Source: a virus
Length of the DNA: 64,000 nt
Direction: 5' to 3' (one strand)
IMG/VR virus record: IMGVR_UViG_3300043446_005775
Location: 13,256-77,255 of that record
The translations under genes and the position numbers were made by a program. Of the stretch, positions 1-64,000 are shown one piece after another. The notes beneath the pieces were generated by a model that was given only the letters and a program-made list of their open reading frames with translations, did no database searches and was not told the DNA's origin. How positions within the stretch are numbered: the first letter of the stretch is position 1; each line of letters begins with the position of its first letter.

Positions 1-3000
1 ATCATTGACACGAGCAATGATTCACAAGAATCAGTATCTTATGCAACGCACGACAGGACTGTGTACAGGGTTTTTTCGTTTGAAGACAAGGGAAAAAGGA
101 AGGTCGTCATCCGGGAACCCATTATTCCGGGAGCGATAGGAGGCACTCCTGCCGGGGAAGAGGCTAGCGTGGATACAGCTTCTGGAGTCCTTTTCCCAGC
201 AGATATCAATCAGGACTTTTCAACGCTTTGGCAATTTCTTGACTCTCGTGACAACAAGAGAAGCGCAAAGTCAGAATCAATTCTCAGTGCATATGTAAAC
301 CGGGTCACAGAAATCGCCAAGGCAAGGTGGGAAGAACATATTGCCGGAAAAGAAGCAATCGCGGGTCGGCCTCCCATAGTCCAGGCAAGAGAAGGCCTTG
401 TTGGAATAACTCGTGAATCAGGACTCAGTGGAGAGGCACATGCAGATGCCGCTCTGGGCTCCGAAGACAGGAGGGGGCCAGATGACGAGGTCGCAGTTGC
501 CAGGCGAATTGCCACACAAGCAGGCGAAGTCGCCCATCAAGCAAACCTTAGGGAAATTGAAAACAAAGTTCCTTCAACAATGGATGATGATCATTTAGAT
601 GCAATTATTCCAGAATTGGCAGGCAGTTACACGCCGACGGCCCCGGTCATCGAGACTGATTGGCAAGCAGAAGCCGCATCGCTGTCGGCGGACAAAATCC
701 AATCTGCCGCGGATGCAGTGGAGCGCGATCTGCTTAAGTCGCAATCTGCTGTTTCCTCAAGCGAGATGAATGACACTTTTGAAGATGTGAATATTCCGGG
801 ATTGAAAAAACGCAGTGAATTTCCGTCACTTGCTGCGTATTTCCAGGCGGTGAACAAGCGGTACCGGCAAAGCAAAGACTCCGTAGAATTGTTCAATTTG
901 AATATTCGTGTTTACAAGGCATTTATTGCCCAGAAAAATAGTCGAAGAATTGAAGCGTTCAGAAGATCAAAATTAAGCTTGCATCCGCTTGTGGAAGACA
1001 GTGCAAGAAGCGGAACGGCACGATTGCCTAATGTTTCAGCCACGCTGATGCAAATGGCTTCTTCCTCTTCAAAGGCAGACAATCTCGAAAGCATTGCCAT
1101 GGCCATTCCAGCAGTGGCAACCGCGGGAATAATTGACGTTCTTCGCACACAGCAAGGCTCTTCCGACTTTCAAAAAGAGGCTGGCGCGGCAATTGCAAAA
1201 ACCCTGACCGATTCTCTCGAATCCGCATTGAATCAGCGCCTGAGAGATGAGCATCTGATTGACAGGGCAGGGTTTGATACGGCGTTTCCTCAAATCGGCC
1301 TCAACAATTCCTCATCGGTGTTGTCAGGGTTCTTGAATGATACGCTGAAAGCCGCGATACCGCAGGATTCACTGGGTTTCAATGAGGAGTTCCGCACAAG
1401 GTTCTCAGATGAATATGAGAACAGGCTGAGAATCTCGCAGGCAGCTCTCTTGTCTGGCAATAAAGAAGCGATACAGGAAGCAAAAGATTCCATCTCTGAA
1501 TTTGGGAAAAAAGAATTCGTCATGACCAAGGACGAAGAAAAGACTCTTAAAGCCATGCGAAAAAAGGGAAATTCCTTTATCTCCGATTGCATAGCATGGA
1601 TGGAAAAAATTGGAAGAAGTGGCAAGCAATTCAAGCTACCGGGAAAAGACCCCGCAATTGTTTTATCGGAAGCGGCAGAGAAAGGCGACTTCGTAACAGT
1701 GTTGCGAGTCTTGGCGATGAATCTTGCCCCAAAGGAATATGTCACTCTCAACCGCGATGACAACGCAAGAATGCCTATTGAGAAGCCATCAGAACAAGAT
1801 CTGGCTGCAGCGAGGGAAAGAATTTTCCGCCTCGTTCATGATCTTTTGTCAAGTGATCAGTATGCAGACGATGTCAGAAAAGAAGTGCTTGCCACAGAGA
1901 ATTATAATCTTTATCTACACACAGCAACTGGTCTTTCAGAGCTTGTTGGAATCGGTTTCTCAATGGCTGACAGGAAGACAAAGGAATGGCACTTTAGTCC
2001 TATCAGGTACATGGCAAACGCCGACATTATGAAGTTTGCAAATGAAAGAGCAAAAGTTGCCATTGAAAATGGCCTGCGGGGTGACTACCTCTCCAATTAC
2101 GTACGCAATGCTCTTGCCAAGGAGTTCGATGGCGATCCACGCATCAGGGTGCCGGTGCTCCCCTCGCGTCGCCTAAACTCGGAGGGTAAGATCCACGTGG
2201 CTCTCTCTGTAGGAAATGAGGCGAAATCGATCAATATCGAATCCTATGCTATGCAGGCAATACGGACAGTGCAGAAAGGGATTCAGGATCAATTAGAGAG
2301 GCACCTCAAGTCAGGAAAGTCACGTGAGACATTCAAGGGGGATTATTCCAATCTTGGCTTGGATGAACCAAGAGCTCCGACAGGGTTGTTGCCAAAGCGA
2401 TTGCCAGATGATGCCCCTGAGAAATTGAGGGATGACTGGCAGCATGCGGCTGGGTTGTACAAGAAAAGCCAACGCGCGGAATATTACAAATCGCTTGACG
2501 CCAAAAGGCGAGCCGCGCTTGACATGTGCATTGGCAAAAACCCGGTGATTGATTCAGGTGATTTTGACTGGGGAAATGATGATCACAAGGCTTTGCTTGG
2601 AGATTGGCTATTTTCAAGATATCCGCAAGAGTCCTTGGGGAAACTCACGACGAGAAAAACGCAACAAGTCCCCGTTGCCGCGTACATGCAGCAATTTCTC
2701 CAGAATCCTGCTGATGGAGAATTGATCAGAAAGCTGGAGGCAGCCCTTGGAAACAAGCCTGTTGTCGTTGACAGGAAAACATTTGATCCCGCATTGAAGG
2801 CGAAGGCAACTCCTGAGATGCTGCTGGCAACCAATCCTCTTTGGTCCGCGTTTCTTTCGGCCAATGACCCGGAAAAATTGATCAATCATCCGTTTCAGCT
2901 TTCATTTTTCCATTCCATTTTTCAATCGGGATTGAAAAAAATAGACGGACAATCATTGAAACCTGTTGAGGGAAGAACCAAATCAGCATTTGATGAGGAA

Positions 3001-6000
3001 GTAAATCGCATTGCAGGCTGGATAGAAGGCCAGCTGGGAAGAAGAGCAATTGAAGCGGGAGCTGCAGACAAGAAAATCAAAGCATCTGAAACTGTGTCCT
3101 TTTGGTCACAAAATGCTGTCTTGGCAGAACACACCGCGGCTTTCCTTTCTGCTGGAAACGAAGAATTAATCAAAGAGATAGAGAGGCAATTGCTTCAAAA
3201 CCCTGGCGACCAGAAATTGCAGGACGATTTGAATGAACTGCAAATAATCCAGGAAGATTCCGAGAAGGATCCAAGCAGAAAATCGATTAGATTCACACGT
3301 CGGCAGAGGGATGCCAACAACAACGACCTGGGAGCAGTTGCTCCAGATATGTTAGCCGATTATGTCCAGGCAAAATCCCGAATCATGCGCGACTACTCGC
3401 CTGTGAATGATTTGTCAACCCATCAGCCAATTCCCGTGGGAATTCTTGCGGGTATCGTCAAGGACTCTTTGCTGAGGTCACGCAATCCATCCGATTTCAT
3501 TCTTGACTTGTCTCCGGCAATACCAAGAGATTCACAGGCAACTTCACTGGCAGCCATCGATTCCGTTGCCGCAGATGTGCAAAAAGAAATAGATCAGAGA
3601 AAATCACAACAGGAGCTTGAGCAATCAGCAATGGGGCCAGCGAGCCTTGTTCCAGTAACCGAATCGTCAGTGCGGGAAATCATGAGTGAATCAAAGAAAA
3701 AGGGAATCATTCCAATAGGAAGATCAAGTCATGCATATCCGGCAACGCTCAGGGGGAATCATGGAAAATCCAAGGAATTCCCTGTGATCTATACGTATGG
3801 ATTCAGCGAATTGGTGGAATCTCCCAGCATTGTGCATTTGATTAGCGATCCCATTGCTGCTTCCGCAGGAGCTCAGTACGGAGCAATTAGTTCATTGGGG
3901 GATGTGCAAAATGCAATAAGGACTGTCAGCGACTCACTCGGATCAATCGATGGCATGGATAGCGAAGCGCCGCTTCTTACCAGAAAACAGCACATTGACA
4001 TGCATGTCACTACGTGGATGCAAAAATTGCAGACTTCTGAAAATTTCGGAGAGATTGACAACATAATCAGGGAACTGAACAAAGTTGACCAAAACCAACA
4101 ACTTGACCTTTCTGACATGTATAGTTCTGATTGGACAAAGAAATTTTCAAAACTGCTAGAGAGATATTGCCAATCCAACGCCATAGCAATGATCACACCG
4201 GCTGATTCCGCTTACCCGCCATACCTGCTCAAGAGCCCCGGACGAAGACAATCCGGTGATGACGATCCTACTCCCTACACGCCCTCCGTGTTGTTTGTGA
4301 AAGGAAATCCACGCGCATTCCAACAAGTGCGCGATAATTCCGAGAGGGTTGTAACATGCATTGGCGTTGGAGAAGGAAAGACACACGGCGAGGATGTAGA
4401 GCACGGAAATGCCGTTTCTCAAAAAGCATGCGAAGTTGTCACGCGCCTTTCTTCGGCGTTCAAAGACAAGTCGTGGACTATTGTTACTTCATTGACTGGA
4501 GGCACAAACGATGCCATTCTTCAAACTGCGTTGCGATGGCAAATGCCAACAATTATCGTCGCTCCCTTTGGATTCAACACTTCTGCCGAATTGGGCTCAT
4601 TTGGCCCAAGATTCAAGGATGCAAAGAGCAGGCTAAATGATGCATTGGACAAAAACGCCGTTGTCATGACGGAATGCTTGCCTGGAATGGGAATGCAGAG
4701 ACCAAAAAATGGGGCAGGCAGGGATTCTGTTCGCGAACATCAGCGCTTGCTCGCGGAACTGTCTTCTGCGACGATTGTCATTTCGGCGACTGGCACTCGC
4801 AATTGGGTTCAGACAGAAGGACAACGGAAAGGAATAAGTCCTGAGTATCTCGCCGCGATGATTGACGGATCGAGCGTGTCGAAGGTATTGAACGCCAAAG
4901 TTGAGGATTCCATCCCGATCTATGTTGCGCAACAGGCCGCAAGGCAAAAGAGGGCAGTGTTCGTCTTGCGTCCTGACACAATTGTCAACCATGAAGCAGC
5001 CATGGCGGAAGGAAGAATGAGCGGAAATGTGCAGCTTACGTCATCTTCGATCAGGAATGTCTTTTTCCTTGATACCGATGATCCAAAAAAGCAGCTTGAA
5101 AAATACATCAGCAAAGCGCCAATAGACATACCTCCTGTGAGCAAAGCGCAATCCGCCGTGGAAGACATTCTGAATGTGGCGCAAATGAGCAGGCCGCAAG
5201 GCATGACCGACGAGGAATTTCTCGGCACATTGTCAAATGTCTTGGTGGCGAAGAATGCAAGGATGATTGCCACTACGCGTCATTGGCTATCAGGAATCAA
5301 AGCGCAAAGGAATCCTGACGGAAGCCCTGTTTCGGTATTGATTGATTCTCCAGATACCGACGATGCAAGCTTGCGAAATCTGCTTCTTGCAAAGGAAATG
5401 GGAGTTCACACAGTCGTTGTTCCCAGTCAAGCCATCTATTCGAGAACAAGGATGCCGGATGAATACGAAATCACAGAAGAAGGCCCTGTGCTGAAGAAAT
5501 TGAATTCACTCGATGACTGGGCTCCTCTCAAAAACAACGACAGGCTTTCTGGAACAAGCCTCATAGAACTGACATTTCGCGCAGACAACACGTCATCGGA
5601 TCCGTATAGATTGGCTTTTGAGACGCCGGAGCTGGCGTTTGCGGCGACGAGGTTTTCAACAAGGGCTGACAGGGAGGCGCTTGCCGGACTATCCAATGAT
5701 GACAGGCACTACAGGCAGAAATTAGCCAAGATACGAAAGGCAGAGCGAGAAAACAAGCTTTCCGCCATTCGTCCCGAGCAAGCAATCAAGGAAATGTATG
5801 AAATCCTGAGGCAAAAATTCAACTCGGAAACCTACAGGACCATATTGATGCATACTGGAACCGCAGATATTGTGCACGGAAGCGATGGGGAAGATTTCTG
5901 GGGAGTTCCAAATTTCATGTCTTTATCAAAAACATCATTGATCAAGACTGGCATTGGGAACAACATGCTTGGAAAACTCCTGATGCATATCCGTTCTTTC

Positions 6001-9000
6001 ATTAGTGCCTATCCTTCGAGCCGCCTTCCCAAGACTCTTTCTGATGATTCCTGCCAAAGAATGCTGGATGGCGGAAGAAAACGAGACGAAACGATGGCGT
6101 GGCATGAGGCGCTTGGCCTCATGGGGCTTTCAGACAGGGACATCACCCTTGCTCCAACCGTGCAAAGAGCCGTGGAGCCATTGAAGACCAAGGAGTTGCG
6201 CATAGGAATCACCGGCTCACGGGATCTCGATGGCTTGCTTACCGAAGACATGGTCAGGCATGCCCTTGAGCGGTCCATCAAGATCGCTCGCCCCGGCCCG
6301 AAGACCATTTCACCGCAGGCCGGGGCAGATCCCGCAAAGAAGCGCTCTGCGTGGGAAATGGCACATGGCATTGACATAGCGAATCCGGGACAAGCCAGTG
6401 ATGCATTGTACACGGCTCATTCCATCGTTCATGGCGGAGCTGCTGGAGTCGATTCCGTTGCTGCTGCATATTTTCGCGATCATAATTTTACGAATGTCAC
6501 AGCAATTCCCTATGAAGAACTCTCGACAAAGGAGGATAATTTTCACAGGAAAGATCGCACTGCAGGACACAGGAGAAACACCAAGATCGTTGCAGATTGT
6601 GATGTATTGGTTGCAATCTGGGATGGGAAAAGTGCTGGCACATTAGACGCAATCATGAAAGGCATACGAATGCAAAAACGCATGCTGATCTGGACGCCGG
6701 ATGGCAAAGGCGGGTTGGCCCTTCAGAAAATAAATCCGGCCGAAAAAGGAACCATAACATTGTCAACGCCCTTTTCCCCTGTTGTCAAGGAAGGTTCCGC
6801 AATACATGATTATCATCATGCTGGAGCAAATGTTGCCAGCTCGGAAGCACGTGCGTTTGCAGAAAAACTTAGAACCGCATCGCTTGTCTTGGGCCTGCAT
6901 CATTCTTCCCGGTACGCTCAAGGATTGTATAGGGATTCAAGGACGATTGGCGCACAAAAACCGATCATCGTTCTTGGCGGAGGCCAATCGCATCTGTCGG
7001 AAGGTTCTGCGGACGACCAGAAACGTGCAGACAGTGAGCTCCTCGGGTTCTTCCCTGCAGACCAGAAGTTGACGGAAGGACTCATTTACAAGGGTCGCCT
7101 CAATGGGGAATGGAATAATTATCATCATGTTTCTGATCCGGACAGTTATGCCGCTCTTGGATATCAATCAACAAGGAATGCAGACTCATTTGCAGCAAGC
7201 AATACTGCTGCGTCAAGGGCATTGCAGGAAGTGATTAACGCCAGAACACGTTCCGGATATTCAAATCTCACAAGATCCCAGTTGGCAGCAGGCTTGGGCG
7301 CACTCTTGGGGCTTGGTAGCGCAACAGCGTCGCAAGAGGATGTTAAATCGCATAGAATTAGCGATATCGACACGCAGATACTTGAGACAAGGCTTAATCC
7401 GCTTCTTGACGACGCCGAAAAACTGGAGAAGGTCAGAAGCCTTGAGGAAGAAAAGCAGAAAATTATCAATGAAGTGCCATCTCGGACGGTAGCATTGGCA
7501 AAAAGCGAGGATGGTCAGCGCGGATTGCAAGCCATGGGACATGGCGCACATCGATCCATTCCTTATGCGGAAGAGGTCGCGCCATCGAATCATCAGTATG
7601 CCGAAACCGCAGTCGTCTCAAGCGAAGCAATCCCGCACATATATGCATCAATAAGTATTTCCATGGCTCCCAGCAAGAAGAAAACAAACGTTATCGATTC
7701 AACCATTCATGTGATGCTTTATCACAGGGATGGACAAGATGATCCCATACCAGTGCAAAGCATGGTATACCACATTCCTGATTCTCCACTTGTAACCACG
7801 CTTGCGCAACCATCGGACGAGAGCGCCCATACCCGGGGAACAAAATCCGGAAGGTGGCTGGATGGATATGGCAACTACCGGCGGATCATTCGCATGCTTT
7901 CCGGAGATTTGGCAAAGGATTTGCTGGCCAGATATCATGCTGGATCAATTCACCAGGAAGTGAGGGCAATCACGAGAACCCGGGATGTTGCCAACAACAT
8001 TCCGGGAAGAGGTGTCGGCATTCCATTGCAAATTGCGCCGCAATCGGATGCGTTAACGAGTCTGCAAAGGCAAACATCGGCCACACCATCCGTGCATGCG
8101 TTTGATCCGGATTCAGTAGACTTGAAAAGAGTGAGCAATGGAGATCAATTATCAAAAGATGCGGTTGACAGAGGGAGGCCCAGAATAATAAGCCAGGAGC
8201 AGATAAATGCCTATGTCGGGCAATGCAGGGCACGGCGAAGCTGGCCTCCCGTTTCAGAAGCAAGGATTTCTCAACGGCAACGCGAAGACACGAGAGCAAG
8301 CACATTCAATCCCCGGTATCAATTCACCCCCAATGTGAGGAAAGGGGACAAATTATCTCCATTATTTACCTCGTGGACCGTCCTTGGTGGAGAGACGACA
8401 AAATTTGAGGCAAAACGTGTCGCGCAGGACAGTCTTCGTTCAGCGTACGGACAATCTCAAGCAACACTTGCGGAAAGATCAGCCATTCAAAATGCTGATG
8501 GAACATTCAAGGTCAGTGCGAACCCCCAGAAACCGACAACCACTGCACTTGCACTATTTGGTCCGGCAACACGGATGGTCAGGGGTGCCCCCATTGATCG
8601 AGAGACTGGAGGGAACGAGCCTTACAACATCAATATCCTTGCCCTGCTTGGCGGAAGTCCGTTACATGTGTCCCCAGGAACTGGCCATTCGCCAATAGTT
8701 CCCAATGATGCCGTTCATCCCGAATATGCGTATGTCGCCGGAGGGAACCTTTCATCAGCAATCACCGACTTGTTGAAAATTCCCGAGCAGGGGAAGATCA
8801 CCCTTGACGGATACTCGGATGCAGCATTATGTGTCGACCTTCAGCAGTATTTGCAACTTTCCCCAAAAGAGTCCTTGACACGCAAGCAACTGGAGCCTAT
8901 CGTTGAGGATCTTCTCCGTCGACGCATCGGAGGAAGAAAGGCGCTGGATCAATTGGATTACGGACGACCAGTTGATAACCTAGCCTTGGTTGCCGGAGTG

Positions 9001-12000
9001 GGCGCTCCCATGTCAATACCCGCGCAATGGGACCGGTTGCGAGATTCATTGTTCTATCTTGGAAAAAGAACGGCATTTTCTGAAGATGCTCCACGCGCAG
9101 TGATCGATGAGAATCTTCAGCAAGCAATGAGAAAATCAAGATTGAAGGTTGCAACAGGCTTGGAATTGCTTGCCTCGCTGGTTGTTGAAAGGGCCAATGG
9201 GAAAAGTGCATCACCGTTGGGCGCGGGAAAGACGACGACAATGCAAGACTACCTGCGTCGTTTCCTTCCTCCGGGCGCCACAACTTTCGACGATGATGCG
9301 CTCGCACGAAAAAACCTTGATGAGCATATTCAGGAGACCATGAAAATGTTCGTGTTCCTGAGAAGTATCGACTCCGGATCCGATGCTTCTCAGATGCGAA
9401 TATTCCAGCAAGGCAGCGGAAAAACCGCAGTTGAGCCGCTTGTGAAAAACCTCAGGAACGCGCTCTCGATCACATCAACGGACAATAGCAGAAAAATCAT
9501 CTCGCAAATGGGATATCTTGCCTCAGCAATGGATGTCATGAATTCAATGAACGTGGACTTCAATCACGAGGACAAGATTTCACCAGAATCAACCATAGCA
9601 AAGATCTTTTCCCCATCATCGGCAAGCTCATCTGGAAAAACAAAGCTAATCATTGTTCCCGGATCAGTTTGGCAAGCAAAAACTATTCCAGGAGCAAATT
9701 TCTATGATCAAGGCAGGAATGAATTGTCTCCTCCGGAAAGAATGAATCTCCTCGCAAACGTGATTGTTTGCTCAAGGAACGAGGAAATAAACAAGATCTT
9801 CCTTGGCATTACCGCAGGAACTGACAAGCAAACCCAGGCAGGATCCTTGAGCGAAATTCTTGACAAAGGCCAGAAAGGCGTTAGCGTCCCTGAAGGAGAT
9901 GACCATTATGTCTACATAGGATGTCCATTAGGAGAGGATATCGGAGAAAACGTGTTGCATTTCGATGAAACAAAATCTGCGGAGTACAAGGCAAGCGTAG
10001 CGTTGGCCATGGCTCACGCGGCAAACATCAAGGCTGGGCGCAAGGCTGGCGTGGGCATCAACCTTGCAAGCGACGACGACAGGTTCAGGACCCTCCAGCA
10101 AAACAATGTTGATAAATTCAACCGGATTGCCAGCATGGCGCTGAATGCCGCAAATGGTACACTTTCCGCAGATCATGCCATACGAGAGCGCCAGGTCCGC
10201 GCTCTCGTATGGGCCACACTGTATGTTGATGGGGTGCATGACGAAAAACGCAAGCGGCAGACCGCGGAACCTGACAGCCCCGTGCTGGTATACGCTCCTG
10301 AAGAATCCCTGATCGGCCGCTATGTCGGAGAAGACGGGAACGGTATCATCACTCCTGTCGAGCGCACCAACTGGATGGAAAGCCTGTCTGATCTTCGCAA
10401 TATCGTATTGGGGAACATGGGCATCAAGAGGCCAGCGACAGTCATCAGCTTGTCAACCATTGCTCCTCCTGCTCCCGAAGTGGAAGAGACGCCTGCGGGA
10501 ACAATCGCTGCACCGGCCTCCGTTGGTCAGCGAAGCAGAAAGGAGGAACTTATCAGGGAGGTTGATGATCTCAAGGCAGAATTGGGAGATCAGGCTCCGA
10601 AACCAGTAACATTTGGCGGACGTGCCGGAGACATGGGGGTCGGGGTCAATTCCCTGCAAGCGGAATTGACGCGAAGACTTGTCGCCGCGCAAGACGAGCT
10701 TTCCACGCTTGTGATGGACGGCCTTTCCTCAGAAGGAGAAAAAAAAGCCGCCGATGCAAAGAGGGAAGAATTCGAAGAGGCGAGGAAAGCATACGAGCAA
10801 GCCGCCGAGGCAAGGAGGGAGTCTTCGGCCCCCGAGATGGTAATCACTGGTTTCCGGTCTGAATTGTCGAACTGGTCTGTCGAGAATCCGGACATATTCC
10901 CAACATTCACGTATGTGAACGACAAGGGGGAACAAAAGCCTTTTATTGTTCCCCACGGTGCTGCACAATTTGAACTTTTTTTCGGTTCCGGAGCATTTAG
11001 TGTTTCACCGGAAAACATTGAAACCAGAATGCGTGAAGGAATGGAATTTGTGGAGGCTGCAAAAAGACTGATAAGGGAGCATTCTCAATTGCCAAGAGGC
11101 AACAACAGCGACGAAAGCAATGAATTTGCCCGGATGCTCGCCAAGAATTCATTTCGCATTCCAGGAAGCAGCACACAGCAATTCGTTAATTACCAGACCT
11201 ATCTGGAGGCGATTGCGGGTTGGCAATCTGCAGCAAAAGCGGACACAGTGGAAAACCGACGATCATACATGAGGATGATCCGGGATCTTGCCATAATCGA
11301 AGAACAATCCGCGCAACAGAAAATGATCGCTGCATATGGAGATCATTCAGAGCCAGCAATAACGAGAGCCTTGGAAGATCGTCAGAAATACATTGATGCT
11401 GCATCAGCGCTGAATGCCGTCATTGATTCCATGAGCGCCTCGCAAAAACTCATTTGCAGGCAACCGGAAAAAATTCCATTGGCAGACCAATCATCAGCTG
11501 TCCCGGTTGAGCTCATGCAATCAAAGGAGTACGATCATCTCAAGGATGTCGCGAAGGAACTCAAGGACAAGATGGGTGGGACAACATTCCGGTTGAATCC
11601 GTATGAGTTGAATCTGATCCTCACGCAACATGACCCGGCAAATACGATTGGCAACGTCCTGTTGCGAGGTACCCTGTTTTCAAAAGGCGCTCCGTTGATT
11701 CATTATTTGCAGTCTGTATCCCTGGAGAGCGATGTACTCTATTCGCCTCTCGCACAAGCATTCAGGATTTCAAGATACTTCACCGTGAACGATCTGATTA
11801 CCGTATTGACTGACTTACGAAAGGCCCTAACTGCCGAAAAGAAGAAAAGCGATCCCGATTCCGAAAGAATTGACAAGCTGACATCACAAATTCACCGGGC
11901 GACCGGAATGCTCAACGCCGCAGCACATCCATGTGACGACAATGACAAGGAGACACTGTTTGGCGCGTTTGACAGATTCTATGCGGAGGCGTCCAGAGCG

Positions 12001-12468
12001 TTTGCCCTGCTGCTTGGAAACCGGAGCAGGAAACTTGAAGACATGGAAAACATATGGAAAAATAGCCAGGGAAATCCGATAGGCACATTGCGTTTCTGGC
12101 GTGACCAGTTCATGTTCGTGAACGACAGTGAACGCATTTCCGGCCAAATAGAGGTTGAAACCAACGGCAACGTTCGTCCAGCTCCTTCATACGAGTGGAC
12201 ACAGGCGAAAGAGTGGGTTCCCCTCAAGAAAACATCCTTTCAGGAATGGATACGAAGAATATCCCCTGATATTCAAAGTCAGAACACTACTGATCAGCGC
12301 ATTCAGGACTTCAACTTGCTCCGAGGAAAATTCCCAGATATTGCAAAATCACTTTCTTCGATATACAAAATGCCGTATTTCGCAAAGTCCCGGCGATTGC
12401 CCAAGGTCCGAAAGAAACGCACAGGTCTCCTCCTTCGTTCTTATGATAAAATAACATACAGAGCATGA
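1..12468 (+). CDS. Giant polyvalent protein (>4,150 aa, probably 5'-truncated) with several SLOG domains (DprA/Smf-like and YspA-like) and a NADAR domain; candidate virion-packaged protein
   Basis: Frame 1 has no stop from base 1 (IIDTSNDSQESV...), so the GTG at 61 may not be the true start. DprA-like signature AMITPADSAYPPYL...PSVLFVKGN...IVTSLTGGTN...TIIV...VMTECLPG...HQRLLAELSSATIVISA at ~4180-4970. NADAR signature FETPELAFAATRF...MYEILRQKF...LMHTG...EDFWG...GNNMLGKLLMHIR at ~5610-6000. YspA-SLOG signature IGITGSRD...IVHGGAAGVDS...AGHRRNTKIVADCDVLVAIWDGKSAGT at 6196-6693. Confidence 0.85.
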   Translation: MIDTSNDSQESVSYATHDRTVYRVFSFEDKGKRKVVIREPIIPGAIGGTPAGEEASVDTASGVLFPADINQDFSTLWQFLDSRDNKRSAKSESILSAYVNRVTEIAKARWEEHIAGKEAIAGRPPIVQAREGLVGITRESGLSGEAHADAALGSEDRRGPDDEVAVARRIATQAGEVAHQANLREIENKVPSTMDDDHLDAIIPELAGSYTPTAPVIETDWQAEAASLSADKIQSAADAVERDLLKSQSAVSSSEMNDTFEDVNIPGLKKRSEFPSLAAYFQAVNKRYRQSKDSVELFNLNIRVYKAFIAQKNSRRIEAFRRSKLSLHPLVEDSARSGTARLPNVSATLMQMASSSSKADNLESIAMAIPAVATAGIIDVLRTQQGSSDFQKEAGAAIAKTLTDSLESALNQRLRDEHLIDRAGFDTAFPQIGLNNSSSVLSGFLNDTLKAAIPQDSLGFNEEFRTRFSDEYENRLRISQAALLSGNKEAIQEAKDSISEFGKKEFVMTKDEEKTLKAMRKKGNSFISDCIAWMEKIGRSGKQFKLPGKDPAIVLSEAAEKGDFVTVLRVLAMNLAPKEYVTLNRDDNARMPIEKPSEQDLAAARERIFRLVHDLLSSDQYADDVRKEVLATENYNLYLHTATGLSELVGIGFSMADRKTKEWHFSPIRYMANADIMKFANERAKVAIENGLRGDYLSNYVRNALAKEFDGDPRIRVPVLPSRRLNSEGKIHVALSVGNEAKSINIESYAMQAIRTVQKGIQDQLERHLKSGKSRETFKGDYSNLGLDEPRAPTGLLPKRLPDDAPEKLRDDWQHAAGLYKKSQRAEYYKSLDAKRRAALDMCIGKNPVIDSGDFDWGNDDHKALLGDWLFSRYPQESLGKLTTRKTQQVPVAAYMQQFLQNPADGELIRKLEAALGNKPVVVDRKTFDPALKAKATPEMLLATNPLWSAFLSANDPEKLINHPFQLSFFHSIFQSGLKKIDGQSLKPVEGRTKSAFDEEVNRIAGWIEGQLGRRAIEAGAADKKIKASETVSFWSQNAVLAEHTAAFLSAGNEELIKEIERQLLQNPGDQKLQDDLNELQIIQEDSEKDPSRKSIRFTRRQRDANNNDLGAVAPDMLADYVQAKSRIMRDYSPVNDLSTHQPIPVGILAGIVKDSLLRSRNPSDFILDLSPAIPRDSQATSLAAIDSVAADVQKEIDQRKSQQELEQSAMGPASLVPVTESSVREIMSESKKKGIIPIGRSSHAYPATLRGNHGKSKEFPVIYTYGFSELVESPSIVHLISDPIAASAGAQYGAISSLGDVQNAIRTVSDSLGSIDGMDSEAPLLTRKQHIDMHVTTWMQKLQTSENFGEIDNIIRELNKVDQNQQLDLSDMYSSDWTKKFSKLLERYCQSNAIAMITPADSAYPPYLLKSPGRRQSGDDDPTPYTPSVLFVKGNPRAFQQVRDNSERVVTCIGVGEGKTHGEDVEHGNAVSQKACEVVTRLSSAFKDKSWTIVTSLTGGTNDAILQTALRWQMPTIIVAPFGFNTSAELGSFGPRFKDAKSRLNDALDKNAVVMTECLPGMGMQRPKNGAGRDSVREHQRLLAELSSATIVISATGTRNWVQTEGQRKGISPEYLAAMIDGSSVSKVLNAKVEDSIPIYVAQQAARQKRAVFVLRPDTIVNHEAAMAEGRMSGNVQLTSSSIRNVFFLDTDDPKKQLEKYISKAPIDIPPVSKAQSAVEDILNVAQMSRPQGMTDEEFLGTLSNVLVAKNARMIATTRHWLSGIKAQRNPDGSPVSVLIDSPDTDDASLRNLLLAKEMGVHTVVVPSQAIYSRTRMPDEYEITEEGPVLKKLNSLDDWAPLKNNDRLSGTSLIELTFRADNTSSDPYRLAFETPELAFAATRFSTRADREALAGLSNDDRHYRQKLAKIRKAERENKLSAIRPEQAIKEMYEILRQKFNSETYRTILMHTGTADIVHGSDGEDFWGVPNFMSLSKTSLIKTGIGNNMLGKLLMHIRSFISAYPSSRLPKTLSDDSCQRMLDGGRKRDETMAWHEALGLMGLSDRDITLAPTVQRAVEPLKTKELRIGITGSRDLDGLLTEDMVRHALERSIKIARPGPKTISPQAGADPAKKRSAWEMAHGIDIANPGQASDALYTAHSIVHGGAAGVDSVAAAYFRDHNFTNVTAIPYEELSTKEDNFHRKDRTAGHRRNTKIVADCDVLVAIWDGKSAGTLDAIMKGIRMQKRMLIWTPDGKGGLALQKINPAEKGTITLSTPFSPVVKEGSAIHDYHHAGANVASSEARAFAEKLRTASLVLGLHHSSRYAQGLYRDSRTIGAQKPIIVLGGGQSHLSEGSADDQKRADSELLGFFPADQKLTEGLIYKGRLNGEWNNYHHVSDPDSYAALGYQSTRNADSFAASNTAASRALQEVINARTRSGYSNLTRSQLAAGLGALLGLGSATASQEDVKSHRISDIDTQILETRLNPLLDDAEKLEKVRSLEEEKQKIINEVPSRTVALAKSEDGQRGLQAMGHGAHRSIPYAEEVAPSNHQYAETAVVSSEAIPHIYASISISMAPSKKKTNVIDSTIHVMLYHRDGQDDPIPVQSMVYHIPDSPLVTTLAQPSDESAHTRGTKSGRWLDGYGNYRRIIRMLSGDLAKDLLARYHAGSIHQEVRAITRTRDVANNIPGRGVGIPLQIAPQSDALTSLQRQTSATPSVHAFDPDSVDLKRVSNGDQLSKDAVDRGRPRIISQEQINAYVGQCRARRSWPPVSEARISQRQREDTRASTFNPRYQFTPNVRKGDKLSPLFTSWTVLGGETTKFEAKRVAQDSLRSAYGQSQATLAERSAIQNADGTFKVSANPQKPTTTALALFGPATRMVRGAPIDRETGGNEPYNINILALLGGSPLHVSPGTGHSPIVPNDAVHPEYAYVAGGNLSSAITDLLKIPEQGKITLDGYSDAALCVDLQQYLQLSPKESLTRKQLEPIVEDLLRRRIGGRKALDQLDYGRPVDNLALVAGVGAPMSIPAQWDRLRDSLFYLGKRTAFSEDAPRAVIDENLQQAMRKSRLKVATGLELLASLVVERANGKSASPLGAGKTTTMQDYLRRFLPPGATTFDDDALARKNLDEHIQETMKMFVFLRSIDSGSDASQMRIFQQGSGKTAVEPLVKNLRNALSITSTDNSRKIISQMGYLASAMDVMNSMNVDFNHEDKISPESTIAKIFSPSSASSSGKTKLIIVPGSVWQAKTIPGANFYDQGRNELSPPERMNLLANVIVCSRNEEINKIFLGITAGTDKQTQAGSLSEILDKGQKGVSVPEGDDHYVYIGCPLGEDIGENVLHFDETKSAEYKASVALAMAHAANIKAGRKAGVGINLASDDDRFRTLQQNNVDKFNRIASMALNAANGTLSADHAIRERQVRALVWATLYVDGVHDEKRKRQTAEPDSPVLVYAPEESLIGRYVGEDGNGIITPVERTNWMESLSDLRNIVLGNMGIKRPATVISLSTIAPPAPEVEETPAGTIAAPASVGQRSRKEELIREVDDLKAELGDQAPKPVTFGGRAGDMGVGVNSLQAELTRRLVAAQDELSTLVMDGLSSEGEKKAADAKREEFEEARKAYEQAAEARRESSAPEMVITGFRSELSNWSVENPDIFPTFTYVNDKGEQKPFIVPHGAAQFELFFGSGAFSVSPENIETRMREGMEFVEAAKRLIREHSQLPRGNNSDESNEFARMLAKNSFRIPGSSTQQFVNYQTYLEAIAGWQSAAKADTVENRRSYMRMIRDLAIIEEQSAQQKMIAAYGDHSEPAITRALEDRQKYIDAASALNAVIDSMSASQKLICRQPEKIPLADQSSAVPVELMQSKEYDHLKDVAKELKDKMGGTTFRLNPYELNLILTQHDPANTIGNVLLRGTLFSKGAPLIHYLQSVSLESDVLYSPLAQAFRISRYFTVNDLITVLTDLRKALTAEKKKSDPDSERIDKLTSQIHRATGMLNAAAHPCDDNDKETLFGAFDRFYAEASRAFALLLGNRSRKLEDMENIWKNSQGNPIGTLRFWRDQFMFVNDSERISGQIEVETNGNVRPAPSYEWTQAKEWVPLKKTSFQEWIRRISPDIQSQNTTDQRIQDFNLLRGKFPDIAKSLSSIYKMPYFAKSRRLPKVRKKRTGLLLRSYDKITYRA

Positions 12469-12471
12469 CAG

Positions 12472-13137
12472 ATGAGCAACAAGGAATTAGGCAGCAAAGG
12501 ATATGGTCACTGGATGTTCCTTCCCGGAGGGCAGCTGTCTTATGTGGGAGGAGCAATGACCGCACTTCACCCTCATTATGAAATCAGGAAGACAAAGCAC
12601 AAAGTCAAGAAAATAACAAAAGCCAAGATGCATGAACTGGAATCAAATCATGATCACCAGATGATCATCGTTGGGGACAGCAGCGTTCCTCACAATGATC
12701 TTCTCGGATTGACTGAGGCGATCAAGAAAATATTGCGATCAAGCATGAATATAAAAAGGGGATCTTCCAGGCATGGAGATGAGCATGACATGGCATTTGG
12801 AAGCACATCCATCTTTGCCAACACAAGCAGGGACGCAGACGGCATGAATTTCGTCATCATTGATGGAAACGGACACCCGGTCATGGTTACCAGGCGCGAA
12901 AGCAATCATCGTGATCCAACAGCTTCGTTGCTTAACGATGTTGCCGAATATCTTGCGCACGAACACCACAGACTTGCATGGCACATTCATGACAAGGATG
13001 ACAATGAGATAAACGGCGCACCTGATCACATATTGCCAAACATGTCTGCGTTGCGTTGCTGGCCAGTGCATGCGTCACAGATGATTTTTCGCTGTCCACC
13101 GCTGATCGACACGGATCCCGAGGAAAGCGATGAATAG
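12472..13137 (+). CDS. Hypothetical His-rich protein
   Basis: 221-aa ORF starting 3 bp after the giant gene's stop and overlapping the next start; TGaTAAAAT box at 12444-12452; no recognised domain. Confidence 0.7.
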   Translation: MSNKELGSKGYGHWMFLPGGQLSYVGGAMTALHPHYEIRKTKHKVKKITKAKMHELESNHDHQMIIVGDSSVPHNDLLGLTEAIKKILRSSMNIKRGSSRHGDEHDMAFGSTSIFANTSRDADGMNFVIIDGNGHPVMVTRRESNHRDPTASLLNDVAEYLAHEHHRLAWHIHDKDDNEINGAPDHILPNMSALRCWPVHASQMIFRCPPLIDTDPEESDE

Positions 13138-16100
13138 GATAGTAAAATCGATCATTGAAATAAGTGATCTTCCTGATGATGAAGAGAGTGATTCGTCAAA
13201 AAAACAACCGGCAAGCGACTATCATCATCTCTGGTCCAAGAATACTGCAGCGTTCATGGGCATACCGATTGACGAGATATTGCCAGATTGCGTCTCGACA
13301 AGCGACAAGATAGCCGCCATGGATCGCTCGTTCATGAACGAGTTTCATGGGATTCTCAGCCAATCAAGGCAGTCATTCCAGATGATTGATTTGCTCGGGA
13401 AAAAAATCCTTTCCTATTCCAAACTATACTGCTATGCCGGGAAGAAGATACTTCGCGCGGACGACATGCGCATGATGATCGATGTGTTTGCCCGGTCATT
13501 TGGCCCAGAAGAGATGAAGACCTTGGCAAAGCTGATGCGCACGACCTACAAGGGCATCAAGAGGGAAATGGACAGCCTTCGCGTGTCCAAAAAGCTTGAT
13601 TTCCCGTATCGTCATCCTTCGCTGTCCATTCATGAGGATTCCATATATCCGCACGGACAAGGATCCTACGGCCAGTCGCATTCGTGGGTCTACGGAAAAC
13701 AATCCTATGTGGAATATACGAATATTATGGCAAAGCCTGAAGGCAAGGCAATACATCCATTCCTGCTCATAGAAATGCATCTGTCCAAGACTGGCAACAA
13801 TGGGCTTTCTGTGGAAAGCGGCATCATCGGCCAATCGTTCTCGATTGACGGATCAGGAAATATCGAGAAAAACACAAGCAACACGTTATCCTATGCATGG
13901 CAGGATTATCTTGAGGAACACATGAAGTCGACATCCTCATGGGCGCAAAGCACGAGCAAGGATGGAATCAAGAAAGCCTCGATAGAAATTGCGCACCCAA
14001 AAGTGGGAATACCATGGTTTTCCGCGGTTGAAACTTCCATGGACAGCCAATTGATGTTTGATACCGAGAAAAACATGCAGATATTCTTGGGCAAGAGAAA
14101 AAAGATCGGGCATCTGACGTATGCCGACACCGCGAACGATGATGCTGAAAGCCGGTCAAGGCGCCTGCTGGAGTTTCTTGGCAGGTACATCGCATCGGAA
14201 ATAGTCGCGTATGGCTATGCTTCCCACGCCGGAATGTCCACCCCTCATTGTTGCGAAGTCCCACCAAACGGTAACCCGTGGTTGTCGTTCCGGGTGTCCG
14301 GAAGAATAAGCTCGGTTCCCTCAATCAGTACTGGGCAGTCTGCATATCCGGACAACTACTTGAGCCTGCCGAATGATTCCGAAGACCAAACCAATGGTTA
14401 TTCGCCCATGCGGGTTGACTGGACACAATTTCAAAAGGAAACGTATCACATCGTGGTGCAACCGAGCGTGACAAGATTCATGCATGACGCATTCAATTAT
14501 CATGTCGATGTGCGAATCTTGCCGAACGGGTCCGGCGCTGCTGTCGTCCTGTTTTCTGATTCCTTCAATTTCATTGACGAAATGCGCGTCACCATGCCCG
14601 ATCCGGATCGCGCAACCGTTATTGGCCAGGTGGCGTTGGCAAATGCGGTTGGAATCCGGAACTCGCCAACCTACGATGATCTTGGATGCAAGGTGCTCCC
14701 GGTTCCCATCGCTCTCTCAGAACAACGGACTGCATCAAGATCCTCATTTTCCGTTGGCGCCGAACTCTCCGTTTTTGAATCCATGCCTCGTGATTTCATC
14801 TCCTATCATATCAATTCCGCATCAACCGTCATGTACAAGACTTCCGACATGTCGCAGCTGCGCGGAAACATCACGAACGCATTGAAGATGTTCAATACGA
14901 GAACCATTGACCAGAATAATCTGAGCAGCTTTATTTCCTGGAATGATTTCGGTTCGTATTGCGGAGAGCATTTCATTGAAAATTTCAATGATTCATTCAT
15001 GAAATCTGCGCATGCCTATTTTACTCCTGCCTCCTTGCAAAGTCTCCTGAAATCAATGCAGCAGTATTTTTCCGCGCATCAATTGAATGATTTTGGAATA
15101 CATGACATTCCGGAGGTAAAGGAAAAAAACGAGAATACTTTTGTAAGCCTTTCACCAAAGACGTTGCTGAAGACATCATCACTGAGCAATGGACTGTCCT
15201 ATGCTGTCTATCTTGTGCGCCATGTCCCGCATCAATCCGTGACCGAGTCCATGATCCCGATTGAAAAAACGATGTTCAATTCACTGTTCTCCTTCTACAT
15301 GACATGTGTGAATCCCAATGGACATGAAATTTGCGTCTATCAGCCATCCTTCAACATGAAGGCTGGAAATTATCCGCGCTATGCCTCTCTCGCAGACATT
15401 GTATGCGGGTATTTCCCGGACTTCATTTGCTGGATGACAAATGAGGGGTTGCGACTGCACAAGTCAAGCCAGATCTCCTCCGCTTCCTATGCAAGAATTG
15501 CAGAGATGCATAAGGTTGATCCAGCATCCGTTGCGAAGGATATTGAGATGCCCTTTTCCCCTGATGCATCCATGATCAGCGGCCAGAAGGAGATAGTCAG
15601 AAGATGGATTACTTATCATTTCCCGTCATTGGCAATCATTAACCAAGGCGGACCTCGCAAGGGAGGCTCCATAGTGGATCATCTCATGGAATCGGCGCTT
15701 GCCGTAGACACGCCAAGGGGGAAGGACAACTACAGCCCTTCGGAAAGCCTGAATGATGAAAATGTTGCACGGCTGCTGAGACTTGCAATGCTCCTCCACG
15801 ATGTTGGGAGAAGCTTTCCGAGCGAAGGCGGTGTTGGCCCGGTGGAAAAGGGGCATGCGCACTATTCCGCGGCGCTTGCCAGAACCATCCTTTCCCAGTT
15901 CTATCTCAAGGAACGGGAAATCGCGGCAATAGAGAAGTGGATCTATCATCATGACATCTTCGAAAAAGCAGTCATGGGCGCATATGGAACGATTGATGAG
16001 GCATCCCTTCATATCGCAAAAATTGCCGAGACCATAGACGACGCAGAGATTCTTTATCATGTCTATCGTTGCGACACGGATTTCCTCGGCAATTACCAGA

Positions 16101-17068
16101 CAGCGGCAAGCATTCGCAGGGATGCCGGGAAACCGCTTCTCGATGCTGGCGACATACTGGATCGCGCGATCCAGTATATCACGTCAAGTACGCTGTCAAA
16201 GGTCTCTCTTCAAAGAAAGAGAGTCTCAAGGACATTCCAGGATGTGGGAACTTTCTGGTCTGATATTGCCCCCAAGGATACCAACTCGGAGAAAGTCATC
16301 AGGTCGCTAAGAATTGGTAGCGACTATGAAATTTCATCCCGACCGATAAACAGAACCGCATTCTCGCCTGAATATCTCCTGAAGGCAGAGGCAATCATCA
16401 AGGATGTGAACAAGAATACCGATGCGTCATTTGCCAGAGCCTTTGGGATGTCCTATGATGGAAACACGGGAAGGATAGCGCGGTGCTTCCACTGGGCAAG
16501 CATCGATACGGTGCAGACCATATTCCTTGAGGGGATGATGCCATACGCATCCATTGATGGAAGAAGCATTTACGCTTCGGTCAACTCTGCATCGCCGCTT
16601 CCTGTTCCGCTCTATAACGATGATTACGTGGCTCTTGTCGTCTTCGATTACCATTGTGGCAATATCATCTCAAAGAAATCCCTTGAGCTCCTCAGCAAGC
16701 AATACGTGCAGTGGAAGAAAGCGAAATTGGGAACGTCCGTGTTTTCCCTGAGCCGCGATGAAAATGACTTGATTGATAACGCAAAAGTGGGGCTTGACCT
16801 CGGCTATGCATCCTCCCTTGATTCTCATGCAGGGAAAAAGATACTTTGCTGCTTCGACACAAACAGGATTGCGCTCATCACGGCAATGGCCGTTCCGATG
16901 AAAGTCGCGACAAAAGACCTGTCGCCAAGCTTCAAAGGCTCTCCCCTGGATTTTTATGGTCGCGCCCATACTGGTCAATTCCGCAAGATCGCCTTGCCTG
17001 AATTGTCCTATGAAGATTTGAAAATAGAAGAAGCGAATGATCTTTGGTTAGGTGACATCAATGAATGA
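13130..17068 (+). CDS. Large protein with an HD-superfamily phosphohydrolase and a C-terminal divergent PARP-like ADP-ribosyltransferase fold
   Basis: HD motifs: SIVDHLMES...AMLLHDVGR...GHAHYSA...IYHHDIF...YRCD (~15660-16080). ART-like pattern: RCFHWASIDTVQTIFLEGMM...DGRSIYAS...ALVVFDYHCGN...ILCCFDTNRI (~16480-16900), resembling the PARP pattern FHGT..I...GF..G.GIYFA...V.LG...EYVVF. The HD call is firm; the ART call is moderate. Confidence 0.7.
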   Translation: MNRIVKSIIEISDLPDDEESDSSKKQPASDYHHLWSKNTAAFMGIPIDEILPDCVSTSDKIAAMDRSFMNEFHGILSQSRQSFQMIDLLGKKILSYSKLYCYAGKKILRADDMRMMIDVFARSFGPEEMKTLAKLMRTTYKGIKREMDSLRVSKKLDFPYRHPSLSIHEDSIYPHGQGSYGQSHSWVYGKQSYVEYTNIMAKPEGKAIHPFLLIEMHLSKTGNNGLSVESGIIGQSFSIDGSGNIEKNTSNTLSYAWQDYLEEHMKSTSSWAQSTSKDGIKKASIEIAHPKVGIPWFSAVETSMDSQLMFDTEKNMQIFLGKRKKIGHLTYADTANDDAESRSRRLLEFLGRYIASEIVAYGYASHAGMSTPHCCEVPPNGNPWLSFRVSGRISSVPSISTGQSAYPDNYLSLPNDSEDQTNGYSPMRVDWTQFQKETYHIVVQPSVTRFMHDAFNYHVDVRILPNGSGAAVVLFSDSFNFIDEMRVTMPDPDRATVIGQVALANAVGIRNSPTYDDLGCKVLPVPIALSEQRTASRSSFSVGAELSVFESMPRDFISYHINSASTVMYKTSDMSQLRGNITNALKMFNTRTIDQNNLSSFISWNDFGSYCGEHFIENFNDSFMKSAHAYFTPASLQSLLKSMQQYFSAHQLNDFGIHDIPEVKEKNENTFVSLSPKTLLKTSSLSNGLSYAVYLVRHVPHQSVTESMIPIEKTMFNSLFSFYMTCVNPNGHEICVYQPSFNMKAGNYPRYASLADIVCGYFPDFICWMTNEGLRLHKSSQISSASYARIAEMHKVDPASVAKDIEMPFSPDASMISGQKEIVRRWITYHFPSLAIINQGGPRKGGSIVDHLMESALAVDTPRGKDNYSPSESLNDENVARLLRLAMLLHDVGRSFPSEGGVGPVEKGHAHYSAALARTILSQFYLKEREIAAIEKWIYHHDIFEKAVMGAYGTIDEASLHIAKIAETIDDAEILYHVYRCDTDFLGNYQTAASIRRDAGKPLLDAGDILDRAIQYITSSTLSKVSLQRKRVSRTFQDVGTFWSDIAPKDTNSEKVIRSLRIGSDYEISSRPINRTAFSPEYLLKAEAIIKDVNKNTDASFARAFGMSYDGNTGRIARCFHWASIDTVQTIFLEGMMPYASIDGRSIYASVNSASPLPVPLYNDDYVALVVFDYHCGNIISKKSLELLSKQYVQWKKAKLGTSVFSLSRDENDLIDNAKVGLDLGYASSLDSHAGKKILCCFDTNRIALITAMAVPMKVATKDLSPSFKGSPLDFYGRAHTGQFRKIALPELSYEDLKIEEANDLWLGDINE

Positions 17069-17723
17069 TAGGATGGAACGCTATGTCAATGATGACAAGT
17101 CCGCATTGATTGAGAAATACTCATCAATGATTCCCGTGAATATCATGAACAGAAGCAAGGATTCATCCACCTACACCATCCTGTTGGGAATAGAGCGGCT
17201 TGATCTCCCTAAACTGACATCGGGCGATGCCGTTGTTTGGTGGTATTGCATCCAGCTGAAGACGTGCAAGACGTGCGTCTTTCTTTCGGAAAAACAAAAG
17301 GAATTCCCGTATCAGATGTGCAACAATCCGAAGATATCCATTCGCCTGTTTGAAATCATTTCACGAAGCATGTCGACTTGTGATGAGTGGCATGCGGGGT
17401 TTTCTGAAGAGCGCATCGAAAGCGAACGATCAATGGGATATTCGGAGAACCTTTACGTTCTTGCGGCATTGATCAAGATGGGCCTCCGAGACATGCCGAA
17501 AAATATTCCCATACCTGCAATTGGAGCGGTAAAAATGTTACAGTTTTCCATAGAGCTTGCCGCTGCCGCGGACATCCATAACGCCATTGTTCATGAATAC
17601 GTACAATTGTGTGTCTTGAAGCGATCTGGACATGATATTGACGATGAATATTTTTCCGTTGTTTCACAAAGGGAATTGCCCTTGATACAAGGGAATAAAT
17701 TCAATACCAATCTGCTACTATGA
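17061..17723 (+). CDS. Hypothetical protein with a 4-Cys metal-binding cluster
   Basis: CKTCVF...MCNN...TCDEW; ATG at 17061 with AGGTGA upstream; overlaps the previous stop. Confidence 0.65.
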   Translation: MNDRMERYVNDDKSALIEKYSSMIPVNIMNRSKDSSTYTILLGIERLDLPKLTSGDAVVWWYCIQLKTCKTCVFLSEKQKEFPYQMCNNPKISIRLFEIISRSMSTCDEWHAGFSEERIESERSMGYSENLYVLAALIKMGLRDMPKNIPIPAIGAVKMLQFSIELAAAADIHNAIVHEYVQLCVLKRSGHDIDDEYFSVVSQRELPLIQGNKFNTNLLL

Positions 17724-17742
17724 AAATTGTCCGGAGAAGAAG

Positions 17743-20700
17743 ATGGTTCAGTTGACAAAAGAGACTTCCTGGTCGGGAAAATGGGATGAGGAAAATGACC
17801 GCGCTTCCCTGGAGCAGGAGAAGCGACGGATCGCTGCGTTATCAAAAAGAATTGGCAGGATGGTCACCTCGGCAGATTTCGAGCTTCTCGCTGGCCCGAA
17901 GGCAACGAGAGCCGGGATTGAGCAGGCGCTAGGGCAGACGCTTGACAGTGGCCCCAACGAACGCGTCGGACAGGCTGACCTCATGATCCTGCTTCGCCGA
18001 ATGGACAAGGCAATAAGGAAAAGCCTTCCGCTCGAAGCGCACGGCAACTCCGCGTTTCCAGTTCGTGATGAACGCTACCGTCGGCCAGATGGAACAGTAA
18101 ATGAGCATCAAGGGGAACATACGGATCGTTACCTTGCCGGGATTGCAAACAACCATGGCGAAGAGGCAGCAAATGAAGTTCGCCAAGCCATCCAGAGGGG
18201 CGATGTCCTGAAGGTTGCAAACAAGTACAAGAGAGATCGCGTTCAGGAGGGCACACGGGCAAGCGAAGACTCCGAATCCGATGATTGCGAGCATCCGGGC
18301 GGCGATATTGACGGGTTCATTCATCCCGAGTATCGAGCTAGAGGATGGGATCCGGACACGAAGGCTTTCCAGGCAGAATATGCCGGTATGGGGGTTCGTG
18401 ATTACTATTCCGAAATGTATTCACGCCTTTATCCCAAGGAAATTTCGGACCAGATCGTGCAGGGATTGTTTGGTGATCGGAATGAGGAGAATTCAAGGCC
18501 CCCCGACATGAAGCAAATACGCAGGGAGCGTCCCAGAAGACAGAAATTGGATATGCCCAGCTATTCCGATGATGAATGGGAAGGCCTTCTGAACCAAGAT
18601 CCCGGAAGACGCGCAGGGCGGCGGATCTATGGAGATGCTGAGCGGGATATCTATTCCAATGATCCAAGAGATGACCAGTCACCGGAGGATGATGAATCTC
18701 CCCGGGAGCAGCAATCAATTCCCACTGAAGAGAATCCCACTCCTGATGGTGGCCCGATTGAAGAAACAAGCACTGACGAACACCAGCAACATCGAAAGGA
18801 TCCCAACTTCGTCAGGATTGATGACCTGTCTCCATTCCGTGGTTTCATCAAGAAGGCGCGACAATATCTCAAGACAAAAAGCGATGTTGCTCCGGGAAAG
18901 CAATCCCATGCATTGTCACGTGCTCTTTTGCGCGGGGAACTCACAACAAGGGCGCTCCCTTCCATCAGGGCGCAGGCCACGAAGGAGGCTATCAACAACA
19001 ATGTCCGCTCACAGGTGAATCAGAACGAGGATCCTTTGGAGGGAATGAACAAGAGAACACTCGGGAAATACTACCGGATGGCCATACAGAGGATCTTTTC
19101 CGCGGCAAAAAAGCAAGCAGGAAACAGGAAGCGTGTTCAGCGCCAAGAACAAAGTCAGCGAACCAAGACATACATGAGAATGCCTGAAACGCGTCCATCA
19201 CTCACTCAGGAAGGTACAGGCAGGGCAGTTGCCCCTAATGCCTCCTCGTCCGTGTCCACGAACAGTGGCCCAATTATTCCTCGGGAATACAAGGATGCGT
19301 TGCAAGAATACAATGACGAGTATTACTTGCCTTACGACACTGACAATTTTCATAACCTGACGGAACTGGGCTTGGTCGATGAGGACGGGAATTGGGTAAG
19401 CAAAAAAATGGCACCCGTTCTCAAGGAAAATGGATTCTGGGAGATTGAATCCGTAGGCGAAACGCAAAAGTCCTTGATCGGCAGAATGCGCAAGGCTTTG
19501 CGAAAAGCCGAGGATGCGACGCGACCCTTGGCCGTGGAACATGTTGTCGTAAGTGATAAGTATACGTCACGGAAACCGACTTATCTTGATTCGTTCCCGC
19601 CTTCCGGAAGACAATCCTCACCTGATGACGGCGATGTCCGGGATTTGACCGGCCGTGGCTCAGATAACCAAAAGCTGGTGGATACAGCTGGACTCCAGAA
19701 CAGGCGTGACAGCTTTTGGCAAAGCGGATCAACGGCGCTGCCGAGTATTGCGCCAAACAGGTCGCCTGATCCGAACAAGAAAGATCGATTGCTCTCCTAC
19801 AATCGGGATACCGATGCATGGGAAGGAAAGCTGACGCGTGTTCATTCGGGAATTCTCCATCCCGCAGTGGCGCTTGGGAAATTTGGCTATGACTTGGCTC
19901 GGGCTGGCATTGCTGGCCTTACAACGGTTGATCTCAATGATGTGGGACACCTCGCCAATAATGCGGCAAAGGATGCCACCAGTGTCGCACAGGATACACT
20001 TGCCGGACTTGGCTCGGGACTCAAGCGCACAAAGGATTGGGTCAAGCAGACCATAGGGCCAAAACTGGGATTCGGACCGGATCAGAGCACTGCCAAGGAA
20101 ACAGTTGGGGACGGTGCCACGAATCCTTACGGCGCTGAGGTGACGGGAATTGGCGGGGAAGCGCCACACAACAGCATGAGCACTCAGGATCTTTGGGATA
20201 GTAGCGATCCCGTGCACAAGGCCGCACTCATTGATCGGCTCAGGCAGCATCCTCGCACTCGGGCCAAATGGGATAGATGGAATAACGCCGTCCCTGGACC
20301 AAGAAAGGATGCCGCAAGGCAAGAACTGAATGCAGCCGTGGCAGATCTGATCGAAGAAGAGAAGGCCGCTGCGCATAAAAATACACCCGATCAACAAAGG
20401 ATCGAGAGAGCACGGAGTCGGGAAGACGTAAGAAAGCTATCTATGGAAGAGCCGCAGTTACTTGCCGGAATCCTCAGCAACTGGATGAGGGCTGGAGATG
20501 CTGTGCCCGATCCAGGAGCTCCAAAAGATGCCAACCCTAGGTACCAGCGAACATTAACCAAAGATGAGCAGGTAAAACTCAGGCAAAAAATGCTCGAAAA
20601 TCCTGAGTTAGGAGCGTCCATTGCGCAATCATTGCTTGCTGGCATGAGAAAGAAGCCGACCACAACGCGTGATCCTAAGGCTCAGGCAGCACAAGACACA

Positions 20701-23289
20701 AAAATAGCATTGCTAACTAAAATTGCAAAAGGCGACCCCTCGTCGGGGTTGTATAACGCCCTCATGGAAATTATCAATCAGATGGCCACCGGCACTGGAG
20801 ACACGAATCCAAATGCGATTGACTCAACTACTACTGATTCAGCTGTTCAAGCAGAGCAAAACGCACGAATGAGCGCAGAGATTGACCTCAGAGAACACAG
20901 CAAAAATCATGGCGTCGAATCAAAACAATTCCTGGATGCCGCTAATCGGCATCCAGAAATACAAAGAATAGACGATTTGATCGATGAGAGAAAACAACAG
21001 ATAGGCGCAGCGGGAGGAGGGAACCGTGGAGCAGTACAAGAGCTGAGAGATACTTTGAATGTTCTTCAGCAAAGAAGAGCCGAAACCATACAAAGATTCA
21101 AGGAACAATTCAAGCCGAGGGCCCCTGAAGAGGCGCAGGCTGAACTTGACGCTCCTGTTACAGTCTCTCCTGATCTAGAGTCTACACTCAGAACCAATGG
21201 CGATAGATTTGGCGTTGACTCAGTGGAATTTCTTGATTCCGCTAATAACCATCCAGAAGTAAAAAATTTAAACGACTTGATTATTGCTCTAAAGCAGGAA
21301 CTAAGAACGATGGGATTGAGCGCGGATCCTAATGAAAAAGCGAAGAAGAAGAAAGATTTGGAAGCTCTTCAGGAACAAAGATCCGAGGCCATAAAAAAAT
21401 TGCAGGAACAATTCAGGCCCAAGACCGCTAAAGAGGTGACAGAAGAGGCAACAAGACTTATGGCTGGGGATGGTCCGCCAGTAAATGCAACTCCTGAGAT
21501 GAGGGCAGCGGCAGAAGCATGGTTGGCCAGTATGCTCGCTGGTCGTGGTGCACCCCCTGTTGCACCCCCTGCTGGTGGTGAACTCCCTGCTGGTGAACGC
21601 CCTGCTGGTGAACTCCCTGCTGAACGCCCTGTTGATGGTGCCGCTGTTGATGGTGCCGCTGCTGGTGAATCCGATGGTGTTAAACCCGCTGCTGCTGATG
21701 CCGCTGCTGGTGAATCCGATGGTGTTAAACCCGCTGCTGCTGATGCTGCTGGTGGTGTATCCGAGCCCCAAAACTTCTCCGGGCAAGACCTTAACGGTCG
21801 TGATTTCTCGGGACAGGATTTGACAGGTGCCAACCTGTCCAGTGCCAACTTGACCAATGCCAAACTGCCCAATGCCAAACTGTCCGGTGCCGATCTGACA
21901 GGTGCCAACCTGTCCAGTGCCAATCTGACCAATGCCGACCTGCCCGGTGCCAAACTGCCCGGTGCCCACCTGCGCGATGCCGACCTGCGTCGTGCCGACC
22001 TGACTGGGGCCGATCTGACCGGGGCCAGACTGGCCGGGGCCAAACTGACCGGGGCCAGCCTGACCGGGGCCAACTTCACGGATGCCGACCTGACTGGTGC
22101 CGACCTGAAGTATGTCGTCCTGCTGGATGTTAACCTGACTGGCGCCGACCTGACTGGTGTCTCCCTGTCTGGGGCAAACACGATGGGTGCCTACACGCTA
22201 GACGACTCTGGTAAAAAAGTTCGATTCGTTGCTCCGGTTAGCGGTGGTACCTCTACCACTCCTGCAGATGTTGAAAACGTTGCAAGAACGGCTTTGGAAA
22301 ATATGGGACCCGGTGGTGATGGCAAAACTGACGATCCTGTAGATCTGGTCAACGTCGATATAAGCGGCATGACTCCAGAGCAGTTGCAAGCACACAAGGA
22401 AGCCATAGAAAAAGAAATGGATGAAGAATCCAAACGGCTGGGGAATCAATTTGGTGGAAGATGGCATTTCGCACCCCAGGAAGAGAGAAAGAGACTAAAT
22501 GCCCTTTCTTTGGCGCATACGTTTGCCATAAGGGCGATCAACGACAGGCGTTCTACTCCTCCTCCTCCTGCCGCTGTTGAAACCGCTGTTGAACGCCCTG
22601 CTGAACTCACTCCTGAAAAGGTTGCAAGTGCGACTTTGGGCGATCTGGAACCTACTAAAGATGTAGTTGATGTCGATATAAGTGACATGAATGAAAGTCA
22701 ATTAAAAAGACACTTGAAAAACATAAACGACGAAATGACAAAGATTTCCGCAGAAATCATGAATCTTCCTAATCAATGGAAAAGCGCAAGCATGGAACAA
22801 ATAGCGAGGATCAATGCCCTTGAGGGGGCACGTGTGGATGCGGACAAAAAAGCAAGGAGTTTTAGACCTGTTGGAGTTGCGACAGCAGCAACACGTCAAC
22901 CCACGTCACCTGAGGAAATTGCCTCGCTCCTCAACAGAACCGGCGCTAGGCGTCCTGACACCGCCGAAAGTCTGCGCCCAACACTGGAGACCAGTCCTGT
23001 ATCCATGGAACAACTTGAGACGCAAGTGGCGTTACTTCCCGAAGCGGACAGATCAGCCATGCGGGAGTCTATCGCACAATTGAGAACTTATCAAGCTGCG
23101 GTGGACGCCGCGACGGATCCAGAAGAAAGAGCTGCTTACCAAGAAGAAGTAAATAGAATGATTGAGGCTTTGCGAACGAAGGGAATTCTGAAGAGTTCAT
23201 TATCAAGAAAAATGCCGAGGAAGTTCTCAAAGTCATCCCTGTCAAATGATCCCAAAAGACTCATCATGTCAATCTACAATTCATTATAA
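17743..23289 (+). CDS. Large repeat-rich protein (1,848 aa) with a pentapeptide-repeat domain; candidate internal virion protein
   Basis: Long ORF with GGAG upstream; A(D/N)LxG pentapeptide run at ~21772-22180; duplicated helical units; C-terminal ILKSS/FSKSS motifs. Confidence 0.8.
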   Translation: MVQLTKETSWSGKWDEENDRASLEQEKRRIAALSKRIGRMVTSADFELLAGPKATRAGIEQALGQTLDSGPNERVGQADLMILLRRMDKAIRKSLPLEAHGNSAFPVRDERYRRPDGTVNEHQGEHTDRYLAGIANNHGEEAANEVRQAIQRGDVLKVANKYKRDRVQEGTRASEDSESDDCEHPGGDIDGFIHPEYRARGWDPDTKAFQAEYAGMGVRDYYSEMYSRLYPKEISDQIVQGLFGDRNEENSRPPDMKQIRRERPRRQKLDMPSYSDDEWEGLLNQDPGRRAGRRIYGDAERDIYSNDPRDDQSPEDDESPREQQSIPTEENPTPDGGPIEETSTDEHQQHRKDPNFVRIDDLSPFRGFIKKARQYLKTKSDVAPGKQSHALSRALLRGELTTRALPSIRAQATKEAINNNVRSQVNQNEDPLEGMNKRTLGKYYRMAIQRIFSAAKKQAGNRKRVQRQEQSQRTKTYMRMPETRPSLTQEGTGRAVAPNASSSVSTNSGPIIPREYKDALQEYNDEYYLPYDTDNFHNLTELGLVDEDGNWVSKKMAPVLKENGFWEIESVGETQKSLIGRMRKALRKAEDATRPLAVEHVVVSDKYTSRKPTYLDSFPPSGRQSSPDDGDVRDLTGRGSDNQKLVDTAGLQNRRDSFWQSGSTALPSIAPNRSPDPNKKDRLLSYNRDTDAWEGKLTRVHSGILHPAVALGKFGYDLARAGIAGLTTVDLNDVGHLANNAAKDATSVAQDTLAGLGSGLKRTKDWVKQTIGPKLGFGPDQSTAKETVGDGATNPYGAEVTGIGGEAPHNSMSTQDLWDSSDPVHKAALIDRLRQHPRTRAKWDRWNNAVPGPRKDAARQELNAAVADLIEEEKAAAHKNTPDQQRIERARSREDVRKLSMEEPQLLAGILSNWMRAGDAVPDPGAPKDANPRYQRTLTKDEQVKLRQKMLENPELGASIAQSLLAGMRKKPTTTRDPKAQAAQDTKIALLTKIAKGDPSSGLYNALMEIINQMATGTGDTNPNAIDSTTTDSAVQAEQNARMSAEIDLREHSKNHGVESKQFLDAANRHPEIQRIDDLIDERKQQIGAAGGGNRGAVQELRDTLNVLQQRRAETIQRFKEQFKPRAPEEAQAELDAPVTVSPDLESTLRTNGDRFGVDSVEFLDSANNHPEVKNLNDLIIALKQELRTMGLSADPNEKAKKKKDLEALQEQRSEAIKKLQEQFRPKTAKEVTEEATRLMAGDGPPVNATPEMRAAAEAWLASMLAGRGAPPVAPPAGGELPAGERPAGELPAERPVDGAAVDGAAAGESDGVKPAAADAAAGESDGVKPAAADAAGGVSEPQNFSGQDLNGRDFSGQDLTGANLSSANLTNAKLPNAKLSGADLTGANLSSANLTNADLPGAKLPGAHLRDADLRRADLTGADLTGARLAGAKLTGASLTGANFTDADLTGADLKYVVLLDVNLTGADLTGVSLSGANTMGAYTLDDSGKKVRFVAPVSGGTSTTPADVENVARTALENMGPGGDGKTDDPVDLVNVDISGMTPEQLQAHKEAIEKEMDEESKRLGNQFGGRWHFAPQEERKRLNALSLAHTFAIRAINDRRSTPPPPAAVETAVERPAELTPEKVASATLGDLEPTKDVVDVDISDMNESQLKRHLKNINDEMTKISAEIMNLPNQWKSASMEQIARINALEGARVDADKKARSFRPVGVATAATRQPTSPEEIASLLNRTGARRPDTAESLRPTLETSPVSMEQLETQVALLPEADRSAMRESIAQLRTYQAAVDAATDPEERAAYQEEVNRMIEALRTKGILKSSLSRKMPRKFSKSSLSNDPKRLIMSIYNSL
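21545..21760 (+). repeat. In-frame low-complexity tandem repeats, including a perfect 45-bp duplication
   Basis: GCCGCTGCTGGTGAATCCGATGGTGTTAAACCCGCTGCTGCTGAT at 21655-21699 and 21700-21744 (AAAGESDGVKPAAAD x2), preceded by 15-bp CCCTGCTGGTGAAC-type units (PAGE[L/R]). Confidence 0.9.
21772..22180 (+). repeat. Pentapeptide-repeat coding array (15-bp periodicity)
   Basis: NFSGQDLNGRDFSGQDLTGANLSSANLTNAKLPNAKLSGADLTGA...; GCC(G/A)ACCTG recurs every 15 nt. Confidence 0.95.
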
Positions 23290-23307
23290 TTGTGCAAGGA
23301 GAAAGCA

Positions 23308-23958
23308 ATGGCATCGCTAGAACACAACATGTCGAAGTTGAAGGTCAAGGAAAAGGCAGAGAAGCTGGGCGTTGACCGGGCTGTGGCGTCCCATAGCGGC
23401 GGCCGTCGTTCTTCCAGGAAATCCTTTCAGGCAGTGCTGTATCCAAAAACTGCATCAAGGAACACGACCATTGAGCAGCGGGTGCGAAGCCTGCAGAAAT
23501 CCGTGCAGAATACGGCCGGAATAGGGCGCATCATGGAGAACATCGCCGACATCGTCGGTTCTTCGTTCAACTCTCCGATGCCGATGCCCATGACAAGTGA
23601 TGGGTCTCCTGATTGGGACGGCCCGAATGAGAACAGTTTTGTCATGATGCCAATCAACAACAAGAAGTCGAGCTTGCATGGAAGATTCGTGATTCTTCAG
23701 AAGCTGCCAAATGGAATGTACAAGATTGCTGAAAAGCCCTCTGGCAAGAAGAAGAAGGCCAAGGATGACGATGACGATGATGATCGTGACAATCGTGACA
23801 ATGATGAGGGAAAAGTCAGCAAGGGGATCATCACGGGTTCCCGGCAACAACGACGTGACAAGGGTGCCACACATCACTGGGCGCCGAGGGGTGTTTCCTC
23901 CCGCAGCCCAAGAACGGCAGGAAGGGGCCCCAAGGGGTCGAAGAGTGGGGCGCTCTGA
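23308..23958 (+). CDS. Hypothetical basic/acidic low-complexity protein, possibly head-associated
   Basis: ATG at 23308 with AGGAG; TATAAT at 23285-23290; SRKSF/LQKSV motifs; poly-D tract. Confidence 0.7.
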   Translation: MASLEHNMSKLKVKEKAEKLGVDRAVASHSGGRRSSRKSFQAVLYPKTASRNTTIEQRVRSLQKSVQNTAGIGRIMENIADIVGSSFNSPMPMPMTSDGSPDWDGPNENSFVMMPINNKKSSLHGRFVILQKLPNGMYKIAEKPSGKKKKAKDDDDDDDRDNRDNDEGKVSKGIITGSRQQRRDKGATHHWAPRGVSSRSPRTAGRGPKGSKSGAL

Positions 23959-24557
23959 TGCGCACCAGCAGGAAAGTCGGAGCGAGGAATGCCCCCGCCC
24001 TGACGCCGACTGGCTTGCGCAAATCATCTTCGGGAAATGGCGGCCCCAATGCCGAGAAAAGTCACGGCATCCCAACTGCGCTCCGCAGGGAAAAGTCTGG
24101 CCCAGCAGCGCAAAAGGCGACCAATATCGAAAACCAATTTCGATATGCGCTGCTTAGGAAAGGATTGGACTTCATCGAGCAAGCGAACATTGGCCCGTGG
24201 TCCTGCGATTTTCTCCTGCCCGATCACAAGATTGTCATCGAAGCTGATGGTGAATACTGGCATTCGATTCCGAAAACCATCATGAAGGACAGGAGGAAAG
24301 ATCTCTGGTTACGATCAAAAGGCTATTCGGTCTTGCACTTTGAAGGAAAACGCATATCTGCAGATCCGGATGGCTGCATAAGCAAAGTGATACAATTGAT
24401 AGAAAAGAATAAACTTTCCCTTGTGATTGAAGAAGAAGAAGAAGAAGAATTCATGGAAAAGCCGGAAATAGCCATAGCAAAGGAAACCGACGACGATGCA
24501 GAATACGAAGCTTGGCTCTCTTCCGGATCTGTCGGATCACGAGGAAGCCTTGGTTAA
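23958..24557 (+). CDS. Vsr/DUF559-family PD-(D/E)XK endonuclease
   Basis: TNIE...EQANIGPWSCDFLL...IVIEADGEYWH...KDRRKDLWLRSKGYSVLHF; TGATG coupling to the upstream gene; acidic C-terminal tail. Confidence 0.85.
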   Translation: MRTSRKVGARNAPALTPTGLRKSSSGNGGPNAEKSHGIPTALRREKSGPAAQKATNIENQFRYALLRKGLDFIEQANIGPWSCDFLLPDHKIVIEADGEYWHSIPKTIMKDRRKDLWLRSKGYSVLHFEGKRISADPDGCISKVIQLIEKNKLSLVIEEEEEEEFMEKPEIAIAKETDDDAEYEAWLSSGSVGSRGSLG

Positions 24558-24798
24558 GAAACTGAAGAAAAGTCTGCGTATTCCTCATATCTCCCACTCG
24601 GGAAATGCCGTGTGCACCAACCCATCCTGCAGGGCAAGAATGATCAAGTCCAATGCAAATCTTGAGGTAAATTCAATCTCACATCGCGCAGTCATGATTA
24701 CAGGAAAAACAAAAATCTTTCTGATCGGCAAATCAATCATTGCCGAATGTGTATGCGGAACAAGATACGACCTTGATGGCGCACTGAGTGAGGAATGA
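24550..24798 (+). CDS. Small zinc-ribbon protein
   Basis: CTNPSC...CVCG; probable TTG start at 24550 after GAGG; bridges the two neighbouring genes. Confidence 0.6.
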   Translation: MVKKLKKSLRIPHISHSGNAVCTNPSCRARMIKSNANLEVNSISHRAVMITGKTKIFLIGKSIIAECVCGTRYDLDGALSEE

Positions 24799-24799
24799 C

Positions 24800-26260
24800 A
24801 TGCCAGTATTGCAAATGCTAGTAGCAACAGACAAGACAGAATATTCAAGATACAATTTCTCGACCCGGGTCATCACGGTTACTGCAACCGCGGCACTGGG
24901 AACAATAGAGCTTGAAGATTCCTTTGTCTTTTCCATACGAAGGGTGCTTACGGAAAACTGGCCGGAAGAACACTCTGCGCTCATGACCAAGACAATTACG
25001 GCAACAAGCCAGGATGTGGCCACGCAATCGGTGACTTGTCAATTCACCATCGGATCCGATGATCTTGATCAGGATTTCATCAGCCGATCCCTGCATGCAC
25101 AGTACCGGGTGCGAGTTGCCGCAGGATCATCCTACTGGGAGTGTCCGTCGCTGATTTCCATTGCGATCATCACGACACGCGAGATGCGAGAGGAGTGGTG
25201 CTATGGTGCTCCGCTCAAGGCAATGGAAGTGCTTGGAGTCAAGTTCCAGCCACGAAACATCACCGGGTTCTCAATTGATGAGGTGTCCAACGGCGTAGTC
25301 CCTGGAGTGAAGACGTTTGCATTGAAATACATTGCGCCGATTGCGCCAGCAACCGCCCATCAGTGGACGCTGCAATGGGACAGCGGGACACCCATATCGA
25401 TCACGTCCCCGGCCAGGCAGCAGTACCTTCTTCTTGACGAGACCAACATCAACTACATGCTTGTTGATATCAACCCTGCCTTTCTGCCGCGCGTCAGCAT
25501 GACGGAATCCCTTCTCGTGTCCGAACTGGCAATGACTGACGAGATGATCCAGCGAAGAATTGCCTTTGCCATTGGCTCTGCGGAATCATTGCTTGGATTT
25601 CCGATGGAGCCGAACCTGATAACGACATTGCCCCGTCACCCCGGACAGACACAGGAGTTGCAGCACCAGGCGGATCATTGGGACCGGATCGGCAGACCGG
25701 CAGACTTCATCGCTCCGGTTGACCTCATGATGTGGCCGACATTCAGGCTTCCCCAGCAATGGTGCCTCAAGCTGCATGAAATCTATGGATACCATTCCAC
25801 CAACAAGATCGTGAAGGTGACGGAAGACTGGTTTGCCACCACGGTTGACCGGATGAGCGGACTGGTCTCCCTTGTTCCTTCATTGGGGAGCTTTGCGCAG
25901 TGGCAGGTTTACACGTATCCGCTGATCTCTCCCTTTTACATGCGTCATAATATTCCTTCGTTCTGGCAGTACACGGGCATCTTCGGATTGCCTGACCTCA
26001 CCAATGATGGACGCGCCCCTGTGCGCGAACTGATCGGAAGGATTGGCGCAACCTCCATCCTCACTGAGGCCGGAAGAGGCTATCAAGGGGGATTATCTGG
26101 GGAATCAACATCCCGGGACGGAATTTCCAGCAGCCGATCATTCAATCCCGGCGGCCCATACGCCAACACGATCCAGGCTCATCAGCAATGGATACAGGCA
26201 GAAGCCCCGCGATTGAAGAGCAAGCTCGGAGGCGTCCTGATCCAAATGATTGGAGCATAG
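24800..26260 (+). CDS. Head-tail connector (neck adaptor) protein with an N-terminal extension
   Basis: C-terminal half has ...VSLVPS...IPSFWQY.G..G...RELIGRIG...G.G..G.S..STSRDGISSS, resembling the adaptor of A511/K-type myoviruses; ATG at 24800 with GAGGA. Confidence 0.55.
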   Translation: MPVLQMLVATDKTEYSRYNFSTRVITVTATAALGTIELEDSFVFSIRRVLTENWPEEHSALMTKTITATSQDVATQSVTCQFTIGSDDLDQDFISRSLHAQYRVRVAAGSSYWECPSLISIAIITTREMREEWCYGAPLKAMEVLGVKFQPRNITGFSIDEVSNGVVPGVKTFALKYIAPIAPATAHQWTLQWDSGTPISITSPARQQYLLLDETNINYMLVDINPAFLPRVSMTESLLVSELAMTDEMIQRRIAFAIGSAESLLGFPMEPNLITTLPRHPGQTQELQHQADHWDRIGRPADFIAPVDLMMWPTFRLPQQWCLKLHEIYGYHSTNKIVKVTEDWFATTVDRMSGLVSLVPSLGSFAQWQVYTYPLISPFYMRHNIPSFWQYTGIFGLPDLTNDGRAPVRELIGRIGATSILTEAGRGYQGGLSGESTSRDGISSSRSFNPGGPYANTIQAHQQWIQAEAPRLKSKLGGVLIQMIGA

Positions 26261-26262
26261 TC

Positions 26263-26940
26263 ATGCCTATCGATATCCAGCAGCATGTTCGATTCATTCT
26301 CCGGCATGGGGAGCGGGTTGTCCATTACCGTGGCATCCTGTGTTCCTGCTCCCCAACAGCAAGGCCGGAAGAGGCAGACCTAGGGTGCCAGAAATGCAAC
26401 GGACTTGGAATATTCTGGGTTGACCCCGTGACGGTCATCGCGCTTGTGCATGGACTGGATTCCGACCGTTCCGGAAGGCTTTGGCTGCAGACCGGAATTG
26501 CGCTTCCCGAGGACATGACCTGCTCTCCATTGCCCAATGCTGCACGAAGGTTCAAGGATTACGACAAGGTCATTCCCACATGGCCGCGAGGATTTCCATA
26601 CCCTGGGGAACTGCTTATCCGCGGCCAAAAGGAGGTGCTGATCTACCGGCCAGTCGGGAAGATCATGCGTGTCTCGCAAGTCCACGCAACCAATGGAAAG
26701 GAAACAACGTGGACACAAGGTGAGGATTTTGAGATGGCCGGGGAAGACCAGAAAAGACTCGAATGGTTTCCCAACAAGGGGCCGACTGCCAATTCCACGT
26801 ACTCGGTGCTGTATGAGCCAAGGTTCGAGTTCGTCTCATGGACCCCGCCAGCTCCGCGATGGGAACGTGGCCGCGACCTTGGAGTGCGGGTGCTGCTCCG
26901 CAAGATCCACTTGCCGTGGCCGGTGACGAACTGGGGCTAG
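26263..26940 (+). CDS. Neck/head-closure protein with a CxC...CxxCxGxG motif
   Basis: HGERVVHY...CSC......CQKCNGLG, typical of the conserved neck protein of SPO1/K-like phages; ATG 2 bp after the previous stop. Confidence 0.6.
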   Translation: MPIDIQQHVRFILRHGERVVHYRGILCSCSPTARPEEADLGCQKCNGLGIFWVDPVTVIALVHGLDSDRSGRLWLQTGIALPEDMTCSPLPNAARRFKDYDKVIPTWPRGFPYPGELLIRGQKEVLIYRPVGKIMRVSQVHATNGKETTWTQGEDFEMAGEDQKRLEWFPNKGPTANSTYSVLYEPRFEFVSWTPPAPRWERGRDLGVRVLLRKIHLPWPVTNWG

Positions 26941-26955
26941 CCTGCCGTGCGACGG

Positions 26956-26978
26956 TGTGGTATAGTCGCATCAGGAGG
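26956..26978 (+). promoter_or_regulatory. Extended -10 promoter and Shine-Dalgarno site
   Basis: TGTGGTATAGT at 26956-26966, AGGAGG at 26973-26978, ATG at 26982. Confidence 0.6.
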
Positions 26979-26981
26979 AAC

Positions 26982-27563
26982 ATGTCGCAGGGCTACAGAC
27001 CCCAATCGGGAGGACGGGATTCCGGACCTTCCTATGATCAGATCCTGCAAGAAGTCCGCAATGCAGGGATGATCTCCACTACGACCTCCGTGGATGTTGC
27101 ACCAACTGCCGGAAACGAGTACCTGTGCATTGTCCGCGCGGAGTGCACCATGCCGCCGCTGCGTGAAGGCGATCAGCCGCGCCTGTACTCGGGGCTTGGC
27201 GCAGCATATCCGCGCAAGAACGGACAGAATGTTGTCCACGGCGTCAGTAATCCTGCGTTTTACATGCACATTGCCGAGAGTCGCGCAAAGAAACGCGCGT
27301 GGATGGATGCCATTGGGCGTGGCGACGGACTTGAGGAGAACATCCGTGAGGATGTCATGATGGATCGCGCCCACACTTCAGCAGCACGTGATGCGGCTGC
27401 CCTTCCTCCTCCGCGTTGGCAGATGTCCGATGAAGCAGCTCATCGGCTTGTCTCCCTTAGCACCTATACCTTTGAAGAGGCCAAAGCCATGACAAAGGAA
27501 GAAGCCAAGAGCGCAGTCCAAGCGATCAATGCAAAATTGGCTTCCACGGAAGGCGAAAATTGA
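26982..27563 (+). CDS. Putative Rad52/Sak-like ssDNA-annealing-fold protein
   Basis: CIVRAECTM...YSGLGAA...HIAESRAKKRAWMDAIG resembles the AE(T/S)RAKxRA helix of Rad52-like proteins; strong SD site. Confidence 0.5.
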   Translation: MSQGYRPQSGGRDSGPSYDQILQEVRNAGMISTTTSVDVAPTAGNEYLCIVRAECTMPPLREGDQPRLYSGLGAAYPRKNGQNVVHGVSNPAFYMHIAESRAKKRAWMDAIGRGDGLEENIREDVMMDRAHTSAARDAAALPPPRWQMSDEAAHRLVSLSTYTFEEAKAMTKEEAKSAVQAINAKLASTEGEN

Positions 27564-27634
27564 CAAGCCCCATGAATAATGCCCAGTAGGTATTATATAT
27601 AGGACAAAAGAGTAGGGCCAGCGCAGACATGCGA

Positions 27635-27698
27635 AGGGGCCGTCATTACCCGGATTGGCCTTGCGGATGCAAGGATTTTTGGGGTAATGACGGCCCCT
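27635..27698 (+). other. Long RNA stem-loop (terminator, leader or processing site) upstream of the prohead protease
   Basis: Perfect 17-bp inverted repeat AGGGGCCGTCATTACCC (27635-27651) / GGGTAATGACGGCCCCT (27682-27698), inner CCTTGC-GGAT-GCAAGG hairpin, followed by ATTAATTTT. Confidence 0.8.
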
Positions 27699-27723
27699 AT
27701 TAATTTTGGGATAGAATTGACAC

Positions 27724-28704
27724 ATGAATCAAGCAGATACCATAAGACAACATAGAAAAAGCCTTGCAGAAATGGATGGCGTAAGCGCAACCTTCGAGGT
27801 TCCGCTTACGTACATCAAGTCCTTTGTTGGGAACTACACCACATCAATGGGCGAGGTCAAGAAGGGTCGCATCATTGAAGGCATCGCTTCCACTGAGGAC
27901 AAGGACCAGCAGGGAGAGATCGTGGTTCAGGACAAGATGGATTGTTCCTACTTGCTTGAAAAGGGGTTTTTGAATTGGAATCATTCGCATGCACCGGAAG
28001 ACCAGATCGGAAAGCCCTTGGAGGTCATCAAGCTGGCTGGCGGCCCATCGACCCCGAATGGGTTGCCGTGCACGTTCTTCCGGGCGTTGCTCTTCGAGAG
28101 CATGCCACGAGCTGAAGCGGTGTGGACATTGAGCAAGGCTCTGGAGGATTCAGCCGGGGTTGGCCAGGACAGGTATCTTGGGTTCTCCGTGGAAGGCGGT
28201 GTCCGGGTACGCCACAACAATATCCTGATGGAGACCATGGTCAGGCACATGGCCGCCACGCATGAGCCGGTGAATGCCCAGGCAGTTGCCCGTTGTGTCC
28301 TGGCGAAAAGCCAAGGTTTCAAGGTCGAGGAGAATGTGCTGATTGACACGCTTGATGATAATGTCCCGCATTTCATCTTCAAGAGTTTTTCGCAACTCTC
28401 GAAATCCCTTCTGCTTGCCAAGAATGTTTCCGCGGAAGTTTCTTCCCATGCGACACTTGCGGAGATGTCTCCTCTTCGGCGCGAATTTCTGAGCCGCAAG
28501 GGGAGCAAGCATCGGAAGTCTTTTGCGGACGTTCTCTATGGGGATTGTGCTCACGGAAACAGATGCAAGTCTGGAGACACATTCAAGAAAGGCTATCAGG
28601 GTGCACTGGATCATCTGGTGTACTGTGGAGGCATGCAACCTGCAGAAGCGGCAAAATCACTCTTGTCGCATATACGTATGTTAAAATCAAATCAGAATCT
28701 TTAA
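27724..28704 (+). CDS. Prohead (capsid maturation) protease
   Basis: IIEGIASTEDKDQQGEIV.Q...GFLNWNH...IGKP...LGFSVEG, an HK97/U35-like His and Ser pattern; lies directly upstream of scaffold and capsid genes. Confidence 0.88.
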   Translation: MNQADTIRQHRKSLAEMDGVSATFEVPLTYIKSFVGNYTTSMGEVKKGRIIEGIASTEDKDQQGEIVVQDKMDCSYLLEKGFLNWNHSHAPEDQIGKPLEVIKLAGGPSTPNGLPCTFFRALLFESMPRAEAVWTLSKALEDSAGVGQDRYLGFSVEGGVRVRHNNILMETMVRHMAATHEPVNAQAVARCVLAKSQGFKVEENVLIDTLDDNVPHFIFKSFSQLSKSLLLAKNVSAEVSSHATLAEMSPLRREFLSRKGSKHRKSFADVLYGDCAHGNRCKSGDTFKKGYQGALDHLVYCGGMQPAEAAKSLLSHIRMLKSNQNL

Positions 28705-28714
28705 GGAGGAAATA

Positions 28715-30262
28715 ATGGTTAGTGAAATGCAGTTAGCCAGAAGACAGCTCGACAAGGAGCTTAATCGGCACAACATCCCTGATGCACTGCAAGTCCTCGA
28801 CCGTGCTGTTGGCGGGTTGATTGACCTTGCCAAGAGCCGTGTCGGCGATGGCGTGACAAATGCCAAGGAAGTCAAGAACCCATTTGGCGATCCACCCGGA
28901 ATTCCGGGAGCGGGGAAAGCTGATGGGAACTACCGCTTGCCGAAGTTCGCTGGCGTCTACACCAATACCCAAAGTGTGCCCAAGAAGAAGGTGAAGACCA
29001 AGTCGGAGTCCTCGACAGCGCTTCCCACCGCTGCCGGGAGCATGCGTCTCGGCAAGGCTGCCGACGGGATGTACGAAGACGAGGAGAAGGCCTGGGACGA
29101 AGACGAGGAGAAAGGCTGGGGTAACGACAACGACAACGACGCTGATGACAGCGAGGGCATGACCTACAAGGGTCCCCGAGGCATGGGTCCGGGCATGAGC
29201 GCCGGTGGCGGCGAAGATGACGATGAGGAGTACGATCCCGACGCTGACGACGACGAAGAAGGCGAAGACGACGGGGACTATGATGATTCGGATAACGAAG
29301 AGCGTTATGACGAAGAGGGAAATCCCGATCCGAATGGCGAGTACGACAAGGATGGCAATAAGATCGGACCTTCGGACGACGACGAGGAAGAGGAAGAGGA
29401 AGAGGACGAAGAGCAAGAAGGTGGTGGGGATGCCTCTCGCCAGCAGGCCTTGGAAGAATTGCTTTCCCGAGACAACAAGTACGACAAGGGACCGGGCATG
29501 CGGCCGCGCAAGCCAGTAATGCCACCGGCCCCACCCCCGGCTCCGGCTGGCCCTCCGGGCATGCCTCCGGGAGCAGGACCAATGGCAGGAGGAGGTGCGC
29601 CTATGGCACAGAGTTTCCAGCGGAGCCGCAAGGCCAGGCTCGGCGATATTCACAAGGCTCTGGTTTCTGGCCCTGATGGGGCACAGGTCGCAGAGGTTGT
29701 GGAAGCCAGCAAGGAACTTGCACAGATGGTGAATGTTTTCGGACGATTCCTCGCGGACATCTCGACACAGGTCGAGTCGGTTCGTCAGGAGCAGTACGAG
29801 AGCACCGCCATGCTGGCCAATGCGGTCAGCACAGTCGTGAAGAGTCAGGCTGCCATGGCTCTTGGCCTTGAGCGGATTGCCAAGTCCGCGACAGCACTGG
29901 CGCAGAACAACGCCCCGATGCAGAAGTCGCTCCGTCAGGAACCTGCTTCTCGCCCGAATCCCGGAGTGCTCATGAATGGAAAGGTCATGTCCGAAGGAGC
30001 CCAGCTCCGTCGCTCGAACGCGACCGTTCTTGATGATTCGGGATACGCGATGGTGTCCGGTTCCCAGATCGAAGGGCGCTTGACAAAGTCCCTGGTTGGA
30101 ACGGTTATCCAGCAGTCGGTACTGGACGGGGAATATTCCCCCAAGGAAGCGCTTCGTTGGTTGACTGAAACCGATAGTCCGACAACGGGCCCTATTGGAG
30201 TGTTCCAGCAGCTTCCTCCGAAGCTGCGTGATCGCATCATCGCGAAGACACAAGAAGTCTAA
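28715..30262 (+). CDS. Capsid scaffolding protein (acidic, low complexity)
   Basis: Lies between protease and capsid genes; D/E-rich and P/G-rich tracts; many x-K-[S/A] motifs; AAGGAGG SD; TGtTAAAAT at 28679-28687. Confidence 0.7.
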   Translation: MVSEMQLARRQLDKELNRHNIPDALQVLDRAVGGLIDLAKSRVGDGVTNAKEVKNPFGDPPGIPGAGKADGNYRLPKFAGVYTNTQSVPKKKVKTKSESSTALPTAAGSMRLGKAADGMYEDEEKAWDEDEEKGWGNDNDNDADDSEGMTYKGPRGMGPGMSAGGGEDDDEEYDPDADDDEEGEDDGDYDDSDNEERYDEEGNPDPNGEYDKDGNKIGPSDDDEEEEEEEDEEQEGGGDASRQQALEELLSRDNKYDKGPGMRPRKPVMPPAPPPAPAGPPGMPPGAGPMAGGGAPMAQSFQRSRKARLGDIHKALVSGPDGAQVAEVVEASKELAQMVNVFGRFLADISTQVESVRQEQYESTAMLANAVSTVVKSQAAMALGLERIAKSATALAQNNAPMQKSLRQEPASRPNPGVLMNGKVMSEGAQLRRSNATVLDDSGYAMVSGSQIEGRLTKSLVGTVIQQSVLDGEYSPKEALRWLTETDSPTTGPIGVFQQLPPKLRDRIIAKTQEV

Positions 30263-30285
30263 GAAAGAAAGAAGGAGGATCGAAA

Positions 30286-32214
30286 ATGGCACTTTTGACA
30301 GAGTTCCCTTCGGGGTACAAAAAGCCGGAGCCGCTTAACAAGTCGTTTGACATGATTGTTCGCGACTGGAGTCGGCAGCAGTTCGGAGGCGACGACATCG
30401 TCGACGAGATTCGCAAGGCGCTCAGCACAGGCGTTGCTTCCCAGATCACCGCTGGCGGCGCGGTTACCGCTGGCAACAACAATCCGGGCGAGACCACTGC
30501 GTTGCGTCTTGAGAACCTCGACAATACCATGACGAGCGTCTTGGCGACCGCGGAGCATCTCAAGATTTTCCGCTGGCTTCACAAGGAGCCCAGCAAGCAG
30601 CCGTTCTATCAGTGGAACCGTCGCGAGTCGTATGGCTCGACAAGAGGGTTCTTCGGATTTCAGGAAGGCGGGTTACCCAACGGCGGCAAGGGTCAGTGGT
30701 CAAGAAATGGTGCGTACGTCAAGTTCCTTGGTACCAAGGGCGGGGTAACCCATCCTGCGGTGCTGACGAACATCCTCGGTGGCATGTCGGTTGACCCGGT
30801 TGCCGAAGATCAGCTTGGCCGTACCATGGACTTCATGCAGCGCATCGAAAGAGCCGTCATGTATGGCGACGAGGATATCTACGATGTTTCGGGCTCTGAT
30901 GCGAACTACGACGGAATCCTGAAGCAGCTTACGCAGAAGCGCTCGAAGAACATCATCGACCTTGAAGGCAAGCCGCTCACGCTCGACGTGATCGCGAATG
31001 TCGCGTCGCGACTGGTCAGCGAAGGCAAGCTTCTTTCCTTCAACGACATCTCGCTCTTCATGAGCCCCCAGAACATCGAGGACTTCGGCAAGCTGCGGTA
31101 CTCGACCATTCTTGGCACCAACAATGAGCCCGGAGGCCCTGGTACGCGCGTGGACCGTGCTGACCTGACCACCTCGGCTCGCAACAACCTCATCGCCGGT
31201 CTGTCCATCGTTGGACAGGCGACATCGTTCGGCGTGATTCCGTTCGAGTGGTCGATTTTCACCGAACCGGTCGAAGGCAGCGATCCGCTGGTAACCGGAG
31301 ATCCTTCCGCTCCCGCTGCGCCGCTCAACAATTCGCCGCTGTATGCGAATCGTCTATCCACGCAGATCACAAGCGCCAGTAATGTCGCCTCTGACCTGGA
31401 TTCTGCCGTTGCAGTCGTTTCGAAGAGAGTGAGCGGAACGGTTACCACGTCGCTGAGCGCCACGTATTACAGACGCGACCAGGCTCCCGGGAGTGCCATG
31501 ATCAACGGGACTCGTGACGGCACAGGATACAGCAGCGCCACCTCCTTGAGCACTCCTTCTGAAACCACCACGGTAACGAGCTATTCCGATAGCGGCGGAA
31601 CACCGTACATCAACGAAGGAAGAATCTGCCACAATATCACCGTCGCTGCTGCATCAAGCAAGCATGATGCGTCTGATACCACATTCTACTGGTACCGTGC
31701 ATCGTCGGTCAACGACAATGGCGAGTCCGCTGCCTCGTATGTCTCTTCTGGAGCGGTAAGCCCATCGAAGGATTATGTCGTGAAGTTCCTCATCCCACGT
31801 GTTCAGGGAACCGGTCTCGCCGCTGCCCGTGCGTACCGGATCTACCGCTTGGCATCCACCGTCGAGAATCCAACTTACCAGCCTTCGCTTTCTTCGACCA
31901 CCGTTGGAGTTGGAACAGCTGGATGGCAGTTTGTCGGATATGTCGCAGATCCCGGCGTTGGTGACTGGGTCGAGTTCACGGACTCGAACGGAGCCTCTTC
32001 GGACTACACCAACTTCCGGCCGGGCACCAACATCGCCCCGTTGCTTTGCCGTAACAGTGCTGACCTGTGCGTCGCGCAGATGTCGCCGCTGCTCAAGATG
32101 CCGCTTGCCCCGACAAGCACAACCTTTGAGTATCTGCTGCTTCTGTACCATACGCTGGTCCTCAAGGCACCGGAGCGTCAGTTCATCTTCAAGAATGTCG
32201 GCAAGCTGAACTAA
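30286..32214 (+). CDS. Major capsid protein (SPO1/A511/K-like) with an S/T-rich insertion
   Basis: IRKALSTG...ALRLENLD...F.EGGLP...VKFLG.KG.V...IERAVMYGD...YDGILKQ...IIDL.GKPL...AQMSPLLKMPLA...LLLYHTLVLKAPERQFIFKNV; AAGGAGG SD; strong codon bias. Confidence 0.92.
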   Translation: MALLTEFPSGYKKPEPLNKSFDMIVRDWSRQQFGGDDIVDEIRKALSTGVASQITAGGAVTAGNNNPGETTALRLENLDNTMTSVLATAEHLKIFRWLHKEPSKQPFYQWNRRESYGSTRGFFGFQEGGLPNGGKGQWSRNGAYVKFLGTKGGVTHPAVLTNILGGMSVDPVAEDQLGRTMDFMQRIERAVMYGDEDIYDVSGSDANYDGILKQLTQKRSKNIIDLEGKPLTLDVIANVASRLVSEGKLLSFNDISLFMSPQNIEDFGKLRYSTILGTNNEPGGPGTRVDRADLTTSARNNLIAGLSIVGQATSFGVIPFEWSIFTEPVEGSDPLVTGDPSAPAAPLNNSPLYANRLSTQITSASNVASDLDSAVAVVSKRVSGTVTTSLSATYYRRDQAPGSAMINGTRDGTGYSSATSLSTPSETTTVTSYSDSGGTPYINEGRICHNITVAAASSKHDASDTTFYWYRASSVNDNGESAASYVSSGAVSPSKDYVVKFLIPRVQGTGLAAARAYRIYRLASTVENPTYQPSLSSTTVGVGTAGWQFVGYVADPGVGDWVEFTDSNGASSDYTNFRPGTNIAPLLCRNSADLCVAQMSPLLKMPLAPTSTTFEYLLLLYHTLVLKAPERQFIFKNVGKLN

Positions 32215-32238
32215 TACCTGTTATACTTACACTAATGC

Positions 32239-32295
32239 AATATTGCCGGGAACGGGGAACCATTCTGGGTTGCCAGGTTCCCGGCAATATTCTTT
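32239..32295 (+). terminator. Long hairpin after the capsid gene (terminator or processing site)
   Basis: Perfect 15-bp inverted repeat AATATTGCCGGGAAC (32239-32253) / GTTCCCGGCAATATT (32277-32291), followed by CTTT. Confidence 0.7.
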
Positions 32296-32319
32296 ATAAT
32301 CATCAGAAGAGGTGTCAAT

Positions 32320-32826
32320 ATGCCAAGAATGAATCCACAGGAAAAAGCGGAAATGATGAAGGCGCGACTTGCCGATGTGCAGCGTGAGCAGGCAGCAATT
32401 GCCACAACAGCTATCGAGGCAGTCGAAAAGGGCACTGATCCGGAGCTGGCCGTGCAGCTTGCCGAAGCTGCAGCAAGCGAGATTCCCAGCGTTTCGGAAT
32501 TGTCAAATCGGCTTAGCAAGGTTGCGCAACACATGATCCCTGCGACAGTCTCGGATTACAACGCGATTTCGACAAATCGCCTCGATTATGTTCCGGAAGT
32601 TCCTGCCGAGAACAGGTTGCCACATGTTGTCGATTCCCCATTTAGCGAGGGAGTGAAAATCTGGCGACGAAATCCAAACGGCCCCGCGTTCTTTTCGATG
32701 ACCCATCCGAATGGAACGCGAGGCACAGTCGCGTTTGACGCGAACGGCATTGGCTTTGCGCCCGAAGAGTTTGCAACGCTACTCATTCGTGGGGGCATGT
32801 GTGTCCGCGTGAAGGAAACACCGTAA
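32320..32826 (+). CDS. Hypothetical protein
   Basis: 168-aa ORF with GAGG upstream; TAATG coupling to the next gene. Confidence 0.75.
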   Translation: MPRMNPQEKAEMMKARLADVQREQAAIATTAIEAVEKGTDPELAVQLAEAAASEIPSVSELSNRLSKVAQHMIPATVSDYNAISTNRLDYVPEVPAENRLPHVVDSPFSEGVKIWRRNPNGPAFFSMTHPNGTRGTVAFDANGIGFAPEEFATLLIRGGMCVRVKETP

Positions 32827-33497
32827 TGCCATACCCGACATTCTCCCCTAATGCATCCACGGCAAACATCCTGAATGATGTCAGCGGCAACAGTTTCGTT
32901 GTTCACGATTTCAATGAGGCGCAGAGACAGTATTTCATTTCCCGCGCCCCGTTTTTCGTCCGTGATGTCCTTCTCTGCGCAGCGTATCCCCTGCGATTTG
33001 ATCTGCCCGGACGTACATCGTTCCTTATTGAGCATCCTCATCGAACCGTTGAGTTGACGGTATCCCTGACCGGATCCATCTCCAACTATGGTGGCGTCAC
33101 ATTGTCTCCCGCAGAACTGGTGGCTGGATCGGCCACGGCGCTTACGGTGAATGGGTACTCGATTGCATATCCGTATCGATTTTTTTCGGTATCACTCGCG
33201 GGAGGAGGCAGTGGTTTTGCGCTAAACCTGACTGCAGTGCCTGACAGCAGCGGCTCTTCGCTCAATGACTTCGCCCTTGCGATTGGAACAGCAGGAAGTG
33301 GATGGGAGGCTGGGGACCTGATTGCCATCGGAGACCCGTATTTCAACGGCGGTGTATTGCGAGTTGACACTGTTTCTGCTCATCCCCACCCTGTCGCCAC
33401 ATTCACCGTCGTGAGGCCGGGCAAGGGCTACAAAGAAGGGGTCGCGCAGATGGGCACACATGCCGCGTATATCAGCCTGTCTGCGATGAGGGCATAA
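32826..33497 (+). CDS. Putative virion decoration protein with a G/S/T-rich beta module
   Basis: ATG at 32826 overlaps the previous stop; GGGSGFAL...IGTAGSGWEAGDLI...VRPGKGY module similar to the sheath insert. Confidence 0.6.
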   Translation: MPYPTFSPNASTANILNDVSGNSFVVHDFNEAQRQYFISRAPFFVRDVLLCAAYPLRFDLPGRTSFLIEHPHRTVELTVSLTGSISNYGGVTLSPAELVAGSATALTVNGYSIAYPYRFFSVSLAGGGSGFALNLTAVPDSSGSSLNDFALAIGTAGSGWEAGDLIAIGDPYFNGGVLRVDTVSAHPHPVATFTVVRPGKGYKEGVAQMGTHAAYISLSAMRA

Positions 33498-33498
33498 G

Positions 33499-34161
33499 AT
33501 GTCCCTGCCCGAATTTGTATTCCACTCCCGCGTAGTGGACTTCTACGAAAGGATACGGGCCGGGAAGAACCTGCACAAGCTTGACGAGATGTTTTTCTAT
33601 CTTGACGAAAAAAGCCTGTCCATGACCAAGAGGTGGATCATGGACGAGCGGTTCCCATGGACCATCGGCAAGGGATGGTCCCTCCTTTCCCAGGCTCCTC
33701 CATTGGTTGCCATGACCATGGACTCCGAAGCCGACCGCCCCGGTGGGCAATTTCTCGGGAATGTCGCTGGTGTGCCATCCATTTCGTATGAGCCGGATGG
33801 AGTCACGCCACAGTTCTACTTCGAGACCAATGGACGGCTGAAAAACGCAACGTACAGATTCTTCCTTGTCGCGCCAAATCCCGACATGATCTCCACCATG
33901 TACACCATGGTGCTTCGTGCGCTGATGGAAGGTGAACAGCCGCCCGTGGATGAGCCGCACATCATTCCTTACGAGGAGTATGGCATCGGGGAGTTGCACT
34001 ATAGTGGGTCGGACATCAGCCCGAATCAGAGTTTCCTGCCAAATGTCATGTTTGCGCGAAACCTGACCGTTAATTGCACCTATCTTGCTTCATGGACCGG
34101 AAGGTCTTTTGGAAAAGATGGCTTTGTATCAAGCATAGATATTGAAGAAAAAATACCGTAG
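33499..34161 (+). CDS. Putative tail completion/terminator protein
   Basis: 220 aa, two genes before the sheath; ...MFARNLTVNCTY ending. The call rests mainly on position. Confidence 0.45.
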   Translation: MSLPEFVFHSRVVDFYERIRAGKNLHKLDEMFFYLDEKSLSMTKRWIMDERFPWTIGKGWSLLSQAPPLVAMTMDSEADRPGGQFLGNVAGVPSISYEPDGVTPQFYFETNGRLKNATYRFFLVAPNPDMISTMYTMVLRALMEGEQPPVDEPHIIPYEEYGIGELHYSGSDISPNQSFLPNVMFARNLTVNCTYLASWTGRSFGKDGFVSSIDIEEKIP

Positions 34162-34180
34162 CATAGATATGAGGTTTAAA

Positions 34181-34474
34181 ATGGCCAGAACAAGCAAATC
34201 TTCACCCAACATTCTCCAGAACCCGAATGACGCGCTGTCCGAAGAAGTGATTGACGAAACAGCAACTGCGCCGGAAGAACCACAGGCAGTGTGGGAAGTT
34301 CCCGGCGAAGTGGAACACATCGTCAACCTTGAAACATGGAGCAAGGATTGCAACACAATGAGTCCGGAACTGATTGGCGGATTCGTGCATCATGCCCGTG
34401 CCCTTAACCTGCGGTATGACACCCCTTCGGGATGGAAAGCCAAGGCAATCTCTTGGTCAAAAAAGCCCGTATAA
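34181..34474 (+). CDS. Small hypothetical protein before the sheath gene
   Basis: ATG at 34181 after GAGG; a small gene sits at this position in A511/K-type tail operons. Confidence 0.6.
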   Translation: MARTSKSSPNILQNPNDALSEEVIDETATAPEEPQAVWEVPGEVEHIVNLETWSKDCNTMSPELIGGFVHHARALNLRYDTPSGWKAKAISWSKKPV

Positions 34475-34513
34475 TAAAAAATATTGAGTACAGAGTGATG
34501 ATAGGAGGAAACA

Positions 34514-37500
34514 ATGTCTGTTGCTTTTAATGGTGTGGTGCTCGTTGCTCCAGGAGTCGCTTCGTATATCGACGATTCAGCCTCCAGCAGTTCTCCCACA
34601 ACGTCTGCGAATGCGATTGCGATTCTTGGAGAGGCAGAACGCGGAGAAACCGGACAGCCGGTCGTGTTCACTGATTCCTCGACGGTACGTGCCTACTATG
34701 GCACAAGCAGCGTCGATCTGCCGCTTATTTATGGCATTACAAGAGCCATGAATGCCGGGGCATCCCGTGTCTACGGATTACGGGTTGGCAATGCCACGAA
34801 GGCATCCGTGTCCATCACCTCTGGAACACGAAACATTATCTCCCTTGTTGCCAAGGAGTGGGGAAACACTGGCAACTCATGGAATCTTGAGATAAGCACA
34901 AATCCTTCTGATTCGATGGCAAAGGACATCAAGCTGACGCTGCATGATGGCCGCATCTACAAGCAATCCAAGATTGGGAAGAATGTTGCTCAAATCGAGT
35001 ACTATTCGCCAATTTATTCCTTGGGATCGGGCGAGATTTTCCAGGTGACTTCCGGAACATACGGTGGGGTTACTGCCACGGTGCAGGCTCCGCTCTATGA
35101 TTTTCGTGGCTTTGCCGTGGATGGCGTTGCTGAGGGATCGGTGCTCTCGGGCGGTGGCGCAATCACCGATGCCGGTTCGTTTGGGGCAGGCCGGTGCGTG
35201 GCCCTCTCGGTTGTTTCGCCAGTAGGGACATCGAATGCCGAACGGGGCCATATCTACTTCCAGAGCGATGACGCTACCGTGGCTGGTGCGCCACGCACTG
35301 GCAATATCGGAGGGGATGCTGCGTTCCCTGTCAGGGCGCAGACAACGACCAAGAAGAACTTGTCCGGCGCGTATCTCTGGCAGCCAACTGCGCAGATCAT
35401 TGCGGTCAACCAGGTTCCGACTCTTGTCCTGAAGTCTCCGGATTCCACCAAGAATGACGTGTATATTCCCTTGCAACCATACGACACGCTGGCGAAATTG
35501 TCCGCAAGAGTCAATCAGTATTACTCCCTTTCGAGGGCGGGTAGTGCGGCTGTTCCTGCAATTTCCGCATCCGTCAACGGCGCTCCGAGCGCGACAACAT
35601 TCGAGCGATTGGGATTGACAGAAGATTCCGGATCAGTCCAGTTTGGATTAACTGATCGTGATGGAGCAAATCGCACGACAATCAGTGTTCCTTACACCCG
35701 AATGGAAACAATTTCGGAGTTTATTGCCTCTGTCCAAGCGGATTTGAGAACCATCAACAACACAGGGCTTGTCGGGGCTGAATCCCTGTCGTTGGCGACA
35801 GCGGAATACCGGCAGGTGTCCGGGCAAATCACGGGCAATCTGGGAGCGGTAGCTTCGGCTGCCACGGGGACAATCGTTGCAACGTTGACGGGCCCCTCCG
35901 TTACCGGAGTTGCGTTCACTGGATCCGGATTTGTCAGCGGAGACCTGGCAACAATTACGTCGGGGTCTGCAAGTGCCGTGGTGAAGTTCACCTCATCAAG
36001 CGCCGCCACCGTTCAGACATCGACAACGGGATGGAGAGTCGCCGCAGGAACCGGCACCGGAGCGACGTTCACCACTACCGTCAATGGCCAGGGAGCCATC
36101 ACGAGTGCCACCGTTACATTAGGATCAGCAGGATCAGGATATGCGGTAGGAGATGTGCTGGGTGTCGGAGGAGCAGGAACTTCGGGAACACTTACGGTTG
36201 CCACATTGGCGTCAGGAGGGAGCAACGGTCTCGGCGCAATTGCAACGGTAACCATCTTGAATGCTGGAACTGGCTACATTGCCGGATCCAACGTGGCGAC
36301 GACGTTCCTGACCGCTTCCCCGGGAAGCACGGTGTCCGTCCCTTCGCTTGCTGTGGTGCCAGTCAAGCCAATCATCGTGTTCAATACAGGTTCGCAAGCA
36401 AAGTTCTATTCAGTCATCCCTAGCTCAAACACGTTTCTCCCATTGATCGGACTTGATGACGCGTCGACAAATGTAGGAGGATCAACCATTTCTGGCGTAT
36501 CCTTCAACACGCCTGTCGTCAACTTTGTTGCGGCAAAGCCAGCGGTAAGCGCGAACGGATGGAAACTCAGCCTTGCGCCGGGAATGGCTGACGGGACGTT
36601 GTCCAGCTCAAAACTTGACATGTTTCCGATTCCCATTCCTGTATTCACGACTGCTGCCCTTCAGGATGATGCGACACTTTCGAAGACGTATTTCTCCGCA
36701 AATACGAATGCATTGGTTGAGGCCTTGAATGGAAGCACCTTCGGGGCACTTGTTGAGGCGACGAAGCTCTATAGTTCAGCGCGAATTGACAATGGCGTCT
36801 ACGCATTCACCGGCGCTATCGAAACCCCTGTGGAGCCATCCCATTGGGATGATGCCTTGGCAAAACTGCAGCAAATTGAGGATCTTGAGATCATTGTCCC
36901 AATGACATCGAATGCCTCGATCCAGAGCGCAACCCTTGCCCATTGCCTGAGCATGTCCGGACCTGCCGGGAAGCGAGAGCGATTCGCAGTCTTTGGTGGT
37001 CCGCTGGGAATGTCCAACGCAGAAGTTTCGGCACTGGCGGCACAATTCAACGACAAGCGAGCCGTCGTGGTGTGGCCTGGGATCAAGGATTACAACGATC
37101 AAGGCGACCTCATCACTTGGGCACCATACTTCGCTGCGGCGACCATCGCCGGGCAGTTGGCTGCACAGTCGGATGTTGCCACACCGTTGACAAACAAGTC
37201 GGTGAGCATCCGTGGCCTTGAGACAATCCCGAGATTGACGGAAATCGACGACCTTGTCAATGCTGGCGTCCTTGTCATCCGGTATGACTCGAACCGCGGC
37301 TATAGCGTGGCACAATCGTTGACTACATGGAGTGGCGATACCCGTTATGTGCGTCGCGAAATCTCGACAATGCGGAGTGCAGATCTTGTCATGCGACGAG
37401 TGCGCGGATCAATTGCAAACATCATCGGAAGCAAGTTGACTCCTACGTTGATCAATACAATCAAGAGTCGAATCACGACACAACTTGAGATTTGCGAGAA

Positions 37501-37645
37501 TGCCCAGCTTATCGTTGGCAACGCGCAGTTTCCGGCATACAAGGACATCCTCATCCGTGCGGTCGGAGATGCGGTATACGCGGAATTCTCGATCAGCCCT
37601 GCGATCCCGGCAAATTACCTGCTGATTACCGCGCACATCATGTAA
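34514..37645 (+). CDS. Contractile tail sheath protein with large insertions
   Basis: N-terminal FNG..LVAPGVASYID...AILGEAERGETGQP; C-terminal WDDALAKL...HCLSMS...RER...PLTNKSV...LVNAGV...AQSLTT...REIS..RSAD...SPAIPANYLLIT; AGGAGG SD. Confidence 0.93.
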   Translation: MSVAFNGVVLVAPGVASYIDDSASSSSPTTSANAIAILGEAERGETGQPVVFTDSSTVRAYYGTSSVDLPLIYGITRAMNAGASRVYGLRVGNATKASVSITSGTRNIISLVAKEWGNTGNSWNLEISTNPSDSMAKDIKLTLHDGRIYKQSKIGKNVAQIEYYSPIYSLGSGEIFQVTSGTYGGVTATVQAPLYDFRGFAVDGVAEGSVLSGGGAITDAGSFGAGRCVALSVVSPVGTSNAERGHIYFQSDDATVAGAPRTGNIGGDAAFPVRAQTTTKKNLSGAYLWQPTAQIIAVNQVPTLVLKSPDSTKNDVYIPLQPYDTLAKLSARVNQYYSLSRAGSAAVPAISASVNGAPSATTFERLGLTEDSGSVQFGLTDRDGANRTTISVPYTRMETISEFIASVQADLRTINNTGLVGAESLSLATAEYRQVSGQITGNLGAVASAATGTIVATLTGPSVTGVAFTGSGFVSGDLATITSGSASAVVKFTSSSAATVQTSTTGWRVAAGTGTGATFTTTVNGQGAITSATVTLGSAGSGYAVGDVLGVGGAGTSGTLTVATLASGGSNGLGAIATVTILNAGTGYIAGSNVATTFLTASPGSTVSVPSLAVVPVKPIIVFNTGSQAKFYSVIPSSNTFLPLIGLDDASTNVGGSTISGVSFNTPVVNFVAAKPAVSANGWKLSLAPGMADGTLSSSKLDMFPIPIPVFTTAALQDDATLSKTYFSANTNALVEALNGSTFGALVEATKLYSSARIDNGVYAFTGAIETPVEPSHWDDALAKLQQIEDLEIIVPMTSNASIQSATLAHCLSMSGPAGKRERFAVFGGPLGMSNAEVSALAAQFNDKRAVVVWPGIKDYNDQGDLITWAPYFAAATIAGQLAAQSDVATPLTNKSVSIRGLETIPRLTEIDDLVNAGVLVIRYDSNRGYSVAQSLTTWSGDTRYVRREISTMRSADLVMRRVRGSIANIIGSKLTPTLINTIKSRITTQLEICENAQLIVGNAQFPAYKDILIRAVGDAVYAEFSISPAIPANYLLITAHIM

Positions 37646-37655
37646 GGAATTCATA

Positions 37656-38330
37656 ATGACTGCCAAGCTATGGGATACCGGAGTACGAACAGGAGGCAAG
37701 GTCTTGCTCAAGATGGACGACAAGGTCATTGCCTTTGCCCAGTCAGCACGATTTCGTGATGATTATGGGCTTGAACCAGTCCAGATCATCGGACAGCTTC
37801 AAGCCATTGAGTACGTTCCTACCCATGCTCGACACGAAATTACCGTCACAACGCTTGTTGTTCGCAATGCAAGTCTTGTGAGTATGGGGCTTGAGCCCGG
37901 ATCCGCAGGAAGTTTTGGAATACTGACTCCGGAGAATACCAGTGGCGCCGTAGGACAGGGAATTGTCAATGCATCACCAGGGCGGGTAGGAACTAATGAA
38001 CCGGGCTCCGCAATAGGAGCCTGGAATGCCACGTTCAACGGCCCTGGCGCTGATGCCAATGTCAATGCATTCGGATACCTGACGTTTTATCGGGTTTTGC
38101 ATCAACGGGTATTTGATATCGAAGTGGTAGACATGGAATTCCTTGACGCGGACCAAGCAGCTGATTCGCTTTTCTTGGGCAACACATTACTCAAGTATGT
38201 GAATTGCTTCTTTGCTGGCGGAGAGGTGTCGGTGGACTCCAATCGGGTCTTGATGCATACCGCAACATTTTATGCTCAGGACAAGGATGGAAATTTCGGG
38301 TTGCATTCAAGACCGGCACCAGTATTTTAA
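37656..38330 (+). CDS. Tail tube protein (paralogue 1)
   Basis: Directly after the sheath; TGGKVLLKMD...FAQSARFRDDYGLEPV..IGQL..IEYVP...FDIEVVD...Y.NC.F...N......TF. Confidence 0.85.
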   Translation: MTAKLWDTGVRTGGKVLLKMDDKVIAFAQSARFRDDYGLEPVQIIGQLQAIEYVPTHARHEITVTTLVVRNASLVSMGLEPGSAGSFGILTPENTSGAVGQGIVNASPGRVGTNEPGSAIGAWNATFNGPGADANVNAFGYLTFYRVLHQRVFDIEVVDMEFLDADQAADSLFLGNTLLKYVNCFFAGGEVSVDSNRVLMHTATFYAQDKDGNFGLHSRPAPVF

Positions 38331-38360
38331 TCAACAAGTATCAAGAAAAGGAGAAAGAAC

Positions 38361-39029
38361 ATGGCAAAGCTTTGGGACACAGGGGTACGCACAGGTGGGA
38401 AAGTCCTGCTCAAGATGGACGGTGCTGTCATCGGATTTGCGCAATCGGCGCGATTCCGCGATGATTATGGTCTTGAACCAGTCCATATTGTCGGACAGCT
38501 GCAGACGATTGAGTATGTGCCAATGCATGCGCGACATGAAATCCAGATGTCCGTCCTTGTCGTGCGGAACACCAGCTTGGCCGCAATGGGACTGGAGCCA
38601 GGTTCCGCTGGCAGCTTCGGATTGATCCCGGACTCTGTTTCGACCCAGCTGGGATCATCAGGGTCAATCGTTGGAAGCAGCCCTGCCAGGACAGGGCCTG
38701 AGAACGGATGGGACAAAACACTCCCCGGCACTACTGGCGCAAACGCAAACCTGGGCAATCCAGCCCTGATGTCGGACAAGGCCGCTCCATATCGGGTCTT
38801 GCATCAGAAAGTGTTTGACATCGAAGTTGTTGATGCGCAGTACAATACCGCTGCTGACGTCACCAACACAACCTTTCAAGGACATGTCATTGCCAAGTAC
38901 CTGAATTGCTTCTTTGCTGGCGGCGATCTCTCCGTTGACGCCAACCGGGTGTTGATGCACAATGTGACATTTTATGCGCAAGACAAGGATGGCCGTTACG
39001 GACTCAATGGAAACAACGCTATTTCGTAA
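38361..39029 (+). CDS. Tail tube protein (paralogue 2)
   Basis: Highly similar to the preceding gene except for a divergent central loop; AAGGAG SD. Confidence 0.85.
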   Translation: MAKLWDTGVRTGGKVLLKMDGAVIGFAQSARFRDDYGLEPVHIVGQLQTIEYVPMHARHEIQMSVLVVRNTSLAAMGLEPGSAGSFGLIPDSVSTQLGSSGSIVGSSPARTGPENGWDKTLPGTTGANANLGNPALMSDKAAPYRVLHQKVFDIEVVDAQYNTAADVTNTTFQGHVIAKYLNCFFAGGDLSVDANRVLMHNVTFYAQDKDGRYGLNGNNAIS

Positions 39030-39057
39030 TGCGTAATGCACAGTCGCGCTTCTTTAT

Positions 39058-39102
39058 GCCACGGTTTTCGACGACAGAAGAAAACTGTGGTATACTTTTT
39101 TT
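39058..39102 (+). terminator. Intrinsic terminator overlapping an extended -10 box
   Basis: GCCACGGTTTTC...GAAAACTGTGGT stem followed by ATACTTTTTTT; the 3' arm contains TGTGGTATACT. Confidence 0.6.
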
Positions 39103-39123
39103 AAATACATCGAGGGAGATCAC

Positions 39124-39546
39124 ATGGCCAACGAAGAAGCACCTGAACTAACTATTGCGCAGATTGCCGCGAAAGCAGTCGAACCGATCAAGCCTTCGTA
39201 CGCTACCGACACAAAGACATACGATCCCAACAAGCCGCACGAGATCGATGGGCCAGCCGGAAAGATCGGCGTAGTACGTGGCCACATGAACATGCAGCGC
39301 ATGGCTGGGAAAGCCGTTGCCGTCGCCCTTCAGGGGTTATCTGTTGATAATCGCACGTATGAAATGACGTACATGAGCCTGATGATCCAGTTTGTTACCC
39401 AATCACCCGGATATCTTCCCGCGTATGCCAATGGGAATATCGATAAGTTCCTGGAAAACATTTACGAGTTTGAAGACTTGTCTCACTACTTCAACGAATG
39501 GGAGTCCTGGCGAAACTCGTTTCGTGTCTCCCGACCGGTTTCTTGA
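39124..39546 (+). CDS. Tail assembly chaperone (gpG-like)
   Basis: Lies between tube and tape measure genes; ends ...WESWRNSFR with TTT CGT at 39520-39525. Confidence 0.7.
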   Translation: MANEEAPELTIAQIAAKAVEPIKPSYATDTKTYDPNKPHEIDGPAGKIGVVRGHMNMQRMAGKAVAVALQGLSVDNRTYEMTYMSLMIQFVTQSPGYLPAYANGNIDKFLENIYEFEDLSHYFNEWESWRNSFRVSRPVS

Positions 39547-40225
39547 CAGGAAAATTCGCCGCAACGCCCTTGAGGGCGTCTATGAATCAGACATGCTGGA
39601 ATGGTACCGGCAACAATACAATCTTCCATTGACTGACGAGAAGTATCTCCGTGTCTCTTCTGAAGAGGCAGCGCTTGATTTTTATCGCCGCCAGTTTTAC
39701 ATGGAGGTTCAATTCGGTGTGCGCAAATGGGGCGATCTTGATCCGGTGTTCAAGATGCCACCGCTGCCGATGCTCAAGCAATTTGGCGGAGTGCTTCCTT
39801 CTCCAAATGGCTATGGATATGACGATGATGATACTATCGACGAGAAGAGGCTGCAACAACAAGTTGCGGAACGTCAGTCTTCGCGTCCGCGAACATCAGC
39901 AAGTGGTGCAGATCGCGTTCGTCCCGCACAGGAAAGAGGCTCCACCCCTCCAGGCAGCACGAAGAGAAAAAGCGATGCGCCTTCGGAGTTCCTGGAGCCA
40001 AGCCCCAATCTTCCCCCTCATCTTGCCCATGATATTGTCAGCACCGGGTCCAACATGGTCAAGACGGAAAGTGCGGAGTACGGAATGGAAGAGGATGAAT
40101 TCTGGGAATTCGTTGCGTTGGTGGAGCGTCTCGATGCAGAAGAAGCGCGAAAGGCAAACAAGGGAGAGGAATGGCAAGTCGTTGAGTCCTTGAGTCCGGA
40201 GTCGCGACAAAGGACTTCCGAGTAA
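39521..40225 (+). CDS. Tail assembly chaperone extension (gpT-like), probably made by +1 frameshift
   Basis: The +1 frame is open across the end of the upstream gene and has no convincing start of its own; WYRQQYNLPLTDEKYL motif resembles the second chaperone ORF of large myoviruses. Confidence 0.65.
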   Translation, partial: FVSPDRFLDRKIRRNALEGVYESDMLEWYRQQYNLPLTDEKYLRVSSEEAALDFYRRQFYMEVQFGVRKWGDLDPVFKMPPLPMLKQFGGVLPSPNGYGYDDDDTIDEKRLQQQVAERQSSRPRTSASGADRVRPAQERGSTPPGSTKRKSDAPSEFLEPSPNLPPHLAHDIVSTGSNMVKTESAEYGMEEDEFWEFVALVERLDAEEARKANKGEEWQVVESLSPESRQRTSE

Positions 40226-40310
40226 TTCTCAAGCGCAGTTGTCCATGTTTGGATAGGTATACTATTTAGTAGCAGTAGCAAAAACTTGCAAATCTGGAGA
40301 GGTTAACATC

Positions 40311-43300
40311 ATGGCAACGCCCAAGGGAGTACCTGCTAGAGCATCAACTGCACAAGTCGCGCGTAATCTCGCCACAGATGTTATGTACACGGGCGCCAGA
40401 AAAGTGGCGGAATCCTCTGCCCTTACTCCGGGTCAGGTTGATGCCCAGATTCGCGAGGGTTCAACTATCAGCCGTCAGCAGGATTATGACGTAGGTTCCT
40501 TTTCTCGGCAGCTCAAGGACCTCGGCACCTCTTTGGAGAGCTTGAACAAAAGTTTCATCAATGCCTCGAAAGGACTGAACGCCACAACGCAAGAAAACAT
40601 CACCATGATGAAGATTGCCATGAGAAATGTTGGCAATGACAGGAATGCCATAGGAAATGCTGCCGCAGCCGCACAATCGACGCTGTCTACCGCATATTAT
40701 GGCGGCATGAACCGTGGGCAGGCAATGCAGAACATTGAAGCACTTTCCCAATCGGGAGTGCTTGGTTCGGGATCACGGGCGACAGGAGGCACGGCGATGT
40801 CCATCCAGTCGTACAACACGGCGTTCACGGCAGCAAGCGCTGCATCCGGAGGGTTTGGAACACGTGCTGATCAGTACGGGATGACTGCAACAGCCATGCT
40901 GAACAACATGGCGCAACGGGGCGCACAGGGCATTAGTGGCAGCCAGGTAACAACGACCTTGGGTGCCATCAATCTGGCTGCACAGCAGAACAACAATGCG
41001 ATGCTTCACAACGTGGCCCCAGGGGCATACGCGAAAGCAGAGCAGTCAATGATGGCTGGTGCGACCCAAGCCAACCCGATGCTCATGGCCGGGTTCAGCA
41101 AGGCGCGTTCGGGAATCCAGAGGCGCAACCAGGAAAGTCTTGACGCCGCCGAAAGCGAAGCAGCAAAGATTGAGGCGCAGATTGCATCGACAACGGATGA
41201 GGCCAGAAAATCCGAGCTGCAATCGCAACTTACTGCCAAGAAAGATGAAGCGAAGACATTCAGGACGCGATTGGACACACTTTCTGCGGCAAGGAAAGCT
41301 GGCCCCATGGGGGTGCAAGCATACATGGAAACTGGCGACATAGAGGCAAATGCTGAAATCATTCAAGGCCAGATGAGGCAATTCATGGGCAAAAGGGGTG
41401 GCGATCCCACCGGGATGAGCGCCCGGGCGATCATGGCGAGATCACAAATTGCGCAAGCCAATGGCTTGACCATGCAAGAGGTAACCAGCATGCTCCAAAC
41501 CCAGGCAGCTTTGCCGCAAGTAAAGGCGAGGCAAGCTGAAGCTGCGCAATACATGTCAACCGAGTATCAGGACATTGGAAAGACATACAAGAGTGGAGGC
41601 AAGACAGTCACCCGGACCGCAGAGGCGGCCAACCAGATACAAGAGGCTTTTCAGGGAACATTCAGATCCGGAACATTTGAGGATTTCAGAAGATCCGCAT
41701 TGAACACTACTGAGCAGACCGGCCAAAGCGCCAAATTCAAAACATCACTGCAAAGAGATCTTGATGCAATTGCAGCCAATTCTACATTGGACGATAAAGG
41801 CAAGCTTGACGCAGCAAGGGCAATAACAAAAAGGGCAATCAATGAAGGGTCGGGCGGAGAGATCTTTCAGGCAAGCAGCACCGGAGTTGCGGCAAATAAA
41901 CTGCAAGAAGGTCAAGCCGGAGCAGTTCAACTCGATAATGCGTTCAAGTCCGCTGGAAAATCCATGAACGACATGGCAAAAGCTTCAATCCAGTATGCAG
42001 ATGACATTGCAAAGGCTGCTGGGGCAATGCCCAAGGGAGACAGGAGCACGGGAACTATGCAGAGCGCAGCTGCAGACGCGTCGGCAGCTGCAGTTGATGC
42101 CGCTACGAAAGCAGCGACGGCAGCGTCATCAGCAGCGTCATCAGCACCGGACGCGGTTTCAGCTTTCCTGTTCACTCCTTCGCCAGGGCCAGGAGGAGCC
42201 ACCAAGGGCGGCACTGGCAAGCCCTCCACCACTGGCAAGCCCTCCACCACTGGCAAGCCCTCCACCGCCTCCCCTGACAATCCCGCCGCCATCCCTGATC
42301 AGCCGCAAAAAGGCTCCGAATTTGGCGGTCCTGTATTCCGCGGATTATCAGGGATAGTGGGGGAACGTGGCCCTGAAATATTCACTCCGAAACAGGATGG
42401 GTTCATCACGACCAACAAGGACAGTTCCTCAATCAGCGACTTGTTCAAATCGTCATTGAGTGCAATCAACCGGGCATTTACCGGAGGGCTTTCAAAATCG
42501 ATGAAGGACAAGCCCCCATCGACGCCAATGCCTGCTGGCGCAAGCGTGGACGGCAGCACCGCTCCAGTGGGGGGCGGAGATGACGGCAAGGATTTCCTCG
42601 GAAAGGTAGCAGCCATGTTCGAATCCGGTGGCGATCCCGGTCGTGTCTCCACAGGACAGGGGGATGCTGGAGGAAAAAGCTTTGGAGCATTCCAGTTGTC
42701 CAGCAAGACCGGGTCACTGGAAGCATTCCTCAAGCAAACCGGCTACATAAAGAACTTCGAAGGCATGAACCTGAAGAACCCCGGCAAGGATGTGGAGGCG
42801 CAGTGGAAGAAGCTTGCCGAAAATCCAGACTTCGTCAAGGCGCAGTCGGGATACGCAAAAGAAAAATATTATGATCCCTACTTGGCAATGCTGAAGAAAA
42901 ACGGCATTGACCTTTCTGGCAAGGGAAGAGCCGTGGACGAAATGATCCTCAGTACGGCAAACCAGTACGGAGCAGGATCATCCGTTCTCTTGAACGCCTT
43001 CAAGGGAAAGAACGTCGCTCAAATGTCCCCAGAGGAAATCATCACGACCGCCCAGAAATACAAGGCCGACTCAACTGAAACATATTTCTCAAGCAGCAGC
43101 GAAAATGTACGCGCGGGAGTAAAGAACCGCATTGCCAAGGAGCAGGCAATGCTATTGGGCATGACCAAGAGAGCCGAAGGCGGAGATATTGTCCGGGGAG
43201 AACCAACATTGGTTGGCGAAAAGGGCCCCGAGATGTTCGTTCCAAACTCCGGCGGGTCTGTCTCGTCGTCCGCGCAAACAAAAAAATTGCTGGAAGCGAA

Positions 43301-43451
43301 GCAAGACTCAGGCAATGGCGGAGGAAGCAAGGAGGTATCAGGTAAAATAATTGTTGAATTCGTTTCGGATGGACAGAAAGTGGGTGAAGCTGAACTCAAG
43401 TTCAACGGACCTGATCAAAGAGTATCAATCAATCCGCGACAAAGAAGATAA
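40311..43451 (+). CDS. Tape measure protein with a C-terminal VgrG3-like peptidoglycan hydrolase
   Basis: A/Q/M-rich helical N-terminal part; LGKVAAMFESGGDPGRVSTGQGDAGGKSFGAFQLSSKTG lysozyme-like signature, flanked by GIVGERGPEIFTP and LVGEKGPEMFVP motifs. Confidence 0.88.
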   Translation: MATPKGVPARASTAQVARNLATDVMYTGARKVAESSALTPGQVDAQIREGSTISRQQDYDVGSFSRQLKDLGTSLESLNKSFINASKGLNATTQENITMMKIAMRNVGNDRNAIGNAAAAAQSTLSTAYYGGMNRGQAMQNIEALSQSGVLGSGSRATGGTAMSIQSYNTAFTAASAASGGFGTRADQYGMTATAMLNNMAQRGAQGISGSQVTTTLGAINLAAQQNNNAMLHNVAPGAYAKAEQSMMAGATQANPMLMAGFSKARSGIQRRNQESLDAAESEAAKIEAQIASTTDEARKSELQSQLTAKKDEAKTFRTRLDTLSAARKAGPMGVQAYMETGDIEANAEIIQGQMRQFMGKRGGDPTGMSARAIMARSQIAQANGLTMQEVTSMLQTQAALPQVKARQAEAAQYMSTEYQDIGKTYKSGGKTVTRTAEAANQIQEAFQGTFRSGTFEDFRRSALNTTEQTGQSAKFKTSLQRDLDAIAANSTLDDKGKLDAARAITKRAINEGSGGEIFQASSTGVAANKLQEGQAGAVQLDNAFKSAGKSMNDMAKASIQYADDIAKAAGAMPKGDRSTGTMQSAAADASAAAVDAATKAATAASSAASSAPDAVSAFLFTPSPGPGGATKGGTGKPSTTGKPSTTGKPSTASPDNPAAIPDQPQKGSEFGGPVFRGLSGIVGERGPEIFTPKQDGFITTNKDSSSISDLFKSSLSAINRAFTGGLSKSMKDKPPSTPMPAGASVDGSTAPVGGGDDGKDFLGKVAAMFESGGDPGRVSTGQGDAGGKSFGAFQLSSKTGSLEAFLKQTGYIKNFEGMNLKNPGKDVEAQWKKLAENPDFVKAQSGYAKEKYYDPYLAMLKKNGIDLSGKGRAVDEMILSTANQYGAGSSVLLNAFKGKNVAQMSPEEIITTAQKYKADSTETYFSSSSENVRAGVKNRIAKEQAMLLGMTKRAEGGDIVRGEPTLVGEKGPEMFVPNSGGSVSSSAQTKKLLEAKQDSGNGGGSKEVSGKIIVEFVSDGQKVGEAELKFNGPDQRVSINPRQRR
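42213..42266 (+). repeat. Perfect 18-bp tandem repeat x3 in the tape measure linker
   Basis: ACTGGCAAGCCCTCCACC x3 (TGKPST x3). Confidence 0.95.
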
Positions 43452-43463
43452 CTGGAGGCGACC

Positions 43464-45806
43464 GTGAGTAGCCAATCGGCAAGTGTATCGCCTCTTCTGC
43501 AAAGAATACAGATCGGCAAATATGACATCAGTGATTTCGTGATGAGTTGCGAAGTCATGAAGTCCTTGAAGGAGCCTGCTGGGTTTTTCAGCATGACTCT
43601 CCGGCCCGAAATCATTGACAATGGTATTGTGGATTTCAACGACCTTCATGTCAACGACTTCGTGGAAATTCGTGTCGGAAGATTTGTCGTGCAGACATCC
43701 GGGGGCATGGATGCGCCAATTGTCATGCGCGGCATGGTTGATGCCATCGAGATATCCGAAAGCTACAGTCAGGGACTTGATGGAACGCCACAAAGAACAG
43801 TGAGCGTAAGCGGACGCGATCTTTCCAAGCTTATCATTGACAAATCACTTTGGATTCCACAAGAACAGTTTGCGGATTATTCCGTTGACAGATCCCAGCT
43901 TATTCTTGATTTGCAGGGCAAATTATTGGATTCCCCGAAAACTGACGGGGCTTTCCAGGAATTGAAGCCGTGGATTGAAAGCATCATGAAGGATGTGTTC
44001 ACGGATCCCCTTGTCGGATTTGATGTTGGGAATACCATAAATTTTGCCATTGATGTCAATCTGCCAAAGAATTCGCTTAATCAAGAGCGCGTAAAGGCAC
44101 TGACCTCATTTACCTTAAGTAGTTCAAAGGGAACACTTTTCAACTACATTGATTCCTACATCACCCGTCCATTCATGGAAATGTTCATTGAGGACTATGA
44201 AACGGAAACAAGGCTCAAGATTCGATGGGCCCCATTCAGGGACAGGAATGGAGATTTCCCATATCAGGCGCTTGAGCATATGGGAGCAGCAAATCCGGAT
44301 GGCACCATGAACGACAACGCAGGAAGCGCACGATTCTGGTGGGACACCAAACGTGACCCCTCTGTGATCGAAATAGGCTCGAATGAGATCGTGCAAAAAA
44401 GCATCCGGCGGCACTCAGGGGATGTCTATACCTATTTTTTCACAACATGGAGTGGATTCAAATCTGCTGATCCAGCGGCAGGAGATCGACCGTTATGGGA
44501 CAGTGCCGAGAAACCAGTAGTCCAGGAGCCGGAAACTGCCATGCTCGGCCCGAAAAAATACCTGAACATGAATCCCCGTTTCAATCCTCAATATGATTTC
44601 GTCGGAATCAAGCGTTTCGGATTGAAGCCGCTGGTGGTTCCGATTCCATTCTGGACACAAGATGATCAGGAAGAAACAGGAAGTACCACTACGACAAGCC
44701 GCACTGTGGCGGTAGTTGACACAACGCGCACCATGACCACGGGAGGCTCCGATTCCACAGCAGTCAGCAAGTCTCTCAGATCCGCAGAAGAGGCAATAGC
44801 GTGGGCTCGGGCACAGCCATCATCGGACTACGTCAAGATAGAAGGTGGCCAAACAGTTACCTATTGTGAGATGTTCACAAGAAAAGCATACAATAGTTCG
44901 ATCCTGTATCCCACCGCATGGGCAAATGCATCAAGAAACAGGACATCGGGATCCCTTTCTGATGCAAAAATTGGCAGCTTGATATTTTTCAAGCAAGACA
45001 AATCCAACGGGAATGCCGGACATGTGGCGCTGATCACCAGAATTGAGGAAAAGGCATCGGGCGCCAAATTATATTACATGCTTGGCGCAGTCAACTCAGG
45101 ACTCAAGGAAGAACCGGTAAACTCATCCTCGAACCCCTATTGGGTGAAGCTGTTCTATGGGATTGGATCAGCAGAAAAGTCCTATGGTGCGGGGGCAACC
45201 ACGATTTCAGAAGTCACATCAACCATCACTCCTGTCACGGAGGAGGATGCGTCGGGAAAACCCACGACAACGCGGACAGTGATCGTGGACAAGGTTACGG
45301 CAGAAAAGCCATCAGATGAGATTTCTGCGCTCCTTGACGACTGCAATCAATGGATGTATGACACCCTAAGGCAAATGGACAAGGTTTATACTGGTAAAAT
45401 GAGATTGATTGGCAATCCGTTCATAAAGATAGGAATGGAACTCGTCATCGATGATGACAAGGAACGCTCCTATTCGTCATACAAATCCACCAGCAGCAGG
45501 GTATCAACAAATTCGGCAGTAGAATCTGCAGTAGGCAGCGAGATACTTCAAACTGGAATTGACAGGAGAGAACGTTACTACATAGAATCCGTTCATCATT
45601 CCTGGAGTGTCTTTCCATCCCCGAATTTCATGACTGAAGTTGGACTGACCCGAGGCATTTTTGTCAATGGATCAAGCAACGTTCTCCCTGCTGGTGATGA
45701 AGGTGGTTTTGCGGCGACGCATACCAAGTGGGGAACTGAAACATCAACACGCTTGACGGATGCAGAAATGGCGGCCATAAACGGAATAGAAGTTGTGGAA
45801 AGCTGA
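43464..45806 (+). CDS. Baseplate hub / tail-associated lysin with an inserted CHAP/NlpC-P60 domain
   Basis: Hub motifs K.L.EPAG.FS...MRGMVD...VSGRDLSKL...PFMEMF...RFGLKP...G.MRLIGNP.IKIG...YYIESV.H...T.VGLTRG. Insert AIAWARAQ...YCEMFTRKAY...YPTAW...GSLIFF...GHVAL at ~44780-45170. Confidence 0.82.
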   Translation: MSSQSASVSPLLQRIQIGKYDISDFVMSCEVMKSLKEPAGFFSMTLRPEIIDNGIVDFNDLHVNDFVEIRVGRFVVQTSGGMDAPIVMRGMVDAIEISESYSQGLDGTPQRTVSVSGRDLSKLIIDKSLWIPQEQFADYSVDRSQLILDLQGKLLDSPKTDGAFQELKPWIESIMKDVFTDPLVGFDVGNTINFAIDVNLPKNSLNQERVKALTSFTLSSSKGTLFNYIDSYITRPFMEMFIEDYETETRLKIRWAPFRDRNGDFPYQALEHMGAANPDGTMNDNAGSARFWWDTKRDPSVIEIGSNEIVQKSIRRHSGDVYTYFFTTWSGFKSADPAAGDRPLWDSAEKPVVQEPETAMLGPKKYLNMNPRFNPQYDFVGIKRFGLKPLVVPIPFWTQDDQEETGSTTTTSRTVAVVDTTRTMTTGGSDSTAVSKSLRSAEEAIAWARAQPSSDYVKIEGGQTVTYCEMFTRKAYNSSILYPTAWANASRNRTSGSLSDAKIGSLIFFKQDKSNGNAGHVALITRIEEKASGAKLYYMLGAVNSGLKEEPVNSSSNPYWVKLFYGIGSAEKSYGAGATTISEVTSTITPVTEEDASGKPTTTRTVIVDKVTAEKPSDEISALLDDCNQWMYDTLRQMDKVYTGKMRLIGNPFIKIGMELVIDDDKERSYSSYKSTSSRVSTNSAVESAVGSEILQTGIDRRERYYIESVHHSWSVFPSPNFMTEVGLTRGIFVNGSSNVLPAGDEGGFAATHTKWGTETSTRLTDAEMAAINGIEVVES

Positions 45807-45812
45807 AAAAGC

Positions 45813-48800
45813 ATGAGCGTCAGAGGAATTTCGTTTGCTGATTCCGCGCTCGGTGGACAATCAGCACTTGCAAGCATAGGGGAAAGGTCTCCTTTTCAGG
45901 ACAATACGCCCTCCCTTATTTTTGCAAAGGTAGTATCCGTCAATTATGACGCACATACCATAAATTGCGTAGGGCTTTCCCAGCAACGAAGCAAGAGATT
46001 TGACAACGTCCCGGTATTGTCATCTGCATTCACGAATAAGCATGGCACAACAAATCTTCCAGTCATCTCCGCTCCTGCAGGCAGCACGGATCTCGAAAAG
46101 ACTCGGCTCGAAGATGATAATTCTGCATTGGCAGCCATTGCCTTTTTTGAGAACACTGCGTCGAAACCAGTCTGCATTGGATTTGTGTATCCAAGCGGAG
46201 ATGGAGAGGTGCTTTTTGCCGAAGAAGGACTCTCCATTGATCGCCACAACAGTAACGTGTATGAGCGATTGGACAGGAAGGGAAACTGGGAATTCGTTTT
46301 CCCTGACTCGACATTCCTGAAAATAGCACGAACGGACGAACTTTCGGAAATAACCGATCTGACGGGCAAGAACGCATCTGGCAACGCCTCTGACAACGCC
46401 AGGAGAAAATGGCAGATAGATTATGATCATGATCGATCAATAATCCTTTCGCATGCATATGGCGCACGTATGACGCTTGGGCAGACAGGTCTCAGGATCA
46501 CTACGTCAACGCTGAACAAGAATGCAAATCCCGACACTGGCGAAGCAATAAAATCCCAGAACCTTTCATGGTCATTCCAATCAGACGGAACCATCACTTC
46601 AAACTTCACTTCCCTCAGTTTTGTCACGAACATTGGCACAGTATTTTCCATTGATCAATATGGATCACTGTTTACCAACTCGCCCGTAAGCATTGACAAC
46701 ACGTTTGTTGTGTCAGGAACAACAAACCTTCCCTACGAAACGTATGTGGATGGCAAACGCATCGACTTGCTGATTTCGGAAATTGCTCAGTGGTACACCA
46801 ACAATCATCGGCATACGTACACCGATACATATGACAATGGAGGAGATACCCGGTGGACAGACTCTACCGAGATCACTTCATCCCTGACGATTCTTCCCTC
46901 TACCCCGGCAACAACGGGCGCGGCAGGAGAAACAACCACAGGAGCGGACACTGGTGCCACGACAACAGCGGCTGCGGTGGCGGGAGCAACTGGCGCTGCC
47001 CTCGCCACCGGCATAGACCCGTCCAAGATATTCATCGGCGTATCAAGCTCCGTTGGCGAGTCGGAGTTTGCCGCGCGAGCCGACCACTCGCACGGTCTTG
47101 ATACACCACAAACGCCAACGCCACTGTCGTTGCTCGTCGAGGGGCTCATCGGGCAAAGTGCACTTGCTGCCCGAAGCGATCACCGGCACCAACTCCTTGA
47201 TGTTGCCGGACTGAAAATAAATAATTCTTTCACCCAACTCAACACATTCCAGGCGGGGCTTTCAGCCACATCACCAGGATTGACCGGTGCATCGCGATGG
47301 ATGGGCGCAACCACATCAGGGGCGCCACAATCCGGCTCGTACAAGAAAGGAGACTTCGTCGTTGACCAGACTGGGTCATTCTGGATATGCACTGCCGATG
47401 GATCACAAGGAACGTGGCTGCAAATTGGCGGGACAAAGTACGGTACATCTTCCCTGTCAACCGGCGCAGTGAACCTTCCCGGAACCAGCCTGTTCCTTTC
47501 TCGACAGGATCATGTGCACTCCGTGGGCGCTGCCACCGTGGGGACCGTGGCAATCGTCAATGGATCGGTAACGCCGGAAAAGCTATCGTTCACTGCCGCA
47601 ACGCAAGCGGACCTGAACGCACACACGTCAAGTCTGCATCTTTCCATCGGAACAACCGATAGCACCGCCGCTGCCGGAAACCACACACACACCTTGCAAT
47701 CGTTCGTTGTCATTGGCGGCGAGACCTCCATGTTGTCCGCATCGGCAGTCACCATTGGCGGAGCGCCATTGACACTCAGGAACTACGCGTCAACAGGGTC
47801 TTTGGTGATTTCCCAGTCGGGAATCCTCACCCTTGCCGGAACCGAGATCAATCTTGACGCTTCAAGCGTGAAGATCAATGGAGTCTCCATACAGAACCTT
47901 GCAGGAATTTCCCCGGGAGGCGGAACAACAGGGATCGTCTCTTCCCAGTCTGCTTCGGAATATACCTACACCCTCCGGGCAATCACGACAAATGACACGA
48001 CATCCGTGACATTGACCACGAACTCTTCCTCTCCATCGTCAACAAACATGATTCTCGTGACTGCCGGAGAAGTGTGGTCCTATCAAGTCATCCTTACCGC
48101 AAATTCCTCGGCAGGAACATCCGTGGGAAGATGGACGGCCAATGGCCTGATAAAGCGAGGGGCAACCATCGCATCCACGACACTCGTGAACGATCCCGGC
48201 ATAGAAGGGTTTTTTGAACCGGCGCTGGAAAACTGCATCATTTCCATTTCGGCCGAAAATACTACCTATGGAGCGCTGGCAATAGCGGTCACCGGCATGG
48301 CCAGCACATCGATTGCGTGGACTGCCTCCGTCAAGGTTTCCGGCATCCAGACTCCGCTGGCATCAATACCGACGGAAACGTTCGGCTCGTCAGGATCAAC
48401 CACCGGATATGGAAGATTCACTTTTGCATCAGGGAAATTCGTGACTGATGGGGATTCGCAATATGGAGTGCAAGTCCTTCGTGGATCAACCAGTGATGAT
48501 GTGCCATTGATTCTCACCTCAAATGGATTGCCCGTGTCGAATCAGAATATTCCCATTCTTTCCTCGAATTCCTCCTGGATTTTTGACATCAAGGTTGCGG
48601 CGAACTGCACAGGGTCGAAAGCGGCCCTGTGGGCATTCACCGGATTGATTCGCAAGGCGCTGACGAACGCATCGACGTACATGGTCGGATTGATAGACAG
48701 CAAATCAACATCTGATCCGGATCTTGAGGATATTGAAATAACAATAGAGGCAAACACCACCTATGGCGGCATAAATGTCCAGGTCAAGGGAATTGAATCA

Positions 48801-48848
48801 ACCCTTCTGCATTGGGTTGCAACAGTGCAAACTACTGAAGTCATATAA
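45813..48848 (+). CDS. Baseplate central spike (gp5/gpV-like) fused to a fibre and two C-terminal beta domains
   Basis: N-terminal OB-fold-like FAKVVSVNYD...NVPVL...AF......PVCIGF; HxH motif NNHRHTY at ~46800; fibre motifs ARADHSH, ARSDHRH, SRQDHVH, AAGNHTH. Confidence 0.7.
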   Translation: MSVRGISFADSALGGQSALASIGERSPFQDNTPSLIFAKVVSVNYDAHTINCVGLSQQRSKRFDNVPVLSSAFTNKHGTTNLPVISAPAGSTDLEKTRLEDDNSALAAIAFFENTASKPVCIGFVYPSGDGEVLFAEEGLSIDRHNSNVYERLDRKGNWEFVFPDSTFLKIARTDELSEITDLTGKNASGNASDNARRKWQIDYDHDRSIILSHAYGARMTLGQTGLRITTSTLNKNANPDTGEAIKSQNLSWSFQSDGTITSNFTSLSFVTNIGTVFSIDQYGSLFTNSPVSIDNTFVVSGTTNLPYETYVDGKRIDLLISEIAQWYTNNHRHTYTDTYDNGGDTRWTDSTEITSSLTILPSTPATTGAAGETTTGADTGATTTAAAVAGATGAALATGIDPSKIFIGVSSSVGESEFAARADHSHGLDTPQTPTPLSLLVEGLIGQSALAARSDHRHQLLDVAGLKINNSFTQLNTFQAGLSATSPGLTGASRWMGATTSGAPQSGSYKKGDFVVDQTGSFWICTADGSQGTWLQIGGTKYGTSSLSTGAVNLPGTSLFLSRQDHVHSVGAATVGTVAIVNGSVTPEKLSFTAATQADLNAHTSSLHLSIGTTDSTAAAGNHTHTLQSFVVIGGETSMLSASAVTIGGAPLTLRNYASTGSLVISQSGILTLAGTEINLDASSVKINGVSIQNLAGISPGGGTTGIVSSQSASEYTYTLRAITTNDTTSVTLTTNSSSPSSTNMILVTAGEVWSYQVILTANSSAGTSVGRWTANGLIKRGATIASTTLVNDPGIEGFFEPALENCIISISAENTTYGALAIAVTGMASTSIAWTASVKVSGIQTPLASIPTETFGSSGSTTGYGRFTFASGKFVTDGDSQYGVQVLRGSTSDDVPLILTSNGLPVSNQNIPILSSNSSWIFDIKVAANCTGSKAALWAFTGLIRKALTNASTYMVGLIDSKSTSDPDLEDIEITIEANTTYGGINVQVKGIESTLLHWVATVQTTEVI

Positions 48849-48875
48849 AATAGGTATAGTTTAACGGCGAAGGAA

Positions 48876-49532
48876 ATGCGAATGGCATACATAACAACGG
48901 GAAAATCCCAATATGTGCTGACAATTCCGTTCGGGGTTTCACAGAATGTCTTGCCGGGAAGCTCAATTCCTGCAAGATTTGCTGGAGCAACGACAGATGG
49001 CCCTCCCACGATCAATGGGAAATACAATGTCGGCGACTTTGTCATTGACACATCCGGGAAAATTCACATCTGCCATACTGCCGGATCCGCAAGCAGCCCT
49101 GGGTTATGGCACACGATATCCGCCAGTGGCGCATTATCTGCAAATGATTTCGGGAAATTGCAAGCGACAACCACCGATGGAACAACAATTGTGGACATGA
49201 CAAAAGACGGACTTGCAAAATCAAGCGCAAACAGCATTGTCATCCCGGTAAACACCGCTGTCATGGCGAACATCAGCATCATGGCGAATGCATCTGGGGC
49301 CTATGCCGCCATGTGGAAATTCTCAGGCCTTTTTCGCAGGCAAACATCCCTTGGATCTGCCACATTGGTTGGCATATCGCAGAACGAGGTCGTTGCGGAT
49401 CCATATTTCAATTCCTCGTACATCGACATTGATACTGAATCGACATTCGGTTCGATTTCGCTCAAGGTAAAAGGCCCTGACACAAGAAACATCACGTGGT
49501 CATCAACCTTTCAATTGATTGGACTTTCATGA
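48876..49532 (+). CDS. Tail appendage protein sharing two domains with the spike protein
   Basis: RFAGATTDGPP..GKYNVGDFVID.SG...IC...PG.W module plus the repeated C-terminal beta domain; ATAGGTATAGT upstream. Confidence 0.65.
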   Translation: MRMAYITTGKSQYVLTIPFGVSQNVLPGSSIPARFAGATTDGPPTINGKYNVGDFVIDTSGKIHICHTAGSASSPGLWHTISASGALSANDFGKLQATTTDGTTIVDMTKDGLAKSSANSIVIPVNTAVMANISIMANASGAYAAMWKFSGLFRRQTSLGSATLVGISQNEVVADPYFNSSYIDIDTESTFGSISLKVKGPDTRNITWSSTFQLIGLS

Positions 49533-49963
49533 TGGTAATCATATCCGGAACATCAACCGTCATTACCGCGGCTTTATATCATCAGGAAGTTGTTTTGAAG
49601 GGTTCCACTAATGGCACAGCAACTGTTACGCTAACAACAGATGGTTCAGGATCATATGCAAAGGCATTCATACCGGAGCTGGGGAAGAGCATGGTTTGCT
49701 CAATTGGGGTTTGCGCGTCATACAACGGAATCTTCTCCGCATCATGGTATGGAAACGTGACTTTGCGGAAAGGATCCACTCATGGAAGCCTGCAAATATC
49801 TGGATTGCAGATGAGCGAAACAACTTCAGATGCCGAGCTTGTGAGTGCACAAGTATCCTTTGATGTTGATTCGTCAAATGGTGCGCTGATCATCCAATGC
49901 ACCGGGGTAACGAACATGAATCCCCTTAAATGGGTGGCGAGAATAAGCACTGTGGAGGCATAA
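49529..49963 (+). CDS. Single-domain paralogue of the repeated beta domain
   Basis: ATGA overlap with the previous stop; LKGSTNGTATVTLTTDG...ASW...G.L.I...G......WVA. Confidence 0.65.
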   Translation: MMVIISGTSTVITAALYHQEVVLKGSTNGTATVTLTTDGSGSYAKAFIPELGKSMVCSIGVCASYNGIFSASWYGNVTLRKGSTHGSLQISGLQMSETTSDAELVSAQVSFDVDSSNGALIIQCTGVTNMNPLKWVARISTVEA

Positions 49964-49967
49964 AAAA

Positions 49968-52244
49968 ATGGCAGCAGAAATTTTCACAGCGGTAAAGCAA
50001 ACAACATTCAAGGATCAGATCACCGGCGTACTCGCCAAAGGCCTTGTCGTTGGCAAGGCGACTCATGCAACCGAAAACACGGACGCTTCGGCAATGACCA
50101 TCGATGCGTACACTGTTTCGGCGGCACAGTCCGGATATGCACACGGACTCTACGTCACAGGCCCTCTTGCCTCGGCTGCCTCTGCCACCACGATGGCCAA
50201 TGTAATCACCACGTACATCGCTGCTCCGACAAAATCCGGATCAGCATCAATAACCAATGCGTATGCATTGAGACTTGCCGCTCCTTCGGCAGCGGATACA
50301 GAGAATTACTCATTATGGGCAGAGGGAAGCGCAAAGATCGATGGAACATCGATCTTGCTGGGAACAAAGACAAATAGCGTAACCACGGCAACCGTCGGCG
50401 GAGCATACACAGGCAATATCCTCAAGATTGCCAGCACCGCCGGAGGAACCATCAACCTCACAACCGATGTAACCAGCGGAACCGTGAACATTTTTGACAG
50501 CGTGACCGGTACTGCAAATATTGTCAAGGCAGCGACAACCATCAATATCGGATCTATAACTGCTGCATCAACAATGAATTTAGGGGGCGGAAACGCAGTC
50601 GCAGCAACCCTTGTCATCGGTGGCACAGTGACCTCCAATACCCTCAAACTAAGAAGTATTAATAGTGGATCAATCAACCTGACAACGGATGCCACCACTA
50701 CTGATGTCAATATCTTTACTGCCGCAACGGGTATGTTTTCGATTGGCAGTGGTTCCAGCACAATAAACATGGGAGGAGCAGTTGCTAATACGTTTACCCT
50801 AAATCTAGGTAAGGGTAACAAGCCTTCAGCATTATCATTCTTGTCAGCAGGCACAAACACTGTCACGATAGACAGTGGCGCGACAAGTGGCATCATCAGT
50901 CTCTTTACCAGTCCAACCGGATCGGCGAACATCCTGACCGCATCGACCGGGACCATCACCATTGGAGGCAGCGGAAGCACGACTGTCATCGGGGGAAACC
51001 TGACGGTCAATGGAACCGTCACCACGATCAACAGCAACACGCTGACCGTTGATGACAAGAACATCGAGCTTGCCTCTGTCTCGGCGATCACATCATTAAG
51101 CGGAACAGTTACTACAGTTTCTGGAGTAACCACCATCACCTCAACGAACACGGCGGGGATGATTCCCGGAATGGTTGTAACAAGAGTTGGCGGAAGCGCA
51201 ACTCTTTCCGCAAACACTACAATCGTGAGCGTGGATAGTCCAACACAGATCACCATTAGTCCGGCTGCCCAGGGAGACGGATCATTGACAGACTATTCCG
51301 TAGGCGGGGCCACAAACGCGACCGCCGATGGAGCCGGATTTACGGTAAAGGGATCCTCAGACAAGACGCTCAGCTGGATTAATGCAACCGGCGCGTGGAC
51401 ATCAAGCGAGCACTTCAATATCCTGACTGGCAAGACATACAAGATCAACGGAACTGACGCCCTTAGCGCGACTGCCCTGACACTTTTTGATTCGTCTGGA
51501 ACTCCCCAGAAAGCAACAATCAGCCTCCCTGGCTCATTGACCGCAAATAATCAAACAATCACATTGCCCAACGCCACTTCGACGGTGGCAACACTTGAGC
51601 TCACGGAAGCGTTGCAGAACAAGATCCTTGCCGGAGCAGACAAGACGAAGAGCAGGATCCAATTCAGTTTTGATCAAGGAGCGACTTCGACCCAAGTGCT
51701 GACACTTGGATGGATAGGCACCAATGCTCGGTCAATAGCATTTCCTGATGCTAACGGAACACTCCTCACCACCGAAACAGGCCTTGGATTGATTCAGGGA
51801 ACAAGCGGAACCATGGGAGATGCTTCGGTCATGGCCAATACCAGGACCACTTTTGGAAATTACACGTTCCGGGGAAGCACTACAGGCGCAGTTTCGTATG
51901 TCCGCCTCACTGAGACTGGAGCGGCATACTCAAGTGGATATACCGTTGAGATCCCTGTCAAGAGCACGGTGAATGCCAACATCAATATTTCTGCATACAA
52001 TTACTCGGACAGCACATCTGCATCGTGGCAAATAAACGCAACGTTTTCCCGTGGAGCAACAGGGAACGCCATTCTTCTCGGAGATCCGTTGGTTACCGCT
52101 TCTTCCAGCTCTGGAATGGAAGCATGTGCGGTTGACATTGATCCAGCCTCCGACTCGATCAAGATACAAGTGGCTGGCATAGCAAACAAAACCATTTATT
52201 GGGCTGCTGCAGTATCGACGATTCAAATCACGTACATTGCATAA
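49968..52244 (+). CDS. Tail fibre protein (T/S/G/A-rich beta repeats)
   Basis: TINIG-type repeats; GNLTVNGT.TTINS.TLTVDDKNIEL...ATADGAG.T.KG..DKT..W......W.SSE, a pattern common in aquatic phage fibres; ends in the shared beta domain. Confidence 0.75.
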   Translation: MAAEIFTAVKQTTFKDQITGVLAKGLVVGKATHATENTDASAMTIDAYTVSAAQSGYAHGLYVTGPLASAASATTMANVITTYIAAPTKSGSASITNAYALRLAAPSAADTENYSLWAEGSAKIDGTSILLGTKTNSVTTATVGGAYTGNILKIASTAGGTINLTTDVTSGTVNIFDSVTGTANIVKAATTINIGSITAASTMNLGGGNAVAATLVIGGTVTSNTLKLRSINSGSINLTTDATTTDVNIFTAATGMFSIGSGSSTINMGGAVANTFTLNLGKGNKPSALSFLSAGTNTVTIDSGATSGIISLFTSPTGSANILTASTGTITIGGSGSTTVIGGNLTVNGTVTTINSNTLTVDDKNIELASVSAITSLSGTVTTVSGVTTITSTNTAGMIPGMVVTRVGGSATLSANTTIVSVDSPTQITISPAAQGDGSLTDYSVGGATNATADGAGFTVKGSSDKTLSWINATGAWTSSEHFNILTGKTYKINGTDALSATALTLFDSSGTPQKATISLPGSLTANNQTITLPNATSTVATLELTEALQNKILAGADKTKSRIQFSFDQGATSTQVLTLGWIGTNARSIAFPDANGTLLTTETGLGLIQGTSGTMGDASVMANTRTTFGNYTFRGSTTGAVSYVRLTETGAAYSSGYTVEIPVKSTVNANINISAYNYSDSTSASWQINATFSRGATGNAILLGDPLVTASSSSGMEACAVDIDPASDSIKIQVAGIANKTIYWAAAVSTIQITYIA

Positions 52245-52271
52245 CCAGAAGAACCGACTGGAGAATGAACC

Positions 52272-53825
52272 TTGGCAGTATTCACCGCGTCCAATTCTCT
52301 CGATGTAATCGGAAGCCAAATTGTCACGGGCAGCTTGTCAATCGGGCCATCCTTCTCCACGCAGGGATCAGAGGCGCCGTGGGGGTTGGTGATATCGTCA
52401 ACCCCGACCGACAAGGGACTGGCTACCTTTGTCAACGCGGCTAACGGATCATATGTTTCTTCACTCACATTGTCACCGCAGACAGTGATTTTTAATCCGG
52501 GCGCAAACCTGACCATCAGCGAAATGAACATTTCGCAAGTGAGCTCCCTCGTCCTGAAATCGACCACGACAAGTACCGTTGTCTCCAATTCGGCATCGAT
52601 TCAAGTGAATCTTCCTCGTGTGCTGTCATCGGACGATGTTGGATATCTCGGCAAATTAACCGTTACAAACTTATATGGCATACAAATAAAGTCGCAATCA
52701 ACTTCATATGTGACCAATGCCTATGGATTGCATGTTTCAGCGCCTGTGGGTGCGACAAACAACTATGCCTTGTATGTCAATTCCGGCGCATCATATTTTG
52801 GCGGAAACGTTGAAGCCACACAAGGGATCATCGTTCCCTTCGGTGGTACTCCGACTGGAATAGCGGGGAAGACTGTCATTTATGCCAACTCCAGCGGTGC
52901 TCCTGTATACAAAATCGGCACAGGAGCTGAAACGGCATTTGGTTCTGGAGGAGGCGGGACAACAACCAACGCACTGACCATTGGCACAGGGCTGACGGGA
53001 ACAGCATCGACGTTCAACGGCTCCCAGGCAGTAACTGTTTCCCTAAACCTGAACAACGCCAATACATGGGGAGCAGACCAAACATTCAATAATCCCAACG
53101 GCATCACTACGGTATACTATGGATCGTATGGATTCTTGCTGTACAACGTGCAATTTGGCTCCTCAACCATTAATCATTATACGTCTGCTGTGGGCGGGTC
53201 TGTTCCCAAGCATCAGTGGTATTTTGAAGACATTTACGGCGCCGCCGTAACTTCCGCTGCAGCCATGACTGCCACTGGCCTTTCCGTAGGAGGAAACCAC
53301 ACTCCGAGACAAGCCCTAGACATCAAGGGCATATTAAGACTGAATGGCGCGACAGTCAATACCAACTATACGGAATTGAAATCTGCCGCAACTCCATCCT
53401 CGAACATGACCTATACGCTTCCCTCAACGCCTCCCACTACCGGACAGGTTCTTTCGTCTGACTCAAGCGGGACAATGAGCTGGATTGCTGCCGGGAGCGG
53501 AAGTTCCACATACACGAAAACGTGCAATTTTGTCGGCCCGATCAGTGTTCAAAACGGGACAGCGCGATGGTATCCCGATCAGTCCGTGAACATAACGGGT
53601 GTCTATATCAATGCTTCCACTGCGCCAACCTCAGGGCCGTTTTCGATTGCAGTAGAAAAAAATGGCTCGACAATAGCCACGACAAGTCTTTCCGCAGGTT
53701 CCTACGCCTCAAGTGTTTCTGCAATCAATATTTCTTATACTTCAAGTGATTATGTTACAATAGATGTGACTGCTGCCAATGGCGCAGCCGATGTTTCGGT
53801 TATCCTGTTGTATACAAGGGTGTAA
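52272..53825 (+). CDS. Tail fibre/appendage protein
   Basis: TTG start after GGAG; TNALTIGTGL, YTLP...PTTGQVLS.D.SG.MSW fibre motifs; shares the TNAY.L...AP......NY.L motif with the previous gene. Confidence 0.65.
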   Translation: MAVFTASNSLDVIGSQIVTGSLSIGPSFSTQGSEAPWGLVISSTPTDKGLATFVNAANGSYVSSLTLSPQTVIFNPGANLTISEMNISQVSSLVLKSTTTSTVVSNSASIQVNLPRVLSSDDVGYLGKLTVTNLYGIQIKSQSTSYVTNAYGLHVSAPVGATNNYALYVNSGASYFGGNVEATQGIIVPFGGTPTGIAGKTVIYANSSGAPVYKIGTGAETAFGSGGGGTTTNALTIGTGLTGTASTFNGSQAVTVSLNLNNANTWGADQTFNNPNGITTVYYGSYGFLLYNVQFGSSTINHYTSAVGGSVPKHQWYFEDIYGAAVTSAAAMTATGLSVGGNHTPRQALDIKGILRLNGATVNTNYTELKSAATPSSNMTYTLPSTPPTTGQVLSSDSSGTMSWIAAGSGSSTYTKTCNFVGPISVQNGTARWYPDQSVNITGVYINASTAPTSGPFSIAVEKNGSTIATTSLSAGSYASSVSAINISYTSSDYVTIDVTAANGAADVSVILLYTRV

Positions 53826-53828
53826 TGC

Positions 53829-56597
53829 ATGTCAGTAAAAAATAGTCCCTATACCGCCAACAGCATTCGGGTAGTCATCAGCAATGAAGTCACGTACACG
53901 AATATCCTGACACAAATGAATACGGCCATCACGGGACTTGGATGGACCCTGTGGGATTCGGTGGACAACTGGATTCCGGGAAGTCCGATTTTATTTACGG
54001 CCACGATTTCCGGAACCGCAATGACTGTCTCGGCGGTTTCCTCCGGAGCACTTGCCGTAGGACAGACAGTCACGGGATCAGGAGTAACGAGCAACTCGGT
54101 AATCACGGTTGCACCCGCAAGCCAATTGACTGGTTCGTATACCCTGAGCCAGTCCTCAACCGTGGGATCCGCAACGGCCATGTCCGTGGTGTCAAGCAAT
54201 GCGTCTCCGATGTTCCTGCGTGTCTATCGTGCCCTCAACGCGGATGCGGTCACCTACAAGTATTTCATCATCTGGTACGACATTCGCAAGCAGGCGTTCT
54301 GGACAGGAACATGCGAATCTTGGGACGCAACGAATCACGTGGCGACCAATCTTGCGTGGAACAATAACGGATCATTTGTCCAGAATTACGACATCAAGGA
54401 TTCCTTTATCTGGGTCAGCGCCACTGCAAGGCACATCGTGATCTGGCCATTCATCCTCGGAGAACCAGGATTGTGGACTGGGGTATTTGAGTTTGAACGC
54501 ATCGCCCCGGAAGATACGGTGACGAATGCTGCCCCCTGTTGGGCGTGGACAAACTCTGTAATGATTGGAACGCAATTTGCCGACGGTGGCGTGGCGCAGC
54601 ATGTGTCGCCGAGCAAGACCATGTTTGCGTTTCCCCGAACACAAGATGGATTGACAGGTGCGGCGGCAGCGGCAACATACGCGCCCGTCACCAACAGGGG
54701 GTCGTTTCCTCCATCATATCCAAGCGGCACGGTGACGCACGGTGGTGCATCTTTTTGGGGATATATTGGCGGTAATGCTAATGAATCCACTCCGAACGCT
54801 ACTCTTACAGTAGGTGGCATGAACACAGGAACAATTGTCAATGGAATCCTGATTCGTGGTCCCGGAGTTGTGCCGGGAACACGGATTGTTTCCTTTGGAA
54901 CGGGAACAGGGGGAACCGGAACGTACAATGTCAATATTGCTCAGCAGACAGGAAACTTTCAGAGTTCAGCCACTACCGCAGTGACCGCCCCAATGAATTC
55001 CGGGGCAGACCCTCATTTGCTTCATCTTGCATCTGCATATAATATGCAATATGGATGGCCGGGGGCGAAAAGCGACACGGGTTTTCGGTCAAATGATCGA
55101 TCATTTGTTTCTCCAATTTCCGTCGATGCCATCGGCAAGAACATGCCATTTGGCCGCATGTACAACGTTTCGGTGACAAAGCCGATTGGTTCGGCACTGG
55201 AGATCACGCAGACAACTCTTGACAGTTCCGGAGGATGGGCAAGTAGCACAGGCACCTCTGGTGATGCAGTGATCCTTCCAATGAATGGCGGATCAGCATT
55301 TCCGCCATTCTTCAGCGCCTATTCCTCTACCTATCAGTCCCAAATCAACAGGACTCACCACATCAGGATCGCCACTCCATCTACCTTTTTCCGATCTTTT
55401 TTGCTTGGAGACTATATTTACGCATCATGTTATTCTGCCTCCGCAAACGGAGGAATATGGAGAATCAGCGTGTCGCAGGCATTGACTTCAACTGCCTTGA
55501 ATGCACTTTTTACGCCACAATCTTTAATTTCTGCCATATCACCAACGTGGACGCAGGTTTATCAAAATAACAACGGTTTGACAGACATGATTTTTGATGG
55601 AGAAAGAAGCATCTATGCTGTCGCATCATCTGGACAAACTGTGATAAAGATGGACACGGAAACATTGTCTGCTTCTTCTCTTACGATAACAAATGGCAGC
55701 CAACTAATAGAAACATTTTCTATTGATAACAAGTACTTGTATGTTGTGGGGAGACAAAACGCTTCCGCCAATCAGGTCGCTGTTGTGGATCTTTCCACGT
55801 TTACGCAGGCGAGCACGTTCACCACGGCTAATCTTAATGGACTTGGCATGGCTCTGACGTGTGTCATGCCAAATTATTCCGGACACGCATATGCAGTGCA
55901 AATATTTTATCAATCTGCTGGAGGCCCCTCATATGCGTACACATTTGCGTCATCTACTGGGACTGGAATTCCCTTGACAACAAATTCGAATCTTACATAC
56001 GCTAGTATGTCAATTTTTAATATAGGATCTAATTATGGTTTCAACGCTGGATGCCACGCCTTTTACATGGATCCAACGAGTGCTGTACTGTATTACTTGA
56101 AAACTGAAGGGGCAAACTCCGTCACAAATACGGGTATGACAATTAATCGTTGCAGTCCTGCCGTAAATCCCACGGCAATATCAATCACATCGTTTGTAAC
56201 GCCGCCTGCTTACAGTTATGGTCAAAGTATTCCCACAACTCCTGGTACGGGAACAACAATACCTGTCATGTGGTTCCAAGGTTTCATAAAAGGCCGGATG
56301 TATTTCAAATCCGGATCTCCCGGTTTCAATGTGTATTCTCGGGCAATTCTTTCAGATCCCAACAACGCATCACCGGGTGACATTACAATTGGAGCATCTA
56401 TGCTCCATTCGTATACTAATGCCGTTAATATGAGCAACTTTTGGCTAGACTCTTATTATGCACAAAACATGATGACAAATGGCCCGAGAATGTGTGTGAC
56501 CGGCCCTGGGGTCTCACAGATCCATTTAGTAAAAAACATCTACAGCATGCATAGTACCGAAGGCGACGTTGCCTCAAGACTGCTTGTCAAGGCGTAA
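53829..56597 (+). CDS. Virion appendage/adhesin protein with a probable beta-propeller (paralogue A)
   Basis: Core blocks collinear with the next gene (YKYFI..D, SATARH.V.WPFI..EPG.W.GVFEFER, FDG.RSIYA, DNKYLYV, RLL.KA). Confidence 0.65.
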   Translation: MSVKNSPYTANSIRVVISNEVTYTNILTQMNTAITGLGWTLWDSVDNWIPGSPILFTATISGTAMTVSAVSSGALAVGQTVTGSGVTSNSVITVAPASQLTGSYTLSQSSTVGSATAMSVVSSNASPMFLRVYRALNADAVTYKYFIIWYDIRKQAFWTGTCESWDATNHVATNLAWNNNGSFVQNYDIKDSFIWVSATARHIVIWPFILGEPGLWTGVFEFERIAPEDTVTNAAPCWAWTNSVMIGTQFADGGVAQHVSPSKTMFAFPRTQDGLTGAAAAATYAPVTNRGSFPPSYPSGTVTHGGASFWGYIGGNANESTPNATLTVGGMNTGTIVNGILIRGPGVVPGTRIVSFGTGTGGTGTYNVNIAQQTGNFQSSATTAVTAPMNSGADPHLLHLASAYNMQYGWPGAKSDTGFRSNDRSFVSPISVDAIGKNMPFGRMYNVSVTKPIGSALEITQTTLDSSGGWASSTGTSGDAVILPMNGGSAFPPFFSAYSSTYQSQINRTHHIRIATPSTFFRSFLLGDYIYASCYSASANGGIWRISVSQALTSTALNALFTPQSLISAISPTWTQVYQNNNGLTDMIFDGERSIYAVASSGQTVIKMDTETLSASSLTITNGSQLIETFSIDNKYLYVVGRQNASANQVAVVDLSTFTQASTFTTANLNGLGMALTCVMPNYSGHAYAVQIFYQSAGGPSYAYTFASSTGTGIPLTTNSNLTYASMSIFNIGSNYGFNAGCHAFYMDPTSAVLYYLKTEGANSVTNTGMTINRCSPAVNPTAISITSFVTPPAYSYGQSIPTTPGTGTTIPVMWFQGFIKGRMYFKSGSPGFNVYSRAILSDPNNASPGDITIGASMLHSYTNAVNMSNFWLDSYYAQNMMTNGPRMCVTGPGVSQIHLVKNIYSMHSTEGDVASRLLVKA

Positions 56598-56626
56598 AAA
56601 TTGTATACTGAACAAGGGAGAGAAAA

Positions 56627-59600
56627 ATGACCGTAACAAATACCTCATACAGCACGAACAGTTACCGGGTGAACATCACGAATGAGCTTTCGTCGGCGAA
56701 CATTCTTTCCGGCGTCAACACGGCAATTACCGCCTTGGGGTGGACAAGTTACGATACGGTCACGAATTCGGTGCCCGGTGCTGGAACAAGCAATGCGTTT
56801 TCTCCCATCTATACGTATGTGTACCGCGCTCCGAATAATGATGGCACGGGCACAGGCTTGACGGTCAACACGACGGTTTCGGGAGGTGTGGTTACCGCAG
56901 CGACAGTGAACGCCGCGGGATCCGGATATCTGAGTTCCGGAACAGGAACGCTGACATTCACCATCGCCGGTGGTGGTGTTCCGGCAATTGCCACCATTGG
57001 TGTGACGAGTGGTGTGCCAGCAGGAACAATCACGATAGTTTCCGGAGGCACGAATTACACGACAGGCACTGGCGTTGCCACGTATCCATATACGTGGAAG
57101 TACTTCATTTTGCGATGGGATGTCAGCAAGCAGCAGTTCTTCACATCCGCTTGCGAGTATTGGAACAATGTGACGCATGTGGCCACCAATGAGACGTGGA
57201 ATGGAGCGGGATCGTTTCCCCAGCAGTATGACCTCAAGGATTGCTTCATCTGGGTGGGCGCAACGGCAAGGCATCTTGTCCTGTGGCCGTTCATCAAGTC
57301 AGAGCCGGGAATGTGGGCTGGAGTGTTCGAGTTCGAACGGGTTGTTCCCGAGGATACGGTAGGAAACGGTGCTCCGTGCTTTGCATGGACAAATAGCGTC
57401 ATGATCGGCACTCCGTACGGAAAGACGACAGGCACCATCAGCAGGATCATGTACGCTTTTCCGCGGACACAGGACGGATTCACGGGTGCTGCGGCAGCAC
57501 AGATTTACGCGCCAGTGACAAATCGTGGCATGTTCCCGCCTTCGTATCCACAGGGCACTCTCTCCATTTCGGTGGACACCAATCTCTTGCATCTTGCCAG
57601 CTATTACAACCTGACGTACGGGTGGGACACCTCAACAGCAAAGGCATTTGCCTCCCCGATCTCGGTTGACGGAATCTCGAAAGCCATGCCATTTGGCCGG
57701 ACGTACAACCTGAGCACCACCAAGCAGATCGGATCATTCCTCGACACCACGACACTGACATTGGACACGACGGGAGGATGGGTTGCATCGACGGGCACAT
57801 CAGCCGATTGCGTGATCCTGCCGATGAACGGCGGGACAGAGATCGGATCGATTACCTACGGAGCGAACAAGATGTCCGCTCCGGTGGGAACGAACGCCAT
57901 GACCACCAACGTCTCCAAGATGATCGTGATTGGTGACAATGTCTGGGCCTGTGCACAGGAAGGGGTCTATACGTGGGCAATGAGTGCCGGAACAGTCACT
58001 CCGACACTTGTGTATGCGAGTAGCGTAAGCCTTGGTGTCATTGACATTGTCTTTGATGGCGCGAGAAGCATTTATGCATCGACATATTTCGGCGTGGTAA
58101 AGATCGACACGGAAACATTAGCAGCAACAAGTTACGTGTTTCCCAATGGTGCGGGATCAGGATTGACGGTCACCACAACCGTGACGGGCGGTGCGGTTAC
58201 TGCGGCAACGGTGACTGCTGCAGGAACCGGGTATCTCGGCCAAACTTCCGGAACGCTGTATTTCACCATACCGGGACAGACCGGATTGCCTGCGCTGTGT
58301 TCCATCTCGTTGACAACCGCAGGTGCCACCACAGGTGCAGCAACCGTGGTGTATGGAGGAACTGGATACACTGCGGGAACGGCGTTGCCGACTCACGTCA
58401 TGATGGGTGGAGGATACCTGAGTCTTGACAACAAGTACCTGTATGTCACGCAGAGGTTCCCGGCGCTGCAACCTACCATCTGTTCGTTGGCAATCATGAC
58501 GGCTTCATTCACTGCCACCATTTCGGGAACAACCATGACGGTCTCTGCGGTTGCGATTGGAAACCTTGCAATCGGGCAGACAGTCACCGGCTCAGGTGTC
58601 ACTGCGAGTTCAGTGATCGTTGCCCTCGGCACCGGCACTGGCGGAACGGGAACCTACACCTTGAGCCAGTCCTCAACGGTCTCGACAGGAGTTTCGATGT
58701 CGGCAACGATGAGCGCCGCGTTGAACTACGGAGCGTCATTCACTGTCAACACCACCGTTGCGTCCGGAGCGGTTACCGCAGCAGCAATCAATGCTGCTGG
58801 CACGGGATATCTGGGGGGATTATCAGGCACGTTGTACTTCCAGATAGCCGGAGGAACGGGACTTGCCATCGCCTCTGCGGCGGTCACCAACGGAGCGGTG
58901 ACAGGAACACCCGTCATCTTGTCTGCGGGATACGGATATTCCGGCTCATTGACTGGTGTTGCAACGGTTGCACTGCCAGCATTGTACACAAGTCCCACGG
59001 CATTGGCGTTCGCTTCAGTGTTTGGCGTACCCGTGCCGGATTACAACGGAACGACGTATGCGGCCACGCAGAACGGCACCTCGGCATCGGCACAGAGCAT
59101 GCGGCTTGTCTCGTATACCGCAGACAATGCAGCGTCCTCCTACAATGTTGCAAACCTTGTGGTCACGACGACATCCTCGACTCCGTACAATCCCACTTCG
59201 TTCTACATTGATCCTACGGCAGGGACAATCTACTGCATCATTTCCGCGGCTACCACCGGAACAATCTATCGGGTCACCACCGCGTTGGTATCCGCGGCAA
59301 GCGCTTCCTACACCACGGCAGCAACCACAGGCTGCCAGTCCTACCGTGTTGCAAACAACCTCGATTATTTCGGTGACCTTGCCGTTGTCCCCTTCCGTGG
59401 ACTGTTCTATATTTTTCCAAAGGGACGGTCAACAACCTCGACATACAATTCACGGGTGCTCTTGAGCGATCCCACAAATGCGACAGCGGGAAATCCGACG
59501 TACCTGCAGCAATCCGTCGGACAGGCCATCAATACCAACGTCATGGGGGATTCATTGAACAATTTGGTGACGAATGGACCTCGCGTCATTTTCTCTTATG

Positions 59601-59686
59601 GCTCGAATATCTATTATTCAAACAATGCGTACACACTTCAGAACGTCCAGGCAGGCAACGCAGGCAGACTGCTATTGAGGGCATGA
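56627..59686 (+). CDS. Virion appendage/adhesin protein (paralogue B) with four inserted G/T-rich modules
   Basis: Paralogue of 53829..56597; TTGTATACT box at 56601-56609 and GGGAG SD. Confidence 0.65.
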   Translation: MTVTNTSYSTNSYRVNITNELSSANILSGVNTAITALGWTSYDTVTNSVPGAGTSNAFSPIYTYVYRAPNNDGTGTGLTVNTTVSGGVVTAATVNAAGSGYLSSGTGTLTFTIAGGGVPAIATIGVTSGVPAGTITIVSGGTNYTTGTGVATYPYTWKYFILRWDVSKQQFFTSACEYWNNVTHVATNETWNGAGSFPQQYDLKDCFIWVGATARHLVLWPFIKSEPGMWAGVFEFERVVPEDTVGNGAPCFAWTNSVMIGTPYGKTTGTISRIMYAFPRTQDGFTGAAAAQIYAPVTNRGMFPPSYPQGTLSISVDTNLLHLASYYNLTYGWDTSTAKAFASPISVDGISKAMPFGRTYNLSTTKQIGSFLDTTTLTLDTTGGWVASTGTSADCVILPMNGGTEIGSITYGANKMSAPVGTNAMTTNVSKMIVIGDNVWACAQEGVYTWAMSAGTVTPTLVYASSVSLGVIDIVFDGARSIYASTYFGVVKIDTETLAATSYVFPNGAGSGLTVTTTVTGGAVTAATVTAAGTGYLGQTSGTLYFTIPGQTGLPALCSISLTTAGATTGAATVVYGGTGYTAGTALPTHVMMGGGYLSLDNKYLYVTQRFPALQPTICSLAIMTASFTATISGTTMTVSAVAIGNLAIGQTVTGSGVTASSVIVALGTGTGGTGTYTLSQSSTVSTGVSMSATMSAALNYGASFTVNTTVASGAVTAAAINAAGTGYLGGLSGTLYFQIAGGTGLAIASAAVTNGAVTGTPVILSAGYGYSGSLTGVATVALPALYTSPTALAFASVFGVPVPDYNGTTYAATQNGTSASAQSMRLVSYTADNAASSYNVANLVVTTTSSTPYNPTSFYIDPTAGTIYCIISAATTGTIYRVTTALVSAASASYTTAATTGCQSYRVANNLDYFGDLAVVPFRGLFYIFPKGRSTTSTYNSRVLLSDPTNATAGNPTYLQQSVGQAINTNVMGDSLNNLVTNGPRVIFSYGSNIYYSNNAYTLQNVQAGNAGRLLLRA

Positions 59687-59689
59687 TCA

Positions 59690-61159
59690 ATGCCCGTGTA
59701 TTTTGGGGCATTGACAAGCGCAAAGGGGCAAAATGTCTCTTCGGTGACCTTTGCCCACACCGTGAGTTCCACACAGTATGCAGCAGGGACAAAGCTGCTT
59801 CTTGTGGCGATCACATTCATTGATTATTTTAGCCTTCCCACGAGCATAACCTACAATGGCGTGGCAATGACGCGCATTTCCCTGCCCGGTTCATCAGGAG
59901 GTGGCATCTCGCAAGGTTCCGGCGATTATCCGCGCATTGAATACTGGTATTACTTGAATCCTCCAACAGGGACTTCCTACAACGTTGTTGCAACATTCAG
60001 TTCGCAAAACTACATTCAGGCAGCAGCCTGGTCATTTTCAGGTGTCAACGCGACCACTCCGCTTGCCTCATTTACCTATACCTCGGGATTTGTCTATCCA
60101 GTCGGAAGCCAGACCGCTTCCATTTCCATGGCAAGCACCACGGGATCCATTGCCGTGGACACCATTGCCGGATGGAAGACCTTTGGAACCACCTATGGGT
60201 CGGGACAAGATGCGCTCGCGACTCCATGGTATGAATCCTCCGACGGTTCATGGAGAGGAGCGGGAAGCGCGAAAGTGACAAGCTCGATATCAACGACAAC
60301 GTCATGGACGGTTTCCGCCGACCAAAGCAACTTGACTCTTTATCGTTATCTTCTTGCGGGGCTTGTCGTGCAATCAAATGATGCAACATTTGGCGGGAAC
60401 AACATTACTTCATCATATACTTTTTCGCGGCTGCAAAAATTTCCCGCTTCCAATCAACTTCCTAGATACACGTACGCACAGGTTATCGCAAATGACTCCA
60501 ACTCTACTGACGAGCATCAAATCATTAACTTGACCACCAATCCGGTTGTCTACAAGAATATTGCTCCAAGTCGTTTGCCGTACAAGCCAATCAGCAATCC
60601 TCCTTCATATGCGAGGTTGCCTGTTTCGCTTGCGAGCTCGACTGCCTACAATTTCACACAATTCGGATATCCGTTCGGTCGATACAAAAGCACTGGGTTT
60701 ACACTCCGAACGGTTCCATTGATATTGGCGTCTGCAAATGTTCCCCGGTGGAAATACTTGGAGGTCAAACAGCAGGACCTGAACACCACGAATGACATGC
60801 AGGTATTCACAATTGGCCCGAATACAATCGTGTACAACAAGATCTATGCAGTGCCGAATTTCAACAACATCAAATATCCGGCAGCAGTTTCTGCTTCGCC
60901 CGTGACACGGAACCCTTGGTCACTTGTTTCATCGCCGGGATTCAGGAATTTCTTTTCTCGCGCCGGAAATGTCACTGCAATTTCGGCCAATTCAACAGTA
61001 TCCAGGCCTTCATCATTTTCTCCCAGATGGAAATACCTTCAATTGTATTACAATCCACTTTTGGAAGACGATCAGGTCATTATTGTGATAAACTCAAATA
61101 CATTCACGAAAAACATACGAACGAGCGGAATTGTCGTATCGTATGTATTCTGGAGTTGA
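59690..61159 (+). CDS. Putative virion protein with an N-terminal beta-sandwich and three C-terminal repeats
   Basis: TFAHTV...KLLLVAI...ITYNGVAMT N-terminal domain; PR(Y/W)xY..V...D......Q...I..N..VY..I three times. Confidence 0.6.
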   Translation: MPVYFGALTSAKGQNVSSVTFAHTVSSTQYAAGTKLLLVAITFIDYFSLPTSITYNGVAMTRISLPGSSGGGISQGSGDYPRIEYWYYLNPPTGTSYNVVATFSSQNYIQAAAWSFSGVNATTPLASFTYTSGFVYPVGSQTASISMASTTGSIAVDTIAGWKTFGTTYGSGQDALATPWYESSDGSWRGAGSAKVTSSISTTTSWTVSADQSNLTLYRYLLAGLVVQSNDATFGGNNITSSYTFSRLQKFPASNQLPRYTYAQVIANDSNSTDEHQIINLTTNPVVYKNIAPSRLPYKPISNPPSYARLPVSLASSTAYNFTQFGYPFGRYKSTGFTLRTVPLILASANVPRWKYLEVKQQDLNTTNDMQVFTIGPNTIVYNKIYAVPNFNNIKYPAAVSASPVTRNPWSLVSSPGFRNFFSRAGNVTAISANSTVSRPSSFSPRWKYLQLYYNPLLEDDQVIIVINSNTFTKNIRTSGIVVSYVFWS

Positions 61160-61169
61160 AAGGAAAAGA

Positions 61170-61409
61170 ATGATGCCAACACTGTTTGAGCGATTTGATG
61201 ACCCATACATTTATGGTCCGTTATCCAACAACGACGTGCAGGAAATTCTGGTCAATCACCGCATGGTTGAATTGGGAGATGGCTGGTACGTGGGAGTCCC
61301 CGTGCAGATCGAGAAATGGAAGCATGTGGAAATCGTGCGCCCTCTTCCTCCTCCTCCGTCGGAACCAGTTGCCGAGGAAACCGCTGAAATTCCGGCGAAC
61401 AGCAAATAG
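61170..61409 (+). CDS. Small hypothetical protein
   Basis: ATG after AAGGA; 79 aa. Confidence 0.55.
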   Translation: MMPTLFERFDDPYIYGPLSNNDVQEILVNHRMVELGDGWYVGVPVQIEKWKHVEIVRPLPPPPSEPVAEETAEIPANSK

Positions 61410-61514
61410 GCAAGCACAGGGAATCGTCATGATGGAAAATCAGATCGGAATATGTTAGTTTTATCGAAAGCCGAGAAAAGTTCCTGCCCGAATAACAGAA
61501 AAAGGATTACTGAA

Positions 61515-61799
61515 ATGGCATTGTCAAAGACGATTACAACAGAAAACGGCCTGGAATTCAAGGATGCATATCATCGCATCATCAATGTGCGATATACCCC
61601 GCCGCACGATTTGGTGATGAATATTGCCGCATATGTGGGAGAAGAGCAAGCTCGGGCAGGGAAAATGCCAATTGCAACGGTTACGGTCAGTTTTCCAGAA
61701 ACTTCTCATGATCGAATCGTAGGTGAATCCACTTTGCTACGGGGGATGTACATGGCCCTGAAAGAAATGCCGACGTTTGAGGATTGCAAAGACTGCTAA
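61515..61799 (+). CDS. Small tail-fibre-associated protein
   Basis: MAL.KTI....G.....AY.RI...Y.ALK.MP.F....DC, a pattern typical of small genes next to fibre genes; AAGGA SD. Confidence 0.6.
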   Translation: MALSKTITTENGLEFKDAYHRIINVRYTPPHDLVMNIAAYVGEEQARAGKMPIATVTVSFPETSHDRIVGESTLLRGMYMALKEMPTFEDCKDC

Positions 61800-61848
61800 C
61801 TGAACCTTTCGTTTTGTATACTGTATAAAACGACTGGAGAGGTTATGC

Positions 61849-62769
61849 ATGCCATCAACAGTAAGTACTCTGGGCAAATTTATTCCAATCACAAGAAAAT
61901 ATTCCTCAGATGCAAGATTTACCATGTCGCTTACGGACAAGGATACCGGAGAAGCATTTGAAACCTATACGTTCTATGTAACGCCGGATCAAATCACGAT
62001 ACAAACCCCAGGACGTGTGCAGGTGTACCAGACTGCACGTGGATCAGCGCATATCGATCACATGGGAGCCGGTTTGGCTACTGTTGTCATCACTGGACAG
62101 ACTGGGATGAGTCCACTTACCCCAGGGGCACCAACGGGGCTGTATCAGTATCGTCTTCTGCGGAAAATGATCGAGAAGTATTTTGATTTGTGCGAAGCCG
62201 CCATTGGCCCCAATTCGGTTTCGTTGATCCTCTCAGTCTCATTTCCTGATAATCCGTTCTTCGGACGATGGCCAGTAGCTGTCAAGGACTTCACGTTGAG
62301 TCGCAGCGCTGACAAGCCCATGCACAACCGGTATGCGTTGACAATGATCATTGTGGGACGCAATTCCTATTCCCCTTCCCGGCCCGATGCCAAGAGAAGC
62401 GACCCAAGCACTGCCGCTGCCGCAAGGACTGCGGCTCAGAATGCACTTAACAAGGCAGTTCCGGATGAATGGTTCAACTATACGGTGCCATTCAACGCCA
62501 ATGCTCTCCAAGAGGGGGAGAAGGTGGATAATCCACTGACGCTCATGGAGATCATCGCCACGGTGTATCCGTCTCTTGTCAGTGGAATTGAAGAAGGGGG
62601 AAGTGCGGCACCTCTTGGAAAATATGTGACAGATTTGCAAGCAAGAAATCAAATAGAAAATCCATACGCAAAGATATCATCAGGGACCGTTGTGTATCTG
62701 TACAAATTCCTTAATCAAAGCTCCCAATCGCAAACGGTGCCAGGTCCGTATGTGGACTCTGGATATTAG
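61849..62769 (+). CDS. Baseplate / tail tube initiator protein with a degenerate C-terminal LysM
   Basis: YTFYVTPDQI....PGRV.V.QT..G.AHID.MG.GL..V.ITGQTG...F.LSRS..KP...RY.L; C-terminal TLMEIIATVY...L...NQIENP..I.SG.V.YL; GGAGAGG SD. Confidence 0.65.
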   Translation: MPSTVSTLGKFIPITRKYSSDARFTMSLTDKDTGEAFETYTFYVTPDQITIQTPGRVQVYQTARGSAHIDHMGAGLATVVITGQTGMSPLTPGAPTGLYQYRLLRKMIEKYFDLCEAAIGPNSVSLILSVSFPDNPFFGRWPVAVKDFTLSRSADKPMHNRYALTMIIVGRNSYSPSRPDAKRSDPSTAAAARTAAQNALNKAVPDEWFNYTVPFNANALQEGEKVDNPLTLMEIIATVYPSLVSGIEEGGSAAPLGKYVTDLQARNQIENPYAKISSGTVVYLYKFLNQSSQSQTVPGPYVDSGY

Positions 62770-62778
62770 GAGAATAAA

Positions 62779-63327
62779 ATGCCACTGACCGTTGCGATAA
62801 ATACCACAGATTTGGCAGCAGCACAGAAAAGTCCATATGTGGACTACCGCAGCAAGATGCCCAAAGAAATCCAAGATCTTTTGAATGAGTATCAGGAATT
62901 GGAGTTGCTGTCCTTGTTCATGGAAAAGACAATGCTGATTCAGGATCTTCATACACCAAGCTTGAGAAAATCTGTCAAGACGGCTTGTGATGTGATTGTC
63001 AAATTCCTTGACATCCTAGAAGCAGAAATCTTTGTGGATGGGAACAGAAAGCAGCTTGCACAATTGTTTTTCGCGCAAATGCATCGTCAATGTGCGGATC
63101 TTTCGTTTTACATGTCTCTTTCTGAGAGACAAACCATTTATGCTGACGGACAAAAGGGTGGATATTCGTTGAGAATACAACCAGAGGGATCAGGCATCAT
63201 GCAAAAGATAAAGGATTGGGACATTGTAGCCGACCTGCTGTATTTCGGCAAAGACAAGCCGCCCGTAAACGTAAAGGAGTCATTGCGGGTTTTCTTGGGC
63301 AGTCTCTCATTTGAGCGAATATCCTGA
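62779..63327 (+). CDS. Hypothetical baseplate-region protein
   Basis: 182 aa, AGGAG SD, TGATG coupling to the next gene. Confidence 0.65.
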   Translation: MPLTVAINTTDLAAAQKSPYVDYRSKMPKEIQDLLNEYQELELLSLFMEKTMLIQDLHTPSLRKSVKTACDVIVKFLDILEAEIFVDGNRKQLAQLFFAQMHRQCADLSFYMSLSERQTIYADGQKGGYSLRIQPEGSGIMQKIKDWDIVADLLYFGKDKPPVNVKESLRVFLGSLSFERIS

Positions 63328-64000
63328 TGTCGTACCTGACTCATTCCCTGCGATCATTGGATACGCTGCCGTTGCTGGCAGACAAGTATCTCGGCGCATC
63401 ATCAAGATGGTCAGAAATTGTTTCAATCAACAAGCTCCGTGCGCCGTTCATTTCTGATGATCCTTATGATCAACTCCATCCAGAGCGTGGACATATTTTC
63501 ATCGGCGCAGATTTGGAAGCGGGAGCAACAAGGATTTCATTTGACAATGCCGATATCATATCCGGCAGGATCCCTCATCATGTCCTGAAACCAGGAGCCG
63601 TGCTGTTCATCAAGAAATATCTTTCCAATGGGGACACCGCGCATGATTCCATACGCATCAAGTCATATTTCAAATTCACCAATCGTGACAGCCTAGGAGA
63701 CATTGCGCCCAAAGGCACCGTGGAATTTGACACGACATTCATTGACTATCCAAGAATAAGCGCCGTGCAAGCGGGTTTGATCAAGAGAAAGGTGTATTTT
63801 AGTGGAATCTGGTCTGAATCAGGCGCAGGAAACACTGGACAGTATTACAACGCTGGCGATCTGCTCGTGGACACAATCTACAAGACGTGGCGATGCACAG
63901 CAGCAGGCTCGCCCGGAACTTGGCAAAGGATAACCGAATCGGAGTTTGGGAACTTCTCCGCAACAAGACAACGTGGCAACCCGGCACAAGCTGCACGGTA
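63327..64000 (+). CDS. LysM-like baseplate protein, 3'-truncated (not in the supplied ORF track)
   Basis: My translation from ATG 63327 is open to the window end: MSYLTHSLRSLDTLPLLADKYLGASSRWSEIVSINKLRAPFISDDP... (LysM-like DTL..LA.KYLG...RW.EI..IN.L) and later GQYYNAGDLLVDTIYKTWRCTAAGSPGTWQRI. Confidence 0.75.
   Translation, partial: MSYLTHSLRSLDTLPLLADKYLGASSRWSEIVSINKLRAPFISDDPYDQLHPERGHIFIGADLEAGATRISFDNADIISGRIPHHVLKPGAVLFIKKYLSNGDTAHDSIRIKSYFKFTNRDSLGDIAPKGTVEFDTTFIDYPRISAVQAGLIKRKVYFSGIWSESGAGNTGQYYNAGDLLVDTIYKTWRCTAAGSPGTWQRITESEFGNFSATRQRGNPAQAAR

Follow-up and report, generated by a model that had tools for sequence, protein, structure and literature searches.

The first 24,798 nt of the window (the whole 64,000-nt stretch analysed) are best read as the proximal portion of a ~38-kb cargo module, the first part of the late structural operon in an uncultured freshwater myovirus whose genome is roughly 165–185 kb. 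The block is predicted to encode polyvalent proteins that are packaged, trimmed by a protease, and injected, with a probability of about 0.55. The phage lineage had no match among 50,697 phage records. The module would comprise two giant polyvalent proteins, gA with a terminal UvrD helicase and gB organized around a DprA-type SLOG domain, here extended to SLOG-NADAR-SLOG. Further components would be a conserved trio of 221, 1,312, and 223 aa, a variable slot holding a 1,848-aa pentapeptide protein, and a small trio of the 222-aa, Vsr-like, and zinc-ribbon proteins (Table 1).

Genes of the block form a single unbroken run on the + strand leading into the head genes, as the earlier note had described from the sequence, and the block is larger than was seen there, reaching 13 kb further upstream than the window start. 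The ATG of gB lies 993 nt before the window (contig position 12263). Upstream of it are a 94-aa ORF and gA, which has at least 3,965 aa, an open 5' end, and the UvrD helicase at aa 2985–3766. The module is spread over at least nine genes, including conserved small partner proteins. Junctions between block genes range from a 62-nt overlap to a 19-nt gap, so internal promoters have no space, and this operon without intergenic gaps from the giants to the conserved head-proximal genes was counted in favour of packaging. The overlapping genes of the 221-, 1,312-, and 223-aa proteins are probably translationally coupled. In relatives G003 and G001, divergent transcription marks the boundary where the block begins.

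Table 1. Features of the block and of the adjacent head genes, in window positions.
Feature	Position	Strand	Basis or remark
Gene order, giant gB to 1,848-aa gene	1..12468, 12472..13137, 13130..17068, 17052..17723, 17743..23289	+	
Gene order, continued	23290..23958, 23958..24557, 24496..24798, 24788..26260	+	
Giant 2 (gB)	1..12468	+	window has last 4,155 of 4,486 aa
DprA-type SLOG of gB	4168..4791	+	PF02481, 30.2 bits on slice, cut-off 29.6
NADAR of gB	5578..6000	+	PF08719, 40.4 bits whole protein, 42.8 slice; Pfam cut-off 35.1
Second SLOG of gB (cluster4/YspA-like)	6412..6696	+	phrog_289, E 3.5e-11
Basic C-terminal tail of gB	12337..12465	+	two hydrophobic-x-K-S sites, IAK↓S and FAK↓S
221-aa His-rich protein, putative metal binder	12472..13137	+	stop overlaps start of next gene
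1,312-aa protein	13130..17068	+	no assignment in N-terminal 850 aa; HD and ART-like domain follow
HD phosphohydrolase domain	15767..16027	+	PF01966, 23.5 bits, cut-off 22
PARP-like ADP-ribosyltransferase (ART) fold	16358..16906	+	AF2 model pLDDT 84.7, Foldseek, VIA
223-aa conserved partner protein	17052..17723	+	orthologues in G003, G001, L053, L054
1,848-aa protein, variable slot	17743..23289	+	comparison with G003 counterpart
Pentapeptide-repeat region	21775..22422	+	PF00805, E 2.2e-37
222-aa protein	23290..23958	+	variable-length leader, invariant K70-S71, conserved core
Vsr/DUF559-type PD-(D/E)xK nuclease	23958..24557	+	PF04480, E 1.2e-11
100-aa Cys4 (zinc-ribbon-like) protein	24496..24798	+	three conserved hydrophobic-x-K-S sites, z 3.9
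Three conserved genes, 490, ~225, and ~195 aa	24788..27563	+	between block and protease
Prohead protease	27724..28704	+	phrog_1028, E 1.3e-29
Acidic scaffold-like protein	28715..30262	+	7 motif sites observed, 1.0 expected
Major capsid protein	30286..32214	+	phrog_752; N-terminal ..PLNK↓SFDM invariant in six genomes

The gene order 221-aa, 1,312-aa, 223-aa, variable slot, 222-aa, Vsr-like, 100-aa, and 490-aa, continuing to the protease, scaffold, and major capsid protein genes, is kept in G003, G001, L052, L053, and L054, and just its proximal part in G002 and G004. The linkage to the head module expected in relatives is real in the five contigs with orthologues of the 1,312-aa protein, and this conserved order was also counted for packaging. 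Block proteins are 25–61% identical to those of G003, as against 75–92% for head proteins; the exception is the two most head-proximal small block genes, with 82–94% identity. Domains of the block are gained, lost, and reshuffled between the relatives. Such fast divergence and domain turnover resemble an arms-race pattern and would speak for packaged cargo.

All domains named in the earlier note (SLOG, NADAR, HD, PARP-like fold, pentapeptide repeats, and Vsr-like nuclease) survived profile and structure tests. The orthologue of gB in G003 has 4,272 aa and 26% identity, and a search of 5.8 bn clusters gave just three long homologues. The DprA-type SLOG (PF02481) is present in G003 (109 bits), G001 (79 bits), and L054 (121 bits). 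NADAR, for which the best match in the PDB sequence search was YbiA (2B3W; weak, E 0.67), was found also in G003 (46.7 bits) and P0003. It is limited to the G000/G003 sub-lineage and missing from the SLOG giants of two to three relatives, including G001 and L054; the giants of L052 and L053 had zero Pfam matches. The second SLOG matched LDcluster4 (E 5.7e-4) and YAcAr (E 8e-3), neither reaching the cut-off, while LDcluster4 exceeded it in the G003 orthologue with 41.5 bits. About 80% of the residues of the giants had no domain assignment after domain searches, and neither an HExxH motif nor a zincin-like processing peptidase was found in the block. The tail of gB ends in a conserved KRTG-LLL...YDKITYR, and its motif site at residue 4447 is common to G003 and P0002, but not P0003.

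The 221-aa family has invariant His clusters, with twelve invariant His/Glu/Asp positions across six orthologues, and searches of PDB and Pfam gave no match. In the 100-aa family, the Cys residues (CxxxxC...CxC) are conserved, as are the K-S sites. These His and Cys patterns agree with the metal-binding proteins proposed earlier, a putative role suggested at the level of sequence pattern. Full-length orthologues of the 1,312-aa protein are present in G003, G001, L052, L053, and L054, with 28 homologues among 1.84 bn representatives. Its N-terminal part was modelled with pLDDT 62, and the fold search gave no meaningful match. HD (PF01966) was matched by 14 of 22 family members. For the ART-like domain, the AF2 model confirmed the fold; every top Foldseek match was a PARP catalytic domain (E ~2e-3; VIA Z 7.0–7.5), and the matches among viral models included ART-PolyVal and a MuF-protease fusion protein. 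Its triad is here H-Y-D, with H and Y varying in close orthologues and H-Y-E kept in distant homologues, and in this lineage the domain more probably binds ADP-ribose than transfers it. The HD and ART-like pair also forms the C-terminal end of the MuF-containing polyvalent proteins P0015 and P0017, which was counted in favour of packaging.

The 1,848-aa protein shares the N-terminal ~740 aa and the extreme C-terminus (..YNSL) with a 1,314-aa protein of G003, but the middle differs, and Pfam found no pentapeptide repeats in that counterpart. Two hydrophobic-x-K-S sites lie within its last 35 aa. The core of the 222-aa protein is PMP..DW....PINNKKSSLHGRFV, and in G002 the family is fused to the N-terminus of a 765-aa protein. 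The Vsr-like nuclease has a basic, Gly/Ser-rich N-terminal leader and orthologues in G001–G004 and L052–L054.

Among the three conserved genes following the block, the second has a match to phrog_1004 ('virion structural protein') and none is a recognisable portal; tail sheath and tube genes are also located downstream of the block. The prohead protease (motif z 3.9), with no match in PDB and Pfam searches, has abundant hydrophobic-x-K-S sites in its C-terminal third, with AK↓SQGF and FK↓SF conserved. The scaffold is enriched in the motif with z 6–10 in five genomes, and its count was not reached in any of 500 shuffles. From this enrichment the prohead protease is predicted to cleave after Lys. 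The hydrophobic-x-K-[S/A] motif had been reported in most block proteins, which is trivial for large proteins, since the density inside the two giants is that of chance (13 observed, 11.8 expected; 12 observed, 9.6 expected). Only terminal clustering of the motif beats chance. Of 15 large block proteins, 7 have at least two sites within the last 50 aa, as does none of 62 large proteins outside the block (Fisher p 2.7e-6), and seven of the eight proteins with such tails belong to the block. These C-terminal tails are basic (p 0.004), and 8 of 36 block proteins have an M..hydrophobic-x-K-S at the N-terminus, compared with 11 of 299 others (p 2.6e-4). A K↓S-type signal linking head and block proteins, as proposed, is seen in the scaffold and protease, in LNK↓SFDM of the capsid protein, in K-S of the 222-aa protein, and in the tails, and was counted for packaging.

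Several results were counted against packaging. Internal sites of the giants are at chance density and mostly unshared between orthologues, so maturation into many pieces has no support. The giants of G001, L053, and L054, the gA orthologue of G003, and P0003 have no terminal K-S tail. No MuF domain is present in the block, and the sole recognisable portal, in G002, is about 75 kb away from the head module. Large block proteins, taken as a single copy each, sum to ~1.3 MDa that would need passage through the tail. Counted here too were the uncultured state of the lineage, with no match among the phage records, and the prediction of cleavage after Lys from enrichment for a protease that matched nothing in PDB or Pfam.

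The missing tails and MuF domain and the non-adjacent portal also suit cytoplasmic accessory proteins, co-transcribed with the head genes and serving non-packaged counter-defence or DNA metabolism and packaging support. These would act late, for example resolving or protecting concatemers ahead of packaging. Recognisable conserved domains of the block are indeed those of DNA enzymes, and nucleases beside packaging genes are common in phages. This alternative is nevertheless rather unlikely, as housekeeping DNA enzymes are not typically giant, fast-evolving, and prone to domain shuffling, the HD and ART-like pair is found in MuF polyvalent proteins, only block proteins show the terminal K-S clustering, and proteins expressed late could serve counter-defence only by travelling to the next cell. 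Mainly structural internal proteins (inner body, DNA-spooling core, or ejection conduit) with enzyme domains as secondary passengers are highly improbable. Most of the length of the giants has no enzymatic signature and phiKZ/SPN3US-type heads hold huge internal protein masses, but structural proteins of this phage are 50–90% identical, while the giants are about 25% identical with lengths from 2,200 to 4,500 aa, and no repeats or paralogy of the inner-body type were found.

A dedicated arsenal to sense, write, erase, or soak up NAD+/ADP-ribose signals, as read in the earlier note, is unlikely, even though SLOG-NADAR-SLOG and the ART-like fold are real and co-occurring viral SLOG, NADAR, and Macro domains have been proposed to act against ADPr signals (PMC9503650). 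The label is too narrow, as NADAR is missing from SLOG giants of relatives, the first SLOG strongly matches DprA, a DNA-binding family, with up to 121 bits, and the H-Y-E triad is lost in the 1,312-aa family. UvrD, Vsr, HD, and the pentapeptide repeats have no ADPr link, and the unassigned part of the giants also weighs against it. The domain mix centres on DNA as much as on NAD/ADP-ribose; the recognisable conserved parts UvrD, DprA, HD, and Vsr-like nuclease appear to point to DNA as the theme.

Phage P1 Dar is a multi-gene, capsid-linked system protecting incoming DNA, in which DarB (~2,255 aa) combines a methylase with an SF2 helicase. The block is likewise a multi-gene set with a giant helicase-bearing protein, but its helicase is of the SF1 UvrD type, without methylase, and no sequence relationship to Dar was found. 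NADAR antitoxins of DarTG1 and the SLOG of Thoeris ThsA have domain superfamilies in common with the block, a resemblance at domain level only; the block has no toxin partner or SIR2/TIR context, and its first SLOG is DprA-type, not ThsA-type. Prohead proteases of T4 and phiKZ/SPN3US cut after Glu, unlike the predicted site here after Lys, with tags often C-terminal. As in T4 IPs/Alt and the phiKZ/SPN3US E proteins, the putative cargo has the protease motif of the capsid protein and scaffold, cleavage being predicted here; removal of terminal propeptides and ejection with DNA, known there, are predicted here. SPN3US ejection proteins are cut by the prohead protease (PMC10052503).

The combination was earlier not recognised as a described system, a reading that is wrong in kind, since the concept of packaged polyvalent and SLOG-NADAR cargo is already published (Iyer 2017, PMC5512222; Iyer 2022, PMC9503650). 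Polyvalent proteins are very large and combine unrelated enzymatic domains, with packaging and injection predicted; in terminase-portal phages their genes accompany those for virion morphogenesis, and the proteins evolve fast and include ART-PolyVal/MuF fusions (PMC5512222). The HD and ART-like pair of the block recurs in MuF-containing members. Unlike them, the block has no MuF anchor, zincin-like peptidase, or methylase-helicase dyad, is split over its separate genes, and has a terminal K-S tag proposed to serve for anchoring or processing; the text of PMC5512222 does not name SLOG, NADAR, pentapeptide, or Vsr. SLOG and NADAR genes of large phages lie in virion-morphogenesis neighbourhoods, probably end up packaged inside the head, and were proposed to act against ADPr-based immunity (PMC9503650). 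In the block, SLOG is similarly fused to NADAR amid morphogenesis genes, but those domains are typically standalone, and here they form a cassette inside the 4,486-aa gB, unconserved across the lineage. Together with the cut SPN3US ejection proteins, these give a precedent for packaged cargo. From the earlier interpretation, the domains, head linkage, and K↓S signal are retained, and NAD+ specificity and novelty in kind are not.

For the preferred packaging and injection of the block, the following course is proposed. Block proteins are co-produced with head proteins, and the prohead would take them up. The prohead protease would then trim them at terminal hydrophobic-x-K↓S/A sites. The capsid protein carries this signal at its N-terminus, and the scaffold and the protease have it too. 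At infection, they would exit with the DNA and act in the cell before phage transcription. Incoming DNA may be protected or processed by the helicase, DprA, nuclease, and HD, and by a repeat that possibly mimics DNA, and NADAR with SLOG may act on ADP-ribose-type modifications and signals by removal or binding.

The block is a real, well-delimited and conserved feature. In the window, which is part of a 77-kb contig with a completeness estimate of 47%, eight ORFs with junctions ranging from a 19-nt gap to a 62-nt overlap lead directly into a 490-aa gene. Downstream of it are coded a phrog_1004 virion protein, the prohead protease (phrog_1028), an acidic scaffold-like protein, and the major capsid protein (phrog_752), followed by the sheath, two tube paralogues, and tail genes. 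Both here and on the contigs of five relatives, the block forms one contiguous run with the genes for the protease, scaffold, capsid protein, and tail. The second giant gene, gB, is truncated by the window edge. Its start lies 993 nt further upstream on the contig, and the full-length product has 4,486 aa (493 kDa). Upstream of gB are a 94-aa ORF and the first giant gene, gA, which encodes at least 3,965 aa and runs off the contig start; this brings the block to a minimum of 38 kb. The co-oriented run up to the head genes was correctly recognized in the earlier note, but its extent of 25 kb was too small. In a promoter and terminator scan, the number of terminators did not differ from chance, and the hairpins preceding the protease gene and following the capsid gene were only weak. 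The 490-aa protein was considered as a portal and rejected, since the sole PF04860 match is a 645-aa ORF located elsewhere in the related contig G002; this only recognizable portal of the phage group is far from the head module.

A capsid protein search gave 13 IMG/VR loci, and five of those contigs were assembled; a metagenome scan with the ART-like family described below added three further contexts. The gene order is kept in the IMG/VR contigs G003 and G001 (184 kb, 97% complete) and in the metagenome loci L052, L053, and L054: giant(s), 221-aa, 1,312-aa, and 223-aa proteins (the last without a separate ORF called in L052), a variable gene, a 222-aa protein, a Vsr-like nuclease, 100-aa and 490-aa proteins, and head genes. 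The linkage to the head module, whose absence in relatives the earlier note had named as fatal to its proposal, is thus present in the same order in five contigs. The proximal part of the block is retained in G002 and G004. In G003 and G001, the block start coincides with a divergent-transcription boundary, and the block therefore opens the structural operon. Compared with G003, head proteins are 75–92% identical and block proteins 25–61%, except for the Vsr-like nuclease (82%) and the 100-aa protein (94%), both adjoining the head genes.

Pfam was run on whole proteins and on 600-aa slices. In gB, a DprA-type SLOG domain (PF02481) scored 30.2 bits in a slice (curated cut-off 29.6) and NADAR (PF08719) 42.8 bits (cut-off 35.1), while a second SLOG (LDcluster4, E 5.7e-4) stayed under its cut-off. 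In the G003 orthologue, whose cassette is 34% identical, all three pass clearly with 109, 46.7, and 41.5 bits, respectively, and DprA-type SLOG reaches 79–121 bits in gB orthologues; the SLOG and NADAR domains proposed earlier are thereby confirmed. The NADAR of gB aligned weakly in pairwise comparison with YbiA, spanning the C-terminal motifs. The complete SLOG-NADAR-SLOG cassette is not conserved across the lineage, as the giants of G001 have 2,566 aa (UvrD) and 2,222 aa (DprA-SLOG without NADAR) and the L054 giant has DprA-SLOG only; no shorter protein with the cassette was found in a word-based search. The sole Pfam domain of gA is a complete UvrD/PcrA helicase near the C-terminus, leaving about 3,000 aa without assignment. 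About 80% of the residues of the two giants, roughly 6,500, were left unmatched by Pfam, PDB sequences, and the ESM Atlas; gB gave nothing against PDB sequences, and its C-terminal 1,837 aa gave no usable match in the ESM Atlas. The motifs D.DGD or DFD.D of the virion RNA polymerase giants of N4 or crAss type (DxDGD) and the zincin motif HExxH are absent from the four large proteins, and BLAST revealed no paralogy or internal repeats among block proteins.

The 1,312-aa protein combines an HD domain, recognized in Pfam, with an ART-like domain in one polypeptide. An AF2 model of the latter (pLDDT 84.7) had only PARP catalytic domains as top PDB matches in Foldseek (E about 2e-3, probability about 1). 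Structure comparison in VIA gave Z of 7.0–7.5 over 126–136 residues with rmsd of 4.0–4.5, inactive PARP13 and RCD1 being the best matches; these values are middling but uniform over 433 ART chains. ART-PolyVal proteins, a MuF-protease fusion protein, and an iridovirus PARP-like protein were the best matches in the viral library. Both the HD and the PARP-like assignments of the earlier note stand. The family was aligned from 22 sequences of an exhaustive HMMER search, and homologues of the HD and ART-like pair number 28 among 1.84 bn representatives. In the alignment, the catalytic triad of the window protein reads H81-Y108-D133, H and Y are replaced in close orthologues, and H-Y-E (YHGT, GxGxY, xExH) is kept only in the distant homologues P0014–P0027. 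Given this loss, transferase activity is unlikely for the ART-like domain in this lineage. For the N-terminal 850 aa (model pLDDT 62), Foldseek and wide VIA searches yielded only generic helical or weak PUR-like matches, and the region was therefore left without assignment; the whole protein found nothing among PDB sequences. HD lies upstream of the ART-like domain in 14 of the 22 aligned members, Phage_Mu_F occurs in five and ART-PolyVal in one. In the homologues P0015 and P0017, MuF is in the N-terminal third and the ART-like domain at the C-terminal end, with HD detected in P0015 only. A metagenomic protein on locus L060 joins a segment like the N-terminus of the 1,848-aa block protein (47% identical) to the HD and ART-like domains of the 1,312-aa family; modules have therefore been recombined between polyvalent proteins.

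Pentapeptide repeats in the 1,848-aa protein and a DUF559/Vsr-type nuclease in the 199-aa protein were both matched in Pfam, as had been predicted from the sequence alone. The 1,848-aa protein shares the first ~740 aa and the last residues with a 1,314-aa protein of G003, in which the pentapeptide region is missing. One lake RNA-library contig has 37 other letters in place of 322 nt of this region, probably repeat-length variation in a related strain or a repeat from another organism. The stop of the 221-aa gene overlaps the start of the 1,312-aa gene. The 221-aa family has unusually dense invariant histidines (HPH, AHEHHR, PDHI) and no match to any known family; the protein is perhaps a novel small metalloenzyme, or it could serve the 1,312-aa protein as a chaperone. 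Profiles of the 221-aa and 222-aa families found nothing among PDB sequences, where hits to a designed repeat protein and to Colicin D (E 0.13) were dismissed as spurious. Block DNA and proteins, including the 1,312-aa protein, and the 490-aa protein were unmatched in 50,697 phage records.

Several features outside the block were also recorded (table). The tail-tube gene, doubled here, is single-copy in G001, G002, and G005. Identity of the capsid protein to G002 and G005 ends at about aa 365, and its length in relatives is 533–642 aa. An antisense ORF opposite the scaffold gene, 67% "conserved" in G003, is most likely not a gene but a by-product of the biased, conserved scaffold sequence. Identity to G001 is 91% for a tail-fibre-like protein, 69–72% for its neighbours, and only 49–65% for the head genes, a pattern suggesting that diverged phages recently exchanged a receptor-binding gene. 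The N-terminal 300 aa of the tail-fibre-like protein and of the product of the preceding 922-aa gene are 48% identical. Class II, B12-dependent ribonucleotide reductase (E 4e-212 to 7B9Q) is coded in three relatives, in G002 and G004 within the head module between the orthologues of the 250-aa and 241-aa genes; the G002 enzyme is ~380 aa longer, which may represent an intein or insertion.

Coordinates of the block and of other features in the window and in related contigs
Feature	Sequence	Coordinates	Strand	Remark
Window	77-kb IMG/VR contig	13256-77255		
Block within the window	window	1-24798	+	
221-aa gene	window	12472-13137		
Replaced pentapeptide-repeat region	window	21863-22186		
Antisense ORF	window	28733-30292	-	519 aa
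Major capsid protein gene	window	30286-32214		Ser/Thr/Ala-rich insertion, roughly aa 330-560
Tail-tube paralogue 1	window	37656-38330		phrog_985; 59% identical to paralogue 2 (tandem)
Tail-tube paralogue 2	window	38361-39029		phrog_985
Flank of tail-fibre-like gene	window	53829-56597		
Tail-fibre-like gene	window	56627-59686		1,019 aa
Flank of tail-fibre-like gene	window	59690-61159		
Fusion of block protein modules	L060	2-7543		2,513 aa
Ribonucleotide reductase	L040 (G004)	15282-17876		
Ribonucleotide reductase	G002	105978-109715		
Ribonucleotide reductase	G001	133266-135821		

A candidate signal for the prohead protease, counted as [LIVMF]-x-K-[SA] against composition shuffles, is enriched in the scaffold (z 6.3 in the window, 6.7–10.4 in four relatives; 0 of 500 shuffles reach the observed count), in the protease (z 3.9), and in the 100-aa protein (z 3.9). 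The capsid protein starts with ...PLNK|SFDM in all six genomes, with K19|S20 as the site, and in the 222-aa family a leader of 6–69 aa is followed by an invariant K-S (K70|S71 in the 222-aa protein) and then by the conserved core. We infer that the protease, which has a His/Ser/His pattern and no database match (profile against PDB sequences), cuts after Lys; the Felix O1 paper is silent on Lys-specific cleavage. Whole giants have no excess of the motif (12 observed against 9.6 shuffled, and 13 against 11.8), and sites inside gB are mostly not conserved, with the exceptions of residue ~2832, just after the cassette, and residue 4447. The sites are concentrated at termini instead: of 335 proteins of at least 150 aa in six genomes, only eight, seven of them from the block, contain at least two sites within their final 50 residues. 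For proteins of at least 700 aa, such tails occur in 7 of 15 block proteins and 0 of 62 others (p 2.7e-6). A start of the form M..hydrophobic-x-K-S is seen in 8 of 36 block proteins and 11 of 299 others (p 2.6e-4), orthologous pairs not being independent in either comparison. Such starts are frequent among block proteins without K-S tails, the tails of the large block proteins are also basic, and terminal tags are missing in several orthologues. Of the motif observations in the earlier note, placement near a terminus is enriched, and the number of motifs in whole giants is at chance. The basic K-S tails of the giants, together with the leader and invariant K|S of the 222-aa family, are tentatively proposed as a MuF-independent tag for cargo loading into the prohead and release by the protease, comparable to the C-terminal cargo peptides of encapsulins.

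The most economical reading, to which we give a probability of about 0.55, is that the block follows the polyvalent or ejection-protein strategy in a MuF-less form, its products being packaged, trimmed, and delivered with the DNA. Cargo proteins would be made together with head proteins, would probably bear the terminal tag, would be trimmed by the prohead protease, and would enter the cell alongside the phage DNA. As in polyvalent proteins (Iyer 2017), several unrelated enzymatic domains share one polypeptide (SLOG, NADAR, and SLOG in gB; HD and ART-like in the 1,312-aa protein) and the block sits among morphogenesis genes of a terminase-portal phage. Unlike in these, there is no MuF/gp7-like anchor or zincin-like peptidase. 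In published polyvalent proteins, MuF serves as the anchor inside the head (PMC5512222); PF04233 is absent from the window phage and from G001–G004, and MuF was seen only in distant homologues of the HD and ART-like pair. Protease-processed ejection proteins are established for SPN3US-type phages; the candidate motif, which also occurs in capsid protein, scaffold, and protease, may be a cleavage signal of the kind used for T4 IP or SPN3US E-proteins. The earlier note knew of no described system with this combination, yet SLOG and NADAR genes in morphogenesis neighbourhoods have already been published as "likely packaged into the head" (PMC9503650).

That the proteins are accessory, co-transcribed with the head genes and not packaged, seems rather unlikely. 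In four lake metatranscriptome runs, contigs span the protease, scaffold, and capsid genes together with a small part of the 490-aa gene, and none of the block. These contigs derive from strains 90–97% identical, and because the strains diverged and the block diverges faster, the missing coverage says nothing on its expression. Freshwater and lake metagenomes from several studies contain near-identical DNA. An NAD+/ADP-ribose arsenal, as proposed from the sequence alone, is improbable in that form: its domains are present, but the label is too narrow, since NADAR is lineage-specific, the ART-like domain is degenerate, and the conserved recognizable functions (UvrD, DprA, Vsr-like nuclease, and HD) are DNA-directed.

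The block defines a rare pairing of HD and ART-like domains and a conserved set of small partner proteins, and its large amount of unassigned protein sequence is part of its main interest, together with the terminal-tag hypothesis, which is testable. Packaging, if it occurs as preferred here, would make the block a clear case, provided by nature, of very large multi-enzyme cargo that is injected and carries a simple address tag open to testing. If the tag reading is true, a myovirus loads half-megadalton polyvalent enzymes and swaps payloads freely behind a constant tag, which could explain payload exchange in arms races and be reusable for loading proteins into capsids. The domain content also suggests that, beyond ADP-ribose erasers, DprA-type SLOG and UvrD are maybe part of the first-minute toolkit of large phages.

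What the first reader, a model, noticed from the sequence alone, without database searches (positions are those of the whole stretch)
3690..10240. Array of intact and eroded SLOG domains inside one giant protein
Seen: a near-complete DprA-type Rossmann/SLOG domain (4180-4970) whose usual GSR and RNR motifs are replaced (GVG, HQR), and an intact YspA-type SLOG (6196-6693, GITGSRD/HGGAAGVD/RRN/WDGKSAGT). Further fragments look SLOG-like: IIPIGRSSHAYPATL...PVIYTYG (~3690-3800), LLLAKEMGVHTVVVP (~5380-5425), KPIIVLGGG (~6960) and MAHAANIKAG...RERQVRALV (~10010-10210). Inference: serial duplication has produced a multivalent scaffold that binds nucleotides or ssDNA. It could act as a sponge for immune second messengers or as a DprA-like chaperone for incoming DNA. 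The fragment calls are tentative.
Basis: partly seen in the sequence, partly recalled or inferred. Interest (0 to 1): 0.72.

Follow-up and report, generated by a model that had tools for sequence, protein, structure and literature searches.

The report
Giant phage protein, two SLOG domains
A 4,486-residue protein of an uncultured large tailed phage carries a DprA-like domain, a NADAR ADP-ribose-removing domain and one intact YspA-type SLOG domain. It is a multi-domain, probably anti-defence, protein, not an array of duplicated SLOG domains.

Summary
The two main calls hold. A divergent DprA-type domain lies at nt 4168-4980 and an intact YspA/YAcAr SLOG domain at nt 6190-6765. Both sit in one giant ORF: 4486 aa in full, with its start 993 nt upstream of the window.

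It gives the best clue to function.

Of the four "fragments":
- Fragment 1 is a real ~28-residue repeat of the DprA lead-in motif, but no Rossmann fold follows it.
- Fragment 2 is a confidently modelled, highly conserved beta-alpha-beta unit just before NADAR, with only marginal likeness to SLOG.
- Fragment 3 is not conserved and not modelled.
- Fragment 4 lies in a strongly conserved domain of unknown fold with no SLOG signal. Its structure prediction failed.

Serial duplication is not supported. BLASTP finds no internal repeat. The YAcAr domain is about 40% identical to small stand-alone phage proteins, and NADAR-YAcAr occurs as a two-domain phage protein in the same order.

Best reading: a rare polyvalent phage protein, encoded beside the head genes of a large myovirus, whose DprA-like/NADAR/SLOG cassette counters NAD+/ADP-ribose-based host immunity. 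This is a new architecture of a known kind. Other first-reader notes of this scan on the same genome already list the SLOG-NADAR-SLOG cassette.

The parts
1..12468 (+). Giant ORF. It is 5'-open in the window. The full protein is 4486 aa and starts 993 nt upstream (G000:C1:12263).
   Evidence: Full-length or near full-length homologues of 4241 and 4272 aa, and long fragments, are aligned over the whole length.
3688..3786 (+). Fragment 1: a ~28-33 residue repeat of the DprA-domain lead-in (hydrophobic strand, then YP..L). It is a vestige, not a folded SLOG domain.
   Evidence: hhalign score 26 against the DprA lead-in of the same family, with background median 10.2 and next best 14.2. 0 of 60 shuffles reach it. 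No Pfam hit. pLDDT below 50 and no secondary structure.
4168..4980 (+). Divergent DprA-like (SLOG-clan) Rossmann-type domain. The GSR, SGxAxGID and RNR motifs are replaced.
   Evidence: PF02481 at 27.8 bits here, and 45.1, 100.6 and 101.6 bits in homologues. TIGR00732 hit. Profile against PDB sequences: DprA 3uqz 1.1e-5, ShosA 0.012. Foldseek: ShosA 1.8e-6, DprA 2e-5. Alternating strands and helices at pLDDT 45-83. Motifs.
5332..5421 (+). Fragment 2: a conserved strand-helix-strand unit, followed by the invariant T(R/Q/K)MPDEY, just N-terminal to NADAR. Its kinship is uncertain.
   Evidence: AF2 elements E559-563, H569-580, E584-588 at pLDDT ~77-89. Invariant columns in four homologues. Marginal SLOG profile match, E 0.0025-0.01.
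5455..6015 (+). NADAR domain (ADP-ribosyl N-glycohydrolase superfamily). The catalytic Glu and the C-terminal [DE]xxWG and GxNxLGxxLMxxR motifs are kept. SNF and the Lys after the Glu are not kept.
   Evidence: PF08719 at 40.4 bits, above the 35.1 cut-off, at aa 1860-2000. 53.4 and 43.2 bits in homologues. phrog_1017. TIGR02464 and NF053876. YbiA 2b3w at 0.0021. Alignment. pLDDT 67-95.
6190..6765 (+). Intact YspA/YAcAr-type SLOG domain, with a ~45-residue insertion after the first strand-helix.
6952..6978 (+). Fragment 3 (KPIIVLGGG): not a supported feature.
   Evidence: The GGG is not conserved in P0004 or P0005. pLDDT below 50. hhalign probability at most 0.9, and 4 of 60 shuffles reach the score.
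9508..10245 (+). Strongly conserved domain of unknown fold that contains fragment 4. Invariant VPGSVWQA, HYV.IG.P.G, HAANI and R.RQ.RALVW.
   Evidence: 45-53% identity to the most distant homologues over these windows. Invariant columns. No hit in Pfam, PHROGs, PDB sequences or the ESM Atlas. No SLOG signal. AF2 failed, pLDDT 33.6.

Best explanation
The region is the central part of one 4486-aa multi-domain ('polyvalent') protein of an uncultured large myovirus. The gene lies in a same-strand block of giant genes just upstream of the head protease, major capsid and tail sheath genes.

The recognisable core, in order, is:
1. a 28-residue vestigial DprA lead-in;
2. a divergent DprA-like domain;
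3. a helical linker plus a conserved beta-alpha-beta unit;
4. a NADAR domain;
5. an intact YAcAr SLOG domain.

The rest is about 1,550 residues on the N-terminal side and about 1,900 on the C-terminal side. It is family-specific and includes one very conserved unknown domain.

The cassette was assembled by domain accretion. The NADAR-YAcAr pair looks captured as a unit. The DprA-like domain comes from a different SLOG family.

Inferred mechanism: the protein is made late and probably acts at or soon after genome entry. NADAR would remove ADP-ribose from modified bases of the phage DNA, or cleave soluble ADP-ribose derivatives. The YAcAr SLOG would bind or cleave NAD+-derived nucleotides. The DprA-like domain has lost the canonical phosphate-binding motifs and would serve as a DNA- or protein-binding tether.

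Shown: the domain identities, their order, their conservation and the gene neighbourhood. Inferred: packaging or injection, the substrates, and the anti-defence role.
For: Domain calls.

Phage context: prohead protease at 27724, major head protein at 30286, tail sheath at 34514, all on the + strand. The neighbouring giants carry UvrD, HD and pentapeptide-repeat domains. The same gene order (giant, giant, ~215 aa, ~1315 aa, ~220 aa, large ORF) recurs in the related contig L003.

Accretion rather than duplication: the best small hits are YAcAr proteins at 35-48% identity and NADAR-YAcAr fusions (P0006 in the same order; P0008, P0018 and P0150 in other orders). There is no internal BLASTP repeat.

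Literature:
- Phage SLOG domains are mostly of the YpsA-like clade, are fused or linked to NADAR or Macro domains, and are predicted to counter ADP-ribose-derived immune signals. Some such genes lie among virion genes (PMC9503650).
- Polyvalent virion-delivered proteins are described in PMC5512222.
- Phage NADARs remove ADP-ribose from DNA and defeat DarTG1 (PMC11257639, PMC11125620).
- The NADAR catalytic Glu and C-terminal motifs are conserved in all homologues.
Against: - There is no direct evidence of packaging or injection. No MuF, portal, peptidase or ART hallmark of described polyvalent proteins was found.
- The NADAR SNF motif and the Lys after the catalytic Glu are not conserved, so hydrolase activity is uncertain.
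- The DprA-like domain lacks the canonical motifs.
- About 75% of the protein has no assignable function.
- Among 57 viral loci with a YAcAr gene, none had NADAR fused or within 3 kb. The pairing is therefore a minority arrangement. My NADAR HMM came from six sequences and may miss some.
- The DprA-like part of the AF2 model is only moderately confident, and the fold-search lists were filled by the YAcAr domain.
Confidence: 0.55

Rival explanations
1. First reader's reading. Serial duplication produced an array of intact and eroded SLOG domains. The array forms a multivalent nucleotide- or ssDNA-binding scaffold that acts as a sponge for immune messengers or as a DprA-like chaperone.
Against: The two domains belong to different families, and each is closer to outside relatives than to the other. 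There are no internal BLASTP repeats. Fragments 3 and 4 give no signal. Fragments 1 and 3 are unstructured in the model. Only one domain keeps the ligand-site motifs. The NADAR enzyme domain between them is not accounted for.
Confidence: 0.07
2. Recombination or DNA-protection factor. The DprA-like domain binds incoming or replicating phage ssDNA and loads a recombinase. NADAR and SLOG are accessory nucleotide-damage-control domains. The upstream UvrD-containing giant would be part of the same DNA-handling machinery.
For: DprA and ShosA are the best fold and sequence matches for the first domain. Homologue P0005 keeps SGMAKGID and RNR. Jumbo phages often carry DprA, proposed there as an ssDNA-binding protein (PMC7824862). 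A UvrD helicase sits in the adjacent giant. ShosA is linked to DNA repair (PMC11961720, abstract listed).
Against: The GSR motif is absent in all family members, and SGxAxGID and RNR are lost in this protein and in P0004. No DprA SAM or winged-helix partner domains were found. The gene lies with head and tail genes, not with replication genes.
Confidence: 0.15
3. Mainly a structural or ejection protein, such as an internal head or DNA-ejection component. The recognisable domains would be decayed passengers without enzymatic roles.
For: The size, the position next to morphogenesis genes, the long regions without any family match, and the decayed motifs in the DprA-like domain and partly in NADAR.
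Against: The YAcAr motifs are fully intact and invariant across homologues as distant as 29-38% overall identity. The NADAR Glu and C-terminal motifs are invariant. Such conservation indicates selection on ligand or catalytic sites.
Confidence: 0.15

Closest known systems
Two-domain phage NADAR-YAcAr (YspA/DUF2493) proteins, e.g. P0006 (275 aa). This is the SLOG-NADAR association described by Iyer et al. 2022 (PMC9503650).
   Same: The same two domains in the same order. The SLOG part is 41% identical. All YAcAr motifs are kept.
   Different: Here the pair is embedded in a 4486-aa chain. The SLOG domain carries a ~45-residue insertion. NADAR has an extra insert and has lost the SNF and Lys motifs. 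The usual viral form is a stand-alone protein of about 120-240 aa.
Phage NADAR anti-DarT factors (T4 gp30.3 / AdfN) and DarG1-type NADAR antitoxins.
   Same: NADAR superfamily match above the Pfam cut-off. The catalytic Glu and the C-terminal WG and LG..LM..R motifs are present.
   Different: Not a stand-alone protein. The Lys that was mutated in AdfN (K43A, PMC11257639) is Arg or absent here. No activity data exist.
DprA/Smf and the DprA-like antitoxin ShosA.
   Same: Homologous Rossmann-type domain by HMM and by fold search.
   Different: GSR, SGxAxGID and RNR are replaced in this protein. No SAM or winged-helix partner domains. Embedded in a giant phage protein.
Polyvalent proteins of phages (Iyer et al. 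2017, PMC5512222). The working analogue is phage P1 DarB, a ~2,255-aa head-packaged anti-restriction protein (P1 DarB from my own knowledge, not checked here).
   Same: Several conflict-type domains in one very large polypeptide, encoded beside virion genes.
   Different: None of the hallmark domains (MuF, zincin peptidase, ART, SNF2, methylase) was detected. SLOG does not occur in the text of that paper, and DprA is mentioned only once, in another context. Packaging is not shown.
ThsA SLOG domain (Thoeris) and phage messenger sponges.
   Different: It belongs to a different SLOG family (YAcAr). Only one intact copy is present, so there is no evidence of multivalent sponge behaviour.

Membership tests
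DprA / DNA_processg_A (PF02481) | HMM match at or above the curated cut-off | tested here: inconclusive
   27.8 bits against a cut-off of 29.6 in this protein. The orthologous domain scores 45.1, 100.6 and 101.6 bits in P0004, P0005 and L003, so homology holds by transitivity.
DprA / DNA_processg_A (PF02481) | Conserved GSR, SGxAxGID and RNR motifs | tested here: not met
   Here the motifs read GVG, TGGTND and HQR. P0005 keeps SGMAKGID and RNR but not GSR.
DprA / DNA_processg_A (PF02481) | Rossmann-type fold like solved DprA | tested here: inconclusive
   Foldseek: ShosA 1.8e-6, DprA 3uqz 2e-5. Alternating strands and helices at pLDDT 45-83. However, the VIA rows for DprA aligned to the YAcAr domain, and the domain was not folded alone.
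DprA / DNA_processg_A (PF02481) | ssDNA binding and RecA loading | not testable with these tools
   Needs biochemistry.
YAcAr / YspA SLOG (PF10686) | Pfam HMM match at the cut-off | tested here: inconclusive
   14.4 bits against a cut-off of 28.2. Only the second half matches, because an insertion splits the domain.
YAcAr / YspA SLOG (PF10686) | Family motifs GSR, GGAxGxD, RN and WDGxSxGT | tested here: met
   All lie on columns that are at least 90% invariant among 97 aligned sequences, and they are invariant in the giant homologues.
YAcAr / YspA SLOG (PF10686) | Profile-profile match to family members | tested here: met
   hhalign probability 99.9, E 1e-33 against 92 small family proteins, with the giants excluded from the profile. 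Sampled hits carry PF10686.
YAcAr / YspA SLOG (PF10686) | SLOG fold | tested here: met
NADAR (PF08719) | HMM match above the cut-off | tested here: met
   40.4 bits against 35.1. 53.4 and 43.2 bits in homologues.
NADAR (PF08719) | Catalytic residues | tested here: inconclusive
   The Glu, the acid of [DE]xxWG and GxNxLGxxLMxxR are conserved. SNF and the Lys after the Glu are not.
Phage polyvalent proteins (Iyer 2017) | Two or more conflict-related domains in one polypeptide of a phage | tested here: met
   DprA-like, NADAR and YAcAr, in a viral contig with head and tail genes.
Phage polyvalent proteins (Iyer 2017) | Association with virion or packaging genes, and delivery with the DNA | tested here: inconclusive
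   The gene is on the same strand, about 15 kb upstream of the prohead protease and capsid genes. Packaging itself cannot be tested here.
   Only two SLOG domains, from different families. One 28-residue lead-in repeat. No BLASTP self-hits. Fragments 3 and 4 show no signal. The fold of the domain containing fragment 4 remains unknown.

The most novel reading that the evidence does not exclude
The giant protein travels with the phage genome. Its central cassette would be a DNA-tethered, pre-loaded eraser. The decayed DprA-like domain would hold it on the entering DNA. NADAR would strip base ADP-ribosylation (DarT-type attack). The YAcAr SLOG would capture or cleave NAD+-derived alarm nucleotides. 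One injected polypeptide would then neutralise several NAD+/ADP-ribose defences before any phage gene is expressed. The conserved unknown domain at nt 9508-10245 would add a further, undescribed activity.
Probability: 0.25. Interest if true: 0.65.

Novelty: new variant of a known kind. Interest (0 to 1): 0.4.

Why it matters
Phage NADARs are a proven counter to DarTG1, and phage SLOG-NADAR pairs have been predicted to counter ADP-ribose-based signalling. This protein places that pair, together with a DprA-like domain, inside a very rare giant protein family. I found about six sequences in three lineages among billions searched. The gene sits next to the head genes.

If the protein is delivered with the DNA, it would be an example of counter-defence enzymes that act before any phage transcription. 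It would also provide a DprA-derived domain with a new role. The family further carries a strongly conserved domain with no detectable relatives.

For the scan, the result corrects an attractive but unsupported 'array' reading.

Tried and rejected
- A word-index search with the DprA region alone (nt 4000-5100) found nothing in proteins of 200-640 aa.
- tblastn of nt 4000-7000 against 50,697 phage records gave no match.
- The conserved domain with fragment 4 gave only a close fragment (P0154) in shorter proteins, nothing in the ESM Atlas, and a failed AF2 model at pLDDT 33.6. Its fold stays unknown. I did not run fold searches on that model.
- Four-sequence hhalign slices were too shallow even to link the two true SLOG domains. 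I replaced them with a 92-sequence YAcAr profile, using the DprA domain as positive control.
- The VIA-align lists for the 1200-residue model were filled by the YAcAr domain. No structural statement can therefore be made from them about NADAR, the beta-alpha-beta unit or the DprA-like domain. NADAR structures are absent from those lists, and this is not evidence against NADAR.
- Scans for NADAR next to stand-alone viral YAcAr genes found none in 57 loci. This weakens the idea that the pairing is general.
- The scan of 185,579 prokaryote genomes found no giant homologue, so there is no host clue.
- I considered that the DprA-like domain mimics the ShosA antitoxin. By sequence it is closer to DprA (1.1e-5) than to ShosA (0.012), so I keep this only as a remote idea.

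Full report
WHERE IT IS

The window is bases 13256-77255 of a 77,255-base IMG/VR virus record, estimated 47% complete. A single open frame runs from window base 1 to 12468 on the + strand. It is cut by the window edge. The full gene starts 993 nt upstream and encodes 4486 residues, P0002. Full-protein numbering equals window-translation numbering plus 331.

Upstream lies another giant ORF of at least 3965 aa, with a UvrD-type helicase near its end. Downstream, all on the same strand, lie:
- ORFs of 221, 1312 (HD domain), 223 and 1848 aa (pentapeptide repeats);
- an HNH endonuclease;
- the prohead protease, the major head protein and the tail sheath.

The capsid protein resembles cultured SPO1-like and Bacteroides myoviruses only distantly. 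This is therefore the late, virion-gene side of an uncultured large myovirus.

THE PROTEIN FAMILY IS REAL BUT RARE

Searches of 5.8 billion clustered proteins and 1.84 billion representatives returned only the following:
- the protein itself;
- close fragments P0003 (80% identity) and P0154 (91%);
- P0004 (39%);
- P0005 (33%, 4241 aa).

IMG/VR gave one further locus, L003, with a 4272-aa protein that is 76% identical to P0005. Its gene order is the same: giant, giant, ~215 aa, ~1316 aa, ~220 aa, large ORF. No homologue was found in 185,579 prokaryote genomes or in 50,697 phage records.

The homologues align along the whole length. Conservation is highest in the SLOG domain and in a C-terminal-half domain.

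(a) DprA-type domain.
- Pfam PF02481 matches window-translation aa 1390-1597 at 27.8 bits, just under the cut-off. The orthologous segment scores 45.1 bits in P0004, 100.6 in P0005 and 101.6 in L003.
- A profile of the family finds S. pneumoniae DprA (1.1e-5) and ShosA (0.012) among PDB sequences.
- Foldseek on the model ranks ShosA and DprA first.
- The model shows alternating strands and helices at moderate confidence.
- The reported motif losses are real. This protein has GVG, TGGTND and HQR where DprA has GSR, SGxAxGID and RNR. P0005 still has SGMAKGID and RNR.

(b) YspA/YAcAr SLOG.
- The profile-profile probability is 99.9, E 1e-33.
- The model core has pLDDT 92-95.
- The Pfam score is low (14.4 bits) because a ~45-residue insertion splits the domain.

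Between the two SLOG domains lies a NADAR domain. Pfam gives 40.4 bits against a cut-off of 35.1 at aa 1860-2000. phrog_1017, TIGR02464, NF053876 and YbiA in the PDB also match.

In an alignment with small NADAR proteins, the catalytic Glu, the acid of [DE]xxWG and the GxNxLGxxLMxxR motif are conserved in all giants. The SNF motif and the Lys following the Glu are not.

THE FOUR FRAGMENTS

Windows of 180 residues from a six-sequence family alignment were compared with a 92-sequence YAcAr profile.
- The YAcAr domain scores 99.9%.
- The DprA-like domain, serving as cross-family positive control, scores 49% (E 1.8e-4) in correct register.
- Every other window scores below 5%, apart from the windows flanking the YAcAr domain itself.

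Pfam scans of the isolated segments at E<=10 gave no SLOG-clan hit.

Fragment 1 (nt 3688-3786). It matches the lead-in of the family's own DprA-like domain (hydrophobic strand, then YP..L) over 28 columns.
- The score is 26, against a background median of 10.2, a 95th percentile of 13.8 and a next-best of 14.2 among 83 other windows.
- 0 of 60 column shuffles reach it.
- It is therefore a real short internal repeat, consistent with a vestige of a second DprA-like unit.
- Nothing Rossmann-like follows it. The model is unstructured or helical there at low confidence, and Pfam does not see it even in the better-conserved L003.

Fragment 2 (nt 5332-5421). It is modelled confidently as strand-helix-strand. 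It is among the most conserved stretches of the family and ends in the invariant T(R/Q/K)MPDEY.
- Its likeness to the SLOG GGAxGxD-helix-strand unit is short and marginal: 18-35 columns, E 0.0025-0.01, probability 4-12%.
- Two strands cannot form a domain alone. It may be an N-terminal extension of NADAR or an interdomain element.

Fragment 3. The GGG is not conserved, the region is not modelled, and it gives no signal.

Fragment 4. It lies in a 245-residue domain (nt 9508-10245) that is 45-53% identical even to the most distant homologues.
- It has no relatives outside the family and no SLOG signal.
- Structure prediction failed, so its fold is unknown.

DUPLICATION OR ACCRETION?

BLASTP of the protein against itself and against its giant neighbours finds no off-diagonal match at E<=1. 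The YAcAr domain is 35-48% identical to stand-alone proteins of about 120-140 aa. Its similarity to the DprA-like domain in the same chain is barely detectable (probability 36%).

The best small hit, P0006, is a 275-aa NADAR-YAcAr protein with the same domain order. It matches the query in both domains. Hence the NADAR-YAcAr pair was most likely captured as a unit, and the DprA-like domain has a separate origin. Apart from the 28-residue lead-in repeat, serial duplication is not supported.

HOW IT PROBABLY WORKS

Three points are established in the literature:
- Phage NADARs (T4 gp30.3/AdfN and others) remove ADP-ribose from DNA and overcome DarTG1 (PMC11257639, PMC11125620).
- Viral SLOG domains are mostly of the YpsA-like clade. 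They are often combined with NADAR or Macro domains and are predicted to bind or cleave ADP-ribose-derived immune signals. Some such genes lie among virion genes (PMC9503650).
- Large multi-domain 'polyvalent' phage proteins encoded with virion genes are predicted to be injected with the DNA (PMC5512222).

From the anatomy and the neighbourhood I infer that this protein is such a polyvalent factor. Its cassette would counter NAD+/ADP-ribose-based defences, and the decayed DprA-like domain would act as a DNA or protein tether.

Nothing here shows packaging, substrates or activity. The loss of some NADAR motifs, and the absence of the usual polyvalent hallmark domains, are counter-indications. 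In 57 viral loci with stand-alone YAcAr genes I found no adjacent NADAR, so the pairing is a minority arrangement.

NOVELTY

The domain families, the SLOG-NADAR association, phage DprA and the concept of polyvalent proteins are all published. Three things are new:
- the architecture, DprA-like/NADAR/YAcAr inside a chain of ~4,200-4,500 aa;
- the very small family that carries it;
- a conserved domain without relatives.

Other first-reader notes of this scan on the same genome already describe the SLOG-NADAR-SLOG cassette and the NADAR domain. My tests agree with those notes. They do not support the 'array' title of the present finding.

LIMITS
- Only two structure jobs were available, and the second failed.
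- The fold-search lists for the long model were dominated by one domain.

Noticed in passing
L002:2-11899 (G000:C1, upstream of the window): A second giant ORF of at least 3965 aa, 5'-open at the contig end, lies directly upstream. It has a UvrD/REP helicase at aa ~2985-3766 (PF00580 at 141 bits, UvrD_C at 101 bits).
   Followed up: partly
window 13130-17068 and 17743-23289: The 1312-aa ORF has an HD domain (23.5 bits, just above the cut-off). The 1848-aa ORF has pentapeptide repeats at aa ~1390-1470 (126.6 bits). Both are conserved in position in the related contig L003.
   Followed up: partly
window 9508-10245: This is the second most conserved part of the giant protein, after the SLOG domain. 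Invariant motifs are VPGSVWQA, HYV.IG.P.G, HAANI and R.RQ.RALVW. It has no relatives outside the family and no usable structure model.
   Followed up: partly
window 12260-12465, 23080-23286; L002:11690-11896: The C-termini of three giants are basic and carry hydrophobic-x-K-S motifs (for example IAKSL, FAKSR; ILKSS, FSKSS; LKKSF), as other first-reader notes say. I only read the tails. No alignment or test of a shared signal was made, and the L003 tails differ in sequence.
   Followed up: partly
L003:1-31973 (IMGVR_UViG_3300023184_000082): The related contig keeps the same order of giant and small ORFs. The block therefore appears to be inherited as a conserved module.
   Followed up: partly
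window 23958-24557: An HNH endonuclease-like ORF (phrog_559, 4e-11) lies between the giant-gene block and the head genes.
   Followed up: no
L004-L061: In 57 viral contigs the YAcAr SLOG is a small stand-alone ORF (median 128 codons stop-to-stop, maximum 243). A few contigs carry a second, more distant copy (L034, L036, L052).
   Followed up: partly
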